Source: Planctomycetota bacterium
Lineage (GTDB): Bacteria > Planctomycetota > MHYJ01 > WSZJ01
Reading direction: 5' to 3'
DNA: 64,000 nucleotides
Assembly: GCA_038060895.1 (NCBI GenBank)
Contig: JBBTCT010000006.1
Location: forward strand, 7,403-71,402
This document shows positions 1 through 64,000 of the stretch, one piece after another. Positions within the stretch are counted from its first letter, which is position 1. The number at the start of each line of letters is the position of its first letter. Both the position numbers and the translations under genes were made by a program. The notes below the pieces were generated by a model, which saw nothing but the letters and a program-made list of their open reading frames with translations, was not told the origin of the DNA and did no database searches.

Positions 1-212
1 CAGCCCCAGCCCCAGCCCCCCCAAGCCCAAGCCCGCGTTTCCCCATCCCCTGCCGTTTTCCCCAAGTCACCAATTCATCTTGGTTTACATCAAAGCCATC
101 CACTTCTCTTTTCCTCTCAACTTTCCCCAAACGAAATGCAACCTTTCCACCCACCCGCCGCAAGTCTCTAGTGGTGAGACGGTTCCCAGCGCACCCTTTC
201 CCGGAGACTTCC

Positions 213-1055
213 ATGCTTCGATTCGCCGCCGCCCTTCCCGCCGTTCTCGTCCTCGCCCTCGTCGCCGGCGCCGACGAACCCAAGACCATTACCGTTCGCG
301 GCCACGGGACCGTGAAGGCCAAGCCCGACACGTTGGTGATGACCTTCCACGCGAAGGGAAGCGCGGAAAAGGCGGCCGACGCGATCGAAAAGCTGAACAA
401 GAACCTCAAGACGATGAAGGACGATCTCGCAGCCGTCCTCGCGGACAGGAAAGTGCAGGGCGCGAAGATCGAGGATTCCGGCGTCTGCTTCGCCGGCGCC
501 CAGGGCGCTTCTGGCCAGGTCCAGGTGATCTGGAACGGCGGCGGAAACCAGGTCGAAGCCGGCGCAAATCCCGAAACGAACGCTTCCAGCGAAATCCGTG
601 TCACGATCCCCGCCGTGGACGCGATGAAGCCCGAGGATGTCGCGACACTCGTCTCTGCACTCCTCGACAAGGGCCAGGCCACCGCGAGCGATGAAGCCAA
701 CGACGGCTGCTTCAACGTCTTCGGCGTGACGTACGGCGGCGGCTCGCCGGTCAGCTTCACGATCAGCGATCCCGAGTCGCAGCTCTCCAAGGCCTGGGAC
801 GAGGCCGTGAAAAAGGCCCGCACCCGCGCCGAGACGATTGCTTCCCGGCTAGGCCTCGCAGTCGGCGGCGCCGTCAAGGTCCGCGACCTGTCGGACGACG
901 GGGCCCAGGACAAAAGCGCAGCCGCGACAGCCATGAACTGGGTTGCCCTCCGCGCCGGCCGAGCGGGCACGCCGGTCTCGAGCGGCGAGACGGAGTTGAG
1001 CGTCGCGCTGGAAGTGGAATTCGAGCTGAAGAGGGCGGAGGGGGAGAAGAAGTAG
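213..1055 (+). CDS. SIMPL (DUF541) domain exported protein
   Basis: Signal peptide MLRFAAALPAVLVLALVAGA; ITVRGHGTVKAKPD N-terminal motif; AxxxARxRAExIA and C-terminal LxVEFEL pattern of the SIMPL family; GGAG SD before ATG 213. Confidence 0.85.
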   Translation: MLRFAAALPAVLVLALVAGADEPKTITVRGHGTVKAKPDTLVMTFHAKGSAEKAADAIEKLNKNLKTMKDDLAAVLADRKVQGAKIEDSGVCFAGAQGASGQVQVIWNGGGNQVEAGANPETNASSEIRVTIPAVDAMKPEDVATLVSALLDKGQATASDEANDGCFNVFGVTYGGGSPVSFTISDPESQLSKAWDEAVKKARTRAETIASRLGLAVGGAVKVRDLSDDGAQDKSAAATAMNWVALRAGRAGTPVSSGETELSVALEVEFELKRAEGEKK

Positions 1056-1078
1056 CTGTCGGGTGGAGATGAAGATCA

Positions 1079-1104
1079 AGGGCGGCCCTCGGGCCGCCTT
1101 TTTT
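1079..1104 (+). terminator. Rho-independent terminator
   Basis: GGCGGCC-CTCG-GGCCGCC stem-loop followed by T6, just after the stop at 1055. Confidence 0.85.
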
Positions 1105-1158
1105 GTTGGAGAGCGTGAGTTAGGAAGAGATTTTCCCATCGACGCATAGAATCCGCCC

Positions 1159-4100
1159 GTGACCCAGCCCACCGAGCCGCCAGACCCGTCCCGCTTCGAC
1201 GCCACGCGCATGGCACCGCCCTCCGGTCCCTCGGCCGGGGGCGCAGCCGTGCGATCGGGGGGAGACACGGGGCTGACGAGCATCGGCGGGTACCACCTCG
1301 TCCGTCGCATCGGAAGCGGCGGGATGGGGAGCATCTATCTCGCGGTGCAGGCGTCGGTGGGGCGGCAGGTGGCGATCAAGGTGCTGTCAGCGGACGAGTT
1401 CGACAACGCGCTGGCGGTGGAGCGGTTCGAGCGCGAGGTCAAGGTGCTGGGGCAGCTCTCGCACCCGAACATCTGTCCGGTGCTGGAAGCGGGGCTGGAG
1501 GGGCGGACGTATTTCTATGTGATGGAGCACCTGAAGGGGCTGGACATTTCGAAGGTGCTGCGGACGCAGCGGATGGACCCGCGGCGGGCGGCGGCGATCG
1601 CGGCGCAGGTGGGGCGGGCGCTGCAATACGCGCATGAGCGCGGGATCGTGCATCGCGACGTCAAGCCCCTGAACGTCATGCTCGTGCGCGGGGACCGGCT
1701 GAGGAGCGAAGCGGGTGTCAAACCGGCGCCGCTCGTTGCCGGGCCGGCAGACGACGGGCTGCCGTCGCCGGAGTGGGTGGACAAGGCGGTGCTGATCGAC
1801 TTCGGGCTCGCGCGCGACAAGGCGGGGACGTCGGCGCTCACGGTGTCCGGAGCCGTCATCGGTACGCCGGCGTACATGGCGCCGGAGCAGGCGCGCGGCG
1901 ACCGCCATGCCGTCGCGCCGGCGACGGACGTCTGGGCGCTCGGCGTCATGCTCTACGAAATGCTCGCGCTGAAGACGCCGTTCGAGGGCGAGTCGGTTGG
2001 CGAGATTCTCAACGCGATCCTGAACGCCGACCCGACGCCGCTGCGGCGCCACGCTCCCGACGTCGATCCCGACCTCGAAACCATCGTCCAGCACGCGATG
2101 GAGAAAGAGCCCGCGCGCCGCTACGCCTCCGCCGGCGAAATGGCCGACGACCTCGACCGCTGGCTCGCCGGCGAGCCCGTGCGCGCCCGGCGCGCCAGCC
2201 TGGGCTACCGGATCCGCAGGCGCGTGTCGCGCAACAAGCTCGCTTCGGTCGCGATCGCCGCCGCGGCTGCGCTCGCCGCGGCCGGACTCTGGATGGGCTT
2301 CGCCCCGGGAGAGATCCGCCTCGACGGCGATCTCGCCGGCGCTTCCGTCACGCTCAACGGCCACCCGCGAACGGGCCCCGCGCTGCGCGTCTGGCCACCC
2401 GGGACAGTGCGCGTCGAAGTCGCGCGCGAGGGATTCCGGACCTTCTCGAAAGAACTCGACGTCAAGGCGCGCTCCAGCGTCCCCGTCGCCGTCACGATGC
2501 CCTCGCTCTTCGGCTCGATCCGGATCGAGTCCACGCCGCCGGGGGCCGAAGCGTCGTCCGGCGGGGCGCTTCTTGGCCGCACGCCGTGCGTTGCGCGCCT
2601 TCCCATCGGCCTTCGCGAAATCCGGCTCCGCGCGCCGCTTCATGGAGATCACGTCGAGAGCGTCGAAGTCGAGTCCGGGGTCGAAAAGCCGCACCGCGCG
2701 TCGCTCACGCACGAAACCGGAACGCTCTTCGTCGAATGCGAGCCCGCCGAGCTTGGCCTCGACCTCGTGCACCGGGAGAGCGGCGAAGCGCTCTTCACCG
2801 CCGCGCCCGCGAAACACATCCCGCTCAAGACCGGCCACTGGACGGGTTTCGCGCACGCCGAGAACCGGTGGCGCCGCGCGCTGGCGTTCGAAGTGCGGAC
2901 GGGGGAGGAAGCGGAGATCGGGATCACGCTGCCGGAGATGGTGATCTGGAAGCACACGTCGGACCCGATGCACCTGAACTGGGTCGCGGGCGACGTGAAC
3001 GGCGACCGCACCCCGGACATTCTCGTCGCCAACGGCAAGCCCGGGCGGCTCCGTGCGCTGGATGGCAGGACGGGGCGGTTGCTCTGGATCCACGAAGGCC
3101 TGCCGGATTCGCCGGCGCTGAGCCGGCCGATCCCGGTAGACATCGCCGACCTGGACGGAGACCTGCGCCCCGAGGTCGTCTTCGGCGGCGGCGGGGAAGT
3201 CACCGTGCTGGACGGCGCTTCCGGAAAACGCCGTTCGGCCTGGCCGGTGCCCGGCTGCGCGGGCGCCATGGCGCTCGGCGATCACGACGGCGACGGGCGC
3301 GCGGACGTCCTCGCGTGGTCCGCGTCGGGCATCGGCCTGCTTCGCGGCCTGGACGGGAAGCGCCTCTGGTGGATGGCGACGCTGGGCGACCCGATTCCGC
3401 CGTGGCCGATGCCGGCGCGCCTGAACGCCGACGCGTTTCCCGACGTGATCCTGCACGACACCGGCCGCGTCGTCGGCGTGGACGGCCGCGACGGCAAGGC
3501 CCTCTGGATCGTCCCGCACGGCTCCAGCAGTTATCACTTCACCGCCGACCTGAACGCCGACGGGTTCGACGACGCGTGGCTCGCGCACGCGGTCGGCAGC
3601 AACCTGGACCTGGACGCGATTTCAGGCGTCGATGGAAGCGTCCTCTGGACGTACTCCCAGGCGAATGCCGCCACGGCCCAGCCCACCGGCGGCGCCGCGG
3701 ACCTGGACGGCGACGGCAGCCTGGAGATCGTGCAGCAGCGCGAAGAATCGATTCACATCTTCTCCTGCACGACGAAAGGCCCTGTCAAAGTCCTGCCGAT
3801 CCCGGCGAGCTGGCCGCGGCCGGTCTTTCTCGACCTGACCGGCGACGGCCGCCCGGAAATTCTCATCCCCTCGGGTTCCTCCGTGCTCGGCATCGACGCC
3901 ACGACCTGGAGCGAAGTCTGGAGATTCGACCTCGAGTCGAAATGCACCTCGACGCCGCTTCTCGCCGACTTCGACGGCGACGGGCGGCAGGACATCGCCG
4001 TGCAGTCTGAAGCGGGGGTCATCTCCGTCGTCTCGGCGTTCGAGTCGCCGCTTCTGTGGCGCCACGGCCACCCGCATTACTGGACGGAGCAGCCCGTCCC

Positions 4101-6159
4101 CGACGCCGATCCCGCGCGGACGCTGTTCGTGCCCGGCGTGCCCACGCGCCTGCTCAACGCTTCGGACGGCCGCTCGCTCGCGGAGTGGTCCCTCTCCGGC
4201 CACTTCCGCGCCGTCGCCGCGCGCCGCGACGGCGTCCTGCGCTTCCTGATCGAGGGGCAGGGAATGGCGCTGGTGGACCCGGGGGTGAAGAAGGAGATCT
4301 GGAGGCAGCCGCGCTACCGGGGTTGGACGCGCCCGCTGGTCACGGACCTGAATGCCGACGGCACCGACGACGCCGTGTGGGGCGGAGACCAGTTCGGCGG
4401 GGAGTCGATCGTGGAAGCGTTCGACGGGCGGGACGGCGCGACGCTCTGGAAGAAGAAGTTCGCGCGGCAGCCCGGGGCGGGCGTCGCCGCCGCCGGCGGG
4501 CTGATCTGGGTGCCGGGGAGGGACGGCCGCCTTCACGCGCTGGCGCCGGGAACCGGCGAGGAAGCGGCGGCGTTCGAGGCGGGAGGCGTTCCGACCTCGG
4601 TCGCGGCGGCAGGGGACGATGTCGTGTTCGGGACGCAAAAAGGAACGGTCGCGCGGTTGCGGAAAGCGGAGGGCATCGTGTGGTCGCGCGCCCTGGGAAT
4701 CGCGCTTCATACGCACTCCCCGGTCGTCGCCGGCGATTTCGTCGGCGTGAGCGGCATCGACGGAGCCGTGGCGCTCCTCGACGCGCGCGACGGAACTCTC
4801 CTCTGGCGGCGCAACCTCGACCTGCCCGTGGCGGGCCCTCCTGCCCTTCGCGACCTCGACAACGACGGCCGCCCCGAAGCCGCGATCGCCGGCTCCGACG
4901 GCCTCGTCATGGTCCTCGGCGGCCGCGACGGCTCGCGCCTCTGGGCCTGGAACCTCCGCGCCACCGTCGGCACCACCGTCCCCGTCTGGTGCGACCTCAC
5001 CGGCGACAACCGCCCCGAGCTCCTCATCGTCACCCGCGACGCCCGCCTCCACGCCCTCACCGTCGATCTCAACCCGCGCCCCGTCGTCCACTGGTCACGC
5101 CCCTGGCAGCGTTCCGTCACCCAAGCCGCCGCCCCCGGCCGCGACGAAGCCGCCCGTGTCCGCGCCCGCGACGCCTGGCGCGACGGCGCGTGGGCCGAAG
5201 CGCTGGCCGCCGGACGCGAAGGCGCGACCGCCGAAGCGGCGTGGTACGCGGGGATGGCCGCCAGCCGCCTTGGCGACGGCGAAGCCCTGCTGAAACACGC
5301 CGCCGAAGCCCGCGCCCGTGGTTGCCGCAGGCTCGATCTCGAGGTCGAAGCGGCCGCCGTGCTCTCCACCGCGGAAGTCGAGCAGGCGCTCCGGTCCGCA
5401 CTCGAATCGGCCTCGATAGCCGACGTCCGCGCCGCGATCCCCCCCGCAGCCCTCGCTACCGCCTGGCGCGCCGCCGCTCTCCGCGCCCAGCAGACCTCCG
5501 AGTCCTCCGGCGACTGGCCGCGCGCCATCGCCCTCGCCGCTTCCGGCTCCGGGTGGGAAGCCGTCACCATCTGCTTCTCCGTCGCCACGGAAGCCGGCGC
5601 CGACGGCGGCGTCCTTCTTCTGGCGCGAGGCCGCGCCGCGCTCAGCCTCAACAAAGTCGCCGAGGGGGTTTCCGACCTGCGCGAAGCGGCGCGGCAAGGC
5701 AGCGCGGTTCTCGAAGCCCGCGAAGATCTGCGCGCCCTCGAGCTCCAGTCCGACGCCGAAGCCGCCGAAGCCGCCCGGGCCTACGGCGCCGGCGACGGCC
5801 CCCGCGCCGCCCGCCTCGCCGAACGCGCCGCCCTCGTCCGCCCCGAAAATCCCGAGCGCTGGAACTCCCTCGCCTGGTACCTCGCCACTTCCAAGGGCGC
5901 CACCCTCGACGACGGCCGCCGCGCCGTTCACCACGCCCGGCTCGCCGTCGTCCTCACCCGCCGCTCCGGCGACACATCCGGCCTCGCCGGCATCCTCGAC
6001 ACCCTCGCCGCCGCCCACGCCACCGCCGGCGAATTCGAAATGGCCGCCCGGACGCAGCGGGAGGCGCTCGGGCTTGAGATCACGGAGGCGGAGCGGGCGG
6101 AGTTTGAGAAGCGGCTGAAGGAGTACCAGAGCGAGGCTGCGAAGAGCGAACCGCGCTGA
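1159..6159 (+). CDS. Ser/Thr protein kinase with TM segment, PEGA domains, FG-GAP/PQQ-like beta-propeller repeats and C-terminal TPR
   Basis: GSGGMG, VAIK, HRDVKPLN, DFG, GTPAYMAPE, DVWALG motifs; hydrophobic segment after the kinase; IESTPPGA..GRTP PEGA motif; many DLNGDG/DGRDG..LW repeats; WNSLAWYLAT...LDTLAAAHA TPR end. Confidence 0.92.
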   Translation: MTQPTEPPDPSRFDATRMAPPSGPSAGGAAVRSGGDTGLTSIGGYHLVRRIGSGGMGSIYLAVQASVGRQVAIKVLSADEFDNALAVERFEREVKVLGQLSHPNICPVLEAGLEGRTYFYVMEHLKGLDISKVLRTQRMDPRRAAAIAAQVGRALQYAHERGIVHRDVKPLNVMLVRGDRLRSEAGVKPAPLVAGPADDGLPSPEWVDKAVLIDFGLARDKAGTSALTVSGAVIGTPAYMAPEQARGDRHAVAPATDVWALGVMLYEMLALKTPFEGESVGEILNAILNADPTPLRRHAPDVDPDLETIVQHAMEKEPARRYASAGEMADDLDRWLAGEPVRARRASLGYRIRRRVSRNKLASVAIAAAAALAAAGLWMGFAPGEIRLDGDLAGASVTLNGHPRTGPALRVWPPGTVRVEVAREGFRTFSKELDVKARSSVPVAVTMPSLFGSIRIESTPPGAEASSGGALLGRTPCVARLPIGLREIRLRAPLHGDHVESVEVESGVEKPHRASLTHETGTLFVECEPAELGLDLVHRESGEALFTAAPAKHIPLKTGHWTGFAHAENRWRRALAFEVRTGEEAEIGITLPEMVIWKHTSDPMHLNWVAGDVNGDRTPDILVANGKPGRLRALDGRTGRLLWIHEGLPDSPALSRPIPVDIADLDGDLRPEVVFGGGGEVTVLDGASGKRRSAWPVPGCAGAMALGDHDGDGRADVLAWSASGIGLLRGLDGKRLWWMATLGDPIPPWPMPARLNADAFPDVILHDTGRVVGVDGRDGKALWIVPHGSSSYHFTADLNADGFDDAWLAHAVGSNLDLDAISGVDGSVLWTYSQANAATAQPTGGAADLDGDGSLEIVQQREESIHIFSCTTKGPVKVLPIPASWPRPVFLDLTGDGRPEILIPSGSSVLGIDATTWSEVWRFDLESKCTSTPLLADFDGDGRQDIAVQSEAGVISVVSAFESPLLWRHGHPHYWTEQPVPDADPARTLFVPGVPTRLLNASDGRSLAEWSLSGHFRAVAARRDGVLRFLIEGQGMALVDPGVKKEIWRQPRYRGWTRPLVTDLNADGTDDAVWGGDQFGGESIVEAFDGRDGATLWKKKFARQPGAGVAAAGGLIWVPGRDGRLHALAPGTGEEAAAFEAGGVPTSVAAAGDDVVFGTQKGTVARLRKAEGIVWSRALGIALHTHSPVVAGDFVGVSGIDGAVALLDARDGTLLWRRNLDLPVAGPPALRDLDNDGRPEAAIAGSDGLVMVLGGRDGSRLWAWNLRATVGTTVPVWCDLTGDNRPELLIVTRDARLHALTVDLNPRPVVHWSRPWQRSVTQAAAPGRDEAARVRARDAWRDGAWAEALAAGREGATAEAAWYAGMAASRLGDGEALLKHAAEARARGCRRLDLEVEAAAVLSTAEVEQALRSALESASIADVRAAIPPAALATAWRAAALRAQQTSESSGDWPRAIALAASGSGWEAVTICFSVATEAGADGGVLLLARGRAALSLNKVAEGVSDLREAARQGSAVLEAREDLRALELQSDAEAAEAARAYGAGDGPRAARLAERAALVRPENPERWNSLAWYLATSKGATLDDGRRAVHHARLAVVLTRRSGDTSGLAGILDTLAAAHATAGEFEMAARTQREALGLEITEAERAEFEKRLKEYQSEAAKSEPR

Positions 6160-6193
6160 AATCAAAAGAGAGAGCAAGGTAAGAACTGTCTCT

Positions 6194-6448
6194 TCACGGA
6201 GCGAGTGCAGCGCACTGGGCGCACAAGCCGCGTTCGTTCAGCGGCAAAGGTTTGAACATCCGACGCAAACTTCCGGCGCCGGCACCGTAGTACGCTTCTT
6301 GTTCCTGGTGTGAATAGAGAGACGTTCCGACGTCCTTCGGCATTTCCGGTTTCAGGCCCGTGGCCTGACAGCCGGCGCATTGATTGACCCACTTCCGAAA
6401 CTCAGGATATTGCCTGAGATAGTCTTCTCCTTCGGCTGACCATTGCAT
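6194..6448 (-). CDS. Small hypothetical protein (84 aa) with two CxxC pairs, possibly Zn-binding
   Basis: MQWSAEGEDYLRQYPEFRKWVNQCAGC...LCAQC; protein-like composition only from the ATG at 6448. Confidence 0.55.
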   Translation of the reverse strand: MQWSAEGEDYLRQYPEFRKWVNQCAGCQATGLKPEMPKDVGTSLYSHQEQEAYYGAGAGSLRRMFKPLPLNERGLCAQCAALAP

Positions 6449-6518
6449 GATGCTGCCCAACCTAATTTCCCGCTGAGTTCTTTCTCTTTTTGGTCGACCG
6501 CTGCTTTCCTGACGGATT

Positions 6519-7406
6519 CTACAGCGAGCGCTTCGACCTTTTGACCAGCCTGTCGAAATCGCTCTCCCGCTCCGGTTCTGCCGCAAGACGCTTAGCCTCG
6601 TACCGCTCGAACTGCTCCACCGCGTGCTTCTCGGCGAGTCCGTGGGAGACGGCACCGGCGTGACTGAGGATGTTGCGTTCATTAAACGAGAGGAAGGCAT
6701 CGAGCTTCGCGGCCCAGTCGGCCATGGGCATTGGGTGGTGGCGCTTCGCCTGGTCCTCGGCGTAATCGAGGTACATGCCCACGACCCGGTTGAGCTCCGT
6801 GAGCTCCGGCTCGGTGAGGTAGTTCTTGGCGACGGCGACGTCGGGGCGGCGCACGGGGCCGGCGGGGGCGTTCTTCCACGTCGTCAGGCCCATGTGAGGC
6901 CGAGCAGCGTCGGCGCGCTCGTGGACCAGCTCGGCGGCGGTGCGGCCGTGGATCGCCCAGTGGAGCTTGTTCTGCACGGTGGCAAAGAATTTCTGGCAGG
7001 CGTCGGAGGCAGGGTCGTAGTCGATGCTGGTGGCGTAGATGTCGGTGACCTTCTGGTAGAGCAATCGCCCCGAAGCGCGAATGTCGCGAATGCGGGCGAG
7101 GAGCTCGTCGAAGTAGTCCTGGCCGATCGTCTTCCCCGCCTTGAGGCGCTCGTCGTCCATGGTGAAGCCCTTGACGAGCAGCTCGTTCAGGCGCGCCGTG
7201 GCCCACTGGCGGAACTGGGTCCCACGGGGGGAGCGGACGCGGTAGCCGATGGCGAGGATGGCTTCGAGGTTGTAATGGGCGATGTCGCGGGTGACCTTGC
7301 GGCCCGTTTCAGATTGAACTATTCGGAAATTCCGAATAGTTGCCCCTCCTTGGAGCTCTCCGTCGGCGTAAATCCCGGCCCCCGGCGGCCGCGATCCGCA
7401 ACCCAC
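6519..7406 (-). pseudogene. RhuM-family protein, apparently lacking its normal N-terminus
   Basis: HYNLEAILAIGYRVRSPRGTQFRQWAT, ELLARIRDIRAS and FFATVQNKLHWAIHGRTAAEL are RhuM-family motifs. Similarity starts only at GIYADGEL (~7375); the usual first ~50 aa are not in frame. Confidence 0.75.
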
Positions 7407-7571
7407 CCCGCGTCATCGCTGCCGGGAACGGCGATGCGAACGCCCAGCTTCGGTTTATCCGGCGGGATACATCCTCGTGCGCCTGCGGATACGGACGAAA
7501 TACGAACCCGGCTGGAGCCGGCACGGTACGGAGATTGCGAAGCACCTCTTCGAATCCATTCGAGGTGCCCC

Positions 7572-8540
7572 ATGATCCGAATCCTGCTGCTTGCATTTGC
7601 CCTGGCTCCGGCGGCTGCCGCCGTTGCCGGCGAAGCGGACTGCTGAACCAAAGACTCGCCGAAACCCTGGGTGGGTTTCAACAAGGTCGTCCGGTGGGAG
7701 CCGTCGCTCTCCGCCGCGCAGGAAAAGGCGCGGGAAGAGAAGAAACTCATCCTCTATTACGTCCTGGTCGGCGACCTGGACAAGGAAGGCTGCTGAGCTG
7801 CGGGAGATGTCCTGAGAACCGTGACGTTCTCGGATGAAGAAGTCGGCAAGGCGCTCTCGAAGGACTTCGTGTGCGCGTGGAAGAACCGCAAGGACGGATT
7901 CCACAATTGCGATCCGAAGGTCGAACAGGGAATCTACGAGACGACGGCGGACGCTTTCCCGACCATGAACATCATCACGCTGTTCCTGACGCCGGACCTG
8001 CAGGTCGTGCACTACTTCGCCGGATACTTCTCGCCCGGGTTGTTCCTGCGGCAGACCGCGTTTGCCCGGAAGGCGCGCGAGGCGCTCTTCGACGCTGACT
8101 TTCAGCCCCGGGACCGCGGCGCCGAGTCCTTCGAAAAGCTGCACGTGGAAGCCGGCGCTGCGACAAAGTCCGAGGCCGCCGCGCTGGAAGCCGGCGGGGA
8201 AGCGTGGAAAGAAGCGACGAAGGGTCTGAGCGTGCCCTGCTACCGGGGCCTCTGCCACACCCACAGCGAAGCGTGCCTGGGGTCGCTTGAGTCGGTGAAT
8301 TCGTACCTGTCGATCGTGCACGGCGACATGTCCGGGAAAAGGGATGTCGAAGAGGATTTGCAGAGATTCAACAACAACCGCGCGCAGAACCTGAGCAGGT
8401 ACCGCGGCTGGTCTTCGCTCACGCGCGTGAAACGGAAGGTCGAACCTTACGCCGGCGAAAAGCGGATCGTGGAAGGCCTCAAGGTCCTGAGCGAGGTCGA
8501 GGGGAGCTACCTCTACGGGAATGCGTTCACGGAGGAGTAG
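7572..8540 (+). CDS. Exported SelN-like thioredoxin-fold selenoprotein, two in-frame UGA (7644-7646, 7794-7796), 322 aa
   Basis: GAGG SD and ATG 7572; signal peptide; continuous frame ...ADC-U-TKDSPKPW...GDLDKEGC-U-AAGDVLRTVTFSD... joining ORF 7821..8540; each TGA follows a Cys codon and precedes a hairpin. Confidence 0.85.
7661..7679 (+). promoter_or_regulatory. Putative bacterial SECIS element 1
   Basis: GAAACCC-TGGGT-GGGTTTC perfect 7-bp stem; loop starts 21 nt after UGA 7644-7646 and has G at its second position. Confidence 0.7.
7810..7834 (+). promoter_or_regulatory. Putative bacterial SECIS element 2
   Basis: TCC-T(bulge)-GAGAAC-CGTGAC-GTTCTC-GGA; loop starts 23 nt after UGA 7794-7796, with GU at loop positions 2-3 and a bulged U in the stem. 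Confidence 0.7.
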
Positions 8541-8611
8541 CTGAACGTATCGCCGGGAAAGCGGCCGCGCGCTTCAATGAGAGCATGAACGTAGTGACCG
8601 CGCGGCCGCGC

Positions 8612-10024
8612 GTGAACTCCGCAGAGTCGGTCTACCTGTTTCGTCACGCGCTCCTGCGCGATGCGGCGTATCAACTCCAGCTCCCCGGCGACCGCGCGCG
8701 CCTGCATGCTTTGGCTTTTGCGGCGATTGAGGAGCTGGCGGGCGGGCGGGCGCCGGCGATGGCGCCGCTTGACGCGCACGAACAGCCGCGATTTCAGCCC
8801 CACTCGACCGACGCCTTCGCGATGGAGCTCGCTGAACACGCCGCCGCGGCCGGCCCTTCGGCCGTCCCCCTGGATTCCGAACGGCACTATCTGTGCCGTG
8901 CGGCACGGATCGCGGAGAAAACGCACGCGAACGAGGCCTGCGAAGTGCTCTGGTTGAAAGTCGCGGCGCTGGTGGACGGCGTGGCAAGGGGCGTGGCCTT
9001 GAGCAGGGCCGCAATCGTCGCCCACCATCTGGGCCAGACAAGCCGCGCCGAGCCGCTCTTCCGGCGGGCCCTCGACGAGCATCGTCGAGCGGGAAGCCGG
9101 TGGTTCGAGGGAATGGCGTTGACCGACATCGCCAACGTGCTCGAGGAAACCGGCGACCTCGCCGGGGCGGAGCGGATTTACGACGAAGCGCTGGCCATTC
9201 ACCGCGAAACCGGAAACCGGCGTAACGAGGGCATCGCGTGGAGCAACCTGTCGAGCCTCTATGCCCATACAGGACGATCCGCAGCAGCGGAAGAAGCGCT
9301 GGCGAAGGCGCTTGTCCTCTTTCGCGAGCGCGGCGATCGACGCCTGGAAGGATCCGCGCTGAACAAGCTCAGTGTCCGCTACCTGGCGACCGGGAAAGCA
9401 GACCAGGCGGAGCGGGCAAGCGAGGAATCGCTGGCCATCCTGCGCGACCTCGGCGAGCGACGGCTGGAGGGCATCGCTCTCGCAAATCTCTCCCAGGTGC
9501 ATCGGGAGAAGGGAATGGCGCAGGAAGCCGAGCGCGCGAATCTCGAATCGCTGCGGATTCTCCGGGAAGTGGGGGCCCGCCCGGCCCAGGGCGGACCACT
9601 GGACAACCTGGTTGTTCTCTACCTCGACGCGGGCCGTCTCAGGGAAGCCGAGGAGGCGTGCCGGGCATCGCTGGCGATCCACGCGGAGGCCGGCAATCGC
9701 CGCTCCGAGGGGATCGCCCTGGGAAATCTCGGCGAGATTCAAAGGCAGAACGGGCGTCTCGACGAGGCCCAGGAGTCGTACCGTCGCTGCATTTCCAGAC
9801 TCCGCCAGGCCGGCGACGTCAAGTTCCTGGGCGAGAACCTGTGCGATTTCGCCCTCGTGCTCGTCGAATCGGGTCGCGAGGCCGACGCGCGAAAGACGTG
9901 GCACGAGGGCGCTTCCCTCCTTCGGGACCACGGCGAGTCCGCCCTGCTGCAGCAGAAAATCCCGCACATGCACTCGGCGTGCCGAAACGCCGGGACCGCT
10001 CTCTTCGATGAGGCCGCCCCGTGA
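8612..10024 (+). CDS. Stand-alone TPR protein, FRHALLRDAAY family, copy 1 (alternative start ATG 8585)
   Basis: Starts VNSAESVYLFRHALLRDAAYQLQLPGDRARLH; ~40-aa ALAIHRExGNRRxEGIALxNL repeats. Confidence 0.88.
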   Translation: MNSAESVYLFRHALLRDAAYQLQLPGDRARLHALAFAAIEELAGGRAPAMAPLDAHEQPRFQPHSTDAFAMELAEHAAAAGPSAVPLDSERHYLCRAARIAEKTHANEACEVLWLKVAALVDGVARGVALSRAAIVAHHLGQTSRAEPLFRRALDEHRRAGSRWFEGMALTDIANVLEETGDLAGAERIYDEALAIHRETGNRRNEGIAWSNLSSLYAHTGRSAAAEEALAKALVLFRERGDRRLEGSALNKLSVRYLATGKADQAERASEESLAILRDLGERRLEGIALANLSQVHREKGMAQEAERANLESLRILREVGARPAQGGPLDNLVVLYLDAGRLREAEEACRASLAIHAEAGNRRSEGIALGNLGEIQRQNGRLDEAQESYRRCISRLRQAGDVKFLGENLCDFALVLVESGREADARKTWHEGASLLRDHGESALLQQKIPHMHSACRNAGTALFDEAAP

Positions 10025-11784
10025 ACGCCGAATCGGCATATCTCTTTCGCCACGCCCTCCTGCGCGACGCGGCCTACCAGCTCCAGCTCCCCGGCGACCG
10101 CGCGCGGCTGCACGGGCTGGCGTTCGCGGCGATCGAGAATGTGTTCGGTGGCCGCCCTCCGGAGCCCGGCCTCTCCACCGACGGATCGCTGAAGGAGTTC
10201 CGGCCGTATGCCGGCGATGCGTTCGCACGCGAACTTGCAGGGCACGCCGGTGCGGCGGCCCGCGACGACCTGGGGAGCGCGCAGCGGCTCTACCTGCGCC
10301 GCGCGGCCGAGCACGCGGAGAGACAGAACCGCCATGAAGAAGCGGTCGAGCTCTGGAAGGACGGCGCAACCTTCGAGCGCGGAAAGCGCCGGGCGGACTC
10401 CCTCTACCGGGCGGGATGCGCGGCTGCGACACGGGGAGACTTGCAGGGGGCCGAAGCGCTGCTCCACTCCGCGCGTTCGATCTTCTGCCGGGCGCAGGAC
10501 CGGCTGGGCGACGCGTGGGTCTCCGTCAAGCGAAGCGACGTCTCGCGGGACGCCGGGCGGCTCCGCCAGGCCGAGCTTCGGATCCGCAGAGCGGTCGCGC
10601 TGCTCCACCGCCTCGGGTCGCGCCTCCGCGAGGGCGGGGCCCTGAACCAGTGGGGAACCCTCCTTATGCGCATGGGCCGGATCGAATCGGCCGAACGCAC
10701 CTACGCGAAGTCCCTGGCGCTCTTCCGCCGGCTCCGCCATCCGCACGAGGGAATCACGCTGGGAAACCTGTCCATTCTCTACCGGCAAACAGGGCGCGTG
10801 CAGCAGGCGGAACGCTCCATGGAGCAGGCACTCTCCCTCCACCGCAAGGCCGGAGACCGGCGTTTCGAGGGCATCACCCTGGGAAATCGTGGAATTCTCT
10901 TCGCCGAAACCGGCCGGGCCGCGGAGGCGGAACGTTCCTACGGGGAAGCGCTGATCGCCCTTCGCGAGATCGGGAACCGGAAGGCCGAAGGGGACGTCCT
11001 GTCAAATCTCGCCCGTCTCTTCGCCGACACGGCGCGCCCTGCGGAAGCCGAAAGGACCTACGAGCAGGCACTCGCGATGCTCCGGGAGCTGAACGACCGG
11101 CGTGCCGAAGGACTCACGCTGGGGAACCTGGGCAGCCTCTTCTTCGAAACAGGGCGAGGCGAAGCGGCGGAGCGCGCTTTCGAGCAGGCGCTGGCCCTCC
11201 TTCGGGAGGTGGGCGACCGGCGCGGCGAAGGCGTCGCCCTGGGAAATCTTGCCGAGCTTTACCAGGGCACCGGACGCCTCGAGCTCGCGGAGCGCACCTA
11301 CGAACAAGCCCTCGCTCTCCAACGGGACGTACGAAACCGCCGCGGAGAAGCCATCGCGCTGGCGAATCTCGCGAGCCTGTACCAGGAGACCCGCCGCCTC
11401 GAGCCCGCCGAACGCCTCTACCACGAGGCCCTCGCGGCCGGCCGGTCGGTCGGAGACCGGCGCTTTGAGAGTTTCGTCCTCGGAAAGACCGCCGGCCTCC
11501 TCCGGGAAACGCAACGTCCGCAGGAAGCGGAGCGACTCTACGCCGAAGCGCTCCTCCTTGACCGGCAGCTCGGGGACCGGAGCCTGGAGGGCGGCCACCT
11601 GTGCGGGCGGGCGCTGTGCCTGGTGAGTCTCGGAGGACTCTCCGAGGCCGCGGAAGGCTGGAGCGCGGGCGCGGCCCTGCTGCGCAGCCTCGGGGAAAAC
11701 AAGGAGATGGATCGCCAGGTCGCCGCGATGCGGGCCGCGTGCGCGGGAGCGGGGGTGGCGGAGTTGGAAGCAGGCGGCCCGTGA
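10021..11784 (+). CDS. Stand-alone TPR protein, FRHALLRDAAY family, copy 2
   Basis: Same N-terminal motif; GTGA overlap with copy 1; 40-aa TPR repeats. Confidence 0.9.
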   Translation: MNAESAYLFRHALLRDAAYQLQLPGDRARLHGLAFAAIENVFGGRPPEPGLSTDGSLKEFRPYAGDAFARELAGHAGAAARDDLGSAQRLYLRRAAEHAERQNRHEEAVELWKDGATFERGKRRADSLYRAGCAAATRGDLQGAEALLHSARSIFCRAQDRLGDAWVSVKRSDVSRDAGRLRQAELRIRRAVALLHRLGSRLREGGALNQWGTLLMRMGRIESAERTYAKSLALFRRLRHPHEGITLGNLSILYRQTGRVQQAERSMEQALSLHRKAGDRRFEGITLGNRGILFAETGRAAEAERSYGEALIALREIGNRKAEGDVLSNLARLFADTARPAEAERTYEQALAMLRELNDRRAEGLTLGNLGSLFFETGRGEAAERAFEQALALLREVGDRRGEGVALGNLAELYQGTGRLELAERTYEQALALQRDVRNRRGEAIALANLASLYQETRRLEPAERLYHEALAAGRSVGDRRFESFVLGKTAGLLRETQRPQEAERLYAEALLLDRQLGDRSLEGGHLCGRALCLVSLGGLSEAAEGWSAGAALLRSLGENKEMDRQVAAMRAACAGAGVAELEAGGP

Positions 11785-13214
11785 ACGCAGAGAGCGCTTA
11801 CGTCTTCCGCCACGCGCTCCTGCGCGATGCCGCCTATCAGCTGCAGCTCCCCGGCGACCGCGCGCAGCTGCACGCGCTGGCGTTCGCGATCGTCGAGGAC
11901 CATTGCGGCGGGCGCGCGCCGGAGCCGCCGCCGCTCGGCGCCTCCGGAAAGTCCGTCTGGCAGCCGCACCGGTCGGATGTCTTTGCAGAAGAGCTTGCGC
12001 TTCATGCCGCAACCTCGCAGAACGCCGGGTTGCGCGCCGCCCTGAAGCTCTACCTTCGCCGGGCCGCAGAGCACTCCGACCGGCAATGCCGAGCCGACGC
12101 TTCCGAGCGCCTGTGGAAGAGTCATGCGGAGCTTGCTTCCGGGATCGAAGAGGGCGAATCCTGGCGGCGGGCCGCGACGGCGGCGCGGGACGCCGGCCGG
12201 CGCAAGAGTGCCGAGCCGCTGAGCGAGCGGGCGCTCGCGATTTTCCGTGAAGCCGGCGACCGGCGGCTCGAGGGCATCGCGCAGGCCGACAGGGCCGTGC
12301 TGCACCACCAGGCCGCGCAGATCCCGGAGGCCGAGCAGCGCTTCCAGGAGGCTCTCGCGATCCACCGGGACGTCGGCGACCGGCCGTCCGAGGGCGCGGC
12401 GCTGAACAATCTCGCCAGCATCTGCGCTGAAACCGGGCGCGTCCGGGAGGCCGAGCGGCATCAGGAGCAGGCGCTGGCCATTCACCGTGAAGTGGGGGAC
12501 CGGCGTGCGGAAGGGATCGCGCTGGGCAACCTGGCGCTTGTGCGCAAGGAGACCGGCCGGGTCGAAGAGGCGGAGCGGGGCTATGAAGCGGCCCGAGCCG
12601 TCCATCGCGAAGTCGGCAACCGGAGGCACGAAGGGATCGTCCTGGGCAACCTGGCCAATCTCTACAAGGAGACCCGCCGGATGTCGCAGGCGGAAGTCAC
12701 GTACGAGCAGGCGCTGGCGATCCATCGCGAAGTCGGCGACCGCCGTTTCGAGGGCATCGCGCTCGGCAACCTGGCCGGCCTTTACCAGATCACCGGCCGG
12801 AAACCGCAGGCCGAAACGGCCTACGAGCACGCGCTGGCCATCCACCGCGAAATCGGCAACCGGCGTTCCGAGGGAGTCGCGCTGGGGAACCTGGCCGGCC
12901 TCTACCAGGACACGGGGCGGGTCGAGCCGGCCGAGCGGAACTTCACGGAGGCCATCGCCATCCACCGCGAAGTCCGCAACCGCCGCCTCGAGGGCGCGCA
13001 CCTGTGCGGCTACGCGGTGCTCCTCGTGGCCCGCGGCCGGATCGAGCCGGCGCGCGAAGCCTGGCAACAGGGCGCGATGATCCTGCGGGAGCTCGGCGAC
13101 CTGGGGTCGCTTCAGGCCCATGCGGCGGAGCTGCAGAAGGCCTGCGTCAGGGCCGGCGTCCCGCATTTCGATGCGCCCGGACGGGACTCGCAAGCGCCTC
13201 CGTCCCCGCACTGA
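11781..13214 (+). CDS. Stand-alone TPR protein, FRHALLRDAAY family, copy 3
   Basis: GTG 11781 overlaps the stop of copy 2; VNAESAYVFRHALLRDAAY; TPR repeats. Confidence 0.9.
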   Translation: MNAESAYVFRHALLRDAAYQLQLPGDRAQLHALAFAIVEDHCGGRAPEPPPLGASGKSVWQPHRSDVFAEELALHAATSQNAGLRAALKLYLRRAAEHSDRQCRADASERLWKSHAELASGIEEGESWRRAATAARDAGRRKSAEPLSERALAIFREAGDRRLEGIAQADRAVLHHQAAQIPEAEQRFQEALAIHRDVGDRPSEGAALNNLASICAETGRVREAERHQEQALAIHREVGDRRAEGIALGNLALVRKETGRVEEAERGYEAARAVHREVGNRRHEGIVLGNLANLYKETRRMSQAEVTYEQALAIHREVGDRRFEGIALGNLAGLYQITGRKPQAETAYEHALAIHREIGNRRSEGVALGNLAGLYQDTGRVEPAERNFTEAIAIHREVRNRRLEGAHLCGYAVLLVARGRIEPAREAWQQGAMILRELGDLGSLQAHAAELQKACVRAGVPHFDAPGRDSQAPPSPH

Positions 13215-13323
13215 GGATTCGGAGCAAGGGGGGCGGAAATCCCAATGAAGCGATGCTGAACAGCGGGATCCACTATTAAGAGTTCAGCATCAAAGTCTTA
13301 ATAGCAATCGGGTTCATGGGCAG

Positions 13324-13800
13324 CTACTTCGCAGGAGTCTTCACCGCCCTCAGTCGTGAAACCGCAGTCATCTTCCCGGTCTGAAGCGCCCGCACCTGCG
13401 CGACGTTGACGACCGAGCCGGGGAGGTCCGTCATCGTCAGCGAAGCGCCCTTGATCGAAATCCGCGCCGGGTCGGCGACGCTCACGACCTGGCCGTTCGT
13501 GATGTCGATGGTCCCGGACAGCAGCCACTTCTCCGGCGTGCTCGCGCCCTCCAGCGTGACGCGCAGCGCGCGGACTTCTCCCGGCTGCGCGTCGGCCGCG
13601 TCCCACGAGATCTTCGCGGCGACGGCTTCAAGGGGGGTCGTGGAGGAAGCGGTGCCCTGAGTGACGGTGAGGTCGCACGCGCCGGGCTCGGCTTGCGGCG
13701 CGGAGAAGACGTACGTCGAGCCGGAGACGAAGACGGGCTCAGGGGTCTCGACGGTTTTCTGCGTGTGGTTTTTCAGCGAGAGCGTGTCGGGCAGATTCAA
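13324..13800 (-). pseudogene. Orphan duplicate of the C-terminal ~150 aa of the 16619-22168 protein
   Basis: TLSLKNHTQKTVETPEP...KMTAVSRLRA is almost identical to the end of the 1849-aa ORF. Confidence 0.8.
13357..13785. repeat. 429-bp direct repeat, copy A
   Basis: Matches 16643-17071 at offset 3286; 5 mismatches by eye, all in the leftmost ~80 bp. Confidence 0.95.
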
Positions 13801-13804
13801 ATCT

Positions 13805-15211
13805 TCAAGGCAATCGACCGTCCTCGCGAATCCAGAGCACGAGCTTTCTGATAGTACGTGGATCCCAATAGACGAAGCTGTGCGCTAAGTTGCACATTCG
13901 TGAGTAGCAGGGACGCCGCAATCGAATCGGAAGCGTTGCACCGCCGGCGCACATGTCCGAACGGAAAATGTTGCGCACTCGTGTGTTGTTTAACCAATTC
14001 ACGGTCAATCCCTCGCCGCCGAACCCGAGTACGTGTGATCTGATTGGAAGCGGAACGAGCACCAAACACGCTTGGTGAATCACAATTACTGCAATTGCGC
14101 CAAACGAAGCTACAAGAACCGAGCACAGAACAATCCAGAGAATGGCTGATACTGCGTACCACGCCGATGCGCCTGAATTTCGTGCGGCGGACACCGCGCG
14201 CTTTCTGCTGTCACGGTCGTCCCGCTCTCGTCGTGCCTGGTCCATGATCTCCTTCGGAGACATCCCTTCGTACTTCGACGTGCCCTCGGAAGGGGGCTCA
14301 TCTGTGATCAACTTTTGAAATTCAACAGGCGCGAGCTCTTTCGACTCGTCTCCGTATATCCATGAGAACAAGAGCGCATTTGGAAGCGCCGACGGCGTAG
14401 CATAGATCCTGACCGCTGCAAAACTCAGCAGAGCGGTCAACAAAAGCACAAATACGGTCCACCCAAGTGCAGCAGGTAATACCATTCCGGGCAAGCTCGC
14501 AACAAACTGAAGTAACCTGAGTCCTACAGTTGGCTCATCGGCGCCATATCGGATTGTGAGGGCGTTTGAACGCAGTTGCGGATAAGCAAACTCGGCACAG
14601 AAGGAGTCTTGGGCCGCCTCTAGGCGGAGGGAGAGTGCAACACCCTTTGGAAAATGGACATTCTTGAACATCTTGGACCGATATTTGTAAGTCATGTAGG
14701 TGACATACGCCCACAATGCAGGGAGCCAAAAGAAAATGCGATCTTTGGCTCCAAGAGCGGATGGAAGAAGACAAATCGTTCCGACTATAAGGAGCAGAAG
14801 GGTTGCAATTAGAAGGCACAGCATCATGGTTAGGAACTCTACGGTACTGTGAATCTCGCGTGGACGAATGTCGATGAGGGGTGTCGAAAGGCACGCGATC
14901 CCAGTCACGCAACTTAGAGAGGCAGCGTACCGAATGATGTTGCCACCGTGGCTGTGACCAATCAGATAGACGTGTTCATACCGCGACCCCACGCGATACA
15001 AGAACTGTTTTAGGCGGTCCCCCGCGTTCCTTCGAGCAAGGTGAGAATTGCATCCACTCCAAGGGAACGCGACTATTCGGACCTGCTGTCCAAGATGGCG
15101 GCGCAATCGTTGCGCAAATGCAGATTGCGCGTTGCCGAGTTGGCTCCGTCGACCGGCGAATGTTCCATGGACGAGTACAAGCAATGACCGTTTGGTGCTT
15201 GGAGGCATCAA
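13805..15211 (-). CDS. Membrane-anchored alpha/beta hydrolase (lipase-like)
   Basis: VLVHGT oxyanion motif, GHSHGG nucleophile elbow, C-terminal His (LAHSFVY), several hydrophobic segments; visibly lower GC than the flanks. Confidence 0.75.
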   Translation of the reverse strand: MMPPSTKRSLLVLVHGTFAGRRSQLGNAQSAFAQRLRRHLGQQVRIVAFPWSGCNSHLARRNAGDRLKQFLYRVGSRYEHVYLIGHSHGGNIIRYAASLSCVTGIACLSTPLIDIRPREIHSTVEFLTMMLCLLIATLLLLIVGTICLLPSALGAKDRIFFWLPALWAYVTYMTYKYRSKMFKNVHFPKGVALSLRLEAAQDSFCAEFAYPQLRSNALTIRYGADEPTVGLRLLQFVASLPGMVLPAALGWTVFVLLLTALLSFAAVRIYATPSALPNALLFSWIYGDESKELAPVEFQKLITDEPPSEGTSKYEGMSPKEIMDQARRERDDRDSRKRAVSAARNSGASAWYAVSAILWIVLCSVLVASFGAIAVIVIHQACLVLVPLPIRSHVLGFGGEGLTVNWLNNTRVRNIFRSDMCAGGATLPIRLRRPCYSRMCNLAHSFVYWDPRTIRKLVLWIREDGRLP

Positions 15212-15233
15212 GGCTCGTCCCCTAGGCTTTAGA

Positions 15234-15560
15234 CTAGGAGCAATCAGGCAATCCGCGACTTCGAACCTTCGCTACTTCCACGTTCCTCGGGCACGGATGC
15301 GCACCATCCCGCCTCTTGTCCAGGTGACTTGCCGTTCGATTGGTAGTCGCCATCGCGTTCAGCCGGTCAATTTCGCGCCGAAGCTCATCAATGGTAATCT
15401 TGGCCGCCTCGAACTCCGCGCTGGTTTGCGCAGCGGGTTGGGGAGGTGCCATAACTGCCTGAAGTGAGGGTTTCTCCCCGACCGCGGGCGCGCAAGCGTA
15501 GCCAGACACGCCCGCCGCAATGGCTAACCTCACGAAGAACCGAAGCGCGAACTGCTTCAT
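15234..15560 (-). CDS. Hypothetical exported or lipoprotein-like protein, possibly degenerate
   Basis: MKQFALRFFVRLAIAAGVSGYAC signal-like N-terminus, short coiled coil, GGAGAGG SD-like sequence upstream. Confidence 0.4.
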   Translation of the reverse strand: MKQFALRFFVRLAIAAGVSGYACAPAVGEKPSLQAVMAPPQPAAQTSAEFEAAKITIDELRREIDRLNAMATTNRTASHLDKRRDGAHPCPRNVEVAKVRSRGLPDCS

Positions 15561-16001
15561 CGAGGTGGTCAGTCCTCTCCGTTCGGAATCGCTAAGCCTG
15601 GAAGGGTGAAACTCGCAGCCCGTCGATTCGTCACCGCCTGAATGCTACTCCGCTGACGGCATCCGAAGAAGGCGCTTTCGGGCTCGTTTTCGCTTCCCCT
15701 GACTTGCCCTCGGAGCCGTTATACGCCACTCACAGTCCGGAGGAACCGATCCGGAGAGGTCCCGCGTCGTGTTGAAATTCGAGTGGCGGCCGGTTTCATC
15801 CAGCCCGAACTGCTCCAGTGAAGCAAGGACTTCGAGCCGTTGCTTCACGCTCTCTTCGCCGCCTTCTCCTCCTTTGCCGTCTTCGGCTTCAACGCCTCGA
15901 CGAGCCGCTTGAGATCTTCGAGTCCCTTCACTTTGCGGAACTTCGCAGCGGCGTAGGTCGACTCAGCAACCTCGAAGGGCGGCAGGCCCGCCACGCCGAG
16001 G

Positions 16002-16454
16002 CTAGGCCTGCCTCGTGGAAGACCTGCTGCGCCGGCTCGACAGCACGTTGCCGATTCGCCGCGCCCATTCGTCTTCGTTCGGGCACCTCCACTGGAACTC
16101 GACCGTCTTCCCGTTCGGCATGGTGCAGGTCACCAGGAGGCGTTTAAACACGCCACCAGACCGCACGCCTCGCACCTGGTCAACCAGGAAAGTCAGGTCG
16201 GACCGGGACCAGCCGAGCATTACAAAGAGCAGCCGCGTCTCGGTCAGCGCGAGCGTTCCAAGGCCCCTCAGGGGCACGGCACGGTCCGAGAGGCCGCGGA
16301 AGTGGGCCCTTGTACGGAACAGGACCGGCTCACCCCCGATGGCCAGCCTCAACCGCTCCTGGGCGCGGCGGCCGGCGACGATGAGTGCCAGCACCACGAC
16401 AACCAGTGTTGCGATCGGCGTGAGAACAACTGCGAGGAATTCGTGCTGGCCCAT
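16002..16454 (-). CDS. Small single-TM hypothetical protein with PH-like beta domain
   Basis: N-terminal TM segment; GxGTLALTETRLLF motif typical of bacterial PH/GRAM-like domains; TACAAT 6 nt before the ATG. Confidence 0.65.
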   Translation of the reverse strand: MGQHEFLAVVLTPIATLVVVVLALIVAGRRAQERLRLAIGGEPVLFRTRAHFRGLSDRAVPLRGLGTLALTETRLLFVMLGWSRSDLTFLVDQVRGVRSGGVFKRLLVTCTMPNGKTVEFQWRCPNEDEWARRIGNVLSSRRSRSSTRQA

Positions 16455-16618
16455 GCCGGAATTGTACGCCTTCGCGGGCGTCAGGGACTGCGCCCATTGC
16501 ACCCGTGCGCAGGCACCAGCGCGCCACACCCGAGGCACTTCACGAACCCGCTCGCTGGCGAGCCTCTCACCACAAAGGTGCGTCCGCAGGCGTTACAGCA
16601 GACGGACACCGGCATGAT

Positions 16619-19600
16619 TCACCTCTTCAATGCTCTCAACCTTGAAACCGCCGTCATCTTCCCGGTCTGAAGCGCCCGCACCTGCGCGACGTCAACGACC
16701 GAGCCGGGGAGATCCGTCACCGTCAGCGAAGCGCCCTTGATCGAAATCCGCGCCGGGTCGGCGACGCTCACGACCTGGCCGTTCGTGATGTCGATGGTCC
16801 CGGACAGCAGCCACTTCTCCGGCGTGCTCGCGCCCTCCAGCGTGACGCGCAGCGCGCGGACTTCTCCCGGCTGCGCGTCGGCCGCGTCCCACGAGATCTT
16901 CGCGGCGACGGCTTCAAGGGGGGTCGTGGAGGAAGCGGTGCCCTGAGTGACGGTGAGGTCGCACGCGCCGGGCTCGGCTTGCGGCGCGGAGAAGACGTAC
17001 GTCGAGCCGGAGACGAAGACGGGCTCAGGGGTCTCGACGGTTTTCTGCGTGTGGTTTTTCAGCGAGAGCGTCGGCGTACCTTTGCCTGGCGTCGGCACGG
17101 CGCCGTAGAAGCCCGGGTTGGTGCGGTCGAGGAACGCCGGCGACGGTGCGGCTGACGACGTGAGCAAAAGCGTAAGCGTCTGCGCGCCACACGAAACGAC
17201 CAGCGAGAGCCCCTTGTCCGGCAGCTCCGGCACCGTCCAGGTTCCCGGCGGGATCTTCTTGCCGTCGCACGTCGCGCCTTTGGGGAGCTGGACTTCCTCG
17301 CCGGGGCGGACGTTCAGGGAGCACGTGTCCGGCGGGAGGTCGTTCCGGCCGCCCGTCTCGACCGGCTTCTCGTCGGGTGGTCCGCCCCCGTCGCCTGATC
17401 CGCCGCCGTCCCCGGTCGTGACGGTGCCCGCGGGCACGCCGACTTCGAGAAGGTTCGCGACCGAGTTCAGCGAGTTCCCGAACGCGTCCCTCGGATTCGC
17501 CCAGATCACCGCGAACGAATCGATCCCCTCCACCGGATACCAGTCCGGCCCGAGCGGAATGTTCTCCTCGTTCATCGCCGTCATCACGCAGTCCGCCACC
17601 CGCACCAGCTTCCCACCGATCTGCCGCTCCTCGTTCTCCCACCAGCCCACCGTGTCCCCGCGCCACACCGGGATCAGCCGGTACGCCGCCAGCACGCTGT
17701 CGCCGTTCACGTTGAGCTGCTTCGCCCACACCGTCGGCTGCGCCACCATGTCGTACATCGAATGGTCCGTCCGGAACGTCGCCACGAACTGCCCCTTCGG
17801 AATGTATGCCTTCCCGTCCACCACCACCGGCCGCGCGCTCGCCCCGATCTCCACCGTCGAAACCCAGATCGGGTTCGCCAGACAGCGCCGCTCCTTGATG
17901 TCGAAGAGACCCGCGTCCGAGTCCGAGGTGTACCCGCCCACCATCAGCACGCCCGGCTCCGTCGGGCCGAAGGCGCTTCCCAGAAGCGCGTACTGCTGCC
18001 CCATGCCGTCCGCGTTCGGGAACGTCGCCGCCGGCTCCAGGAACGGCACCTGCATCCCGCGCACCGCCCGCGCGACCCGCTCCTGGTCCGCCGTCACCCG
18101 GTACGCCTCGAGCCGCTTCACGCGCCCGCTCAACCCCGCATCCCCCGCCGCGCGCCATCGCAGCACCATGTCCGGGCACCCGCGCCGCGCCAGCGCCGTC
18201 CGCTCGCCGTCGAACTTCCCGCCGCCGCCAATCTCCCCGTCCGCGTTGTTCGCCTTCGTCGCCACCGTCCACGAGTCGTGCCAGATCGACGTCAGCGAAT
18301 CGAAGCGCACATCCGTGTCCAGCTCCGGCCACACCACCGGCCCGTCCGTGCACACGACGCGCCCCTCCAGCACTTCGTCCAGCGACGCCTTCTGCGCGTA
18401 GACGCGCGCCGCGCCGTAGTGCGACGTGTGCGACTCCGTGCCGTGCCCGAACCCGATCAGCGCGAACACCGACTCGAACTTCGGCTCCGTGAACATCGTC
18501 GCGCCCACGCCCGTCGTGTAGTTGAAGCTCCCGTGCGCGTCGCTGCCGGCGAAGTGGTACATCTTGCGCAGCAGGAGGCGCTTGGCGCCGTCCTCACGCG
18601 CGATGTCCGGCTCGAACGACCAGCGCAGCCCCGGCTGGATGAGCTCCTTAAGGTAATAGTGCAGGCCGAAGGAGAGCTCTTCGTTCCATTTCAATTCCGG
18701 TTGCAGGACGCCCGCGCGCCAGAGGTTGAGCGCCGCGAGGTCGGAAGGGCGACTGAATTTCGCGGAGTAGAAGTGCGGTTCATTCCAGAGCTGGACGCCG
18801 CGGAAAGGGAAGCGGCGCGGGTAGCGCTCCGCGCCCTTGAAACCCCAGGTCATGTTCGCGGCGCGCATGAGCTCGCCCTCCTGCCATGCAAGGTCGCCGG
18901 GCGTGTTCGGCTTATCCTCGACGAGGGGCTTTGTTCCGAGGAAGGGGTGTGCGGCGACGTAGGAGTTGTCCCGGGGGATGAGCAGGTCTTCGGTGTTAAG
19001 GACGTCCCACTTGTTCTGTTCCTTGCGTCCTTCGGCGGCGGTAAGAGCCTCATCAATCTCCTTCAGGACCTTCTTGAGGTCGGTCGCGCTCAAGTCGCCC
19101 CAGAGGTTGCAGAAGTTCCGGATGAGGGCCAGGTCGATCTTCTTTCCGGATGCTTTCTCCAACACCACCTGGAGCAGCTTCTGGAGACCGTCGCGGACGC
19201 CGTCGCGCTGGGCTTGGGTGGCTCCCACGCCGTGTTTCAGCAGGTGAAGCATCCTGGCGACGAGATCGATGGGCGGCTTGAGAAATTTTGTCTCTGGAAC
19301 GTTGTCGAGATAGCTCAGGACGTCGTCGGTCAGGGTCACCGCGTCGAGCGTGTCGCGAACGGCCGCCAGCATCGGCCTCATTCCGCGTCCGCCGTGCCAG
19401 GGCCCTTCAATGGGTTCGGCGCCGTAAACAAGCGCATGCATGGCCCCGGCCGCCGCGAAAGGTTTCGCCATGGCCAGCTCCTGGTTCGCGCCGCGGCCGA
19501 AGTACTGGCGCAGCATTCCGAATTCGTAGCCGCCGAACTGCTCGCCGCCAAACGGCGCCGCGGAAGGTTCGTCGCGGTCGGTGAGGAAGCAGTTGTGGTC

Positions 19601-22168
19601 CGTCGTGATCAGGACGTCCGTAGCGAGGCTCAGTCCGTGCTTCGCCGCAAACGACTGGCCTTTCGGATGCACGCGAAGCAGCGTCGACAGCAGATGCGAA
19701 TCATCGATCAACCCCATCGCGTGCGCGCACCGCGCGATCATCCACGGCGGCCCGCCGAACGCGAGCCGCGGCTCCACTTTGTCGCGGGAAAATTCCGAAG
19801 CGGTGTGGACGTGGACGTCGTAGTAGTGCCCTTCGGCGTCGAGGCGGGGAGGGTCTACGTCGAAGTCGACGCGGAGGACGGATTCCTGCCAGAGTTCGGT
19901 GGGTTCGTTCTCCCTATCCGATCTCCCCTTACGACCCTTGCTGGGGAGGCTGGTCGTGTCTGGGTGCTCAGAGAGGTCGTAGTAGCGGACTCCAACTCGG
20001 AAGAATTGGGAGCGTGTTCCCGAGTAGTCCCTCTTCCGGAAGAACTCCACATCCTCTCGAGGCACCATGATGATGGCGTGCCAGCCGTCGTGGTACTTCC
20101 AGCCAAGAAACTCGTTTCGGTTGAACGCGGTACCGCACCAGTCCTCGACTCGATAGGTCCCGTGGTCATGCCAGAGTGTCTTCGGGCCGATCAGGTTGTC
20201 AGTTCCCAGAGGATGGTGAGCAATGAAGAGGCCGTGTCCGACTGGAAAATCGACATCGAACTTGTCCGTTGGACTGTAGGTAGCTGCCTGATCTGGCGCC
20301 AGGAGATCGATCATGATGTCGGAAATCCACACGCCTGATGCTGGGTATCTACGTCCGTTATCTTGCCTTTCATATTCGTACTTCTCAGGGATTTGAGCGG
20401 TGTGTATCTCGGGTGTGAACAGCATGAATGGGATCGTCGATCTCGACGCTGCAATGCTTGCTGGGGCGTCGACGATCACCTCCTTAAGCCCCCACACGTC
20501 CGCATATTGCGGCGAATAGCTACTCCTCGACATGTCAAAGAGGATGTCTTCGTCGGCGTAAAGCTCACCACCCTCTTTTATCTCTAAGGAAACCACCTTG
20601 CCCGTCTTCCCCTCTGCCGGCTTTGCGAGCACCAAGTGAAGTTCAATTTCGCGAGATTCCCCGGCTTCTAACTTCATGGAGAGTTCGGCGTCCGGTTCCG
20701 AAATGGCCACGATTAGCTTCGTTTCGATGGGCTTGTTGTTCGGGTTATGGATTAGGGATCGAAGAACGGCCTTGTCGGAGTCGGATCGCATTCCCTCGAG
20801 CCGGTTCAGGAAACAGAGTGCCGTGCCTTCTCGCGGGTCTGGGGCGACCGTGTACTTGAGCCTGTCGTTCGCCGAATTTCCGCCGTCTGTTTGACTCAGG
20901 ACCACTTCGCACGAGTGACTTCCTTTCGCGAGGCCAAGCATGGGCACTCTCACCCGACAGGACTCGCCGGATTGCAGCACCGCGATGTCTACGCGGCTTC
21001 CGTTTGCCTGCGAGAGAATCCGGGACGTCAGTGAACCAGCACCGGGAGATCCACCCACGTTGCGAACCGTCACCGTTAGGTCGAATGCCTGTCCGGGCTT
21101 TGGATCCGGAGTGAGAAGGGCCCAGAGCACGGCGAGGTCAGCGGGTCGCGCAACCGCATCAGCGTATTGCGATGCGAGAATCTCCGCGTCAATGTGGCGC
21201 GCCGGGCAGTGGAGGAAGGCATTTCCATTGAAAATTGGAGACCCCGAAAGCGTCAGCACATCCCGCACGCGCTGCGCGCTCCAATCCCGATTGGCGGCCA
21301 TCAGTCGCGCGGTGAGGCCAGCCGCCTGTGCGCAGGCGACGCTGGTGCCTTGCAGCGAAGCGAACCCGCCGCCTGGCGCGATGACTTTCGCGAAGATTGG
21401 ACCCATGAGCTCGGTCTTGCCGGAGTGGTTCGCCAGTTCGGCGCGGTAGTAGAACTGGATCTCCTTGTCGCCGACCTTCTCCGTGCTGGCCTCGCGCTCG
21501 CCGGTGCAGGAAATCGCCCAGGGATGCGCGGCCGGGTAGAAGTCGTGCGTCGCGGGGCTGCCGACGCCCGCCGCGGCCAACACAAGGATTCCCTTTTCCT
21601 TCGCCTGCGCCATCCCGGTCTCGAGCGCATCTGATGTGAACGACCCACCCATCGGAACGCAGATCACGTGCGCCCCGCGCTTCACCGCTTCCTGAACGGC
21701 GAGCCCGACGACTGTGGGAAGAGCCGAGCTGTCCAGGGGAGTCGTGACCTTGATCGGAAGGATCTTCACGGGCTGCTTCGCGCAGACGCCGTCGAACTGG
21801 TCTTCTTCCGAATCGGCGCAGATAAGGCCGGCGACGGCGGTGCCGTGGCCCACCTGGTCTTTCGTGTCGCCGGGAACGGGGGCGAGATTGACTCCCTCGA
21901 GGACCTTTCCCTTGAGCGCCGGGTGTTCGGCATCGACGCCCGTGTCGATGACGGCCACGACGATGTCGCCCTTGAGAGGCTCGGCGCGGGGCGTCCACGC
22001 CGTGCTTGCGACAGGGGTGGGGTCCTTTGGCGGGTTGAGCGGCTTGACGGGATCCTTCGGCGGCGCCACCGGGGGCGGAGTTGGAGTAGGGGCAGGTTTG
22101 TCGCACGCCGCAAAAACCCAGGCCAGACCGCAGGCAGCGAGTGTGAGAACCAGGCGGGCATGCTTCAT
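16619..22168 (-). CDS. Large lipoprotein: S8 subtilase + CARDB/Ig-like + PHP-type metallohydrolase + C-terminal beta domains
   Basis: Lipobox FAAC; triad motifs VIDTG, HGT, GTSVA; ADLAV..VTVRNVG..NSAND CARDB pattern; PHP motifs DVHVHT, TTDHN, AAHP, GSDAHG. Confidence 0.85.
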   Translation of the reverse strand: MKHARLVLTLAACGLAWVFAACDKPAPTPTPPPVAPPKDPVKPLNPPKDPTPVASTAWTPRAEPLKGDIVVAVIDTGVDAEHPALKGKVLEGVNLAPVPGDTKDQVGHGTAVAGLICADSEEDQFDGVCAKQPVKILPIKVTTPLDSSALPTVVGLAVQEAVKRGAHVICVPMGGSFTSDALETGMAQAKEKGILVLAAAGVGSPATHDFYPAAHPWAISCTGEREASTEKVGDKEIQFYYRAELANHSGKTELMGPIFAKVIAPGGGFASLQGTSVACAQAAGLTARLMAANRDWSAQRVRDVLTLSGSPIFNGNAFLHCPARHIDAEILASQYADAVARPADLAVLWALLTPDPKPGQAFDLTVTVRNVGGSPGAGSLTSRILSQANGSRVDIAVLQSGESCRVRVPMLGLAKGSHSCEVVLSQTDGGNSANDRLKYTVAPDPREGTALCFLNRLEGMRSDSDKAVLRSLIHNPNNKPIETKLIVAISEPDAELSMKLEAGESREIELHLVLAKPAEGKTGKVVSLEIKEGGELYADEDILFDMSRSSYSPQYADVWGLKEVIVDAPASIAASRSTIPFMLFTPEIHTAQIPEKYEYERQDNGRRYPASGVWISDIMIDLLAPDQAATYSPTDKFDVDFPVGHGLFIAHHPLGTDNLIGPKTLWHDHGTYRVEDWCGTAFNRNEFLGWKYHDGWHAIIMVPREDVEFFRKRDYSGTRSQFFRVGVRYYDLSEHPDTTSLPSKGRKGRSDRENEPTELWQESVLRVDFDVDPPRLDAEGHYYDVHVHTASEFSRDKVEPRLAFGGPPWMIARCAHAMGLIDDSHLLSTLLRVHPKGQSFAAKHGLSLATDVLITTDHNCFLTDRDEPSAAPFGGEQFGGYEFGMLRQYFGRGANQELAMAKPFAAAGAMHALVYGAEPIEGPWHGGRGMRPMLAAVRDTLDAVTLTDDVLSYLDNVPETKFLKPPIDLVARMLHLLKHGVGATQAQRDGVRDGLQKLLQVVLEKASGKKIDLALIRNFCNLWGDLSATDLKKVLKEIDEALTAAEGRKEQNKWDVLNTEDLLIPRDNSYVAAHPFLGTKPLVEDKPNTPGDLAWQEGELMRAANMTWGFKGAERYPRRFPFRGVQLWNEPHFYSAKFSRPSDLAALNLWRAGVLQPELKWNEELSFGLHYYLKELIQPGLRWSFEPDIAREDGAKRLLLRKMYHFAGSDAHGSFNYTTGVGATMFTEPKFESVFALIGFGHGTESHTSHYGAARVYAQKASLDEVLEGRVVCTDGPVVWPELDTDVRFDSLTSIWHDSWTVATKANNADGEIGGGGKFDGERTALARRGCPDMVLRWRAAGDAGLSGRVKRLEAYRVTADQERVARAVRGMQVPFLEPAATFPNADGMGQQYALLGSAFGPTEPGVLMVGGYTSDSDAGLFDIKERRCLANPIWVSTVEIGASARPVVVDGKAYIPKGQFVATFRTDHSMYDMVAQPTVWAKQLNVNGDSVLAAYRLIPVWRGDTVGWWENEERQIGGKLVRVADCVMTAMNEENIPLGPDWYPVEGIDSFAVIWANPRDAFGNSLNSVANLLEVGVPAGTVTTGDGGGSGDGGGPPDEKPVETGGRNDLPPDTCSLNVRPGEEVQLPKGATCDGKKIPPGTWTVPELPDKGLSLVVSCGAQTLTLLLTSSAAPSPAFLDRTNPGFYGAVPTPGKGTPTLSLKNHTQKTVETPEPVFVSGSTYVFSAPQAEPGACDLTVTQGTASSTTPLEAVAAKISWDAADAQPGEVRALRVTLEGASTPEKWLLSGTIDITNGQVVSVADPARISIKGASLTVTDLPGSVVDVAQVRALQTGKMTAVSRLRALKR
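16643..17071. repeat. 429-bp direct repeat, copy B (3' end of the subtilase-PHP gene)
   Basis: Matches 13357-13785. Confidence 0.95.
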
Positions 22169-23745
22169 CGGCTCAAGCTCCTCTTGGAAAATGTCCCGTC
22201 CAGACGGGGAACGAATTCGGCGGGGCTCAGGTCGAGCATGGCTCCGGCAAGCGCTACCTGCGCTCCGCCGGACTTCACGCTGAATACGAACGGTGTTTCG
22301 GTCAGCTCCAACTCGTCGGGCAAATCGAAGTCGAGTTCGACGTCGACGAAGCCGCCGGCCGGCAAGGTCAGGCGGTCCTCTCCGTCCGACTCGCCGACTC
22401 CCGCGGCTACCTCGACCTCGCGGGCCTCGCCGCCGGTGTTTCGCAGGCGCGCCCCCACGGTCGCTTTCGTTGTTCCGTCGCGTCGCCCGATGAGGCGCAA
22501 CCGGTGAATCTCCACGCCGCTGTCATCCGGCGGAAAACAGACGACGCGCGTCGCGTTGTTCTCGGGATTGATGTCCCCTTCGGCGACAACACGCACGACC
22601 GCCACCGCGTCGAACGCAACCTCCGGAAGTCCGAATTCGACCATCGTCCGCTTCCCCGGCGCAAGATCCTTGATCTCCGCCGTCATCGCCTTGACCTCCC
22701 CCGGCGGCTGCAACTCCACGCGCCCCGACAGCGGAGCCCCGCCAAGATTTCCCACCTCCACCTGCACCCGGAGCGCGCCCTTCGACCCGAACCCTCGCTG
22801 CACGCCCCCGATGAACGCATCCCGTTCCGGCCCTTCCCGCTTCGCCGCCCAGTGCAGCACGCCTTCCCGGCTGCCTCTTCGCAGCCGCTCCGTCGCCTGG
22901 TCGTCGGGCGACTCGGGAAGACCGCCCGCGGTGACGAGGATTTCGCGGAGGCGGGCGGGGGAGAGGTCGGGCCTGGAAGCGCGGAGCACGGCGGCGAGGG
23001 CGGCGGCGCGGGCGCAGGCAACCGAGAGGCCGCGGACCGGGTCGGGGAGGCCCTTGATGGGGAGGGGAGTCGCTTCATCGGACAGCATCAGCTCGGTTTC
23101 GCCGGTGGCCGCGCAGCCCGCGACGGCGCACTCGCCGCGGGCGCGGCCGGCGGCGACTCCCTTGCCGTCGGGAAGCCGCAAAGGCGCTTCCCGCGACGCC
23201 GTGCAGGAGATGACCCAGGGGTGAGCGGCGGGTTGGGAATCGAAGCCGCCGAAGTCGTGGGAGACGTGGCCGGCGGGGGCGATGACGAGGGCGCCGGCCT
23301 TCTGGGCGCGGTCGAGGGCGGCGTCGAGTTCGGCGGCGGAGGCGGGGGAGGTGAAGGCGAGGCAGATGACGGAGGCTTTTTCGCGGAGGGCGGCGTCGAT
23401 GGCGGAGACCAGGTCGGCGGCCTTGGCGGCTTCGCCGTCGGAGACCTTGATGGGGAGGACGCGAACGGGGAAGTCGGCTGCCCAGCCGCGGATGTCGGGG
23501 TTTGCGGAGCGGCCGGCGATGAGACCGGCGAGCACCGTGCCGTGGAGGACGGGATCGTCGGCGGGTTTACCCGGGTGCAGGATGTTGATGGCGGGGAGGA
23601 GGGCGCCCGCGAGGTCGGGGTGCGCTGCGTCGATGCCGGTGTCGATGAGAGCGACCACGGTCGGCGCGGGCGGATCTTCCGCGGGCGCGGGCAGAACTGC
23701 CGCGAAGACGAAGATCGGGCCAGAAAGGTGATGCAGGAGCTTCAC
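22165..23745 (-). CDS. S8 subtilase-like protein with CARDB-like domains (start uncertain; ORF open to 23835)
   Basis: LIDTG, HGT, GLSVAC motifs; HPWVISCT and LPIKV shared with the downstream paralog; ATGA overlap with 22168. Confidence 0.8.
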   Translation of the reverse strand: MKLLHHLSGPIFVFAAVLPAPAEDPPAPTVVALIDTGIDAAHPDLAGALLPAINILHPGKPADDPVLHGTVLAGLIAGRSANPDIRGWAADFPVRVLPIKVSDGEAAKAADLVSAIDAALREKASVICLAFTSPASAAELDAALDRAQKAGALVIAPAGHVSHDFGGFDSQPAAHPWVISCTASREAPLRLPDGKGVAAGRARGECAVAGCAATGETELMLSDEATPLPIKGLPDPVRGLSVACARAAALAAVLRASRPDLSPARLREILVTAGGLPESPDDQATERLRRGSREGVLHWAAKREGPERDAFIGGVQRGFGSKGALRVQVEVGNLGGAPLSGRVELQPPGEVKAMTAEIKDLAPGKRTMVEFGLPEVAFDAVAVVRVVAEGDINPENNATRVVCFPPDDSGVEIHRLRLIGRRDGTTKATVGARLRNTGGEAREVEVAAGVGESDGEDRLTLPAGGFVDVELDFDLPDELELTETPFVFSVKSGGAQVALAGAMLDLSPAEFVPRLDGTFSKRSLSR

Positions 23746-23981
23746 GCTCGACGGCCCTGAATCGGCAGAAAGAGGAAAGGCCGGTTCCCTCGAGCCGGCA
23801 GTGCTGAACGTAGAAACACGGCCTGCGGACCGCAAGGCATTTTCGTGGAGGTTCGAATCGCGTCGAGGAGCGGAGGATTTGGCGCGAATTCGTGCCTTTA
23901 CTTATCCCTCAGTAAATAGAATCCCGCGTTGGTTGAATTCGAGGGCGCGTCCTCCGCCCGGCGTGTCGGGGACGACCGGCG

Positions 23982-26900
23982 ATGCTTCGACCCGCGATTC
24001 GCGCAGAGCACCTTTCGGCACAAGTTCATTTTGGCGGGCAGAGCGTGGAACGATCCCAGGAGCCGCTGCACCCTCAGCGTGACGGGAATTCCAAATCGCC
24101 CATCGGCCTTCAACCGATCGAACTCCTCTGGCTCAGCCAGGAACGCCACCTGGTTTCGCTGGCCGTGGCCCAGCATCAGGCTGCGGAACTCGGTGCGCGT
24201 GGCACGGTGAGCCCCTCGTACCTGCGCCATTGTTCCCGGTCTGCGCTTGGGGCTGCGATGCACGGCGGCCAGAGGCGACAGGGAATTGCCCGGCAGCGCA
24301 TCACCCGCTCAGCCGCGGAAGCCCTTGCCGAGAGTCCTGAAAAGACCGGCCTCCTGCAGGAGATAGTCCTCGACTGGATGGAGATCGTCCACCTCGCCCT
24401 GACGGAAATCGCGGACGGCCGGCTGTACCGCGAAGCAATGTCGGATGGCGAGGCGCTCCTGGCGGCAGCCCGGGGAGGTCCGAGTCAGCGTCTTGTTGCC
24501 CAGACGTTGTTCAGGCTCGCGCTTCTGAACCTCGATCCGTTTATCGTCGGCCGACCCTCCTCTAATTACGAAGCCAGCATCCGTCACTGGGAAGCGGGCT
24601 TCGCGGAGGAATTCGCGGAGGAGCTTAGAGGACTTCCGGAGGCAGACTGGAAGATGCCTTCTCCCGCCGAAGCGCTCGGGCGTGCCGTGAAGTACCTGCG
24701 GGAGATGATCGATCATGCGGAAGGCGATGCGATGGTCCGGGGGCTGAAAGCGCTGATTCAGGCGCTCGGGTGGCATAGCCTCGTGAGCCAGGCGGACCTC
24801 AACCAGGTTGAGATTGGAGACTTATGTCGTCGAGCACTTGCCAGGCTCGATCCGTCGAGACATCCCGTGCAGTGGCTCGAAGTTCTGGGGGCGTTGCCGA
24901 ACCACGGCGAGGTGAATCTTCTCGAGGAGGCCGACAGAGTTCTTCGTCGTTCACCCGACCAGCTCGTTCACGATGTGGGACCCGTCGTCGCAATAGACGC
25001 CATAAGGTCCGGGATCAGGCTGCTCATGGGCGGTCATGCGGCACGGGCTCTGGATCTGCTTCGATCCGCGAAGCCACTGGTTGAAAGACATGGAAGCGAT
25101 GCGGATCGATCCGCCTGGCTGGAAGACGAACTCACGATCGCGACACTCGCGATCGGACCTGACATGGTGACGCCGATCGCACCGTATGGCGTGCAAGTGG
25201 CGGAAGAAGAATTGCGGAGGCGCGCCGACGAAGGCAGTTGGGACCGCCGAACGCTATGCGCCGGCCTGCTGCGTCTGGCGCGGATATCCGGGCAGACTGA
25301 TGAAGAGCGAGCCGGGCTGGCGCTCCTGGAGGAGGCAGTCCGGTTGGCTCCTGCGTTTGTGGAGAGTCTCCTGCAGCCGATCAACCTGCTTCGGGCAATC
25401 CTGCATCGCAATGCGGCCGTCAATGAGTGGAAGGCCGGCAACTGGGCTGACGCCACCGCAGAATACGGCACGGCGCTTCGCGGGTACGTGGATCTTCGGC
25501 TCGTGGAGAAGAGCCACGACTGCCTGGTGTGGATCGAGGACCTTGCGCGCATTGCAGCACCGGAAGTTGCCGTCCAGGTCGTGAGGCAGGTCGCGCCGCT
25601 CGCGTTGAAACTCGAGGCCCTCATTGGCGAGCGAGCGATTCTCTCCCTTCAGCGGTTGTGCGAGCGCACGATCGCCGGATCGATGAAAGGCACCGCCGAC
25701 CTCGAGACGGTGAATTTCCTCTTTCAAGTTGCGAAGGGTCGACGCTTCGCACATGTCCTGTCCCGGGGAACCCGGTACAGGGTTAATGAAGACGCCGAAG
25801 CACAGGCAATGTTGAAGGCCATTCAGAATGCGCCGCAAGGCGTGAGCGTCGCCCCCGTGGACGAGGAACGGCTCCTGACGGTTCACGCCGATCCCAGGCC
25901 CCTGCACGGCGGAGGCACGGACGAACAACGACTTTCGAATCTGCAGCATGCGTTCGACAGCCGCGTGTCGGCCCTTTCATTTCGTGGCGACATCGGCGAA
26001 GAGACGGCGTACCTGTCGTGTGCGGAGATCCAGCGTTGCTTGGATGACCGAACGGTTCTTGTGAGCCTGTATTCGGGATCGTCGGATCCCGGAGAGACGA
26101 CCGTCTACGCGACGGCGTTCACGCGCGAAAGAGTGCGGCTTTACAGAACGGTGCAGGCGCCGGCTGCGGAAGAAAGCCGCCCAGGCGGCGCAGATCCAGG
26201 CGCCGGGAGAGGCGCCGTGGCACGGCTGGTTCACAGGGCGCGCGCGGCACTGTCGCTTCAGGTTCCCCGTGGAGAAATCGCAAGCGCGGCTGCGCGACTT
26301 GTCCTCGCCGATTGTTTCCGTGCGTTGTTCGGCAAACTTGGCAAAGACCTGCAAGGTCTCAGCAACGTCGGCAAGGACCACCTGTGCATCGTGCCTCACG
26401 GACCCTTACATTACATTCCCTTCCACCTGCTCGGGATCAAAGAGCCGCTCGCGAGCAAGTGGAAGGTGAGCTATTTGCCCAACCTCCACCTGCTCGCAGG
26501 ATTAAGGAACCGGAGCGCACTCGGGGCTAAGCGCCACGACTGGATTACTTCCATCGGCCTGGGGTTTCCCGGGACCAACCCGCATGATCTCCCCTGCATT
26601 CCGGGATCGGCCCGGGAAGCCAGTGAAGTGGCCGCGATCTTCGGCAAGGGTCCGCTTCTCGAAAAACACGCGACTCGAAAGGCAACTTTCGCCGCCCTCT
26701 CCGATTCGCGATTCGTACATGTCTCGACGCACGGCCGGCACAATTATGAAGCGCCTGCTCTTCATCTCGTTTACATGGCCGCGGATAGCGACTCCGATGG
26801 GCGGCTGTTCGCATTCGAAGTGCCGACCCTCGACCTTCGACGACTCGAAGTCCTGACGCTTAGCGCCTGCGAAACCGCGCTGGGCCGATTTGATCTCGGC

Positions 26901-27170
26901 GACAACCTTCGGGGCCTGCCGGCCAGCTTTCTGATTGCGGGCGTCCAGACTTTGGTTGGCACTTTGTGGCGACCGGACGTTGAGGTGTCGCGATACTTCT
27001 TCGTCGCTTTCTACAGTCGCCTCAGACGGGGCGCCTCGCGGCTCGAAGCGTTTTCCGCCGCGCAGCGCCGGACGCGCAAGCGATTTCCGCCGATGAGGGC
27101 ATGGGGACCCTTCTATATGATTGGCGACTGCGACACGGTTGCGGGGTTCGAAAACAAAAACGGGGGGTAG
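23982..27170 (+). CDS. CHAT-domain (caspase-like) protease with helical N-terminal region; true start probably downstream (~24258-24378)
   Basis: IVPHGPLHYIPF, HVSTHG (catalytic His), LSACET (catalytic Cys), AGVQTLVGTLW, WGPFYMIG. Confidence 0.88.
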   Translation: MLRPAIRAEHLSAQVHFGGQSVERSQEPLHPQRDGNSKSPIGLQPIELLWLSQERHLVSLAVAQHQAAELGARGTVSPSYLRHCSRSALGAAMHGGQRRQGIARQRITRSAAEALAESPEKTGLLQEIVLDWMEIVHLALTEIADGRLYREAMSDGEALLAAARGGPSQRLVAQTLFRLALLNLDPFIVGRPSSNYEASIRHWEAGFAEEFAEELRGLPEADWKMPSPAEALGRAVKYLREMIDHAEGDAMVRGLKALIQALGWHSLVSQADLNQVEIGDLCRRALARLDPSRHPVQWLEVLGALPNHGEVNLLEEADRVLRRSPDQLVHDVGPVVAIDAIRSGIRLLMGGHAARALDLLRSAKPLVERHGSDADRSAWLEDELTIATLAIGPDMVTPIAPYGVQVAEEELRRRADEGSWDRRTLCAGLLRLARISGQTDEERAGLALLEEAVRLAPAFVESLLQPINLLRAILHRNAAVNEWKAGNWADATAEYGTALRGYVDLRLVEKSHDCLVWIEDLARIAAPEVAVQVVRQVAPLALKLEALIGERAILSLQRLCERTIAGSMKGTADLETVNFLFQVAKGRRFAHVLSRGTRYRVNEDAEAQAMLKAIQNAPQGVSVAPVDEERLLTVHADPRPLHGGGTDEQRLSNLQHAFDSRVSALSFRGDIGEETAYLSCAEIQRCLDDRTVLVSLYSGSSDPGETTVYATAFTRERVRLYRTVQAPAAEESRPGGADPGAGRGAVARLVHRARAALSLQVPRGEIASAAARLVLADCFRALFGKLGKDLQGLSNVGKDHLCIVPHGPLHYIPFHLLGIKEPLASKWKVSYLPNLHLLAGLRNRSALGAKRHDWITSIGLGFPGTNPHDLPCIPGSAREASEVAAIFGKGPLLEKHATRKATFAALSDSRFVHVSTHGRHNYEAPALHLVYMAADSDSDGRLFAFEVPTLDLRRLEVLTLSACETALGRFDLGDNLRGLPASFLIAGVQTLVGTLWRPDVEVSRYFFVAFYSRLRRGASRLEAFSAAQRRTRKRFPPMRAWGPFYMIGDCDTVAGFENKNGG

Positions 27171-27172
27171 CC

Positions 27173-27352
27173 ATGGCAGGAATCGATGTGGGCGGGATGG
27201 TGAAGATCGTCAAGGTAGGGGCCGCCGAACAGCACCTCCTGAACCGCGTCGGAAGGCTGCTGGTGATCGCGGACTCCGTCAACTGCCTGCTGGTCTTCCA
27301 GGACGGCACCACGGCCCAGGTGAAGATCGACCAGCTTCAATCGGTGCGCTGA
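27173..27352 (+). CDS. 59-aa beta-rich hypothetical protein (SH3/KOW-like)
   Basis: G-run SD; starts 2 nt after the CHAT stop and ends 10 nt before the caspase start; GC3-rich codons; VGGMVKIV...VGRLLVI...LLVFQDGTTAQVKIDQL. Confidence 0.75.
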   Translation: MAGIDVGGMVKIVKVGAAEQHLLNRVGRLLVIADSVNCLLVFQDGTTAQVKIDQLQSVR

Positions 27353-27362
27353 CTCCCGAGCC

Positions 27363-29126
27363 ATGAACAAGACACGCGCTGCCGTGCTCATCGGCGTCAG
27401 GAAAAGCGGGTCGCTCCAAACCCTCCATACGGCGGCCGAGAACGCTCGTGCGATGGCCGCCTGGGCCGGGTCGCAGCAATTCAAGCACGTTCACGTCATC
27501 ACCGACGAAGCGGGGAGGGTCGATGTCGCGCGGATCAAGAAAACGATCACTGAGCTCGTGGATTTGAGAACAATTGAGCAGTTAATCGTCTACTTCTCCG
27601 GACACGGCGTGAATCGAAACCGGAGTGAATACTGGCTCTTGACCGGGGCGCCCAGGGATTCCCAGGAAGCGGTGAATGTTGAGGGAAGCGTCCATCTTGC
27701 GCGAAGGGTGGGAATTCCTCACGTCGTGTTTATCTCGGACGCGTGCCGAACCGCTCCCGAAGGCATCCAGGCGGATTCCGTCACAGGTAGCGACATTTTC
27801 CCGAATGAGGACATCGGAGGTTCCAACCACGCCGTCGATCAGTTCTTCGCTACGCAGCTTGGACGGCCCGCCTACGAGTTCAAGAACACCGCCGAGGCGG
27901 TCGCGGCTTACGCTCCTTATACGGACGAATTGATCAAGGCTCTCAGCGGAGATTACGAGCCGCCCCTCGAACATCACAAGGAGGGCCGGAGGGCCTTCGG
28001 ACTGGTGCGGCCGCATCCGCTCAAACGCCACCTGCATTCCGTCGTCACCAGGAAGGTGCATGCCGTGGCGCGACGGGCGCAAGCGCCCGACGCCCTGATT
28101 ACGTCCGACGAATCTGCCTGGCTGGCGAAAATCCTGTTCGAACACCCGGGACACCCGACCAAAGGGGACTCGCGCAAACCGCGCCGCCATCCATTCGTCG
28201 AATCGCCTCAGTCGAGGAAGTTCCCCGATCTGGGAAGTTTGTCGCGCGCTTTCCTCACCGCGGCATTGCGCGCAGCGGCGCCCGCCTTCTTCCCGCAGGT
28301 GCCGACGGAACTAGTCACTGCCGCCGTGGAGCTGGGACGATCGGTGGCCCGAATGTCCAAGTCGTTCGGCAGCGCAGAATTCCGGACCGGCTGCGGATTC
28401 AAGGTGCGTGGGAACGGATTTGCGGACGCAACGAGTCTGGGTGGCGCTCGAGTCGAGCGATCGTCCGAGAACCTGGTTCAGATCCTCGACGTGGCGTGGC
28501 CCGCTTCAAACGTGCTGATCACATTCGGTGACGGCACCGGAACGATGCTGCCCGCGATTCCCGAATTCATCGGCGCTCTCACGTTTGAAGGAAATGAACT
28601 GGTCGATGTCGCATACGAACCGTCGGCCGGATCTTCGCGGTGGAAAGCGTTTCAGAAACGGCGAGATGAACTCCGGCGCCTGAGGGCGACGATCGCAGAG
28701 TCGGCACGACTGGGGGTGTTCAGGGTCGAAGAACCTGGAGCTCGGAAACTCATCAAGAAGCTGCGTTATGGCGAGAGCATCGATCCCGGCCTGGCTCTAT
28801 ACGCCGCATATGCGTGCCGCGACCTTCCCGGCCCTGATCGTATTCTGGACTTTGAAGTGACCCTCCTGGGAGATCTGGGGTTGAGCTTTTTCGATTTGTG
28901 GCTGATTGGCGGCGAACTCGGAAACATGGACCTCGCCAACTCCTCGGTCTTTCCGTTCTTTCCGATGCTCTCCCAAGGGTGGGCGCTTCTCGACGCGCTG
29001 CGAGTTAAGCTTCCTGAGTCTCTGTCGACTCTTCAAGGTCACCTCCGGCAGTCTCTCTGGACGCTTTTTGACCCCGCGGGAGTTTCGGCAATCCGGAAAG
29101 CAATTCCAGAACTGGAGCGGCGATGA
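27363..29126 (+). CDS. Caspase-family (peptidase C14) protein with uncharacterised C-terminal domain
   Basis: AAVLIGV start, VYFSGHG (His), ISDACR (Cys), FFATQLGRPAYE. Confidence 0.88.
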   Translation: MNKTRAAVLIGVRKSGSLQTLHTAAENARAMAAWAGSQQFKHVHVITDEAGRVDVARIKKTITELVDLRTIEQLIVYFSGHGVNRNRSEYWLLTGAPRDSQEAVNVEGSVHLARRVGIPHVVFISDACRTAPEGIQADSVTGSDIFPNEDIGGSNHAVDQFFATQLGRPAYEFKNTAEAVAAYAPYTDELIKALSGDYEPPLEHHKEGRRAFGLVRPHPLKRHLHSVVTRKVHAVARRAQAPDALITSDESAWLAKILFEHPGHPTKGDSRKPRRHPFVESPQSRKFPDLGSLSRAFLTAALRAAAPAFFPQVPTELVTAAVELGRSVARMSKSFGSAEFRTGCGFKVRGNGFADATSLGGARVERSSENLVQILDVAWPASNVLITFGDGTGTMLPAIPEFIGALTFEGNELVDVAYEPSAGSSRWKAFQKRRDELRRLRATIAESARLGVFRVEEPGARKLIKKLRYGESIDPGLALYAAYACRDLPGPDRILDFEVTLLGDLGLSFFDLWLIGGELGNMDLANSSVFPFFPMLSQGWALLDALRVKLPESLSTLQGHLRQSLWTLFDPAGVSAIRKAIPELERR

Positions 29127-30028
29127 ACCGTCGACTCGTGTTGATTCATGGGCGTTCGCAGGAGCACAAAAGCGCCGAGAAGCTCAAGAGGTCCTGGGTT
29201 GCGGCACTCAAACGAGGCTTGGCGAAATCAAACCTCGAGCTGCCCATCCCTGAGCGCGAGGTCCGCTTCCCCTACTATGGCGACGCCTTGCATGACCTCG
29301 CTTCGGGAAAGGAAGATGGGGTCGCGAAGGTCATCACTAAGGGCGCCACGCGCGACCACGAGTTCAGCGGTTTCGCCAAGGAAATTCTCCTCGAAGTCTG
29401 CGCCAAGGCCGGCATCACCGATGCGGACATCGAGGCAGCAATGACGGGGGAGAAAGTCATCGAGATGGGCATACTCAACTGGAAGTGGGTCCGTGCAATC
29501 TTGAGGACGATCGATCGACTAGTTCCGTTGGCTAGCGCCGCAAGCATCGCCCTGTTCACGAACGACGTTTACAAGTACCTGAGGAATCCCGGAATCCTGA
29601 ATCAGATCGAAATGCGCGTGCGCGCCGCATTCGAGCCAGGAATCCCCACAATTGTCGTCGCGCACTCGCTCGGCTCCGTGGTCGCTTACAACCTCTTGCG
29701 GACGGAAGGAACCTCGCTAGCCTGGCGAATTCCAGTGTTCGTCACTGTCGGCGCGCCGCTGGCAGTTTCCCGAATCAAGGCGCTGCTTGCACCGAATCAT
29801 CATCCTGAGTGCATCGACAAGTGGTTCAACGCGTTGGATGCCCAGGATGTTGTCGCGCTTCATCCTCTTACGAAGAGGCACTTCCCGATTGATCCTGAAA
29901 TCGAGAACAAGACAGACGTTCAGAATCCGTCGCCGAATCACCACGGGATCGAGGGCTACCTGGCCGACCGCGACGTTGCGAAGAAGATCCATGACGCGCT
30001 GATCGCCTCAGCGGTTCCCCGCGAATAG
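29123..30028 (+). CDS. Alpha/beta hydrolase (lipase-like)
   Basis: LVLIHGR, PYYGD, VAHSLGS nucleophile, VTVGAPL, DVVAL, HHGIEGYL; ATGA overlap with the caspase gene. Confidence 0.88.
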   Translation: MNRRLVLIHGRSQEHKSAEKLKRSWVAALKRGLAKSNLELPIPEREVRFPYYGDALHDLASGKEDGVAKVITKGATRDHEFSGFAKEILLEVCAKAGITDADIEAAMTGEKVIEMGILNWKWVRAILRTIDRLVPLASAASIALFTNDVYKYLRNPGILNQIEMRVRAAFEPGIPTIVVAHSLGSVVAYNLLRTEGTSLAWRIPVFVTVGAPLAVSRIKALLAPNHHPECIDKWFNALDAQDVVALHPLTKRHFPIDPEIENKTDVQNPSPNHHGIEGYLADRDVAKKIHDALIASAVPRE

Positions 30029-30136
30029 CTGCTCCCAAGCGGCGTCCGGTGAATGCCCAGCCTTTCGAAATGATTTCATCCCGTTCTGGCGCTTCGCGCT
30101 TCGGCTGGGTTGCGCGCGCCGCTTATCATCTCGCGC

Positions 30137-31801
30137 GTGCAGTCAGAACTTGCGTACTTGTTCCGCCACGCCCTCCTCCGCGACGCCGCGTACCAGATGC
30201 AGCTTCCCGGCGATCGCGCGCGGCTGCATGCTCAGGCTGTGGAGGCCATCGAAGCGATGGCCGGGGGGCGAGGACCGGCGGGGCGGCGGCTTCGGGCGGG
30301 TGGGGACGACGCGGTGCGGCCGCATCCGGCGGACGTTTTCGCGGCCGAGATTGCGGAGCATGCGGGGCTGGCGCTGGCGACGGAGGGGGCCCGTCTGCCG
30401 GAATCCGCGGCGCGATTCCTCGAATCGGCCCGAAGGCACTACCTGCGTCGCGCCGCGGAGTCGCTGGAGCGCGACTACCGATTCTCTGCGGCCGGCGCGG
30501 CCTGGGTGGCCTATGCGGGACTCACGGGCGGACGGGAGCGGGCGGAGGCGTTTCGACGGGGCGGACAGTCCGCGCATCGCGCCGATCAGCTCGGGAGCGC
30601 CGTGCCCCTGCTCCGCCGGGCCATTGCGCTTCATCGCGCCGCCGGGGACGCGCGCGCCGAAGGATTCGCGCGCGATAATCTCGCGACGGTCTTCCGCGAC
30701 GGCGACCGCAGGCAGGACGCCGAGCGGCTCTATCGGCAGGCGCTGTCGCTTCAGAGACTCTCCGGCAGCCGCCGCCTGCAGGGGCTGACTCTCTCGAACT
30801 ACGCCGGACTGCTCTACATGACGGGCCGCGCCGCCCGGGCCTCGCGCCTCTGCACCCGGGCGCTTACCCTGCTGCGCCGGGCCGGCGACCGCCACGGGGT
30901 GCGACGAACTCTGGGCAACCAGGCGGTCCTGTTAGAGGCAGCCGGCCGTGTCGCGGAGGCCGAGCGCACGTTCCGGCAGGCACGCCGGCTCCACCGCCTC
31001 GCCGGCGACCGGCGCGCCGAGGGCCTCGTGCTGGGCAACCTGGCGATGCTCTGGCAGCAGACCGGCCGGTTCCGGCAGGCCAAGCGCGCGCACGAAGCGG
31101 CGATTGCCCTGCATCGCGAGGCCGGCAACCGTCGCGCCGAGGGGGTGGCGCTCGGCAACCTCGCGGGCCTCCACAACCAGGTCGGACGGTACGAGCAGGC
31201 CGAGCGGATGTTCGGGGAGGCGCTGGCGGTCCATCGCGAAGTCGACAACCGCCGCGGGGAGGGCAGTCTTCTCGGGGACCTCGCGGGCGTTTATCGGAAC
31301 ACCGGACGGATCGAGCTGGCCGGACGCACGCTTCAGGATGCCCTCGCCGTCCACCGCGCCTGCGGCAATCGCCGCGGCGAAGCGCTGGTCCTCGGGCACG
31401 TCGCGAAGTTTCTCGAAGAGACGGGGCGGCACCTGGAAGCGGAGCGGAGTTTCGGGCAGGCGCTGGCGCTTCTGCGCAAGTTCGGCGACCCGCGCTCGCT
31501 CGGCATCGCTCTGGGGGATCTGGCCCTCCTCTACGAAAAAACGAGCCGCCGCGCCCGCGCCGCCCGCACGAACGCGCAAGCCCTCGCGTTCGACCGCCGC
31601 GTGGGCAACCGGACCTTTGAAGGCGTCCACCTCTGCCTGGCCGCGCGCCTCCTCGTCGCTTCCGGGCAGCTCCAGCGGGCGCGCCGGACCTGGCGCGAAG
31701 CCTCCCGCCTTCTGCGGGGGGCCGGAGACACCGCCGAGCTGGCCGTTCAGTCCGCCGCCATGCGGGACGCCTGCGGCCGCGCAGGACAGAGCCGCGTATG
31801 A
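30137..31801 (+). CDS. Stand-alone TPR protein, FRHALLRDAAY family, copy 4
   Basis: GTG 30137 with TATCAT 7 nt upstream; VQSELAYLFRHALLRDAAYQMQLPGDRARLH; TPR repeats. Confidence 0.88.
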   Translation: MQSELAYLFRHALLRDAAYQMQLPGDRARLHAQAVEAIEAMAGGRGPAGRRLRAGGDDAVRPHPADVFAAEIAEHAGLALATEGARLPESAARFLESARRHYLRRAAESLERDYRFSAAGAAWVAYAGLTGGRERAEAFRRGGQSAHRADQLGSAVPLLRRAIALHRAAGDARAEGFARDNLATVFRDGDRRQDAERLYRQALSLQRLSGSRRLQGLTLSNYAGLLYMTGRAARASRLCTRALTLLRRAGDRHGVRRTLGNQAVLLEAAGRVAEAERTFRQARRLHRLAGDRRAEGLVLGNLAMLWQQTGRFRQAKRAHEAAIALHREAGNRRAEGVALGNLAGLHNQVGRYEQAERMFGEALAVHREVDNRRGEGSLLGDLAGVYRNTGRIELAGRTLQDALAVHRACGNRRGEALVLGHVAKFLEETGRHLEAERSFGQALALLRKFGDPRSLGIALGDLALLYEKTSRRARAARTNAQALAFDRRVGNRTFEGVHLCLAARLLVASGQLQRARRTWREASRLLRGAGDTAELAVQSAAMRDACGRAGQSRV

Positions 31802-33315
31802 ATTCCGCAGAAACAGCCTACCTGTTCCGACATGCGTTGCTCCGCGACGCCGCCTACCAGCTCCAGCTCCCCGGCGACCGCTCGCGGCTGCACGGACTGT
31901 CTCTGGAGATCATGGAGACGATCTGCGGCGGGGCTGCGCCGGAGCCGCCCACCCTGGTATCAGGCGAGGCCGTCCCGCGGCATGCGACGGATCCGTTCGC
32001 GGAGGAGCTCGCCGGGCACGCTCGGCAGGCCGGCGAAACCGCGCGCTCCGGAGCGCTGAAGACTTATGCGCGCCGGGCCGCGGAGTTCGCGGATAAGTCT
32101 TTCCAGGTCGGGAAGATGCAGAGCCTCTGGCTGGATCTCGCGGAACTTCTCGAAGGCTCCGAAAAGGCGGAAGCCCTGCGCCAGAGTTCCCTCGCCGCCC
32201 AGACCGCGGGAAACGAGCCGCTCGCGCTGTCGCTCTGCGAGCAGGCGCTGGCCCTGCATCGCGAAGCGGGCAACCGTCGATTCGAAGGGGTCACGCTTCT
32301 CGGACTGGCGCACATCGGCCGCGATGGCGACAGGGGCGACCAGTTCGGAGATTCGTGCGAACGGGCGCTGGCGCTGCTTCGCGACTCCGGCGACCGGCGA
32401 TTCGAAGCGATCGCGCTCGGTCAGCTGGCGGCCTGGCACGGGGCCAAGGGACGAATCGGCGAATCCGAAAGCCTGCTGGAGAGATCCCTCGCGATTCACC
32501 GGGAACTGGGCAACCACTTCAACGAGGGGGTCATGCTGGGCACCCTGGGAAGCCTTCTCTTTTCCACCGGGCGCTTCGGGGAAGCCGAGCGCGCCTTTGA
32601 ATCGGCCCTGGTTCGTTGCAGGGAGGCGGGCGACGTGAGGGCCGAGAGCGTCGTGCTGGGCAACTTCGCCGGCGTCTTCCTCCAGACCGGGCGGGAAAAA
32701 CAGGCGGAGCTCACGATGGAGCGCGCGCTCGCGATTCACCGCTCCTGCGGAAACCTCCGTTCGGAAGGAATCGTGCTGGGAAACCGGTCGCGAGTCCACC
32801 GGCTGGCAGGCCGCTGGGACCAGGCCGAGTCCGATCTCGAGCAGGCGCTTCGGCTCCACCGCGAAGTCGGCAACAGGCGCTCCGAGGCCTACGCGCTCCT
32901 GAACCTGGCAAGCCTGTGCGGGGAACGGGACCAGCTGGAACGCGCCCTCCAGCTCTGCGCGGAAGCGCTCTCAATATTCCGCGAACGCGGCGAGCTGCCG
33001 ATGGTGGGCGGAGCCGTGGGAGTCCAGGCCGTTCTATGCCACCAGCGCGGCGACCTCGAAGAAGCCGGACGGCTCTTCCTGCAGGCCCTCGGCATCCTCA
33101 AGCAGGTCCGGGACGCCCACTCAGAAGCGGCGCTTCAGTGCGACTACGCCGTCTATCTCCTGGACTGCGGACGGGTGGAGGAAGCACGAAAGGCGTGGGC
33201 GGAAGGAAGTTCGCTGTTTCGGAAACTCGGCGACATGCGCGAACTCGAGCGGAAGACCCTCTGCGTTCGCGAAGCCTGCGGGAAGAACGGTATCCCGTCA
33301 ATCGAGTCAGTTTGA
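31798..33315 (+). CDS. Stand-alone TPR protein, FRHALLRDAAY family, copy 5
   Basis: ATGA overlap with copy 4; MNSAETAYLFRHALLRDAAY; TPR repeats. Confidence 0.9.
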   Translation: MNSAETAYLFRHALLRDAAYQLQLPGDRSRLHGLSLEIMETICGGAAPEPPTLVSGEAVPRHATDPFAEELAGHARQAGETARSGALKTYARRAAEFADKSFQVGKMQSLWLDLAELLEGSEKAEALRQSSLAAQTAGNEPLALSLCEQALALHREAGNRRFEGVTLLGLAHIGRDGDRGDQFGDSCERALALLRDSGDRRFEAIALGQLAAWHGAKGRIGESESLLERSLAIHRELGNHFNEGVMLGTLGSLLFSTGRFGEAERAFESALVRCREAGDVRAESVVLGNFAGVFLQTGREKQAELTMERALAIHRSCGNLRSEGIVLGNRSRVHRLAGRWDQAESDLEQALRLHREVGNRRSEAYALLNLASLCGERDQLERALQLCAEALSIFRERGELPMVGGAVGVQAVLCHQRGDLEEAGRLFLQALGILKQVRDAHSEAALQCDYAVYLLDCGRVEEARKAWAEGSSLFRKLGDMRELERKTLCVREACGKNGIPSIESV

Positions 33316-33336
33316 ATCAGCAGGCCGTGTCAGGAT

Positions 33337-33579
33337 TCACTTCTTCGCCTTCAAAAACCACCCCTTCGCCCCCTCGTCCGTCGTGAAGAACTTCAGCAGC
33401 ATGTCGGCGACTTTCTTGCGGCCGGAGTCGGACGGGTGCGTGCCGTCCTCGCCCTTGTACTTGTCTTCCGCCGTCATCTCGGTCAGCGGCTTGAGCCCGA
33501 GGTGGTCCTTCGGCGTCTGCTGGGCGAAAACCGACGAAGAGAGCAGGAGGGCGTAAACGGGGAACAAGGCGCGGCGCAT
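33337..33579 (-). pseudogene. 80-aa remnant of an exported SGNH-like protein with an in-frame internal deletion
   Basis: AAGGAG SD and signal peptide; GLKPLTEM...YKGEDG joined directly to a DGTHPS...RKKVADMLLKFF C-terminal SGNH-type DxxHP block. Confidence 0.6.
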
Positions 33580-33637
33580 CGCTGAACTCTCCTTGAGGGG
33601 CCGCCGCGAGTCTACGATAGCGGCCTCGTGACTGCTC

Positions 33638-33665
33638 CCTTCGACTCGCTTCGCTCGCTCAGGGC
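33638..33665. repeat. REP-like palindrome CCCTTCGACT...CGCTCAGGG
   Basis: Same ends as the element at 41437-41490. Confidence 0.65.
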
Positions 33666-33675
33666 AGAGCCCCGT

Positions 33676-35220
33676 ATGACATCCGCTGAAACGGTTTACC
33701 TTTTTCGGCACGCGCTTCTGCGCGACGCCGCCTATCAGCTGCAGCTCCCGCGCGATCGCGCGCGGCTGCACGGGCTGGCGCTGGAGGTGATGGAACAGAT
33801 CTGCGGTGGCCGGCCACCGGTTCCGCCGCCACTTGAAGACGCCGGTCGCGAACGTTTCGCGCCGCACCCGTCGGACGCGTTCGCGGAAGCGCTCGCCGAG
33901 CATGCCCAAAGGGCGCCGGAGGAAATGGATTTCCGCGGCGTTTCCGCGGCGTCTCTCCGGAAGCTCTACCTGCGCCGCGCCGCGGAGCACGCCGCGAAGT
34001 TCTTCCAGGGCGAAGCGTCCGAGCGCCTGTGGCGGCAGCACGCGGCGCTGGCGTCCGGCGTCGAGAAAGGTGAGTCGTTTCTCCGCGCCGCCGATGTGGC
34101 GCGCGAGCGCGGGGACCGGAAGCGAGCCCAGGCCGACATCCAGGAGGCGATGACCCTCGCTCCGGGGGCCAGCCAGAGGTTCGTGGCGCACATGCTCGGC
34201 GCGCAGGCCGCCCTCTACCTCGAAGTCGGCTGGTTTACGAAAGCGGAGTCGTTCTACACGCGCTCTTTGAAGATCCAGCGCGCGGCCGGCGATCGCAGGG
34301 AGGAAGGCGCCACTCTCGCGAATCTCGGCGTGGTCGCGCGCCAGCAGGGGCGGGCGCAGGAGGCGGAGCGCCTTCTGGGGGAGGCTCTTTCCATCCAGCG
34401 CGAAATCGGAAACCGGGAGGCAGAGTGCACCCTGCTGGGAAACCTCGGGGCGTACTACGCGCAGATGGGCCGCACCGAAGAGGCCGCGCAGGCGATCGAT
34501 TCGGCCCTGGCAAGCGCCCGAAGCCGCGGCGACCGCCGCGCCGAGGGAGTCTCGCTCGGCCTCCTGGCGGCGCTTCACGGCCAGCGCGGCAACCTCAAGG
34601 AAGCCGCATCCGCCTGCCGGCAGGCCATCGCGTTTGACATCGAAGTCGGCTCCCGGCCCGGCCAGGGGATCGCGCTTCAGAACCTCGCCACGGTCGAATA
34701 CCTCGAAGGAAATCTCGAGCGCGCGAAGGCCACCTACCTGCAGGCCCTGGAAATCCACCGCGAAGTCGGCAATCGCGCAAGCGAGGGAACGACGCTGGGC
34801 AATCTCTCCCAGCTCCTGAAATCCCTGGGGCTGCTGGACGACGCGGTCCGATGCTGCGAAGAAGCGCTCGCCATTTCCCGTCAGGTCGGGGACCGGCGTC
34901 ATGAGGGAATCTCCCTCGGAAACCTGGCGGGCCTCCACCAGAAGTCCGGGAAACTCGACGACGCCGAGCGGCTCTTCCGGATGGCCATCGAACTGCATCG
35001 CAAGAACAGCAATCGCGGCTTCGAGGGCAGCCACCTCTGCGACCTCGCGTGCCTCTTCGTCGCCCGGGGACGTGAGGCGGAAGCGCGGGAGGCGTGGATC
35101 CAGGGCCGGCTACTTCTGCGCCAGGCGGGAACCCCGGTGGAAAGGGAGCGCACCCAGGCCGCCATGCGCGCCGGGTGCGGCGAAGCCGGCGTTTCGCCGC
35201 TCGAGGAGCCCCCGGAGTGA
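33676..35220 (+). CDS. Stand-alone TPR protein, FRHALLRDAAY family, copy 6
   Basis: MTSAETVYLFRHALLRDAAYQLQLPRDRARLH; TPR repeats. Confidence 0.9.
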   Translation: MTSAETVYLFRHALLRDAAYQLQLPRDRARLHGLALEVMEQICGGRPPVPPPLEDAGRERFAPHPSDAFAEALAEHAQRAPEEMDFRGVSAASLRKLYLRRAAEHAAKFFQGEASERLWRQHAALASGVEKGESFLRAADVARERGDRKRAQADIQEAMTLAPGASQRFVAHMLGAQAALYLEVGWFTKAESFYTRSLKIQRAAGDRREEGATLANLGVVARQQGRAQEAERLLGEALSIQREIGNREAECTLLGNLGAYYAQMGRTEEAAQAIDSALASARSRGDRRAEGVSLGLLAALHGQRGNLKEAASACRQAIAFDIEVGSRPGQGIALQNLATVEYLEGNLERAKATYLQALEIHREVGNRASEGTTLGNLSQLLKSLGLLDDAVRCCEEALAISRQVGDRRHEGISLGNLAGLHQKSGKLDDAERLFRMAIELHRKNSNRGFEGSHLCDLACLFVARGREAEAREAWIQGRLLLRQAGTPVERERTQAAMRAGCGEAGVSPLEEPPE

Positions 35221-35278
35221 ACGCGAAAGCCGCCTACCGTGGCGGGCCCCGGACCCGCCCGGAGTATGATTCGGCCCG

Positions 35279-38077
35279 ATGGCCAAGCGCTCTTCGAAGA
35301 AAACGCGGCGGGCGACGACGAAGCGACCCTCGACGAAGCGGTCCTCGCCGGCGCGCGCGGTTAAGCCTCCCGCGAAGTACGCGCTCGGCCGCGAGATCGG
35401 GAGAGGCGGGCTGGGGCGCGTGGTCGAGGCGGTGGACGCGGAGATCGGGCGCACGGTCGCGCTGAAGCTGCTGCTTGACGGCGCGCCGCTCGACCTTGTC
35501 GAACGCTTCAAGCGCGAAGGCCGCATCACCGGCCGCCTGGAGCACCCCAACATCGTGCCGGTGCACGAGGTCGGGCATCTGCCGGGGGAAAAGGGCAGCC
35601 GCGGAGAAATCTTCTTCGCGATGAAGAAGATCGCGGGGAGGGATCTCGCGGACGTGCTGAAGGAATTCCGGGCGGGGAAGGGGGGGTGGACGCTGCGGAG
35701 GCTGGAGGAGATCTTCCGCGACGTCTGCCGGGCGATGGCGTTCGCTCATTCCAAGGGCGTGATTCACCGGGATCTGAAGCCGTCGAACGTCATGGTGGGA
35801 GAGTTCGGGGAAGTGTTGGTTGTCGATTGGGGGTTGGCCCGGGAAGGTCGAGAGTCGAAGGTCGAAGGTCGAAGGTCCGCTCGGCCTGATTCGGCGGAAC
35901 GCCCGCTCCTTACACTGGACGGCGATATTTTCGGGACGCCCGACTACATGTCGCCGGAACAGGCGGACGGGCGCACAGAGCTGGTTGACGAGCGGAGCGA
36001 CGTGTTTTCGCTCGGCGCGGTGCTTTATGAAATCCTCGCGGGGCGGCCGCCCTTCGCGGGAGGATCGACGACCGAGATCCTCAAGCGCGTGATCGAGGGA
36101 AACCCGACGCGGCCGACCGATTTGCTCAAGACGTTCGACCCCGCCGGGCGCAGCGCGTCCTCCTCGACCGTTCAGCCGCTTCCGGTTTCCCTCACGATTC
36201 CGCCGGAACTCGAAGAGATCTGCCTGAAGGCGTTGGCGAAGGAACGCAAGGACCGCTACCCGAACGCCGAGGCGCTTGCCGGCGAGATGCAGCGCTTCCT
36301 CGACGGCGCCCTCGAGCGCGAGCGGCGCGAGCGGTTCGCGGAGGAGGAGGTCGCGCGGGCGCGGGCGGCGATCGCGCGGTGGCGCGGGCTTGAAGCGAAT
36401 GCACGGGAGGCCGCGGAGCGGGCGTCGGCGCTCAGCCGGGAAGTGCGCCAGTGGCAGCCGCAGGAGAAGAAGATTCCGCTGTGGGACGCGGAGGACGCGG
36501 AAGAACGGCTGGCCGCCGAGAGCATCGGGGCGTTTTCGGAGGCGGACTCGGCGCTGGCGTCGGCGATGTCGAACGTCCCCCACCACAAGGAGGCGCGGCG
36601 GCTGAAGGCGGGGCTGTACTGGGAGCGGTTCCTGGAGGCCGAGCGGGCCGGGCGCGCGCGGGATGCGATGTACTTCCGGCCGCTGGTGGAGCACTACAAC
36701 GACGGCGACCTCGATGCGGCGCTTCGCGGCGACGGCACCCTCGAGGTCCGGACGGCTGCATGGCCCTGCGCGTGCCTGAGTGAAGGCCGGTCGGTCGCCG
36801 CTTCGGACATGAACGTCCTCGGCTACCACCCGTGGTCCGGCCGCCGGCTGGACGGAGCGGAGCCGGAGTTCCTGAAAGGGGCGGAGGACGACTGCGAATC
36901 GAGGCTGCGGGTCCACGCAGCGTCGTGCGCGACGACGGCGCTCGCGGGCGCGCGCGCGTGGGCCTACCTTTTCAAGGAAGAACGCCGGCTTCTCGTGCCG
37001 ACGACGCCCGCGGGAGCGACCGGACCCGCCCCGCCGGCAGAGTTGCTCGACGCGCTCTTCGCCGGCTCGCCGTTCCGTCCCCGCGGCCCGGGTTTGTTCC
37101 TCGGCGAGACGCCGGTCGCGCCGCGGTCCTGGCCGATGGGCTCGTGGCTGCTCTTGCTCGAAGCGCCCGGCCGGAGCCCCGCGCGCGTGCCGTTCGTAGT
37201 CCGGCGCCAGGAACAGGTCTCGCTGGACGTCGTCCTCTACCGGCCGGAGGAAACGCCCGACGATTTCCGCGCCGTCGCCGCGGGCGCGTTCACGTACCAG
37301 GGCGACGCGAGCGCGGTCGGCGCCCGCCCCGGCGAAAGGCGCGACCTGGGCGACGTCTTCATCGCCCGCGACCCCGTGACCTGCGCGCAGTACGCCGAGT
37401 TCGTGACCGACCTGTTCGCGCGCGACCCGGCCCAGGCCACGGCGCGCACGCCGCGCGCTTCCGACAAGTCCGGCTTCTACTGGCCCATCGTCCACGGGCG
37501 CTGCGTCGTCCCCACCACCGCCTGGCTCGCCGCCGCTTCCCCCGCCGATCGCGCCCGCGCCGCGCGGCTCGAAAGCGCGCCCGGCGACTGGGAAGAGCGC
37601 TGGCCGGTTTTCGGCGTGTCCTGGGAGGACGCGATGGCGTTTGCCCGGTGGCGCTCGCTCCGCGACGGGCGGCTCTACACGATTCCGCACGAGGTCCAGT
37701 GGGAGAAGTCCGGCCGCGGCCCGGACGCGCGCCCGTACCCTTGGGGCCGGCGCTTCGACGGCCTCCTCTGCAACGTGCAGGAATCGCACGAGGGCACGGC
37801 CCGGCCTTCGACGGTCGAGGTGTTTGCCACGGACGAGTCGCCGTATGGCGTGCGCGGCCTGGCCGGCAACCAGCAGGAATGGTGCCTCAACGAGCCCGGG
37901 CCTTCGTATCGCGGATGGCGCAGTACACGCGGAAGCACCTGGGCGGGGTCGGCGGCGCGCACGCGACTGGCGTACCGGGCGGGGAACATCGTGAGGACGC
38001 TGTCGTACTCGAGCGGGTTCCGGCTGGCGGCGGTGGTGAAGCTGACGGCGGCGGGGGAAGGGGTATGTGCGTCGTAG
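35279..38077 (+). CDS. Ser/Thr kinase fused to an FGE-sulfatase (SUMF1-like) domain
   Basis: GRGGLG, VALK, HRDLKPSN, DWG, GTPDYMSPE; PVTCAQY, PVFGVSWEDA, EVQWEKSGRG..YPWG, SPYGVRGLAGN, GFRL. Confidence 0.92.
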   Translation: MAKRSSKKTRRATTKRPSTKRSSPARAVKPPAKYALGREIGRGGLGRVVEAVDAEIGRTVALKLLLDGAPLDLVERFKREGRITGRLEHPNIVPVHEVGHLPGEKGSRGEIFFAMKKIAGRDLADVLKEFRAGKGGWTLRRLEEIFRDVCRAMAFAHSKGVIHRDLKPSNVMVGEFGEVLVVDWGLAREGRESKVEGRRSARPDSAERPLLTLDGDIFGTPDYMSPEQADGRTELVDERSDVFSLGAVLYEILAGRPPFAGGSTTEILKRVIEGNPTRPTDLLKTFDPAGRSASSSTVQPLPVSLTIPPELEEICLKALAKERKDRYPNAEALAGEMQRFLDGALERERRERFAEEEVARARAAIARWRGLEANAREAAERASALSREVRQWQPQEKKIPLWDAEDAEERLAAESIGAFSEADSALASAMSNVPHHKEARRLKAGLYWERFLEAERAGRARDAMYFRPLVEHYNDGDLDAALRGDGTLEVRTAAWPCACLSEGRSVAASDMNVLGYHPWSGRRLDGAEPEFLKGAEDDCESRLRVHAASCATTALAGARAWAYLFKEERRLLVPTTPAGATGPAPPAELLDALFAGSPFRPRGPGLFLGETPVAPRSWPMGSWLLLLEAPGRSPARVPFVVRRQEQVSLDVVLYRPEETPDDFRAVAAGAFTYQGDASAVGARPGERRDLGDVFIARDPVTCAQYAEFVTDLFARDPAQATARTPRASDKSGFYWPIVHGRCVVPTTAWLAAASPADRARAARLESAPGDWEERWPVFGVSWEDAMAFARWRSLRDGRLYTIPHEVQWEKSGRGPDARPYPWGRRFDGLLCNVQESHEGTARPSTVEVFATDESPYGVRGLAGNQQEWCLNEPGPSYRGWRSTRGSTWAGSAARTRLAYRAGNIVRTLSYSSGFRLAAVVKLTAAGEGVCAS
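35843..35877 (+). repeat. Heptamer tandem repeat (GAAGGTC)x5, one unit variant
   Basis: gaaggtc gagagtc gaaggtc gaaggtc gaaggtc inside the kinase CDS. Confidence 0.9.
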
Positions 38078-38134
38078 CTGAGCGGGCAGAGGCGGTCGCA
38101 GTTTGAACCCCTGCCGATGAGATCGAACCGCCGT

Positions 38135-39091
38135 CTATTCCGCAAATTTGAACGACTTCTCGTTCCCTTTCCACCACGCCTTCCAGGCGGCAGCGCCTTC
38201 GTTCGCCTGCCCCGTGAGCGCCTTCAGCGCGAAGTTGCATTCGTCGCGGATCTTCTCTTTCTCCTTCGAGTCGGCGCCGGAGCTCGCTGAATTCCTGCCC
38301 AGGAGCTCGATCAGGTACGGGATGTTCGAGCGCTCCCGGATGCGCCCCAGCGCGGGAATGCGGTACTCGGGGGCGCAGGTTTCGATTCCGTCCTTCAGCA
38401 ACGGGATCAGCGACGCATCCGCCTTGGCCGCGACGAATTTCCACGCATAGGGCGCCAGCGGCGCCTGCGGGTTGCGCTTCAGCCATCCGGCAAGCATCTC
38501 CTGTCCGAGTTTCTCATCGATTCCATGGGCTTCCTGGATGATGTGCTCGCGCACCTTGAGGCTTTTCCCGTCCATTCCGCGTGCCAGCGCCTGGAGTGCC
38601 CTCGGGTCCTTCAGGGCTGTGACCTTCTTCGCCAGGTCAAGCATCGCTTCCTTGTCCTGGCCGCCCAGCGAGGCCTCGAACCCGGCGCAGGCCACGGCGA
38701 CTTCCTTCCGGGCCTTGTCGTAGCGCCCCCGCGCCATGGCCAGCAACTCGGCCACTCTCGCGGCGTTTCCATCTCCCATGTCCGAAGCGGCCCAGCGCAG
38801 GAACTCCCTACCGAAGCTCGAGAGCACGACGATCCCGGTGCCTCCGCCGGCCCAGGCCGCGACGGAAGCGTCGCTCTCGGCCGCCTTCACGACGAGAAAC
38901 GAACCCAGCTCTTTCTTTACGGCGTCGTCGCCCAGGGACTTCTCGAGCGCGGCCGCGAGCGCGTCGGAACCGATGACGAGGATCGCAACCGGCTTGTCGG
39001 GGACCCTCGCTTTTTTGAGCGCTTCCTCGATCGCGGTCGGTTCACAGAATGCCGGCAGCGCCAGCAGCAGGAAACCGGTCCAACGCGCCAT
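38135..39091 (-). CDS. Exported thioredoxin-like (no redox motif) + HEAT-repeat protein
   Basis: Signal peptide; EEALKKAR..DKPVAILV and D.AVKKELGSFLVVK thioredoxin-like pattern; HEAT-like helices; ALKALTG...WKAWW C-terminus. Confidence 0.75.
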   Translation of the reverse strand: MARWTGFLLLALPAFCEPTAIEEALKKARVPDKPVAILVIGSDALAAALEKSLGDDAVKKELGSFLVVKAAESDASVAAWAGGGTGIVVLSSFGREFLRWAASDMGDGNAARVAELLAMARGRYDKARKEVAVACAGFEASLGGQDKEAMLDLAKKVTALKDPRALQALARGMDGKSLKVREHIIQEAHGIDEKLGQEMLAGWLKRNPQAPLAPYAWKFVAAKADASLIPLLKDGIETCAPEYRIPALGRIRERSNIPYLIELLGRNSASSGADSKEKEKIRDECNFALKALTGQANEGAAAWKAWWKGNEKSFKFAE

Positions 39092-39158
39092 GGGCCCCCC
39101 GGAATTCGAATCGGCAGGGAGTATACTTCCGCGACGGCGACTCATTGAGGGAGACGCG

Positions 39159-40499
39159 ATGAAGCGCATTCTGGCCCTGACGCTGGCCCTGTCCTCGCCT
39201 GCGTTCGCCGAGTGGTTCAAGACGATCGACGAAGCCGAAAAGGCCGCCGCGGAACGCAGAATTCCGCTCCTCGTCTACGTCTGGCGGACGGGCTGACCGG
39301 GCTCCACAGCCTGCGGCCCCGGGTACTGGGACGCCCCTGCGATGAAATCGGACACGACGCTGTTCGCGTGCGTGAAGATGGAGCTTGGGGAAGCGTTCGC
39401 GAAGAGGGCGCGATGGGTGTACAAGCCGACGCCCGACCTGAGGATCATCCATCCGTCCGGCGAGGTCCTGACGCACGTCGGCGCGGAACCCGCGAAGTTG
39501 ACCGCGGCCATCAAGGACGCCGCCGCCGGATGGAGGATGGACGTCCGCAATTCGACGGTGACTTTCGAGACCGACGCCTCGGCGCTGGGTTTTGCCCGCG
39601 CGCGCCAGCGCCCCGCCCTGTTTTTCTTCTACGACGAACAGGTCCTCCCCGCCGACCTCGCCTCGAAATTCCCGCTCCTCAAGGACCCCGCAGTAGGCGC
39701 TGCCGCCTCCCGATTCACGGCCATCGCCGTCCACAGGTCCGGCAAGGCGATGGTCGAAAAACTCGGCCCCGAGGGATACCCCTTCATCGTCGCGACCGAC
39801 GCCGACATGAAGCCGCTCCTGCGCTTCCCGGCCGCCGACGCCGACCCCGCGGCGCTGGCGAAGGAGCTCGATGAAGTCGCGGCAAACTTTGAGAAGACCG
39901 TCGCGGGCGAAGCGAAGAACGCGACCGCCAGAGATGCGGCCCTGTTCGGCGCTTCCCTGAAAGGAGATATCGAAGCCGACCGGCTCGATCCGCTCGAACG
40001 CCTGGTGGCCCGAAAGGCCGTCGAAGCGCTTCCCGGCCTCGCAAAAGGACTCACCGACAAGTCGAGGAAGCTGCGGGAACGGCTGATCGCCGTTCTGGAG
40101 GAACTTGACCCGAGAGCCGCCCTTCCCTATCTCCTCGCCTGGGTCGACAAGGAGCCGAACCCGCGCCTCCGCGACCTGGGCTGGGGGGCCATCGGCCGCG
40201 CGGTCAACGTCACGGGCGACGCCGCCGGCTACAAGGCGCTCACCCGCGGCATCCTCTCCGACCCCTACGATGTCGTGGTGGCCCGCATCGCCGGCCTGGG
40301 TTTCGTCAAGAAGGTGGAGGCCGTCGACGGCCTGCTCGCGATCGCCCCGAAGTTCCGGGCGGACGGGGCCGGCAAGGACCCGGCGGGCGATGCCGTGCGC
40401 GACTCGCTGGCGAAACTCACGGGCCAGTCGTTCGGAAAGGATTGGGCAAAGTGGAGCGACTGGTGGCGCGGCGCGCGCGAGGGATTCAGGTTTCCGTAG
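39159..40499 (+). CDS. Exported thioredoxin-fold + HEAT-repeat selenoprotein (UGA 39294-39296, UPGS motif), 446 aa
   Basis: GAGGGAG SD; signal peptide; EWFKTIDEAEKAAAERRIPLLVYVWRTG-U-PGS continues in frame into ORF 39342..40499; hairpin after the UGA. Confidence 0.8.
39313..39334 (+). promoter_or_regulatory. Putative bacterial SECIS element
   Basis: GCG..CCCGG-GTA-CTGGG.CGC hairpin; GU-starting loop 26 nt after the UGA. Confidence 0.55.
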
Positions 40500-40559
40500 T
40501 CGGCGGGAACGCGGCCAGATCGTCCCCGCGTCGTCCTCCGCAACTCCGGGCAAAATGAC

Positions 40560-40593
40560 AAAGGGCCCGGAAGCTCGCCGCTCCCGGGCCCTT
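40560..40593 (-). terminator. Terminator-like hairpin between convergent transcription units
   Basis: AAGGGCCCGGAAGC / GCTCCCGGGCCCTT stem with a short T run on the minus strand. Confidence 0.6.
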
Positions 40594-40811
40594 CGCGAAG
40601 GCAGGTTCTGACGGTCAGGCTTTCAAGGGCCTGCCCCGACCACTGAGGGCGTTTCGGCGGCGGCACCTGTCGCTCCCGCTTCATGAAACGGAACCGGTGT
40701 AGGCCGCCAACATGCCCCGCAAGGGAATCCAGCGCCGGTATCCCCTCGCTTCCCTCTGGTCTGGATCACCTCCCATCTGAAACGAGTTCCGGCCATCTCT
40801 CGCTCAGCGCG

Positions 40812-41387
40812 TCACGTTTGACACACCTCGCTTGCGGCCGTGAGCGACTTCCTCACGCGCCACTCTTCCGCCAGGATGGCCATGCGGCGGACATCGACGT
40901 AACGACCCCGGATCCAGCGGCCCTGCCTTGCGACTCCTTCGGTCCTGTATCCCGCGCGTTCGTAGACGCGGATGGCCCTTGGGTTGGTCTCGTAGACTTC
41001 AAGTTCCACGCGGTTCAGGTTCAGGCGATCGAACGCAATCTCCAACGTCAACTCCGTGGCTTCGCGGCCGAGCCCCTGGTTCCAGAATTCCTTCTCACCG
41101 ATCTGGATCCCGAAGACGGCCTTTCGGTTCTGGCCGGCCATGCCGTGGAGACCGACCGTGCCGATGGGGCGCCGCTCCGCGCGGTGCACCATGACAAGGA
41201 TCTGGTTCCCGGCATCTCCGGCCCGGCCCTCGATCCACTTTTTCTCTTCCTCGAGCGTGATGGGGACATCACGGCCGAGGTACTGCGAGACGTCGGGATC
41301 GTTGAACCAGCGGACGAAGATCTCGGCGTCCGCCATCGAGATCGGGCGAAGGTCAAGACGGTTTCCTCTGTGGTAGACGGGGTCCAC
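40812..41387 (-). CDS. GNAT N-acetyltransferase, RimJ/RimL family
   Basis: LDLRPI, GIQIGEKEFWNQGLG, NxRAIRVYERAGY; GGAGGAGG SD. Confidence 0.9.
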   Translation of the reverse strand: MDPVYHRGNRLDLRPISMADAEIFVRWFNDPDVSQYLGRDVPITLEEEKKWIEGRAGDAGNQILVMVHRAERRPIGTVGLHGMAGQNRKAVFGIQIGEKEFWNQGLGREATELTLEIAFDRLNLNRVELEVYETNPRAIRVYERAGYRTEGVARQGRWIRGRYVDVRRMAILAEEWRVRKSLTAASEVCQT

Positions 41388-41436
41388 GCATCACCTCCTC
41401 TCTGGGTCGGACGGGTTGACGGCATAACAAGGGACC

Positions 41437-41568
41437 ACCCTTCGACTCCCCGCCTTCGCCGCTTCGCGGCTTCGGCGGGTCGCTCAGGGTTTGTTTTGGG
41501 CCCGCGAAGCGGGCCCAAAACAAAACCGGCGATCCGTTGCGCCCGAGGGCGGTGGATCGCCGGTTTTG
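41437..41568. repeat. Cluster of three tandem palindromes including a REP-like element
   Basis: 41437-41490 ACCCTTCGAC...GTCGCTCAGGGT; 41491-41523 perfect 15-bp stem; 41521-41568 perfect 15-bp outer stem. Confidence 0.8.
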
Positions 41569-42020
41569 GTGATTTCGGCTGACCTAACCGCTTCGGACCC
41601 CCCACAGCACGACGCACGCGCCTTCGAAATGCCGGAAATTTGCCGGCTGCCCGGTTTCGTAACCGGGGGAGGCGGCCTTCGTCGTGCGGATGGAGTCTCG
41701 AAGCGATTTCATGGTTCTGTGTTGATAGCGCCTGGACGAAGAAGGTTCGTGGAAAAAGGGAGGAACTGGCGGGAATCACGGGTGAGGTTCGAGGCCGCGG
41801 CGCAACGCGTTGTGGCATCGTGAATTGCGACGACCATGGGCGTGTCTGCTTTGCCTACCCCCTACCTCCTACCCACTACCCCCTGCCCGCGGAATGCGGG
41901 TCAACCCGCCCAGGAAATCTCCGCCATTCCTCCCGGGACCCCCACGCCCCTTCCCTAAATCACGGTTCTCCAAAAGCTTGCGTTAAAGCAGAGAATCGAG
42001 AAGAATTATTGAAGAGGTTC

Positions 42021-42048
42021 TTGACTCGTGCGGAATTCATTGTATATT
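42021..42048 (+). promoter_or_regulatory. Sigma70-like promoter
   Basis: TTGACT-16 nt-TATATT in AT-rich DNA upstream of 42082. Confidence 0.6.
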
Positions 42049-42081
42049 ACTTCCAACTGAGTTGATTTAACGGAGACCAAG

Positions 42082-42651
42082 ATGATTCACGATGTAGGCG
42101 CGATCGCAAAGAAGTGCGGCCTGGGGAACATCCTTTCGGGCCGCCGGACGTCGCCCGGGGTCCGGGAAAAGCTCGAAGGCGAGTTCGCCGAGATCCGCAA
42201 GAGCGGGGTCGAGGTCCTCGATTTCTCCAAGATCGACATCGTCGACTTCTCCGCCGCCGACGAGATCGTCGCCAAGCTCGCCGGCCGCATGGAGCAGGGC
42301 GAGTACGGGGAAGGCACCATCCTCCTTTCCGGCTGCAACGACGCGGTCCGCGAGGGCCTCGAGGTCGCGCTCAAGCAGAAAGACCTCTGCCTCATGCACG
42401 TGGACGGGAAGAAAAAGTGGTCGCTCGTGGGCGAGCTGAACCCCTACCTGCGCGAAACCCTCGACCTGTGCATGCGCGACGGCACGCTCCTGGCCCGCGA
42501 CCTCGCCGCCGAGCTCAAGCTGAAACTCAACACCGCGAGCACGCGGCTCATCAATCTTTTCGCCAAGCACCTGGTATTGAGAAAGGAGGACCAGGAGAAC
42601 AAGATCGGGCGGGAGTACACCTACTGCTCTCCGCTGTCGGCCCTGCCGTAG
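42082..42651 (+). CDS. STAS-like (DUF4325-type) + winged-helix putative regulator
   Basis: LDFSKIDIVDFSAADEIVAKL STAS-like motif; ARDLAAELKLKLNTASTRLINL..LVLR wHTH; GGAG SD. Confidence 0.75.
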   Translation: MIHDVGAIAKKCGLGNILSGRRTSPGVREKLEGEFAEIRKSGVEVLDFSKIDIVDFSAADEIVAKLAGRMEQGEYGEGTILLSGCNDAVREGLEVALKQKDLCLMHVDGKKKWSLVGELNPYLRETLDLCMRDGTLLARDLAAELKLKLNTASTRLINLFAKHLVLRKEDQENKIGREYTYCSPLSALP

Positions 42652-42667
42652 CAGGGGCCTTTTTTTT
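42639..42667 (+). terminator. Rho-independent terminator
   Basis: GGCCCTGC-CGTA-GCAGGGGCC followed by T8. Confidence 0.85.
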
Positions 42668-42731
42668 CGGCCCTATCGTTCAAGTAACTTACACGAGATT
42701 TCAGAGTTAACAGACAAAAAGGAGAAGAAAC

Positions 42732-43154
42732 ATGCACTTCAACAAGATCATTATGATCGCCACCGTCACCCGCGACCCCGAGATCCGTTTCGCCGGCCCC
42801 TCCCAGGTCCCCGTCACCGACATCCGCGTGGCCTGCAACCGCACCTGGAAGTCGGAGAAGGGCGAGAAACGCGAGGAGGTGCTTTTCATCGACGTCGTCG
42901 CCTGGGCGCGGCAGGCCGAGACTGCCGTCCAGTACCTGAGGAAGGGCCGCCACATCTCCGTCGAGGGTCACCTCAAGATGGACGAGTGGACGGACAAGGA
43001 CGGGAAGAAGGTCCAGCGGATCAAGGTCATTTCCGAACGGCTCACGTTCCTGCCGCAGGGAAATGGCGGGCACAACGGTGCCCCGACCCCGGGCGAAGGC
43101 CATGAGGGTGGCGAGGCTTCCCACGCAGAAGAGGAGGCGCGCATCCCGGCCTAG
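42732..43154 (+). CDS. ssb: Single-stranded DNA-binding protein with atypical C-tail
   Basis: NKIIM..TRDPEIR, FIDVVAW.RQAE...YLRKGR.I.VEG.L; tail ends EEEARIPA rather than DDIPF. Confidence 0.9.
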   Translation: MHFNKIIMIATVTRDPEIRFAGPSQVPVTDIRVACNRTWKSEKGEKREEVLFIDVVAWARQAETAVQYLRKGRHISVEGHLKMDEWTDKDGKKVQRIKVISERLTFLPQGNGGHNGAPTPGEGHEGGEASHAEEEARIPA

Positions 43155-43445
43155 AGACGCCAGGGGAGCTCCGGAGGACGGTTCCACCTCCCGGGCGCCC
43201 CGACAGCTCTTCGACAAAACACCTCCGGGCAACGGTCGGCCCGGGCTTGCCCCCCGAGGGCGACCGCGTTCACGGCGCCGTGCGGGAAACCGCCTGATGC
43301 GTCGCAGTTCAAGAGACGTCGACAGTCCTCCGCCCGGAGGCATGACTCTCCGGCCCCGGGGAGCTCCGGTTCGCCGTGCGGGACGGCGGGCCGCCTCTCC
43401 GGGGCTCTTTCAACACCCGACACCCCGCAACTTGAAAGGAAAGCC

Positions 43446-43931
43446 ATGAGCCCCCACCCGACCGCGGTGTTACGTCCCGGCCTCTGGTCCGCCCCCGATT
43501 GCGACCTCCGCGTCCTTGCCAACGTTCCCCGCCCGCTCGCGTTCGCCGTCGTCGCCGCGTCGGTCGCACGGCAGCGCGAGGAACTCTCCGCCAACGTCCT
43601 CGCGGCCGGCGGCGCAGAGGACGACGCCGAAGCCGTGCTCGCTTCCATCCCCGACCTCACGCCGCTCGCGGTGCGGCTCCGCAACCCGAGCCCCGACCGC
43701 GTTCCTCACGGCCGCGTTCTCACCCGCCTGACGTGGTCGCTCCGCCGAGCCCGCATCTTCCTCGAGTCCTTCGCCCCTCCGACCCAGGCCGACGACCCCG
43801 TCCTCGAGGACCGCGCGTTCGACCTCCTCGTCAAGATCGTGTTCCTCCTCGACATCGTGGACGCCTGGCGCGATCCCGGAGCCGCCGCCATCGTCGTCGA
43901 AGCGGCCGAAGCCTCCAGAAAGACCGGGTAA
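43446..43931 (+). CDS. Hypothetical protein
   Basis: GAAAGGA SD, GC3-rich codons, ends 4 nt before the ERCC4 gene. Confidence 0.65.
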   Translation: MSPHPTAVLRPGLWSAPDCDLRVLANVPRPLAFAVVAASVARQREELSANVLAAGGAEDDAEAVLASIPDLTPLAVRLRNPSPDRVPHGRVLTRLTWSLRRARIFLESFAPPTQADDPVLEDRAFDLLVKIVFLLDIVDAWRDPGAAAIVVEAAEASRKTG

Positions 43932-43935
43932 CGCG

Positions 43936-44607
43936 ATGCTCACCATCGAGATCGACTGCCGGGAAGAGCCCTCCGGGATCCCGAGGTTGCTCGCGGAGCG
44001 CTTCCACGTCCCGGTCCGTGTGCGCACTCTTCCCGTGGGCGACTACATCCTGGGCGACATGGGAGTCGAGCGCAAGACCTCGCTCGACCTGGTGCGCTCG
44101 ATCGCCGACGGGCGCGCGTTCGACCAGGCACGAAGGCTCTCCGCGGCATTTCCCCGCGCAGCCCTCATCGTCGAGGGGCTCTTTCCGCCGCCGGCCTGCG
44201 ACGGGCGCGAAGAGTGGTACTTCGGCGGGCTCGCCCAGCTTTCGTGGTCGTTCGGGCTCAGGATCTTTCCGACCCGCTTTCCCCTCGACACCGCCATCCT
44301 GCTCCAGCGATTTGCGGAAGCAGAGCTGGATCGCGTGGGCGCTTCCACCGTGCGTGTCGACGACAAGCGATGGTGCAAGCCTCGCCACGCAACGGACCGG
44401 CGGCTCTTCCTCCTCCAGGGATTCTTCGGCGTAGGCCCCGAGCGGGCACGAAATCTCCTGCGCGCTTTCGGAAGCCTTCGGAGCGTCTTCTGCGCGCCGA
44501 TGGAAGCGTGGCGTGAGGTACCGGGCGTGGGGCCAAAGCTGGCAAGGCAGATGCACGATCTTCTGAACGACGAGCGGGGAGAGGAAGAGGCGCGGGATGC
44601 GGGGTGA
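43936..44607 (+). CDS. ERCC4/XPF-family nuclease with C-terminal (HhH)2
   Basis: IDCRE, LPVGDY, VERKT..DL..SIADGR.FDQ, LIVEG; GVGPERA and VPGVGPKLA HhH motifs. Confidence 0.9.
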   Translation: MLTIEIDCREEPSGIPRLLAERFHVPVRVRTLPVGDYILGDMGVERKTSLDLVRSIADGRAFDQARRLSAAFPRAALIVEGLFPPPACDGREEWYFGGLAQLSWSFGLRIFPTRFPLDTAILLQRFAEAELDRVGASTVRVDDKRWCKPRHATDRRLFLLQGFFGVGPERARNLLRAFGSLRSVFCAPMEAWREVPGVGPKLARQMHDLLNDERGEEEARDAG

Positions 44608-44620
44608 GGTTTTGGGTTTC

Positions 44621-44685
44621 GAGTTCCGGAAGTTGAGTTCCGGGATCCGGGTTCCGAGTTCCGTGTGGGGTTCGGAGTTGCGGGT
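44621..44685 (+). repeat. 65-bp heptamer-built arm (left)
   Basis: 60/65 identical to the reverse complement of 45678-45742. Confidence 0.9.
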
Positions 44686-44716
44686 CAGGAGTTTTCTTCA
44701 AAGAGAGGGGTGGAAC

Positions 44717-45079
44717 ATGGGAGCGGTCGTTGGCGTGGCGGGTTTGCGGTGGGCCACGGCGGAGCTGACGGATGCGGCAGGCGAGGTTTGCGCGGTTGCG
44801 GCCTCGGAGCTGGGTGACTGGGAGATTGAGAAGCTGCTGGCGCAGTCGATTCGGGTGGCGTCGTGTGTGGCGCTCGGAATCGATGCTTCGGGACCGGGGG
44901 AGGCAGAGGAGAGGCTTTCCGAGGCACGCTCTGCCGCGGCTGCGCTGGCCGCGCGGGTGCACATTGCTGTGAACCGCGGGACGATCGAGGAAGCCACCGG
45001 CTTGCAGGTGAGGACGAAGATCCGGGCGGTGGTGGACCAGATTGACATGGTCAGGTATCGGCGGCGGCGGGCTGCGTAG
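44717..45079 (+). CDS. Diverged four-helix-bundle (IVP/Avd-like) protein
   Basis: Aligns with the downstream gene: VALG/VAEG, L..ARSAA/L..AKGSA, AVNRGTI/AFNRGYI. Confidence 0.65.
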   Translation: MGAVVGVAGLRWATAELTDAAGEVCAVAASELGDWEIEKLLAQSIRVASCVALGIDASGPGEAEERLSEARSAAAALAARVHIAVNRGTIEEATGLQVRTKIRAVVDQIDMVRYRRRRAA

Positions 45080-45090
45080 TTGGGGGTTTT

Positions 45091-45200
45091 GAGTTCCGGA
45101 AGTTGAGTTCCGGGCTCCGGGTTCGGCCCGCCTTCGCCCTGCGGGCTTCGGCGGGTTTGGTTCCGGGTGGGGTTGGGAGTTCAGGGTCACGAGTTGCGGT
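45091..45200 (+). repeat. Second direct copy of the arm, interrupted by a REP-like hairpin (45127-45155)
   Basis: GAGTTCCGGAAGTTGAGTTCCGGG...[CCCGCCTTCGCCCTGCGGGCTTCGGCGGG]...GGTTCCGGGTGGGGTTGGGAGTT. Confidence 0.85.
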
Positions 45201-45231
45201 GAAACGGTCGGGCAACCAGGAGGAGGACTCA

Positions 45232-45777
45232 GTGGGCACTATTCGGCGGTATCAGGACCTGGTGGTCTGGCAGCGGGCGCGGGAGCTCGCGAAGTTCGTC
45301 AATCAACTCACGCTCCTGGAGACATGGCGCGGCGGCGCAAAGCTCAAAGACCAGATCCTCGACAGTTCCGCCTCTTCGCCTGCCAACGTCGCCGAAGGCT
45401 TCGAGCGGAACGGCAACGCCGAGTTCATCAACGCTCTCGGCTACGCCAAAGGGTCCGCGGGCGAAACGTCCGCCCATTTGTACACAGCCTTCAACCGCGG
45501 ATACATCGGCTCCGAGGATCTCGACCAGGGTGTCGCCCTCGCCGCCGAGGTCTGCAACCTCGCGGGAGGGCTCATGGTCTACCTCGAGCGCTCTGGCCTG
45601 CGGGGCCCGAAATTCCGCCACCGCGAAGGCTCTCCCCGCACACGTCCCCCTCGACCCCCCGACAACCCCCACCCAAAACCCGCAACTCCCAACCCCACAC
45701 GGAACCCGGAACCCGGAACTCTGAACTCAACTTCCGGAACTCCCAACGCCAAACCCCCAGACAACCGTCAACTCTGA
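45232..45777 (+). CDS. Four helix bundle protein (23S rRNA IVP family); C-tail reads into the repeat arm
   Basis: YQDLVVWQRA, LKDQI..S..S..ANVAEG, F...L.YAKGSAGE; GGAGGAGG SD before GTG 45232. Confidence 0.9.
   Translation: MGTIRRYQDLVVWQRARELAKFVNQLTLLETWRGGAKLKDQILDSSASSPANVAEGFERNGNAEFINALGYAKGSAGETSAHLYTAFNRGYIGSEDLDQGVALAAEVCNLAGGLMVYLERSGLRGPKFRHREGSPRTRPPRPPDNPHPKPATPNPTRNPEPGTLNSTSGTPNAKPPDNRQL
45678..45742 (-). repeat. 65-bp heptamer-built arm (right, inverted)
   Basis: Reverse complement of 44621-44685. Confidence 0.9.
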
Positions 45778-45782
45778 ACTCC

Positions 45783-47753
45783 TCACGCACGACCCATGAT
45801 CCTGGCAAGCGCCGCCACCAGCGGATGCTTCTCGTGATGGGATTCGAGGCGGCCGCCCCATCGCTGTGCTTCCGTCGGGTTGCCTTCACGCCACCACGAG
45901 AGCGCGATCTGGAACAGCGCTTCGGGCATGCGGGGCGACTTTTCAAGCGCCTCGTGGAAGCGCTTTCGAGCGCCCTCTTCGTCTCTTCGTGCCGCGGCGA
46001 TGCAGCCCATGCCGACAAGGGCTGCACCGGCGTCATCGGCCTGGTTCGCCGCTTCCGCGAACAGCGCCTCTGCTTCGGCGAGCCGTCCTGCCCGGAACTC
46101 CAGCCATGCGAACGGAAGCCGCGGTGACTGGAGAGCAGGGTCCAGTCGCGAGGCCTCGGACCATGCTTCGCGTGCCGCGTCGAACTGGCCTGTGGAGAAC
46201 AGGGCTTGTCCCCGCGCGAATTGGACTCGCGCGGAAGGACGGAGCGAGAGGAGGCGCTCGAGCCAGGCGAGGGCGTCGGGGGCGGCGTCGCGGCGGAGGA
46301 GGTCGACGACGCGGGCGAGGAATTCGGATTCGGCGAGCGGAAAGGCGGCGGGACGGAGGGCGGTGAGGAGGTGTTCGAGGGCGAGGTCATCGACGACGGA
46401 AGTGGCGCCGTAGCCGAAGTGAAGGAGGGATCTTGAATCGGGGAGGGCGGCGGCGAGCTCGATGCCGGCAAAGGCGGCGGCGGCGCGCAGGGCAGGGGCG
46501 GGGTCCTTCGGGTCGAGTGGAAAGTCCTGGGACTGTTCGTCGGCGGACCCGGCGGTCCAGAGGCGGATGCGGAGGGCGGCGAGGTCGGGGGCGAGTTCGC
46601 CCGCGATCCAGCGTTCCGCCTTGAGGGATTTCGTCAGCTCCGCCAGGAGGGGCGCCTGCCGGTCGAAGTAGTCAAAAAAAACATCGGCACGTCGCGGCTC
46701 GCCCTTCCGGAACGGCGCCACGTGGCGGACCGCCGCGACGCCGGCGGTGCCCGTTGCGAGAAGGGCCGGGATGGCGTGCGCGAGGGCGCGCGACAGGTCG
46801 TCCGACGCGCCAGGACGGTACGTGAGCACGCCGATGCGGTGGGGCGCTTCCCCGAACGGGTCCACGTGACCGACCTCGCCGCGCGGCTCGGCGGCGGCTT
46901 CGAGGGCCGAAGCGGCGTCCTGCGCCGTCACGACGCGGCCCGGGTCGGCAAGCAGCGCTCTCCGGTAGGCCGCGACGGCGCCCGCGGCGTCGCCCTTCAT
47001 GGAGCGAATGGTCCCCAGGTTGTGCCAGAAGTCGGCGTTCGCGGGGTCGGCCTCCGTCCCGGCGGCGGCGACACGCTCCGCTTCCTCCAGCTCACCGCGT
47101 TTCGCGAGCCCTGCGACCAGGTGGTGGCGCGCTGTCGGGAGAAGGGGCGCGAGCTCGACGAGTTTGCGCCACTCCGCGAAGGATTCTTCGTCGCGGCCCG
47201 CGTTTTCAAGGGCGACGGCGAGCTCAGTGTGCGCATCGAGATGGCACTCCTCGGACTCCGTACACGAGCGGTAGGCCGCGATCGCGGCGTCCCATTTACC
47301 GAGCGCAGCCTCGAGGCGGGCGAGTTCGCGCTGGTAGACGCCGGCATCGGGGTTGAGGCCCGCGGCCGCCCGCATCTCGGCCGCCGCGCCCTCGGCGTCG
47401 CCGGATTTCGAGAGCTCGAGGGCGAGATTGAAGCGCGCCCCGGACAGTTGCGGCGCGAGTTCGACCGCCCGCCGGAAGGCTTTCACGGCTTCCGCCCCCC
47501 GCCCCGCCTGCGACAGCGCCGTGCCCAGGTTCAGGTTCGCGGCCGCGTCCTTCGGCGCCAGCCGTGCCGCCTTCTCCAGCAGCCGGAGCGCCTTGTCCTT
47601 CATCCCCATCTGCGCGAACGCGAGGCCCAGCGCATGGGCGATCTCGGCGTTCATGGGCCACTCTTTCTGGAGCGGCTCGAGGATCTTCGCCGCCTCGGGG
47701 AACTTGCCGGAGGCCAGCGCTTCGCGTGCGGACTTGAGGGCCGTGTCGTCCAT
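45783..47753 (-). CDS. Tetratricopeptide repeat protein
   Basis: Canonical 34-aa TPRs (NLGTAL...EA...FRRAVELAP) at both ends around a central non-repeat domain. Confidence 0.88.
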   Translation of the reverse strand: MDDTALKSAREALASGKFPEAAKILEPLQKEWPMNAEIAHALGLAFAQMGMKDKALRLLEKAARLAPKDAAANLNLGTALSQAGRGAEAVKAFRRAVELAPQLSGARFNLALELSKSGDAEGAAAEMRAAAGLNPDAGVYQRELARLEAALGKWDAAIAAYRSCTESEECHLDAHTELAVALENAGRDEESFAEWRKLVELAPLLPTARHHLVAGLAKRGELEEAERVAAAGTEADPANADFWHNLGTIRSMKGDAAGAVAAYRRALLADPGRVVTAQDAASALEAAAEPRGEVGHVDPFGEAPHRIGVLTYRPGASDDLSRALAHAIPALLATGTAGVAAVRHVAPFRKGEPRRADVFFDYFDRQAPLLAELTKSLKAERWIAGELAPDLAALRIRLWTAGSADEQSQDFPLDPKDPAPALRAAAAFAGIELAAALPDSRSLLHFGYGATSVVDDLALEHLLTALRPAAFPLAESEFLARVVDLLRRDAAPDALAWLERLLSLRPSARVQFARGQALFSTGQFDAAREAWSEASRLDPALQSPRLPFAWLEFRAGRLAEAEALFAEAANQADDAGAALVGMGCIAAARRDEEGARKRFHEALEKSPRMPEALFQIALSWWREGNPTEAQRWGGRLESHHEKHPLVAALARIMGRA

Positions 47754-47827
47754 GCGGGATCGGAACTATATCGCGGGCGGCGGGAGTTGCGGGTTCGCAA
47801 GTCCGCCGGGCGCGATATAGTCCGGGC

Positions 47828-48307
47828 ATGCGCCCCGGGTGCCGGGCCCTCCTTCTCCTCGTGGCCGCCCTCGCGGGGTGCGGCAAGGATCCGTTCGCGG
47901 GGCGGAAGAAGAAGGACGGGGACAAGCGGGACCCGATCGAGTCGAAGGAGCTGGCGACGAACGCGGAGAAATTCGACCGCGGACAGGTCGAGGCTTACGA
48001 GCGGCTGGTGACGGCCCGGTCGAAGCGTGACCCGGCGGCCTGGAAGGCGGCGTTCGCCGGGGCGCCGGGGGAAGACGCGGGGGTGCTCTTCGAAGAGTCC
48101 ACCGACAAGCACGTGACGAAGATCCTGCACCAGTTCCAGAAGTCCGAGCCGTCGGGGGAACGGGCCGTGCTGACGGTGAAGGAAATCCTGGAGCAGCGCG
48201 ACGCGAAAGGCGCCGTGCTCACTACGGAGGTGACCGTGACAGCGACGCTTGTGAAAGCCGGCGGGGAGTGGAAAGTCGAGGCGCTGAAAGCGGGGGACTG
48301 GAAATGA
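47828..48307 (+). CDS. Lipoprotein, NTF2-like/DUF4878-like
   Basis: Lipobox LAGC; C-terminal LVKAGGEWKV. Confidence 0.8.
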   Translation: MRPGCRALLLLVAALAGCGKDPFAGRKKKDGDKRDPIESKELATNAEKFDRGQVEAYERLVTARSKRDPAAWKAAFAGAPGEDAGVLFEESTDKHVTKILHQFQKSEPSGERAVLTVKEILEQRDAKGAVLTTEVTVTATLVKAGGEWKVEALKAGDWK

Positions 48308-49902
48308 GCGCGGAGCTGAAGCGGATCTGCGGGTTCCTGAAGGCGGGGGAGCCGGAGTTGCGGTGTGCGGCGGCGCGCATCCTCGTCGCGCTCGAGGCGA
48401 ACGACGACGACGTGGTGGCGGCGCTGGCGAAGGCGGGGGCGGACGACAACGGGATGGTGCGGCAGTACGCGGTGGACGGGCTGAAGGCGCTGGCGAAACC
48501 GAAGCACGTGGACCTGATCCTGCCGCTTCTCGACGGGCCGATGCGCGACAAGGTGCTGCCGCTGGTGAAGGAGCTGGGCGGAAACCCGCTCAGCGCGCTG
48601 AAGAAGGGACTGGACGACCCCGCGAAGCGGCTGCATTCCGTGAATTCGATCGCGTCGCTGGGAGGCCGGTCGGCCTACGACGCGCTTCTGAAGGAAACGG
48701 CCGACGAGGACGTCGACTACGTCAAGACGGTCACCAACCTGCTGCGCAGCCTGATCGACACGCTGAAGGACGAGGACCGCGAGAAGGCGTACGAGACGGC
48801 GCGCAAGGCGATGGATAGCTCGAAGGAACGCGTCCACAAAGTCGCGCTCGTCCGCGTGCTCGGGTACCTGCGCAATCCGGACGCGGCCGATCTGCTCGCG
48901 AAGCTCACAGCCGCCGCCGAGCACCCGTCGATCCGGTCGCACGCAATCCACGCCATCGCGCTTCTGAACTTCGGTCCGAAGAAGGTCGGCGCAACGCTGC
49001 TGAAAACGCTCATCGGCCTGCTCGACGACAAGGACACCCAGAACATCGTCGGCCCCGCGCTCCAGGCGCTCGAGCACATTCCGCTTCCAGAAACGCTCGA
49101 CGTCGCGCCGCTCCTCGCTCACCCCTCGGGCCAGGTGCGCGTCCTCGGCGTGAAGCAGCTCACCACGCGCGCCGACAAGGACTCCGGCCACAAGCTCATC
49201 GAGATGCTCGAGGACCGCGACGAGGACGTGAAGGACGCCGCGATGCACGCCCTCCGCCACGAGCCGAAGTTCGCGGCGATGCTGGCGTCGTTCATGGAGA
49301 AGGAGGGGAAGGGCTCGCGGGTGGATCTGTTCGCGAGCATCCTCAAGGGGTACCAGACCGGGTTGCCCAAGAGCGAAGTCTCCAAGTTCCTCGACAAGGG
49401 GCTCGAGCTCTTCGAGAAGGACGGCCAGACGAACTGGGCGCTCGAGGTGGCGAAGAGCGCTTCGCCGGATGAATACAAGAAGGCGCTGCTGGAAACCGGC
49501 TCGAAGCACAAGAAGGGCAAGCGCTACGAACTTGCGGAACGCTTCCTCGGCCTGCTGGTGCGCGAAGGCGGCGGCGATCCCGAAGCGCGCTACGAGCTGG
49601 CGGTCACGCGGCTGCGTCTGTCGGCGAAGCCGGACGACAAGAACGCGCGGAACACGAGCTACGCGCTCGCGATGCTCAAGGATCTCGCGAAGGCGGACCT
49701 GAAGGGGCTGTGGAAGCAGCTCAAGAACGAGCCCGCGCTGACATCGGCGGATTACCTGTTCGCGGGGATGTACTTCATAGGGCAGGAGGGCCTGAAGGAT
49801 TTCGGCGAAGACCTTCTCAAGCTGGTCGTGAAGGACGGGAAGGGGAAGGAAGCGAGCCAGGCGAAGGCGGTGATCAAGGCTGCGGCAAAAGTCGAGCCGT
49901 GA
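48304..49902 (+). CDS. HEAT-repeat protein
   Basis: LRCAAARIL, VRQYAVDGL, LIEMLED.DEDVKDAA HEAT motifs; ATGA overlap with the lipoprotein gene. Confidence 0.85.
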   Translation: MSAELKRICGFLKAGEPELRCAAARILVALEANDDDVVAALAKAGADDNGMVRQYAVDGLKALAKPKHVDLILPLLDGPMRDKVLPLVKELGGNPLSALKKGLDDPAKRLHSVNSIASLGGRSAYDALLKETADEDVDYVKTVTNLLRSLIDTLKDEDREKAYETARKAMDSSKERVHKVALVRVLGYLRNPDAADLLAKLTAAAEHPSIRSHAIHAIALLNFGPKKVGATLLKTLIGLLDDKDTQNIVGPALQALEHIPLPETLDVAPLLAHPSGQVRVLGVKQLTTRADKDSGHKLIEMLEDRDEDVKDAAMHALRHEPKFAAMLASFMEKEGKGSRVDLFASILKGYQTGLPKSEVSKFLDKGLELFEKDGQTNWALEVAKSASPDEYKKALLETGSKHKKGKRYELAERFLGLLVREGGGDPEARYELAVTRLRLSAKPDDKNARNTSYALAMLKDLAKADLKGLWKQLKNEPALTSADYLFAGMYFIGQEGLKDFGEDLLKLVVKDGKGKEASQAKAVIKAAAKVEP

Positions 49903-49958
49903 CCCGGCGGGAGATGGCAGCAACGGACTTCCCAACCTTGTAAAGTGAGCGGCACCGC

Positions 49959-50459
49959 ATGAACGAAGCGAAGTTCTGGGAAGTCATCGAGAAAGCGCGA
50001 GGGACGGCCCTCACGCCCGAGGAGCACGCCCAGCGCCTCGTCGCGCAGCTCGTGACGACGCCGCCGGACGACATCCGCGAGTTCGACCGGATCGTCGGCA
50101 CCCTGCTGGCGCGCGGCAACCGCGGCGAGCTGCGCGTCGCGGCCAACCTGATTAACGACGGCCCGAGCGACGAGGAGTTTCTCTTCTTCCTTGGCTGGCT
50201 GATCCTGCAAGGCCGCGAGAAATTCGAAGCGGCGCTGAAGCAGGCGGACTCGATCGCCGAGTGGATCGACACGACGGACGTGGACAACTACGAGTGCGAA
50301 GACCTCCTCTACGCCGCCGCGAACGCCTACGAGACGGCGACAGGGCAGGATCTGCCGCCGTCCGAGTGGCCGAAGATCGGGGACACGGCGAAGCTACTCA
50401 AGCTGGGGACGGACGTGGCGAAGCTGCTGCCGAAGTTGTCGGCGCGGTGGCAGGGGTGA
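49959..50459 (+). CDS. DUF4240 domain protein
   Basis: MNEAKFWEVIE start; SDEEF..F.GWLI.QG; ECE.LLYAA..AYE. Confidence 0.85.
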   Translation: MNEAKFWEVIEKARGTALTPEEHAQRLVAQLVTTPPDDIREFDRIVGTLLARGNRGELRVAANLINDGPSDEEFLFFLGWLILQGREKFEAALKQADSIAEWIDTTDVDNYECEDLLYAAANAYETATGQDLPPSEWPKIGDTAKLLKLGTDVAKLLPKLSARWQG

Positions 50460-50505
50460 GTTCGAGCAGACGCCCGTGGGAACCTCACTGTCGCCCGCGA
50501 GTAGA

Positions 50506-51810
50506 CTAGTCGCGCAACTCGACAACGAGATCCTGTCTGCTCCCCTTGGGTAGCCAGTCGCCCGTCCCGTTGTCGTCTCCGTCCTTCCACTCCGACCAAA
50601 AGAGAATGCGCCCGCTCTCCTTGCGAAAGTGAAGAGGCTTAAGCGTAAAGGGGTCCGTCGGCAAATCCGTGACTTCGGTGCTCCCCCCGTGGCGGTACCT
50701 GGCTGCGGCCTGGACAAGCCTGAGCCGAGCTCGACTTTCCCGCCATCTCAACTCGATTTCCTCGACCGGGTACCACTTTGCTCTCGAAACTCGCCATAGA
50801 TCCTTCTCAAGCGCTCGATCGAAAGCTGAGTGTTTCGAAACCACGGATGTCCATTCGGAACTCTCCCAGGTTCTTGCAGCCTCGACTTCCCTGGCGGCGA
50901 TGTCGTAGAGGGCTGCAACGGTGAGAGGAATAGAAAATGCATGCTTCCAGGAATGCAGTCGGCGGGGTGGGGGTCCCGACCAGTTTCCGGGAATCGACTG
51001 CACAATGTCCGCGAACAGCATGGTGACTTCGCCCTTGATCGTGCGGTGGAGTGATGGGAATTGGCGGTCCAGGTTTTCCAGGACCGTCCCCAGCGAGGCT
51101 GCCTCGGGGAATTCGGACTCACTGAAGGTCAGGATTACGAGTGCGATGAAAAGCGCTGAATCAATTGCGTCCAGGCCGTTGCGAAGCGCAAGGAAGGTCT
51201 GCACGCTCGCGACGTCTCGCCCGTATTGGAGACACGTGGTCATGTCCTTGAAGGAAAGTGCAGTTTGCTTCAAGAACAGGCGGCCCATTGCCGTGTTGCA
51301 GAGGAGTTCGGCGTCCATGTCCGCTCCTGTCCAGGCGTAACTGCCGGCCACAGTTCCCTCGCCCCAGCAGAAGTGTTGGAAGACAGCGCGTTCACAACCG
51401 GCGCCCTCCTGGAAACACTTCACGACCGGATCTAGGCGTTCAAGCACCGCTCGCAGTTCTTCGAAGTCCTTCCGGGTTGAAGCTCTTTTTATGATGAGTT
51501 GCAGAAGCGCCCGCAAGGATTCGCTTGCCGCGATGTACTCCTGTACCGGCATCGCAAGGGACGATTTCGCATAGAACTCCCACGCATTACTCTCGTGCTG
51601 CGTTGCGCAAATGGGTTTCCGAATTCCCGGGTCCAGGTCGAATTCTGCCTGGCTACATTGATGACGATTCCAGAAGTCATTCCACCGGGACTTTGAGTAA
51701 GCGGTAACGCCGAACGGCGCTGCGATTGCCACTACGACCAGAGTTACGATGGCAATCGCGACCCGACGTCGCAGACGAATTGGGGCAACACGATTCAAGT
51801 CTGTGGCCAT
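50506..51810 (-). CDS. Hypothetical membrane-anchored protein with GspG-like C-terminal motif
   Basis: N-terminal TM segment; LPTDPFT..PL.F...WS...DG.DNG tail; lower GC. Confidence 0.7.
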   Translation of the reverse strand: MATDLNRVAPIRLRRRVAIAIVTLVVVAIAAPFGVTAYSKSRWNDFWNRHQCSQAEFDLDPGIRKPICATQHESNAWEFYAKSSLAMPVQEYIAASESLRALLQLIIKRASTRKDFEELRAVLERLDPVVKCFQEGAGCERAVFQHFCWGEGTVAGSYAWTGADMDAELLCNTAMGRLFLKQTALSFKDMTTCLQYGRDVASVQTFLALRNGLDAIDSALFIALVILTFSESEFPEAASLGTVLENLDRQFPSLHRTIKGEVTMLFADIVQSIPGNWSGPPPRRLHSWKHAFSIPLTVAALYDIAAREVEAARTWESSEWTSVVSKHSAFDRALEKDLWRVSRAKWYPVEEIELRWRESRARLRLVQAAARYRHGGSTEVTDLPTDPFTLKPLHFRKESGRILFWSEWKDGDDNGTGDWLPKGSRQDLVVELRD

Positions 51811-51907
51811 TGCCGAGATCTTACGAAATGCTCTGCTGCAACGGCGTCGGCACACGCTGTAGAGAGGTCTTCATTGTGCGGCTAGATTCGCGCTATAAGC
51901 TCGATTC

Positions 51908-52801
51908 ATGGGCGACCTCTTCTTCGGCACCGCAGGCTGGTCCTTCGCGGACTGGGCGGGAAAGTTCTACCCGTCGTCCGCGCCGAAGAAGCCGCTGGAG
52001 TTCTACTCGGACTATTTCGAGTGCGCCGAGGTGAACGTGACGTTCTACCGGCCGCCGGAGGCGAAGCTGTCGGCGGGGTGGGTGAAGCAGGTCGAGGGGA
52101 AAAAGTTCATCTTCGCGGTGAAGGTGTCGCAGGAGTTCACGCACGACCCGGCGGCCAGGGTGGGCGGCACCGGTGAACCGGTCTGGGGCGATTCTGAAGC
52201 GAAGAAGTTCCTCGAGGGGATCGCGCCGATCGAGGCGGCGGGGCGGCTGGGGCCGCTTCTCCTGCAGTTCCCGTGGAGTTTCCGGAACACGCCGGCGGCG
52301 CGGGAGCGGATTGCGCGGCTGGGGGACGCGTTCGCGCCGAAGCAGCTCGTCGTCGAGGTGAGGCATGCGTCGTGGGAGCGGCCGGAGGTCGTCGAGTGGA
52401 TGCGCGAGCGCGGGCTTGGGTACGTGAACATCGACCAGCCGGCGGAGCGGGATTGCCTGGGTCCGTCGGAGCTTGTGACGACGGAGGTCGCGTATGTGCG
52501 GCTTCACGGGCGAAACGTTGAAAAGTGGTTCGCGAAAGACATCGAGCCGCACGAGCGGTACGACTACTACTACCCGGAGAAGGAGCTCGATCCCTGGGCG
52601 GAGCGGATCAAGCGGATGATGGCGCGGTCGAAGGCGCTGTTCGTGATCGGGAACAACCACTACCGCGGGAAGGCGCCGGCGAATGCGCTTCAGCTCAAGG
52701 CAAAGGTGGTTGGAACGAAGGTGAAGGTGCCGGAGCCGCTGGTGGCGGCGTTTCCGGAGTTGAAGGGGATTGCGGAGAAGGCGAAGGGGACGTTGTTTTG
52801 A
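51908..52801 (+). CDS. DUF72 (YecE-like) protein
   Basis: GTAGWS...W...FYP, EVNVTFY, LLQFP, EVRH.SW, YVRLHGR, YDYYY, NNH. Confidence 0.92.
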   Translation: MGDLFFGTAGWSFADWAGKFYPSSAPKKPLEFYSDYFECAEVNVTFYRPPEAKLSAGWVKQVEGKKFIFAVKVSQEFTHDPAARVGGTGEPVWGDSEAKKFLEGIAPIEAAGRLGPLLLQFPWSFRNTPAARERIARLGDAFAPKQLVVEVRHASWERPEVVEWMRERGLGYVNIDQPAERDCLGPSELVTTEVAYVRLHGRNVEKWFAKDIEPHERYDYYYPEKELDPWAERIKRMMARSKALFVIGNNHYRGKAPANALQLKAKVVGTKVKVPEPLVAAFPELKGIAEKAKGTLF

Positions 52802-52909
52802 AAACGGAATACGCGGATAAAGGCTGATGAGGCGGAAAGGGCCGCGGATACGACTTCCTGCTTGGCGGAATTGAGGCAGAATGGGGCGGTCGATTCATCG
52901 GGAGCGAAC

Positions 52910-53842
52910 GTGGCCGCGAAATCGCTGAGGACTTGTCCGTGGTGTTCGCACATGTACGAAGTGCCGGTCGGGGCCGGTCACCCGCCCTGCCCGAAGTGCC
53001 GCCGCGAGAACAGGCCTCAGGAGTCGAAGACGGAAGCGCCGATGGCGGTGCGGCCGCCGGCGGCGGTGCCGGGGACGCCCAAGGCGCCGCCGACGCCTGC
53101 CGCGGGGACGCCGCGCGCCGCGGCGCCGGCGCGGCCGGCGGTTTCGCAGCGCCCGATCTCGACGCCGCGCAAGTCGCACTTCATTCGCAACGTCATCGGC
53201 GTTCTCGCAGGACTGGTGCTCGCCGGCGTCGGGTTGCACTTCGCCGGGCTGCTCAATCTCCCGAAGGAAGTGCAGGAGCCGCTGGAGAATCTCAAGCGCA
53301 AGGTTGAGACGGCGGTCAACAAGCCGAAGGAGGAAGACAAGAAGCCGGTTGAGAAGCCGCCGGAAGAGCGGCCGCGGAAGCCGCCGGACGAGAAGCCGCC
53401 GGAGCCGAAGGCGCCGCCGACGGAGCCGTTCCCGGATTTCTCGAAGGAGAAGCCGTACGAGGTCCTGAAGGTGGAGGACGGGGCGACGATCGTCGTGAAG
53501 GGGGAGACGAAGAACATCACCGTGCGGTTGCTGGGCGTGATCGTTGCGAAGCCCGGAGACCCGCCGGTTCACGGGACGCGCGACGGGAGCGAGACGCGGG
53601 ACTACGTGAAGGGGCTTTTGCCGAAGGGGTCGAAGATCCATCTCTTCTACGGGATGCTCGATTCGCCCAAGTGGCGCGCGGAGCGGGACGCGTACGGGAG
53701 CGACCGGGCGTGGGTGTTCCTGGAGAAGGACGGGATGTTCTTGAATCTCGACCTGGTGAAGGGCGGCTACGCGCGGGTGGACGTGAGAGACGCGCGGGAG
53801 TATGCGGATCTGCTGCAGTACTGGGCGGAGAAGGCGAAGTAG
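52910..53842 (+). CDS. Thermonuclease (SNase-like) domain protein with N-terminal Zn ribbon and TM segment
   Basis: CPWC...CPKC; TM segment; VLKVEDGATI, VRLLGV, DAYG...AWV, LN..LVKGGYA. Several catalytic positions look substituted. Confidence 0.75.
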   Translation: MAAKSLRTCPWCSHMYEVPVGAGHPPCPKCRRENRPQESKTEAPMAVRPPAAVPGTPKAPPTPAAGTPRAAAPARPAVSQRPISTPRKSHFIRNVIGVLAGLVLAGVGLHFAGLLNLPKEVQEPLENLKRKVETAVNKPKEEDKKPVEKPPEERPRKPPDEKPPEPKAPPTEPFPDFSKEKPYEVLKVEDGATIVVKGETKNITVRLLGVIVAKPGDPPVHGTRDGSETRDYVKGLLPKGSKIHLFYGMLDSPKWRAERDAYGSDRAWVFLEKDGMFLNLDLVKGGYARVDVRDAREYADLLQYWAEKAK

Positions 53843-53849
53843 GGACGGC

Positions 53850-54755
53850 TCAGGTCTGGCGCTGCGCCTCGAGTTCTGACTTCGTCGCTTCCGGCACCAC
53901 AAGCTTCACCTGCTGCGCGCCCATCTCGACGGTGAGCGGCAACATTTCGCCCGGGTCGCCGTCCACCTGCCAGGGCAGCGGGGTGTCCGCTTCGATGAGG
54001 ACCTTCTTCACGAGGAGATGCGTGGCGTCGGGCATCGCGCACGGGTCGCCTGCGAAGGCCTCGGCGAAGAGGCGGACGACGTTGAGTTTTCCCCAGGCGC
54101 TGAAGACGAGGAGGTCGAGCGCGCCGTCGTTGACTTTTGCGTTTCGCGTGAAGGCGAGCGGGCCTCCGTAGCAGGGGAGGTTGCTGACGAGCACGTAGGA
54201 GCCGTCGGGGAGTTTTTTGCCGTCGGCGGTGACGCGGAAGCGCGGGGGTTCGTAATTGAAGATCGCGCGGAGGGACCAGGTGAAATATTCGCGCATCCGG
54301 ATCGCGCCCGTGCGCTGGGCGTGGAAGTCGTGGACGACCTGCGCGTCGAAGCCGGCGGAGGCCATGAGGAGGAACTTGCGGCCGTTGGCGAGGCCGACGT
54401 CCACGTTGACGGCGTGGCCCGCGTGAATGGTGTCGGCTCCGGAGCGGGGAGTTCGCGGCAGGCCGAACGTCTTGGCGAGGACGTTGGCGGTGCCGACGGG
54501 GATCTGGCCGAGAGGCGGGGCGTTGTCGGGGAGGCCGTTCAGAATCTCGTTCACGGTCCCGTCGCCGCCGACGGCCACGACGCGGTCGAAGTCCGGGGCG
54601 CGCCCGGCAAATACCTTCGCGTCGCCGCGTTTTGACGTGAAGAGCGTCTCGGTGGCGTCTCCGAGCTCGCGCAGCCGCAGTTCGGTCTTCTCGGCGACGC
54701 GCGCGCCGCGGCCACGGCCGCTGACAGGATTGGCGATGATGAGGATCTTCGGCAC
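53850..54755 (-). CDS. Diacylglycerol/lipid kinase family (YegS/DgkB-like)
   Basis: IANPVSG, VGGDGTVNE, PVGTANVLA, GFDA, QVDGD. Confidence 0.92.
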   Translation of the reverse strand: MPKILIIANPVSGRGRGARVAEKTELRLRELGDATETLFTSKRGDAKVFAGRAPDFDRVVAVGGDGTVNEILNGLPDNAPPLGQIPVGTANVLAKTFGLPRTPRSGADTIHAGHAVNVDVGLANGRKFLLMASAGFDAQVVHDFHAQRTGAIRMREYFTWSLRAIFNYEPPRFRVTADGKKLPDGSYVLVSNLPCYGGPLAFTRNAKVNDGALDLLVFSAWGKLNVVRLFAEAFAGDPCAMPDATHLLVKKVLIEADTPLPWQVDGDPGEMLPLTVEMGAQQVKLVVPEATKSELEAQRQT

Positions 54756-54817
54756 GCGTGCGGATTCTACGGGCTGGAACAGTCGAATGCGCGGAACGGG
54801 CGGGTAAGATCGCTTCC

Positions 54818-56689
54818 ATGCAGGTCCCACGGCTCATTGACGCGCCGCGTCAATTTCTCCTCTTCCTGTGCCTCGCGGCGGCCGCTTCCGCCGAGGACGC
54901 CTCCCGCCCGCCCGCGTTCTTCGCCGACGGCGACCTCTCCGTCGCGGCAGCACGCGAACGCGCGAAGGAGAAACCGTGGAGCGACCGGCTCCCGGACCTG
55001 AACGAATCGACGCACGGGAAGGCGCTTCTCTGGCTCCTGACAGGAGACGAAGAAGCAGCCAAGGCCGCGCTCGCGGACATGAAGGCCGCTTCCGTCGACG
55101 ACGGCTACGGGCTGAGCGAGCAGGGACCGATTCTCTGGCTGCCGCTGGCGCACGACTGGCTGCGGGACTGGAGCGGGTACTCGGCGGCGGACCGGAAGGA
55201 GACGGCGGGCAAGATCTCGAAAACGGCCGACGCGTGCGTAGAGTTTCTCAAGGGAACGGGGGACTCGGTGTGGCACACGTCGGCGCCGCGCGCGTGGATG
55301 GGCGTCTCGCTTGCGGCCGCGGCGCTCGACAACCCGGCGTACCTGAAGTTCGCGCGCGAATACTTTGAGAGCGTCTATTCGCCCGCCATGGCCGCGCTCG
55401 ACGGCGGGGCCGTCGCGGGACTGTCGTACGGCGTCTGCGAAGGCTTCGCGCCGGCCGCGCACGCGCTCTGGGCGCTGAAGTCGCGCGGCTACGACGGATT
55501 CGCGTACGCGAAAGCGCACGGAGACTGGCTCGCGGCGCGGCTCGCGTACATGGCGCACTCGGCAGCGCCCGACCTCACGTGGCAGCGGTGGGGCGATTGC
55601 GTCGCGGGGAGCCGGGCGTCGCTGAAGGAAGAAGCGCGCAACGTCGTGGACATGCTCGCGCTGGGGACGGGCGCGCCCGAGGGCGCGTGGCTTTCGAACC
55701 GGGTCGCGGCGCGCTATACGTTGAACGCGGGTTACCACTCGTGCGTTCTGCCGGACTTTTTCGTCTTCGGCCGGACGTGGCCCGGCGACGACGCGGCGCC
55801 GGGGCGGTTTCGCCTTTTCGGCCGCGAGGCCATCGGCCAGGCCTTCTTCCGAAGCGGCTGGGACGACGACTCGACCGCCGTTTTCTTCAAGGCCGGCGAT
55901 TACTTCGACAACCACGGCCACTTCGACCAGGGACACTTCACGATCTTCCGAAGCGGATGGCTCGCGCAGGATTCAGGCAACTACGGCGACTTCAACGCCG
56001 CGCACCGGCTGGAGTACGCGCGCAAGTCCATCGCGCACAACACCGTCGTCTTCGGCACCGACGCCGACGGCGGGCAGCGGATCGTGAACCGCCAGGACTT
56101 CCAGGACCTCGGGGACTGGCAAAAGAAAAAGCGAGCGCACAATCTCGAGGGCGCGGACATTACGGGGTGGCACGTCGCGGAGGGGTGGGCCTACGTTTCG
56201 GCGAACCTCGCGCCGGGATACGACCCGAAAGTCGTGGGGGCGTTCGTGCGAGAACTGGTCTGGCTCGACGAGGGCGTCCTGATTGTCCACGACCGCACGT
56301 CCTCGAAGGCCGCGCCGCGCTGGCTCCTGCACTCCACGCCGGAGCCGGCCATTGAAGGGAGCATGTTCACGATCACGACGGATGCCTCAAGGCTCAGCGG
56401 CCGCGTGCTGCTTCCCACGAAGCAGCGCGTCGCCAAGGTCGGCCCAGGCTGCCTCGTCGACGGGAAGGACTTCCCTCCGGACAAGACAGCGGACTACGCG
56501 GTGCCCGGCGCCTGGCGGGTCGAGGTGTCGGGAGGCGTGGAGTTCCTGGTCGTTCTGGTCGTGAGTGACGCGAAAGCGGAGGCGACGGAAGCGACGATCG
56601 TGAAGGACGGAGATGCGGTCGGCGTCGAAGTGGGAGGAAGGCGAGTTGTGTTCAGGAAGGACGGCGCGGCGCCCGTGACGGTCCGGTGA
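54818..56689 (+). CDS. Exported heparinase II/III-family lyase-like protein
   Basis: Signal peptide; RWGD, FFRSGW, HGHFDQGHFTI, AHNTV, RWLLH. Confidence 0.85.
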   Translation: MQVPRLIDAPRQFLLFLCLAAAASAEDASRPPAFFADGDLSVAAARERAKEKPWSDRLPDLNESTHGKALLWLLTGDEEAAKAALADMKAASVDDGYGLSEQGPILWLPLAHDWLRDWSGYSAADRKETAGKISKTADACVEFLKGTGDSVWHTSAPRAWMGVSLAAAALDNPAYLKFAREYFESVYSPAMAALDGGAVAGLSYGVCEGFAPAAHALWALKSRGYDGFAYAKAHGDWLAARLAYMAHSAAPDLTWQRWGDCVAGSRASLKEEARNVVDMLALGTGAPEGAWLSNRVAARYTLNAGYHSCVLPDFFVFGRTWPGDDAAPGRFRLFGREAIGQAFFRSGWDDDSTAVFFKAGDYFDNHGHFDQGHFTIFRSGWLAQDSGNYGDFNAAHRLEYARKSIAHNTVVFGTDADGGQRIVNRQDFQDLGDWQKKKRAHNLEGADITGWHVAEGWAYVSANLAPGYDPKVVGAFVRELVWLDEGVLIVHDRTSSKAAPRWLLHSTPEPAIEGSMFTITTDASRLSGRVLLPTKQRVAKVGPGCLVDGKDFPPDKTADYAVPGAWRVEVSGGVEFLVVLVVSDAKAEATEATIVKDGDAVGVEVGGRRVVFRKDGAAPVTVR

Positions 56690-56698
56690 GAAAATGTC

Positions 56699-57397
56699 CT
56701 ACTCGAGACGCTTGCCCCTTTCCCGAAGCAAGAGCCGAAGCAATTTGAGTTCCTTCTTCCCGGCCTGCTTCCTTGTTTCTGCGACCTGCGTCTTCATTTC
56801 CCGTTTCTTCTCCTGGCCGGGCTGCCAGGCAGGGTCTGGAATCTCCGTGATCACGGTGCGGCAGACGTACCAGATGCCGCGAATCCGGCTGAACACGTGC
56901 ATCGGGCCGTCGATTTCCACTTCATCCGGGTTCGGCGCCGGTTTCGATTTCCGCCCGAAGCGGGGCCTGAGCTGGAAGCAGAGGAGTCCGGTGCGGGGAT
57001 GCACGTAGTACTCGGGCGGATAGGACCCGAGCAAAGAGCCCTTCGCCCTCCAGAAGCCATCCGGCCGCTTCTCGACATGAAGCGCCACCCATCCGATCCG
57101 CCCGCAGATGTGCTCGATGACATGGGCATGGGTCGTTCTCCGCTTGTCGAAGGTCTGGCAGAGCTCGGAGTACACCTTGCTCCAGGGCCGGCCAACCTGC
57201 TTGCGCGTCCACCTGAGAACCGGACCGAGAAGATCCGAGAACATCTTGGTGCGGAGCTTCCCCCGTCCATCCTTCGTCGGGATGTTGTATTCGGCCTCAG
57301 GGCCTTCCCAGCGCACGGACATGCCGGTCTTCGCGTTCGGGTCCCGGTGGCCCCAGCGCGGGCGTTCCGTGATGACCTTGCCCATGTCGGCTCTCAT
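56699..57397 (-). CDS. Basic hypothetical protein
   Basis: MRADMGKVITERPR...FSDLLGP..RW...QVGRPW..VYSELC...YVHPRTGLL; protein-like composition. Confidence 0.7.
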   Translation of the reverse strand: MRADMGKVITERPRWGHRDPNAKTGMSVRWEGPEAEYNIPTKDGRGKLRTKMFSDLLGPVLRWTRKQVGRPWSKVYSELCQTFDKRRTTHAHVIEHICGRIGWVALHVEKRPDGFWRAKGSLLGSYPPEYYVHPRTGLLCFQLRPRFGRKSKPAPNPDEVEIDGPMHVFSRIRGIWYVCRTVITEIPDPAWQPGQEKKREMKTQVAETRKQAGKKELKLLRLLLRERGKRLE

Positions 57398-57472
57398 GGG
57401 TTTTCTAACACCCCGGGCAGGCTGCGGGTTCAGAGAGGGACTTCCGTGGCCAATCGATTTACGATGCGCCCC

Positions 57473-58192
57473 ATGATCCGCATCGCGCGAGCCTCCGAAA
57501 TCCCCCACTACGCCGACATCGAGCGCCTGCAGAAGGAAGTCTGGCAGTTCGAGGACCGGGAGATCATCCCGCGCAACGAGCTCATCACGATCGCGCGTAA
57601 CGGCGGCCTGGTGCTCGGTGCGTGGGACGACGAAGCGATGGTCGGGTTCGTCTTCGGGTTCCTGGGGCTGGACGGGAAGCGGCTCCAGCACGCTTCCCGG
57701 ATGGTCGCGGTCCTGCCCGAGTACCGGAACACGGGAGTCGGGCGAAAGCTCAAGGAAGCCCAGAGGAGAGCCGTGCTGCGCCAGGGTGTCTCGCTCATGA
57801 CGTGGACCTTCGACCCGCTTCAGTCCCGCAACGCCTTCTTCAACATGGCGGTCCTGGGCGGGACGGCGCGCGACTACATCGTCGACGCGTACGGGCCGTC
57901 GACGTCCGTCTTCAATCGCGGGCTCCCGACGGACCGCCTCCTCCTGCGATGGGAGCTCAAGAAGCCGCGCGGGCGGAAATACTCGCTCGCCGAGGCGAAG
58001 GCGCGCAAGACCGTCGCGGTCCCCGTGGACGTGAACTCGCTGATGAAATCCGACCCGGCGCGCGTTTCCGCCGAGCGCCTGCGCGTCCGGCGCGAGCTGA
58101 TGACGGCGTTCCGCGCGGGGTGGGAAATCGCGGGGTTCGCGAGCGACGGGACGACCGAGAGTCTCTACGTCCTCGGGAGAAAGCGGCGATGA
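57473..58192 (+). CDS. GNAT-family acetyltransferase (COG3375-like)
   Basis: GGLVLGA, MVAVLPEYRNTGVG..LK..QR, WTFDPLQ.RNA.FN, PTDRL. Confidence 0.88.
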   Translation: MIRIARASEIPHYADIERLQKEVWQFEDREIIPRNELITIARNGGLVLGAWDDEAMVGFVFGFLGLDGKRLQHASRMVAVLPEYRNTGVGRKLKEAQRRAVLRQGVSLMTWTFDPLQSRNAFFNMAVLGGTARDYIVDAYGPSTSVFNRGLPTDRLLLRWELKKPRGRKYSLAEAKARKTVAVPVDVNSLMKSDPARVSAERLRVRRELMTAFRAGWEIAGFASDGTTESLYVLGRKRR

Positions 58193-58992
58193 AGTGGGGC
58201 ACGGTCTACGCCACCGGCAGCGCGGGTGTCGAGTTCTACGATGCCTTCCACGAGCCGTCGCATGTCCCCGCCATGAAGGGCGACATTGCGTTCTACATCG
58301 GTTGCGCGCGCCGTTTCGGCGGGCCCGTGCTCGAACTCGCCGCGGGCACCGGCCGGGTGGCGCTTCCCATGGCCCAGGCCGGATTCGACGTGACGGGCAT
58401 CGACTTTTCGCCCGGGATGGTGAAGCGGGCGAAGGAAAAGGCGGCGAAGGCGGGGCTGAAGGGACCCATCCGCTTTCTCAAGGGGGACATGACGCGGTTC
58501 AACCTGCGCCGGAAGTTCGGGTTCATCTTCATCGCGTTCCGCTCCTTCCAGTCGATTCACACTCCCGCCGGGCAGCGTGCGTGCCTTTCGTGCATCCGCC
58601 GGCACCTGGCGCCGGGTGGCCGGCTGGCGGTGAATCTTTTCGACCCGAGGCTCGAGTACTGCCTTCCGGGCCGAAGCGAAGTCATCAGCCGGTACCGAAA
58701 AGCGGTGGATCGCGCGACGGGAAAGGTGTGCCGGCTGGAGGTTGAGGAGCGGAACAACGACGCGCTGCGGCAGATCCTGACGGAGAAGTGGCATTTCCAG
58801 GTTCGGGACCGGCGCGGAAAGCTGTTGCGGGAAGACGACCGGTGGCTCTCGATCCGGTGGACGTACCGGTGGGAGATGGCCCACCTGCTGGAACTGTGCG
58901 GGTTCGAAGTGGATGCGTGTTATGGAGATTTCATGAAGGGGCCGCCGCGGTACGGGGCGGAGCAAATTTGGGTGGCGAGGCCCGCGCTATGA
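58189..58992 (+). CDS. Class I SAM-dependent methyltransferase
   Basis: VLELAAGTGR, GIDFS..M, GDM, HLAPGG; ATGA overlap. Confidence 0.9.
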   Translation: MKWGTVYATGSAGVEFYDAFHEPSHVPAMKGDIAFYIGCARRFGGPVLELAAGTGRVALPMAQAGFDVTGIDFSPGMVKRAKEKAAKAGLKGPIRFLKGDMTRFNLRRKFGFIFIAFRSFQSIHTPAGQRACLSCIRRHLAPGGRLAVNLFDPRLEYCLPGRSEVISRYRKAVDRATGKVCRLEVEERNNDALRQILTEKWHFQVRDRRGKLLREDDRWLSIRWTYRWEMAHLLELCGFEVDACYGDFMKGPPRYGAEQIWVARPAL

Positions 58993-59229
58993 CGGGGCCC
59001 GGCACGGGTTGCCCGGCCGGGATTTCGGGCCTCTGAGAAGCGAGAAACTGTCCTCTTGAGCGTCTGAAATCAGGACGGTTGTCTCCATTCCAGGTGCCGC
59101 TCAACCCGCGTGTTTTATGCAACATATTGTCGCATAAGTACTTACAAAAAACACAAGAGTGGCACGAGGGTTGCTCTAATCCTACTCCGTCAGAATCAAA
59201 ACAAGACCGACCCAAACGGAGATAAGACC

Positions 59230-59538
59230 ATGAGAAGCCTCCTTTCACTCGTCACCCTGGCCGCGATCGTCCTCGGCGTCTATCACTTCTACGGCCAGTC
59301 GTTCAACCCGAAGCCGCTCGCCGACAAGCTCCAGAACGACCCGATCCTCAACCCGAATCACCCCGAGATCCAGGACAGCGCCCGCACGCTCAACTTCATC
59401 CAGCACGAGGCGGAGATGAAGCTGGCCGAAGCGAAGCGCCTGGCTGACGAGGCGCTCGCGCAGCCGGAAGCGGCGGCCAAGCGGGTGAAGGACGCCGTGA
59501 CGGCCGTTCGGTCGAAGCCCGCGAACAGCTCGAACTAG
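59230..59538 (+). CDS. Small membrane-anchored or exported hypothetical protein
   Basis: MRSLLSLVTLAAIVLGVYHFY hydrophobic N-terminus; GGAG upstream; GC3-rich codons. Confidence 0.75.
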   Translation: MRSLLSLVTLAAIVLGVYHFYGQSFNPKPLADKLQNDPILNPNHPEIQDSARTLNFIQHEAEMKLAEAKRLADEALAQPEAAAKRVKDAVTAVRSKPANSSN

Positions 59539-59557
59539 GCCCGACCCGACTCGAATC

Positions 59558-59587
59558 CAGGCGCCGCGGGACAACCTGCGGCGCCTG
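59558..59587. terminator. Hairpin between convergent genes
   Basis: CAGGCGCCGCGGG-ACAA-CCTGCGGCGCCTG. Confidence 0.7.
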
Positions 59588-59589
59588 TC

Positions 59590-60471
59590 TTATTGGGTGA
59601 GGAAGTGCATCAGAACGCCGCTGATCGCGCCGAGCACGCCGCCCCAGACCTCCAGCCAGCCGAGATGCTCGCTCGTCGCCCGCAGGACCAGCTCCTTGAT
59701 CTGCTTATCGGTGTACCCGTCCAGGTTGCCCTTCACGATCGTCTCGACGTCGATCCGCGCCAGCGTCGCCTCGAGCATCCCTTCAGCCATCGGGCGCAAC
59801 CGTTCCTCGAGCGCCTTCGCTTCCACGCTCCCCGCCGCAGGGACGCGTTCGGCGAGCTCGCGAATTCTCGCCTTGGCATCCGGGTCGCTCGGCAGATCCG
59901 TGAGAAACGCGTGCGCCGTGTCCACGATGGCATTGCCGACCGCGTCGGGATCGACCAGCGCGCGCGCGAAAAAGCCCTTCTCCCGGATTCCGTCCGCCAG
60001 GCGCCGCCGCAACTGTTCACGGACGCGCGGACTGCGGACCATCTCGCGCCCGCGGGACGAAACTTCCTCGAGAATCTTGCCTACCATCGTGTCGTCCGAT
60101 GAAGCGCGCCGCAGGCGGTCGCGCGCAACCTCCACCAGCGCGGCCACAAAGTCGCTCTTCAGCACCTGCTCCTTGAGCGCTCCCGGCTGCACCAGCTTGT
60201 TCGCGACCGAGTGCGAAATCGCGGCGATCAGCGCTTCGCGTTTGGCCGGGATGACCCCCGTGAACGGAATTGGGATGCCGAGGATCCTGAAGCGATCGAA
60301 GAGCATCCGGATGGCGACGGCGTTCGTGCCCCATCCGACGAAGGCTGCGCTGCCCACAAGGAACACCGCGCGCTTCCAGGGTTCCGGCAGGGCGAAGGAA
60401 ATCCCTGCCAGCGCGGCGCTTACGATGCCCGTCACAGGTCCCTTCCAGTCCGCTTTCCGGGTGTCGCTCAA
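59590..60471 (-). CDS. DUF445 family membrane protein
   Basis: VGWGTN.VAIRMLF, GVIP...E; C-terminal L.WLEVWGGVLG..SG. Confidence 0.88.
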   Translation of the reverse strand: MSDTRKADWKGPVTGIVSAALAGISFALPEPWKRAVFLVGSAAFVGWGTNAVAIRMLFDRFRILGIPIPFTGVIPAKREALIAAISHSVANKLVQPGALKEQVLKSDFVAALVEVARDRLRRASSDDTMVGKILEEVSSRGREMVRSPRVREQLRRRLADGIREKGFFARALVDPDAVGNAIVDTAHAFLTDLPSDPDAKARIRELAERVPAAGSVEAKALEERLRPMAEGMLEATLARIDVETIVKGNLDGYTDKQIKELVLRATSEHLGWLEVWGGVLGAISGVLMHFLTQ

Positions 60472-60554
60472 GGCCAGCCAAAAATATCAGAATTCGTCAA
60501 GAAACCGAAAATTTGTCGAATATGCCGGGGGCGCTTGAGCGTTAAAATACAGGA

Positions 60555-60735
60555 AGTACGGGAAGGCGAACGAGCCTTCCCCCCAACATTGAAAATCGGG
60601 CTGTGCAGGACCGGGAGTCTCACCCCCTCTCAATACCCCCAACGTTCCCTCCCAATTTGCCATCGCAGAGGCTTCCGGTCCGCCAGCTCCACGCCCCGTA
60701 TTTGCGGGGTTCAAAAGGCGGCGGCCCCCCCGGGC
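60555..60735 (+). ncRNA. ssrS: Probable 6S RNA
   Basis: About 180 nt. Closing stem 60559-60584/60706-60732, central bubble (AACATTGAAAATC / CACGCCCCGTATTTGC), inner stem 60598-60621/60668-60689 with G-U pairs on the + strand, GGGTTCAA...GCGGCGGC 3' motif; TAAAAT at 60543; terminator follows. Confidence 0.7.
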
Positions 60736-60748
60736 TGCCGCCACTTTT
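60717..60748 (+). terminator. Rho-independent terminator
   Basis: GGCGGCGGCCC / GGGCTGCCGCC stem followed by ACTTTTG. Confidence 0.7.
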
Positions 60749-60843
60749 GTTTGCCGCGGCCGATTTGACCGGTGGCATCGTTCGTACAAGAGGCGGGTGA
60801 CGCGCCTTCCATTTGCAGTCAAAATGGGATTCGAGGGGGAACC

Positions 60844-61794
60844 ATGGCCACGAAACGCGATTACTACGAAGTCCTCGGCGTCGCCAAAACCGCGACCGAC
60901 GACGACATCAAGAAGGCGTTCCGCAAGCTGGCGCGGCGCTACCACCCGGACGTCAATCCCGGGGACAAGACCGCTGAAACCAAGTTCAAGGAGATTGCCG
61001 AGGCTTACGAGGTGCTCTCCGACAAGAAGAAGCGGGAAACCTACGACCGCTTCGGCCATGCCGCCCCGCAAGCGAGCGGCCCCGGCGGCTTCCCGGGAGG
61101 GTTTCCCGGCGGCGGACAGCCGTTTGAGTACCGCTTCGACGGCGACCCCTCCCAGTTCTCGTCCTTCGAGGACCTTTTCTCCGGCCTCTTCGGCGGCGGC
61201 GGCCGCCGGCGTCGCGGCGGCTCGCCGTTCGGGACGGCCATCGCGGAGGACGGCGAGGACATCCTGGCCGAGATGGAAATCGATTTCATGGAAGCGCTTC
61301 GCGGCGTCGTGAAAGTGCTGACGCTCGAGTCGTCGAGCGGGCGCGAGACGGTGAAAGTGAAGGTCCCGGCGGGAATTGGCGATGGCCAGAAGATCCGGCT
61401 GGCGGGGAAGGGGCATCCCGGGACTTCGGGAGGGGAGCCCGGCGACCTCTATATCAAGCTGAGCGTGAGGCCGCACCCGGTGCTCGGGCGGGACGGCGCG
61501 AATCTGACGATGGACGTGCCCGTGACCGTCGGCGAAGCGATCAACGGTGCGGCCATCGACGTTCCGACTCCGTGGGGGGACGTGAAGCTGAAAGTCCCGG
61601 CGGGCGTCAAAACCGGCCAGTCGCTGCGGCTGCGCGGCATGGGTGCGCCGATTCCCGGCCAGGACGTGAAGGGCGACATGCACGTGAAACTGAAGATCGT
61701 GCTCCCGGAGAATGCGACACCGGAGGCGAAAGCCGCCGCGCAGGTCATCGACAAGGCGTACAGCGGATCCGTGCGCTCCGGGTTGAAGTTCTAG
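60844..61794 (+). CDS. DnaJ class B (CbpA-like) co-chaperone
   Basis: [14 protein letters not shown]-domain, G/F-rich linker, DnaJ C-terminal domain, no Zn finger. Confidence 0.93.
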
Positions 61795-61894
61795 GCCGCC
61801 CCGCGAAGCCGCGTCTCTGCAGGGCCTGCCGGCCAGAAATTGAGAGAAGCGCCGGAGCGATCGCCCCGGCGCCTCTCGCCTCTCTGACTTGACA

Positions 61895-61927
61895 CTGCTC
61901 AATCCTCAACACTCAAGACTCTCAACT
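61895..61927. repeat. Degenerate heptamer repeats (CTCAAxx)
   Basis: ctcaatc ctcaaca ctcaaga ct ctcaact immediately after the flotillin stop. Confidence 0.55.
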
Positions 61928-63485
61928 AGGCCTTCTTCGCCGGATCCACCGGCTTCGCGTCAACAACCTTGGCCTGACCGCTCAGTCCGGGCACCCGCTT
62001 GATCAGTTCCTTCAGGTCCACGCCCGACAGGCTTTCGATCAGCGGCGGAAGCTGTGCGACGACGTTGATGACGTCCTGCGTCACCTTGCTCGCGCCCAGC
62101 CCGTCGCCTCCCGTCGAGATGATCGTGATCTTGTCGGTCTTGCTGAGCGGCTCGGCTACCGCGCGGACGACCTCGGGGAGCTTCTCGATCAGCATCTGCA
62201 TCACGGCCGCCTCGTTGTACTTCGACCAGGCCTCGGCCTTGCGCTGCATGGCCTGCGCTTCGGCTTCGCCTTTCGCCTTGATGACCTCGGCTTCCGCAAG
62301 ACCCTTGGCGCGTTCGACCTCGGCCAGGGCAAGACCCGTCGCCTTCTGGACTTCCGCCGCCGCGAGACCTTTCGCCTTCTCCGCGTCGGCCATGCCGAAC
62401 CCCAGGCTCTTCTGGGCCTCGGCCTGTCCTTTTGCCTCCGTCATCAGCTTGTACTGCGTGCCTTCGGCGATCGTGCGGATCCGGTACTGCTCGGCGTCCG
62501 CGGGCTTGCGGATCGTCGCTTCCAGCTCCTTCTCCCGCCTCGCGATTTCCTTGCCTTGCAGGTCGATCATCCGCTCCTTCTCGACGAGCATGACCTGCAG
62601 CTCCTGCTCCTTCACGAGCTGCGCGGTCTTGAACTTCTGAAGGTCGTACGCCAGGTCGCTTTCGGCTTTCTTCTGGTTCACGGCCGCGGCGAAGTCGGCC
62701 TGCTTCATCTGCAGGTCGCGCTGCGCCTCGCTGATCTTCGCGTCCGCTCCCAGCTTGACCTCCGCCCCGGCCTGGTTGGCGAGCGCCGACTTCTGCGTCG
62801 CCTCGCTGTCCGCCTGCGACTGCGCGATGATCGCGTCACGACGGACCTGCGCGATCCGCGGCTTGCCCAGGGCCTCGAGGTACCCCTGGTTGTCACGGAT
62901 GTCCCGCAGCGTGAAGCTGATGATCTCCAGGCCCATGAGCAGCAGGTCCGTCGCCGCCACCTGCTGCACTTCCTGCGCGAACTTGTCCCGGTTCTTGTAG
63001 ATCTCTTCGACCGTCAACGTGCCGACGATCGCCCGCAAGTGCCCTTCCAGCGTCTGAAGCGCAACCTCCATCATCTCCGCCCGCGTCTTCGACAGAAACT
63101 GCTCCGCCGCCGTCGCGATCGAGGTCTCGTCGCTCTTCACCTTCACCTGCGCCACGCCGTCCACCATCACGGGCACGCCCGTCGAGGTGTAGATTTCCGG
63201 CGTCTTCACGTCGATCGTCATCATTTCCAGCGAAATCCGCTGCGCCTCTTCGAACACAGGCCACACGAACGTCGCGCCGCCCTTCACGATCCGGAACCCG
63301 ATCGAGCGCGCTCCCTGCGCCGTCTGCATCGTCCGCTGGCGGCCCGAGATGATGAGCGCTTCGTTCGGCCCCACCTTCACGTACCGGCTCGCGAAGATCG
63401 CGAACCCCAGGAAAAAGACGACGACAAGCACCCCGCCCGCGATGAGGGCGTTGGGTGGAAGAGCTGCCAGCAACTGGATGGTCAT
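61926..63485 (-). CDS. Flotillin (SPFH domain) protein, FloT/YuaG-like
   Basis: PNEALIISG, GVPV.VDGVAQVK, LEGHLRAI.G.LT.EEI, GYL.ALG, EA-rich coiled coil. Confidence 0.95.
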   Translation of the reverse strand: MTIQLLAALPPNALIAGGVLVVVFFLGFAIFASRYVKVGPNEALIISGRQRTMQTAQGARSIGFRIVKGGATFVWPVFEEAQRISLEMMTIDVKTPEIYTSTGVPVMVDGVAQVKVKSDETSIATAAEQFLSKTRAEMMEVALQTLEGHLRAIVGTLTVEEIYKNRDKFAQEVQQVAATDLLLMGLEIISFTLRDIRDNQGYLEALGKPRIAQVRRDAIIAQSQADSEATQKSALANQAGAEVKLGADAKISEAQRDLQMKQADFAAAVNQKKAESDLAYDLQKFKTAQLVKEQELQVMLVEKERMIDLQGKEIARREKELEATIRKPADAEQYRIRTIAEGTQYKLMTEAKGQAEAQKSLGFGMADAEKAKGLAAAEVQKATGLALAEVERAKGLAEAEVIKAKGEAEAQAMQRKAEAWSKYNEAAVMQMLIEKLPEVVRAVAEPLSKTDKITIISTGGDGLGASKVTQDVINVVAQLPPLIESLSGVDLKELIKRVPGLSGQAKVVDAKPVDPAKKA

Positions 63486-63545
63486 GTCATTCCCTCCGAT
63501 TGTGCGCCGTAGTTTTTGAGAAGCGCGCCCTGAGCCGCGCTTCGT

Positions 63546-64000
63546 TTATTTGGCGACGACGATGAAGACCTGCCCGTCCCGTTCGCGGATGACGACGGTC
63601 GTGCCCTGCGGGATTTCGGAGCCGGACATCGCCCTGGCCGGGGCCGAGAAGCGGCTCCCGGCGACTTCGTAGGAGATCTTCCCGGTACCACCGGCAGGAA
63701 TCGTGATCGCGATCTGCGCCTCGATCCCGAGGATTTCGCTTTCGCGCGCGTGGCTCGTGGCGATGGTCTTCTTGAAGATGAACGCCATGGCCGAAGCGAT
63801 CAGGGCGGCGAAGACGACGCCGCTGACGGCCGCGATGGCGAGGCTGAACGCCGGGTGGCGGTCCTTGAGGACTTCCTGCCCGATCATCCCGCCGGCACCG
63901 AACGCGGTGAGAAAGATGGCGATGGCGATGGGGGAGAAGAGCGGGAAATGGAGGGAGTGGTCGCCGGAGTCGTGGCCGCCATCGCCACCGTGGCCCGTGT
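63546..64000 (-). CDS. NfeD-like (YuaF-type) membrane protein, 5' end outside the window
   Basis: His/Gly/Asp-rich loop, FSP..IA.FLT.FGAGG, TM segments, C-terminal OB-fold IP.G.TVVI; directly upstream of flotillin. Confidence 0.88.
   Translation of the reverse strand, partial: TGHGGDGGHDSGDHSLHFPLFSPIAIAIFLTAFGAGGMIGQEVLKDRHPAFSLAIAAVSGVVFAALIASAMAFIFKKTIATSHARESEILGIEAQIAITIPAGGTGKISYEVAGSRFSAPARAMSGSEIPQGTTVVIRERDGQVFIVVAK

What the first reader, a model, noticed from the sequence alone, without database searches (positions are those of the whole stretch)
8612..35220. Six stand-alone TPR genes that start at the STAND winged-helix His motif: candidate split-NLR sensor repertoire
Seen: genes at 8612, 10021, 11781, 30137, 31798 and 33676 all begin within ~8 residues of YxFRHALLRDAAYQLQLPGDRARLH. 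They share GGxxP, PHxxDxFAxELAxHA and YLxRAA blocks and a conserved C-cap (HLC...A...W...LLR...MR.AC). Between these lie different numbers of divergent 40-aa TPRs (470-587 aa in total). Three junctions are coupled by GTGA/ATGA overlaps. DNA differences in the N-terminal block are mostly synonymous, so the peptide appears to be under selection. Known: YxFRHxLxRDAAY is normally internal in AAA_16/adenylate-cyclase/LuxR-type STAND proteins, at the end of the winged helix, where the His corresponds to the nucleotide-contacting MHD motif of NB-ARC NLRs and precedes the arm and TPR sensor. No P-loop NTPase gene is in the window. Inference, three options: (a) trans-acting interchangeable sensor subunits that complete a STAND core encoded elsewhere; (b) decoys or inhibitors of full-length STANDs; (c) cassettes that recombine through the conserved block into a master gene, as orphan modules do in polymorphic toxin loci.
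Basis: partly seen in the sequence, partly recalled or inferred. Interest (0 to 1): 0.85.

Follow-up and report, generated by a model that had tools for sequence, protein, structure and literature searches.

The report
Split STAND receptor: many sensors, one core
These six genes belong to a family of about 60 stand-alone repeat proteins that look like detached sensor halves of a STAND (NLR-like) signalling ATPase, and the matching half, which makes cyclic nucleotides, is a single conserved gene elsewhere in the genome.

Summary
Six TPR genes (470-587 aa) start 8-9 codons before FRHALLRDAAY, and three junctions overlap as GTGA or ATGA. They are 6 of 60 such loci in this 5.4-Mb Planctomycetota MAG.

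In the genome's roughly 15 full-length cyclase-AAA_16-TPR STANDs, the same motif is internal.

The new result is a matching partner. One conserved single-copy gene (G000:C15:117788-120265, 825 aa) encodes two cyclase domains, AAA_16, a helical domain and a winged helix. It stops in the winged-helix hairpin, exactly where the TPR proteins begin.

- An unsplit 1103-aa relative in another lineage joins both halves at that point.
- In 301 genomes of the phylum, the family occurs in 15 and the tail-less core in 14 of those 15.
- The N-block shows peptide-level selection (pN 0.12 against 0.41-0.45 elsewhere; pS about 0.57 throughout).
- A complex model scores 0.73, with a best control of 0.00.

Gene fission is well supported. 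Docking of interchangeable sensors onto one core is the best reading (about 0.6) but is untested. The recombination-cassette and pseudogene readings are disfavoured.

The parts
8612..10024 (+). TPR sensor gene 1 (470 aa). It has a GTG start 9 codons before the F of FRH, and its stop overlaps the start of gene 2 (GTGA).
10021..11784 (+). TPR sensor gene 2 (587 aa, P0002). It has a GTG start 8 codons before F and is coupled to gene 3 by a GTGA overlap.
11781..13214 (+). TPR sensor gene 3 (477 aa). The GTG at 11781 is the start; the longer open frame from 11601 is an out-of-frame read of the end of gene 2.
30124..30129 (+). TATCAT, a -10-like hexamer 13 nt before the start codon of gene 4. It suggests a leaderless or near-leaderless transcript.
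   Evidence: A TAnnnT hexamer at -12/-13 occurs in 22 of 54 family starts, against a genome rate of 0.001 per position.
30137..31801 (+). TPR sensor gene 4 (554 aa). It has a GTG start 8 codons before F and is coupled to gene 5 by an ATGA overlap.
31798..33315 (+). TPR sensor gene 5 (505 aa, P0005), with an ATG start. This protein was modelled alone and with the core.
33676..35220 (+). TPR sensor gene 6 (514 aa), with an ATG start. The 360-nt spacer upstream still reads ..APFDSL.., which looks like a relic of a lost paralog's C-terminus.

Best explanation
The six genes are the sensor halves of a naturally split STAND (NLR-like) ATPase.

An ancestral protein had two cyclase domains, an AAA_16 nucleotide-binding domain, a helical domain, a winged helix, an arm and a TPR sensor. 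It was cut at the tip of the winged-helix beta-hairpin.

The N-terminal half survives as one conserved single-copy core gene outside the window (G000:C15:117788-120265, minus strand, 825 aa). The C-terminal half carries the last hairpin strand (AYLFR), the His that clamps ADP in other STANDs, the following helix, the arm and the TPR sensor. This half became an independent gene and multiplied to 13-76 copies per genome.

Inferred mechanism: each TPR protein docks its near-invariant N-block onto the core's incomplete winged helix by strand complementation, which supplies the His and the autoinhibitory arm in trans. A ligand bound in the variable TPR superhelix then opens the nucleotide-binding module, ATP replaces ADP, the core multimerises and its cyclase pair makes a cyclic nucleotide. 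In this way many diversifying sensors would feed one output module.

What is shown: the fission, the exact complementarity of the two ends, the co-occurrence, the peptide-level selection and the predicted interface.

What is inferred: binding in the cell, the His-ADP contact, ligand gating and the cyclase output.
For: 1. Exact complementarity. P0127 ends ...LLLESQREGVLIPA plus about 9 variable residues. Full-length paralogs continue from there into x-x-FRHALLRDAAY. All 7 orthologs found in the genus end at the same place.

2. The core is a real, conserved gene.
- It gives one match in each of 7 of 8 genomes of the genus, at 72-86% identity.
- The 44 closest database clusters are 60-100% identical. 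42 are 773-808 aa and two are shorter (628 and 651 aa), both labelled partial by their source. All carry only Guanylate_cyc and AAA_16.
- The next relative is 34% identical, 1330 aa long, and has TPRs.
- Walker A (GEPGLGKT) is intact.

3. Rosetta stone. G059 encodes an unsplit 1103-aa protein with Guanylate_cyc, AAA_16 and TPR_12.
- Its residues 1-763 align to core residues 24-814 (38% identity, E 2e-154).
- Its residues 772 onward (AEAAYLFRHALMRDAAYHLHLPSARACLH) align to P0005 from residue 4.
- G059 has no stand-alone family hit.

4. Phyletic pattern. In one sample of 301 Planctomycetota genomes the family is in 15. A single-copy core at 67% identity or more is in 14 of those 15, and in none of the 286 others; G059 has only the unsplit 42% relative.

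5. Tree. The first 143 aa of 54 family members group with the three double-cyclase full-length STANDs and apart from 13 single-cyclase STANDs of the same genome (SH-aLRT 100, quick tree).

6. Shared-partner signature. The N-terminal 40 aa show pairwise identity of 0.71-0.79, against 0.34-0.45 for most of the rest. The N-block has pN 0.121 against 0.41-0.45 elsewhere, at equal pS.

7. Complex model of core 430-825 with P0005 1-140.
- ipSAE was 0.73 (runs 0.74, 0.72, 0.73), and the best of 3 controls was 0.00.
- In the tool's calibration this mark was reached by 58 of 80 solved complexes and 2 of 110 mismatched pairs.
- The runs agree in at least 83% of contacts, and partner pLDDT is at least 84.
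- Core residues 811-813 touch TPR residues 8, 10 and 11, as hairpin pairing would require.

8. In PH0952 the hairpin tip (374-376) is followed by H382, which binds the ADP phosphates, and then by the arm (394-496) (PMC6468293, passages).

9. The genes are independent units.
- 50 of 54 starts lie 8-9 codons before F.
- 22 of 54 have TAnnnT at -12/-13 (P about 5e-45).

10. Synteny. The core lies 1494 bp from a family member in G000, with a similar order in G002.
Against: - No experiment shows binding. The complex pass may reflect likeness to solved single-chain STANDs, because these are halves of a split gene, as the tool itself warns.
- The modelled interface lists no P-loop residue, so the His-nucleotide contact is not modelled.
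- In the AF2 monomer, residues 4-22 form one helix rather than a strand, at pLDDT 72-78.
- The ratio is extreme: one core for about 50 intact sensors.
- Core-TPR synteny is not kept in two genomes of the second lineage, G191 and G156.
- G006 has the family but no core hit; that genome is 85% complete.
- The co-occurrence rests on only two lineages, so it gives about two independent observations.
- Four of 15 full-length STANDs also sit next to family members (P 0.026), which suggests other or additional partners.
- The family-specific conserved C-cap has no explained role.
- Expression rests only on metatranscriptome contigs from one study, which could contain DNA.
- The tree is the quick version, because the careful search did not finish.
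Confidence: 0.6

Rival explanations
1. The stand-alone TPR proteins act mainly on the roughly 15 full-length single-cyclase STANDs, as decoys, inhibitors or exchangeable sensors that compete with the cis arm and sensor.
For: - Four of 15 full-length cyclase-STANDs lie within 3.5 kb of a family member, against 7.9% expected (binomial P 0.026).
- On C22 the STAND stop and the TPR start overlap as TGATG.
- On C21 the order is STAND, Ser/Thr kinase, TPR, with gaps of 8 and 3 nt.
- The motif is nearly the same in both classes.
Against: - The family's N-block and arm group with the double-cyclase lineage, not with these single-cyclase STANDs (SH-aLRT 100, quick tree).
- Full-length STANDs already carry the strand, the His and the arm in cis.
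- In the sample of 30 relatives, none of the 23 genomes from other genera had the family, whereas the tail-less core tracks it in 14 of 15 genomes.
- The adjacency enrichment is modest.
Confidence: 0.15
2. After the fission the TPR proteins became autonomous scaffolds or adaptors, for example for the very large Ser/Thr kinase complement. On this reading the N-block is conserved for a reason unrelated to the core, such as capping the solenoid or binding another common partner.
For: - Ser/Thr kinase genes are the commonest recurring neighbours: 19 ORFs in the 30 family regions. Two of them flank the window's arrays.
- One database homolog, P0014, carries a C-terminal APH-type kinase-like domain.
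- The AF2 monomer folds confidently alone (pLDDT 94.6).
- The 1:50 ratio and the lack of synteny with the core in the second lineage fit this reading.
Against: - The genome has about 125 kinase genes (132 Pkinase matches). About 13 are therefore expected in the 579 kb of family regions, so the enrichment is only about 1.3-fold.
- This reading does not explain why a tail-less core ending at the exact complementary residue co-occurs with the family.
- It does not explain why the most conserved part is the winged-helix strand-His-helix segment.
- It does not explain the predicted interface.
Confidence: 0.15
3. The genes are silent cassettes that recombine through the conserved 5' block into a master STAND gene.
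For: - The genes form tandem arrays with a conserved 5' block.
- Deletion variants that join the N-block directly to a late repeat or to the C-tail (C9:57852, 142 aa; C2:191159, 134 aa) show recombination among repeats.
Against: - Synonymous divergence in the block (pS 0.574) is as saturated as elsewhere (0.58-0.64), so no DNA-level homogenisation or conserved recombination site is seen.
- The genes have start codons, -10-like hexamers or translational coupling, full-length ORFs and a conserved C-cap.
- The tail-less core is conserved as tail-less in 7 genomes of the genus and 11 of the second lineage.
- No protein of 1029-2935 aa matched the N-terminal 140 aa at E 1e-5, which is weak evidence.
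Confidence: 0.03
4. The genes are 5'-truncated pseudogene remnants of full-length STANDs.
For: About 12 of the 60 loci are short or lack an obvious start codon.
Against: - No NTPase remnant lies upstream in the window, and the upstream extensions of the open frames are R/P-rich junk.
- 48 intact ORFs of 400 aa or more exist in this genome.
- The N-block is under strong purifying selection.
- The family is kept in two lineages and in more than 250 database clusters, with the same start.
Confidence: 0.02

Closest known systems
Single-chain STAND ATPases with a TPR sensor (MalT of E. coli; PH0952 of Pyrococcus horikoshii, PDB 6MFV)
   Same: The domain order is the same: nucleotide-binding domain, helical domain, winged helix, arm, TPR sensor. 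A conserved His after the winged-helix hairpin contacts ADP, and the arm is the main autoinhibitory element (PMC6468293, passages). PH0952 is also a weak sequence hit of P0002 (6mfv, E 5e-5).
   Different: Here the chain is cut at the hairpin tip. The strand, the His, the arm and the sensor are a separate gene present in 13-76 copies, while the nucleotide-binding core is a single copy. Nothing comparable turned up in the listings of four literature searches or in the passages read.
Cyclase-AAA_16-TPR STANDs, including the genome's own roughly 15 copies and the TOMM kinase/cyclase fusion family TIGR03903
   Same: They share the Guanylate_cyc and AAA_16 domains, the FRHALLRDAAY motif and TPR_12 repeats. 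P0002 aligns colinearly with residues 572-1061 of one of them.
   Different: Those proteins are unsplit and carry one cyclase domain. The core here has two cyclase-homology domains and no sensor. The family's N-block and arm belong to the double-cyclase lineage.
Unsplit double-cyclase STANDs (G059 protein at L031:2768-6079, minus strand; database proteins P0172 and P0173)
   Same: These are the closest relatives of both halves. They are 31-42% identical to the core and carry AAYHLHLP or AAYEMQL motif variants also seen in the family.
   Different: They are one polypeptide, and no expanded stand-alone family is present in G059. They also lack the family's conserved C-cap, judged from the sequences.
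Sensor/helper NLR networks of plants (recalled from general knowledge, not from a call)
   Same: The logic is many-to-one: a diversifying sensor repertoire signals through a few conserved partners.
   Different: In plants both sensors and helpers are complete NLRs, each with its own NB-ARC domain. Here the sensors have no NTPase at all and would complete one domain of the partner.
Antiviral STANDs (Avs) with TPR-like sensors that recognise phage proteins
   Same: They combine a STAND with a repeat sensor and an effector. The repertoire here turns over fast, as expected of conflict genes, and protease genes typical of conflict systems lie between the arrays.
   Different: PADLOC gave only generic hits: TPR for the sensors and PycC-type cyclase homology for the core. 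No defence function was tested, and Avs proteins are single chains.

Membership tests
STAND NTPase (taken as a two-gene system) | P-loop nucleotide-binding domain with Walker A and Walker B | tested here: met
   The core P0127 matches AAA_16 (43.7 bits, cut-off 32.6). Walker A is GEPGLGKT, and the Walker B region VVIEVEDSHWLD can be read. G466, K467 and D603 are invariant in 44 sequences. None of this lies in the window genes themselves.
STAND NTPase (taken as a two-gene system) | Winged-helix domain ending in a hairpin followed by a conserved His that contacts the nucleotide | tested here: inconclusive
   The sequence homology is clear and the domain is split. The first hairpin strand is in the core (EGVLIPA), and the second strand plus the His (YLFRH) is at the N-terminus of the TPR proteins. 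The model pairs core 811-813 with TPR 8, 10 and 11. The His-ADP contact is inferred from PH0952 H382 and was neither modelled nor measured.
STAND NTPase (taken as a two-gene system) | Arm plus repeat sensor C-terminal to the nucleotide-binding module | tested here: met
   The TPR proteins have a helical arm region (residues about 35-140) followed by TPR_12 repeats. They are colinear with the C-half of a full-length STAND.
STAND NTPase (taken as a two-gene system) | All modules on one polypeptide | tested here: not met
   The core ends before the motif in all 7 orthologs examined in the genus, including this genome's own, and its 44 closest database clusters carry no TPR domain. The TPR genes have their own starts.
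STAND NTPase (taken as a two-gene system) | Nucleotide-dependent oligomerisation on ligand binding | not testable with these tools
   This needs biochemistry.
TPR_12 / LGN-Pins-type TPR proteins | Tandem helical hairpins of about 40 aa forming a solenoid | tested here: met
   Pfam TPR_12 matches at E 1e-36 to 1e-55 for all six. The best PDB sequence hits are GPSM2/LGN and Pins (E 1e-24). The AF2 model is an all-helical solenoid (pLDDT 94.6).
Class III nucleotidyl cyclase (the output of the core) | Guanylate_cyc catalytic domain with metal-binding Asp residues and transition-state Asn/Arg | tested here: inconclusive
   There are two cyclase-homology stretches. Domain 1 keeps invariant D53 and D103. 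Domain 2 keeps GDAVNTSARLM, with R367 invariant and N363 nearly invariant. Reading this as a C1/C2-like pair with a single active site is my inference from recalled cyclase motifs. Activity and substrate were not tested.
Recombination cassettes of polymorphic-toxin type | Promoterless, often start-less modules sharing a DNA-level conserved recombination block with a master gene | tested here: not met
   Block pS is 0.574, about the same as the rest of the gene. 54 of 60 loci have a start codon, and 22 of 54 have a -10-like hexamer. No master gene with the block was found.
Known anti-phage defence systems (PADLOC-DB 2.0) | A match to a system-specific model | tested here: not met
   Only generic TPR (85 bits) and PycC cyclase-domain (61 bits) matches were found.

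The most novel reading that the evidence does not exclude
This would be a modular innate-receptor system. A single NOD-cyclase engine is completed in trans by any one of dozens of fast-evolving plug-in sensors. Each sensor delivers the missing winged-helix strand, the ADP-clamping His and the autoinhibitory arm. It would be a natural split NLR, with one nucleotide switch shared by a whole receptor repertoire and cyclic-nucleotide output, possibly feeding the protease effectors encoded between the arrays.
Probability: 0.45. Interest if true: 0.9.

Novelty: new variant of a known kind. Interest (0 to 1): 0.82.

Why it matters
All characterised STAND and NLR switches I know of keep the nucleotide-binding module, the ADP-sensing His, the autoinhibitory arm and the sensor on one chain. 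Each new specificity therefore costs a whole new ATPase.

Here nature appears to have cut the chain inside the winged helix and amplified only the sensor half. If the halves reassemble, three things follow:

- It shows that the closed state of a STAND can be built from two proteins.
- It gives a natural, defined split point for engineering modular NLR-type sensors.
- It offers a tractable system (one core, many sensors, an easily assayed cyclase output) for asking how ligand binding in a repeat sensor is transmitted to the nucleotide switch.

It also explains a family that takes up about 1.7% of these genomes and is annotated only as 'tetratricopeptide repeat protein'. In addition, it points to leaderless expression in an uncultured Planctomycetota lineage.

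Tried and rejected
Long upstream open frames. Five family members have stop-to-stop frames of 720-1091 aa, which at first looked like full-length forms. The upstream parts are R/P-rich out-of-frame reads of neighbouring genes and are not NTPases.

Kinase linkage. Ser/Thr kinases are the commonest neighbours. With about 125 kinase genes in the genome, the enrichment is only about 1.3-fold, so I did not build on it.

Other truncated cores. Among 34 AAA_16 or cyclase ORFs inspected, only P0127 ends before the motif. C45 is cut by a contig end, and the C40 ORF has only a C-terminal cyclase.

Search for long fused forms. The N-terminal 140 aa found no protein of 1029-2935 aa at E 1e-5. The tool itself calls this weak evidence.

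Literature. Four searches and passages read in four papers gave no description of a STAND split in the winged helix or of this family. Supplements are closed and were not seen. The supplementary tables of PMC7159879 and of preprint 10.64898/2026.01.04.697583 could list split forms.

Expression. Metatranscriptome contigs from one aquifer study (X1-X3, one sample) lie with 0 differences on parts of 30109-31665 and 33527-34505. They are contigs, may contain DNA, and show no ends. One contig starts 28 nt before the proposed start of gene 4. This neither supports nor refutes a leaderless start.

Protein atlas. The ORF at 29123-30028 is an alpha/beta hydrolase, and the C-part of the caspase protein has no named relatives. 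Neither is an NTPase.

PADLOC gave only generic hits.

The careful tree search did not finish in 300 s, so only the quick tree is reported. One full-length STAND (C35:85219) was dropped from the tree because my motif pattern missed it, and C33:50558 was not included.

I did not use the search of protein representatives. Its 150-row output would have been filled by the family itself and could not have counted internal against N-terminal hits.

Full report
**Observation**

The starts at 8612, 10021, 11781, 30137, 31798 and 33676 are GTG or ATG. The products are 470, 587, 477, 554, 505 and 514 aa. Each begins x(2-3)AExxYLFRHALLRDAAYQ[LM]QLP.DR..LH. Three junctions are 4-nt overlaps reading GTGA, GTGA and ATGA.

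All six match TPR_12 strongly.

NCBIfam's kinase/cyclase STAND model TIGR03903 aligns residues 5-41 of gene 2 to model positions 829-865 of 1267. The motif is therefore internal in classical STANDs.

**Scale**

The window lies on contig C6 of a 5.4-Mb, 47-contig, 86.5%-complete genome.

- The first 110 aa of gene 2 hit 71 places in it.
- 60 of these carry the family signature (AAYQLQL-type).
- 54 of the 60 have a start codon just upstream, and 50 of those 54 have it exactly 8 or 9 codons before the F.
- 48 are intact ORFs of 400 aa or more.
- Some of the remaining loci are decayed copies. They include deletion variants that join the N-block directly to a late repeat or to the C-tail.

The family sits in arrays of 2-8 genes. 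Homologs in public data (251 at E 1e-3 or better; the best 120 were listed) are 328-798 aa. Where named, the sources call them 'tetratricopeptide repeat protein' or 'hypothetical protein' from uncultured Planctomycetota; one (P0014) is named as an APH-family kinase protein. The seven I read begin at or near the same motif, and none of the 120 listed carries an NTPase domain.

**The genes are independent units**

Among the 54 starts, a TAnnnT hexamer begins at -12 in 18 and at -13 in 4. The genome-wide rate is 0.001 per position, giving a binomial P of about 5e-45. A -10 box ending 6-7 nt before the start codon is the layout of leaderless transcripts; that rule is recalled, not tested here.

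Window gene 4 has TATCAT at 30124-30129. Other members are translationally coupled to the preceding paralog.

No NTPase remnant lies upstream of the window genes. The best tblastn E-value is 0.26, and there are no AAA_16 or cyclase hits on C6. The long upstream open frames of some paralogs are out-of-frame junk.

**Relation to STANDs**

About 15 proteins of this genome, 1031-1687 aa long, have Guanylate_cyc, AAA_16 and TPR domains. They carry F[RQKHA]HALLRDAAY about 335-345 residues after the start of AAA_16. Gene 2 aligns colinearly with residues 572-1061 of one of them.

In the solved TPR-STAND PH0952, the winged helix spans 317-393, the hairpin tip is at 374-376, H382 binds the ADP phosphates and the arm is 394-496 (PMC6468293, passages). 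By homology, each stand-alone protein starts with:

- the second hairpin strand;
- the nucleotide-contacting His;
- the last winged-helix helix;
- the arm;
- the sensor.

**The missing half**

Among 34 AAA_16 or cyclase ORFs inspected, one ends before the motif. This is P0127 (G000:C15:117788-120265, minus strand, 825 aa). It has two cyclase-homology domains, AAA_16 with an intact Walker A, the helical domain and most of the winged helix. It stops at ...LLLESQREGVLIPA plus 9 residues. Full-length paralogs go on from there to xxFRHALLRDAAY.

P0127 is not a broken gene.

- 7 of 8 genomes of the genus hold exactly one copy, at 72-86% identity, and all end at the same point.
- The 44 closest public clusters are 60-100% identical. 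42 are 773-808 aa and two are shorter (628 and 651 aa), both labelled partial by their source. All carry only Guanylate_cyc and AAA_16.
- The next relative drops to 34% identity, is 1330 aa long and has TPRs.

**Rosetta stone**

A genome of another family in the phylum (G059) encodes an unsplit 1103-aa protein with cyclase, AAA_16 and TPR_12 domains.

- Its residues 1-763 align to core residues 24-814 (38% identity, E 2e-154), ending RERVILP against REGVLIP.
- Eight residues later, from 772, AEAAYLFRHALMRDAAYHLHLPSARACLH aligns to gene 5 from residue 4.

The break therefore maps to the hairpin turn. G059 has no stand-alone family member.

A quick maximum-likelihood tree of the first 143 aa puts all 54 family rows with the three double-cyclase full-length proteins. 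They separate from 13 single-cyclase STANDs of the same genome (SH-aLRT 100). The careful search did not finish.

**Co-occurrence**

In a sample of 30 relatives, the family is in all 8 genomes of the genus (own genome included; 13-76 matches each) and in none of the 23 genomes from other genera.

In one sample of 301 genomes of the phylum, the family is in 15. Four of these belong to the window's own family and 11 to a second, distant family comprising four genera. A single-copy tail-less core is in 14 of these 15. The exception is an 85%-complete MAG. Apart from the unsplit relative in G059, no other genome has it.

Near-complete genomes hold 13-28 copies. This amounts to about two independent lineages, not fifteen.

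**Selection**

Among 48 intact paralogs, the first 40 residues have pairwise identity of 0.71-0.79, against 0.34-0.45 for most of the rest. Nei-Gojobori counts give:

| Region | pS | pN |
|---|---|---|
| N-block | 0.574 | 0.121 |
| Five other regions | 0.58-0.64 | 0.41-0.45 |

The block is therefore held at the peptide level and is not homogenised at the DNA level. This fits one shared protein partner and argues against recombination cassettes.

The repertoire turns over. Gene 2 has a probable ortholog in only one of seven congeners (65-71% identity, on two contigs). In the other six, the best hits are 41-51%, the same as within-genome paralogs (42-53%). The core, by contrast, is 72-86% identical across the genus.

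**Models**

Gene 5 alone folds as a confident all-helical solenoid (pLDDT 94.6). Its first 20 residues are less confident (72-78) and are drawn as a helix.

Core 430-825 with gene 5 residues 1-140 gave the following:

- ipSAE of 0.73 (0.74, 0.72, 0.73), against 0.00 for the best of three controls.
- In the tool's calibration this mark was reached by 58 of 80 solved complexes and 2 of 110 mismatched pairs.
- The runs agree in at least 83% of contacts, and partner pLDDT is at least 84.
- The interface joins core residues 751-792 and 810-816 to TPR residues 4-23 and 28-42.
- Core residues 811-813 lie against TPR residues 8, 10 and 11, as a reconstituted hairpin would.

The tool warns that halves of a split gene can pass through likeness to solved single-chain structures. 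That warning applies here. No P-loop contact is listed.

**Interpretation**

Fission of a double-cyclase STAND at the winged-helix hairpin, followed by amplification of the sensor half, is well supported. I put it at about 0.9.

It is less certain, about 0.6, that the halves still work together, with many interchangeable sensors completing one nucleotide-binding cyclase core. This rests on the exact complementarity, the co-occurrence, the pattern of selection and the model.

Points against this reading, or still open:

- The ratio is 1 core to about 50 sensors.
- Synteny with the core is lost in the second lineage.
- The conserved C-cap is unexplained.
- Four of 15 full-length STANDs have adjacent family members, against 7.9% expected (P 0.026). 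One pair has an overlapping stop and start, and one locus reads STAND-kinase-TPR. The sensors may therefore also, or instead, act on full-length STANDs.
- Expression evidence is weak.

**Context**

Between the two arrays lie two S8 subtilases, a CHAT protease, and a caspase-like protein coupled to an alpha/beta hydrolase. Kaur et al. describe that last pairing as typical of bacterial conflict systems (PMC7159879, passages). Ser/Thr kinases flank both arrays, but the genome has about 125 of them.

PADLOC recognises no known defence system. A role in conflict or immunity is plausible from the turnover and the neighbourhood, but it is untested.

**Limits**

- Supplements were not available.
- Only one complex job was allowed.

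Noticed in passing
G000:C15:117788-120265 (minus strand; outside the window; loci L017, L018): The tail-less core has two cyclase-homology domains. The first keeps two invariant Asp residues (D53, D103). The second keeps GDAVNTSARLM. This looks like a C1/C2-type pseudo-heterodimer with one active site on a single chain.
   Followed up: partly
window 16619-30028: An island of protease-type genes lies between the two TPR arrays. It holds two S8 subtilases (1849 and 556 aa, minus strand), a CHAT protein (1062 aa), and a caspase-like protein of the EACC1-associated type (587 aa). The caspase-like gene is coupled by an ATGA overlap to a 301-aa alpha/beta hydrolase (atlas score 0.97, TM 0.91). The caspase-plus-hydrolase pairing is described for bacterial conflict systems in PMC7159879.
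   Followed up: partly
54 family starts genome-wide, e.g. window 30124-30129: A TAnnnT hexamer sits at -12/-13 from the start codon in 22 of 54 genes, which suggests leaderless mRNAs in this lineage. Four other members (on C5, C24 and C35) share a different conserved upstream sequence, CTCAA(T/C)ACTCCCCACTCCCG, directly before the ATG.
   Followed up: partly
whole genome G000: There are about 125 Ser/Thr protein kinase genes (132 Pkinase matches) in 5.4 Mb. Two are in the window: 1159-6159 (with FG-GAP, PQQ and PEGA domains) and 35279-38077 (with an FGE-sulfatase domain).
   Followed up: partly
window 33316-33675: The spacer before gene 6 still reads ..APFDSLRSLRAEPR in frame with the gene. 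It resembles the family's C-terminal AGVxPFD tail and the junction before gene 5, so it is probably a relic of a deleted upstream paralog. A near-identical spacer precedes C22:350011.
   Followed up: no
G000:C9:57852-58280 and C2:190755-191159: These are short family members (142 and 134 aa). In them the N-block or arm is joined directly to the C-tail or to a late repeat. They look like products of recombination between TPR units.
   Followed up: no
database protein P0014 (798 aa): This family member starts at the motif and carries a C-terminal APH-type (aminoglycoside phosphotransferase-like) kinase domain after the TPRs.
   Followed up: no
G000:C5:120354-123095, C34:38247-40919, C34:86008-88662, C2:177857-180496: A recurring neighbour of family members is a protein of about 890 aa with N-terminal TPRs and a C-terminal DUF1570 / Peptidase_MA-like domain. 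One of them overlaps the stop of a family gene.
   Followed up: partly
window 45783-47753 (-), 54758-56689 (+), 57622-58992 (+), 61926-63485 (-): Other genes in the window are an unrelated classical 34-aa TPR protein, a heparinase II/III-like protein, a SAM methyltransferase, and a flotillin / Band 7 protein. Nine further ORFs have no Pfam match.
   Followed up: no

Follow-up and report, generated by a model that had tools for sequence, protein, structure and literature searches.

Results

Organization of the four-gene locus

We analysed a window of 64,000 nt from contig JBBTCT010000006.1 of a Planctomycetota bacterium; all coordinates are those of this window, and the study locus is 23982..30028. 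Four open reading frames on the + strand are arranged here in the order CHAT protease, 59-aa protein, caspase and hydrolase, with intergenic gaps of 2, 10 and -4 nt, an arrangement described in an earlier note on this DNA and borne out by the ORF coordinates. The genes and their observed or predicted features are as follows.

23982..27170, + strand: ORF of 1062 aa for a helical-repeat and CHAT (clan CD) protease (ORF, Pfam, family profile)
26322..27128, + strand: CHAT domain, residues 781-1049 (Pfam, E 1e-40)
26730-26732, + strand: CHAT His917 (family alignment)
26868-26870, + strand: CHAT Cys963 (family alignment)
27162..27167, + strand: G-run within the last CHAT codons, likely ribosome-binding site of the 59-aa gene (sequence)
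27173..27352, + strand: 59-aa orphan protein (read from sequence)
27363..29126, + strand: LcCaspase-type protease, 587 aa (Pfam, comparison with LcCaspase)
within 27363..29126, + strand: paracaspase/metacaspase-fold domain, residues 1-259
27603-27605, + strand: caspase His81
27744-27746, + strand: caspase Cys128
27876-27878, + strand: caspase Glu172
28143..28232, + strand: caspase inter-domain linker, residues 261-290, low confidence in the model
within 27363..29126, + strand: caspase C-terminal beta-sandwich and helical domain, residues 340-587, with a Y4kD_C-like lead
29123..30028, + strand: LcHydrolase-type alpha/beta-hydrolase zymogen, 301 aa (comparison with LcHydrolase, homologs)
29339..29344, + strand: predicted cleavage site 1, Lys73-Gly74 (Arg73-Gly in LcHydrolase)
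29465..29470, + strand: predicted cleavage site 2, Met115-Gly116 (Arg117-Gly in LcHydrolase)
29666-29668, + strand: hydrolase Ser182
29942-29944, + strand: hydrolase His274

Genes for S8 peptidases and TPR proteins flank the locus. No promoter-like site was found upstream of it, and no tRNA, Rfam match or terminal repeat delimiting an island was detected. GC3 is 0.69-0.72 in three of the four genes versus 0.79-0.87 in six other genes of the window, which is consistent with horizontal acquisition. The catalytic motifs that the earlier note had described as kept are invariant in the family alignments: His917 and Cys963 across 101 aligned members of the CHAT family, His81 and Cys128 in 53 aligned caspases, and Ser182, Asp239, Asp242 and His274 in 119/119 hydrolase homologs. 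The same note saw no evident signal peptides, and a hydropathy scan, which is not a signal-peptide predictor, agrees: none of the three large proteins begins with a hydrophobic stretch. Single-sequence searches of the PDB with these three proteins returned zero matches. A comparison with PADLOC, one of the checks the earlier note proposed, gave a domain-level "caspase" match for the caspase only (E 5e-5), and the CHAT protein, 59-aa protein and hydrolase had no match at E 0.1.

The CHAT protease and the 59-aa protein

The CHAT gene probably starts at GTG 24045, giving a protein of 1041 aa, which is also the length of the protein database copy. The protein belongs to a helical-CHAT family of 451 clusters, with members of ~1000-1130 aa, that emerged via profile search; a word-based search with the N-terminal region found only the protein itself, and tblastn against plasmids gave zero matches. 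Pfam, NCBIfam and PADLOC hold no named model for this family beyond the CHAT domain, and the protein has weak TPR and Csx29 profile matches. The first ~100 codons had been thought non-coding and the gene possibly 5'-truncated. However, when the study-locus protein is left out of the family profile, the profile still aligns to it with high posterior from residue 33 onward, leaving only codons 1-32 without profile support; the protein shares the lack of a ~70-aa N-terminal extension with 38/121 full-length members, and no trace of this extension was found upstream of the gene in any frame. Truncation was therefore rejected. The protein departs from its family at 4 conserved columns versus a median of 6. 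It is a candidate sensor-protease.

The G-run lies 5 nt before the ATG of the 59-aa gene; as this is still within the end of the CHAT gene, the two genes may be translationally coupled. With a GC content by codon position of 0.69/0.32/0.86, the 59-aa ORF looks coding. No homologs were found in 80 hydrolase loci, plasmids, Pfam, NCBIfam or PADLOC, and the protein collection returned only the protein itself; the best phage match had E 0.5, and PHROG gave only E 0.04. A YorP-like feature score of 0.89 provides a lead, and only a lead, that the protein is possibly a small SH3/KOW-like barrel. The single-sequence fold, one long helix with pTM 0.38 over which five models disagree, was disregarded. 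The protein is possibly an inhibitor or adaptor, or else a passenger.

The caspase and hydrolase match a characterized zymogen module

Pfam places Peptidase_C14 at caspase residues 5-205 (E 8e-8). Most of the signal in fold searches came from residues 1-259. One search ranked MALT1 8th (E 0.059) and another gave no MALT1 match; from topology, rather than from a residue-level alignment, we infer that Glu172 is equivalent to MALT1 Glu500. The caspase retains Ser79, Asp126, Asp159 and Glu172 and departs at 1 conserved column versus a family median of 2. Lys267-Gly268 in its linker is a candidate processing site. Arg/Lys-Gly motifs are enriched in the 53 family linkers (65 versus 42.8 +/- 5.8 in shuffled sequences, 0/2000), with a similar excess in the C-terminal domain (137 versus 111 +/- 9). 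The hydrolase has weak, sub-threshold Pfam matches (Abhydrolase_6, E 0.009), and among its PDB profile matches those to lipases fall short of significance (best E 0.075); we treat the lipase label and the membrane-damaging role given in the earlier note as putative.

In the part of bioRxiv 10.1101/2025.11.14.688446 available to us, a Lysobacter pair is described in which LcCaspase (WP_153018843.1) cuts the zymogen LcHydrolase (WP_060410396.1) at two Arg-Gly sites to give a toxic form, with fragments of 8.1/4.7/19.8 kDa. According to that part, LcCaspase is active as purified and cut LcHydrolase in vitro without a trigger or second protease, and the substrate of LcHydrolase and the trigger of the module are given as unknown. 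The text available contains no phage-defence assay of the pair that we could find, and "CHAT" has 0 occurrences in the main text and the two readable supplements.

From sequence comparison, the caspase and hydrolase of the study locus are very probably this module. Lengths are alike (587/301 here and 594/296 aa), as are catalytic and cleavage-site positions: the catalytic Cys128 corresponds to Cys129 within the first 400 LcCaspase residues compared, 35/52 of hydrolase residues 5-56 are identical to LcHydrolase, and both cleavage motifs are in register (all three by eye, Table S1). The fragments computed here, 8.3/4.5/20.6 kDa, resemble those reported. Another pair, at L023, looks near-identical to LcCaspase-LcHydrolase, and its hydrolase is 48% identical to that of the study locus. 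The earlier note had proposed a protease-activated death effector, and this homology supports it.

The two systems differ in that the study locus adds a co-oriented CHAT protease and the 59-aa gene upstream, and in the residues preceding the predicted cuts, Lys rather than Arg at site 1 and Met rather than Arg at site 2. The basic-Gly of the Lysobacter module is thus present at position 73, whereas Arg-Gly at ~117 is replaced by Met115-Gly116, and we therefore file the locus as a variant of the module and not as a plain member. The hydrolase family comprises ~900 clusters. Among 119 hydrolase homologs, site 1 is Arg in 96 and Lys in 19, and site 2 is Arg/Lys in 112 and Met in one. A single base change would turn the Met115 codon into one for Lys or Arg. 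Site 2 is likewise Met in P0120 (sites Lys/Met), L042, L055, L067 and L087.

Conservation of gene order had been set beforehand as a test that could overturn the earlier reading. The four-gene order recurs in 0/80 hydrolase loci, but a family caspase lies directly upstream of the hydrolase in 70/80, so that the pair withstood the test and the unit of four did not. The earlier remark that this is not a named system likewise no longer applies to the caspase-hydrolase half, because the pair is a published module.

CHAT genes beside the module and variation at the cleavage sites

CHAT genes adjoin the module in 11/80 hydrolase loci, one of them from the study-locus CHAT family, and the flanks examined at the other 69 contain none. 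Ten of the 12 CHAT genes begin <1 kb from the module, a zone that makes up 14% of flank bases (binomial p about 1e-7, uncorrected for relatedness or detection bias). His and Cys are kept in 11/12 of the proteins, and no pair aligns over >450 residues except one from Massilia, indicating repeated recruitment. At L030, L033 and L088, CHAT is the sole protease found beside the hydrolase. The role given to the CHAT protease in the earlier note thus gains indirect support. The study locus aside, L016 is the only module locus with a CHAT gene of the same family (28% identity over 1031 aa); the gene flanks the caspase in divergent orientation, and the hydrolase sites are Arg/Arg. At L081, a member of the family occurs without the module nearby, followed by a different ORF. 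Trypsin and endonuclease genes are found near the module in L031 and L035, and S8 and MBL genes in L007.

The two hydrolase P1 positions co-vary (p 0.0005; P1 counts omit L071, L073-75 and L078, where a site is unreadable or absent, and L082-85 and L092, too divergent for site placement). Glu172 is kept in 56/56 basic-site loci and 3/3 plasmid loci (59/59, omitting L041, L051 and the second L072 caspase; 12 of the 80 plasmid matches listed were collected), and is lost in 4/5 loci with two non-basic sites, two of which were collected after the idea arose. At the fifth, L055, both sites are Met, the caspase carries Glu172 and a CHAT gene is absent, suggesting that the caspase family may be able to cut after Met. 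On these sequences, the P1/Glu172 co-variation independently backs the putative cleavage sites of the preprint and makes Glu172 a candidate specificity residue. Among mixed-site loci with an intact caspase (study locus, L067, L077), an intact CHAT gene is present in 3/3 versus 8/68 basic/basic loci; excluding the study locus the association is 2/3 (Fisher p 0.05), and L067 and L077 belong to the same clade.

Discussion

Comparison with other protease systems

In the Haliangium ochraceum cascade, SAVED-CHAT activates PCaspase, with PCi as a further component (bioRxiv 10.1101/2023.06.23.546230). Here too, a small gene separates a CHAT gene from that of another caspase-like protease downstream. 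However, our unit is without a SAVED domain, cyclase, CRISPR or sigma factor, its CHAT protein has a helical-repeat N-terminus, and it includes a dedicated zymogen effector. Pfam finds only CHAT on the CHAT protein and PADLOC nothing, the N-terminal region being that of the helical family, and a scan of about 30 long ORFs of the window revealed no type III CRISPR or CBASS cyclase. Csx29, the TPR-CHAT protease of Craspase, shares the helical-repeat and CHAT architecture, and it cuts after Met, a precedent for recognition of Met at P1; however, the study-locus protein scores 19.9 bits against a cut-off of 300, and the scanned window proteins include no Cas7-11, Csx30 or other Cas family. In MoxR-vWA (VMAP) conflict systems, a caspase-superfamily domain is always beside an alpha/beta-hydrolase gene (PMC7159879). 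The pairing is alike, but the caspase here is a stand-alone two-domain protein, and the window proteins scanned contain no MoxR, vWA or VMAP domain. Borvo, as presented in the part of a review available to us, also uses a CHAT protease in phage defence; the L016 CHAT ortholog has a weak CHAT-domain match to BovA (E 4e-6), whereas our CHAT protein, 59-aa protein and hydrolase have no PADLOC match at E 0.1, the BovA and BovB models included.

A possible CHAT-licensed death module

Our preferred reading, held tentatively and at somewhat less than an even chance, is that the locus is a caspase-hydrolase death module licensed by CHAT, with the CHAT protease functionally wired in. It would be a horizontally acquired module of the abortive-infection type, with one latent toxin whose release depends on two clan CD proteases. 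The CHAT helical repeats would detect an infection signal and thereby activate the protease domain, and the caspase, as shown for the Lysobacter orthologs, would cut the hydrolase zymogen after Lys73. A caspase specific for basic residues would be expected to cut the non-basic Met115-Gly116 site poorly; CHAT would fill this gap, most probably by making that cut itself and otherwise by processing the caspase at its linker. Once the ~4.5 kDa middle fragment is gone, the 8.3 and 20.6 kDa fragments would form the active Ser-Asp-His hydrolase, which would kill or arrest the cell, both as shown for the orthologs. The 59-aa protein may be a locus-specific accessory, perhaps a protease brake. The strictest form, a proteolytic AND gate in which the caspase cuts Lys-Gly, the sensor-CHAT cuts Met-Gly and death needs both on, is in our view unlikely.

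What ties CHAT to the module, tentatively, is its carriage at all three mixed-site loci with an intact caspase, its adjacency, its position as sole protease at three loci, the same-family gene at L016, repeated recruitment, the P1/Glu172 pattern and the precedents of SAVED-CHAT/PCaspase and Csx29. Weighing against the tie are the Arg/Arg hydrolase of L016, the module-free L081 and the unusually diverged hydrolase of the study locus. It is rather unlikely, though far from negligible, that the genes are independent neighbours in a small defence island, on one side a self-sufficient caspase-hydrolase pair with a caspase that tolerates Met at site 2, on the other a CHAT sensor-protease with a target of its own, perhaps the 59-aa protein. 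The 69 loci without CHAT, LcCaspase working alone in vitro in the available part of the Lysobacter preprint, the family member at L081, the other protease-effector genes gathered near the module (L031, L035, L007) and the Met tolerance suggested by L055 all fit such neighbours. However, CHAT genes almost always immediately adjoin the module and replace the caspase in three loci, the genes are tightly spaced and share low GC3, and the caspase retains its Ser79, Asp126, Asp159 and Glu172.

A strictly serial cascade after SAVED-CHAT/PCaspase, a sub-case of the preferred reading, seems improbable. Here the caspase would be the sole target of CHAT, cleaved in its linker or C-terminal domain, and would itself process the hydrolase at both sites, while the 59-aa protein would be an inhibitor resembling PCi. 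Besides the precedent, this cascade draws on the disordered linker of the model, the linker motif enrichment and the Arg/Arg hydrolase at L016, which needs no second specificity. Yet those motifs are ones that the caspase itself prefers, so that self-processing accounts for them, and they are in comparable excess in the C-terminal domain; the cascade also leaves Met115 unexplained, and LcCaspase is described as active when purified. Decidedly improbable is a decaying module, a relic whose hydrolase was disabled by Met115 and other substitutions. All frames are open with every catalytic residue intact, the caspase and CHAT protein deviate less than their family medians, and Met at site 2 recurs elsewhere. 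Nevertheless, the hydrolase departs at 7/97 conserved columns (median 2), more than all but one of 120 sequences, a pattern that relaxed selection would produce, and two of its changes are seen in 0/119 homologs; its branch is longer than that of its sister (0.52 versus 0.22) in a quick tree whose group statistics were uninformative as set up; and broken module copies are known (L034, L051, L056).

The stand-alone caspase-hydrolase module is widespread, and under the CHAT-licensed reading the study locus offers it a concrete candidate trigger family, the helical-CHAT proteins, together with a residue-level prediction for site use. If different proteases make the two cuts, two-input logic would act on one bacterial death effector. 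If the AND gate is true, the module family would comprise single-protease, CHAT-only and two-protease versions, and the two P1 residues together with a single S1 glutamate would tell which version is present.

Organization of the four-gene unit

Four co-oriented genes, with the close spacing that the earlier note had claimed for them, are present in the window sequence:

23982-27170, + strand: CHAT protease, 1062-aa ORF
27173-27352, + strand: 59-aa protein
27363-29126, + strand: caspase, 587-aa ORF
29123-30028, + strand: alpha/beta-hydrolase

Pfam places the CHAT domain at the C-terminal end and the caspase domain at the N-terminal start of their ORFs and matches the hydrolase only weakly, and PADLOC and NCBIfam searches with the unit proteins returned traces at sub-family level only. 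The catalytic residues are intact, as first read (CHAT His917/Cys963; caspase His81/Cys128; hydrolase Ser182, Asp239 or Asp242, and His274), and are invariant across the respective family alignments. GC3 is lower in three of the four genes (0.69-0.72) than in six other window genes, whereas that of the 59-aa gene is host-like (0.86), hinting at a separate origin. The base pattern of this small ORF resembles that of coding sequence, a probable ribosome-binding site precedes it, and none of 80 hydrolase loci yielded a copy. A feature match (score 0.89) to YorP, which we take to be SH3-like, suggests an SH3-like barrel; by analogy to PCi, the small protein of the SAVED-CHAT/PCaspase cascade, it might act as an inhibitor.

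Elsewhere in the window, two tandem S8 peptidase genes (16619-23835; 1849 and 556 aa) diverge from the unit, the larger being lipoprotein-like in appearance with host-like GC3. Its 3' end is duplicated as a 448-bp direct repeat (13338-13785 and 16624-17071, 97.5% identical), and the low-GC stretch between the copies holds a membrane-type, alpha/beta-hydrolase-like 468-aa ORF (13805-15211) with a GHSHGG motif. Two clusters totalling at least five paralogous TPR genes with a common short starting motif (8604-8775, 10012-13214, 30110-35220) flank the S8/CHAT region on both sides, and a RhuM-family gene (E 4e-113) lies at 6519-7412.

The caspase-hydrolase pair

The caspase and hydrolase very probably form a known zymogen module. 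The accessible text of bioRxiv 10.1101/2025.11.14.688446 reports that Lysobacter LcCaspase cuts LcHydrolase at two putative Arg-Gly sites, requiring no trigger in vitro, and that the N and C fragments together kill E. coli; the pairing was already predicted in the available portion of PMC7159879. Aligned by eye, hydrolase residues 5-56 are identical to LcHydrolase at 35 of 52 positions with motifs in register, and we judge the two window proteins to be orthologs of the Lysobacter pair on this sequence likeness. The predicted hydrolase fragments are 8.3, 4.5 and 20.6 kDa, against 8.1, 4.7 and 19.8 kDa for LcHydrolase.

A search of the protein collection found 918 relatives of the hydrolase. Among the best 80 of 532 confirmed matches in GTDB genomes, the closest relative is from a Planctomycetota genome, and the gene order described earlier is conserved in part: the four-gene order recurs at 0 of 80 loci, but a family caspase, whole or partial, lies directly upstream of the hydrolase at 70. 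At one locus (L018:8162-10885) both occupy a single 907-aa open reading frame, its caspase part having a shortened C-terminal domain. Residues 1-259 of the window caspase model (pLDDT 88.8) align structurally with MALT1 and metacaspases (Z 20.2, rmsd 3.3, 212 aligned); the resemblance of the caspase's C-terminal domain to Pfam Y4kD_C clusters (TM 0.72, feature score 0.82) is a lead only.

Predicted cleavage sites and caspase specificity

Lys73-Gly and Met115-Gly are the predicted sites 1 and 2 of the window hydrolase. Among 119 homologs, the residue before the cut (P1) is basic at both sites in 111, non-basic at both in 3 and mixed in 5, and the two residues co-vary (p 0.0005), a pattern expected where a single protease usually makes both cuts. 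The 75 readable loci comprise 68 basic/basic, 4 non-basic at both and 3 mixed. All 56 caspases adjoining basic-site hydrolases (one locus with only site 2 readable) have Asp159 and Glu172, as do those of 3/3 plasmid loci; Glu172 is replaced at L026, L042, L087 and L089, all with hydrolases non-basic at both sites. In the model, Glu172 lies on the loop following strand 157-162, and the MALT1 S1 residue Glu500 is on the corresponding loop (accessible portion of PMC4357240), so that the two appear equivalent. The window caspase retains the residue set of basic-site caspases and therefore should, from sequence, be efficient at cutting site 1 and inefficient at site 2.

Two mixed loci, L067 (Arg/Met) and L077 (Tyr/Lys, where MAFFT assigned site 1 in one alignment and another left it gapped), have an intact caspase with Glu172 kept and an intact CHAT neighbour; at the third, L034 (Ala/Lys), the caspase is broken and there is no CHAT gene. 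CHAT genes thus occur at 2/3 mixed against 8/68 basic/basic loci (p 0.05, window excluded), L067 and L077 falling in one clade; including the window, itself chosen because it carries CHAT, brings p to 0.01.

CHAT genes and the module

The N-terminal 780 residues of the CHAT protein define a family (451 clusters at E 0.001), and all 121 full-length members, among 149 listed, carry a CHAT domain. The suspected 5'-truncation fails because a profile of these 121, built without the window protein, aligns from residue 33, and 38 of them likewise start without the N-terminal extension. Genomic context was followed for three members, the window's included. At L016 (Thiodiazotropha) the ortholog adjoins a caspase-hydrolase pair in divergent orientation, flanked by two inverted 267-bp repeats (4500-4766 and 7903-8169, 97.8% identical) with short terminal inverted repeats; the segment between them could invert, and flipping it gives the CHAT-caspase-hydrolase order of the window. 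At L081, a Streptomyces plasmid, the member stands beside AbiE-type toxin-antitoxin genes with no caspase-hydrolase module nearby; a 236-aa ORF without a match in Pfam, PADLOC or PHROG lies 7 nt beyond the CHAT match (E 2e-175; together 6016-10594) and is a candidate for a different effector.

CHAT genes of any kind occur at 11/80 hydrolase loci. Ten of 12 start <1 kb from the module (the L026 distance assigned by hand), 11 of 12 have an intact His-Cys dyad, and their architectures are mostly unrelated. Further conflict-type neighbours at L003, L037, L007, L031, L035, L042, L062 and L010 include CHAT-FGE + bAvd-like, TCAD7-CHAT, S8 + MBL, trypsin + endonuclease, trypsin + TPR, PDC-S41 helicase and protease-HEAT.

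Whether CHAT and the pair are merely independent neighbours was weighed as somewhat unlikely, although most hydrolase loci are without CHAT; L055, whose hydrolase is Met/Met while its caspase retains Glu172 and has Ile at 79, suggests Met tolerance in the caspase, which would also count against coupling. Decay of the module is quite unlikely: out of 97 conserved columns the window hydrolase departs from 7, against a median of 2, but deviations in the caspase and CHAT are not above their family medians.

Functional coupling, as read from sequence, has slightly less than an even chance, and we found no description of it in the literature examined; the available portions of PMC8195603 and bioRxiv 10.1101/2024.10.26.620412 add none. 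That coupling might be an AND gate, the caspase cutting site 1 and CHAT site 2, is unlikely; recognition of P1 Met by Csx29 (accessible text of bioRxiv 10.1101/2022.08.17.504292) offers a precedent for it, and L016, which would require no second specificity, argues against it. Serial activation, with CHAT activating the caspase as SAVED-CHAT activates a second caspase (accessible text of bioRxiv 10.1101/2023.06.23.546230), is about as unlikely as the AND gate. For the hydrolase family more widely, a CHAT gene lies downstream of the hydrolase, with no caspase found beside it, at L030:10001-12958, L033:10001-13173 and the plasmid locus L088:6998-9003, and these may represent a CHAT-only version of the module.
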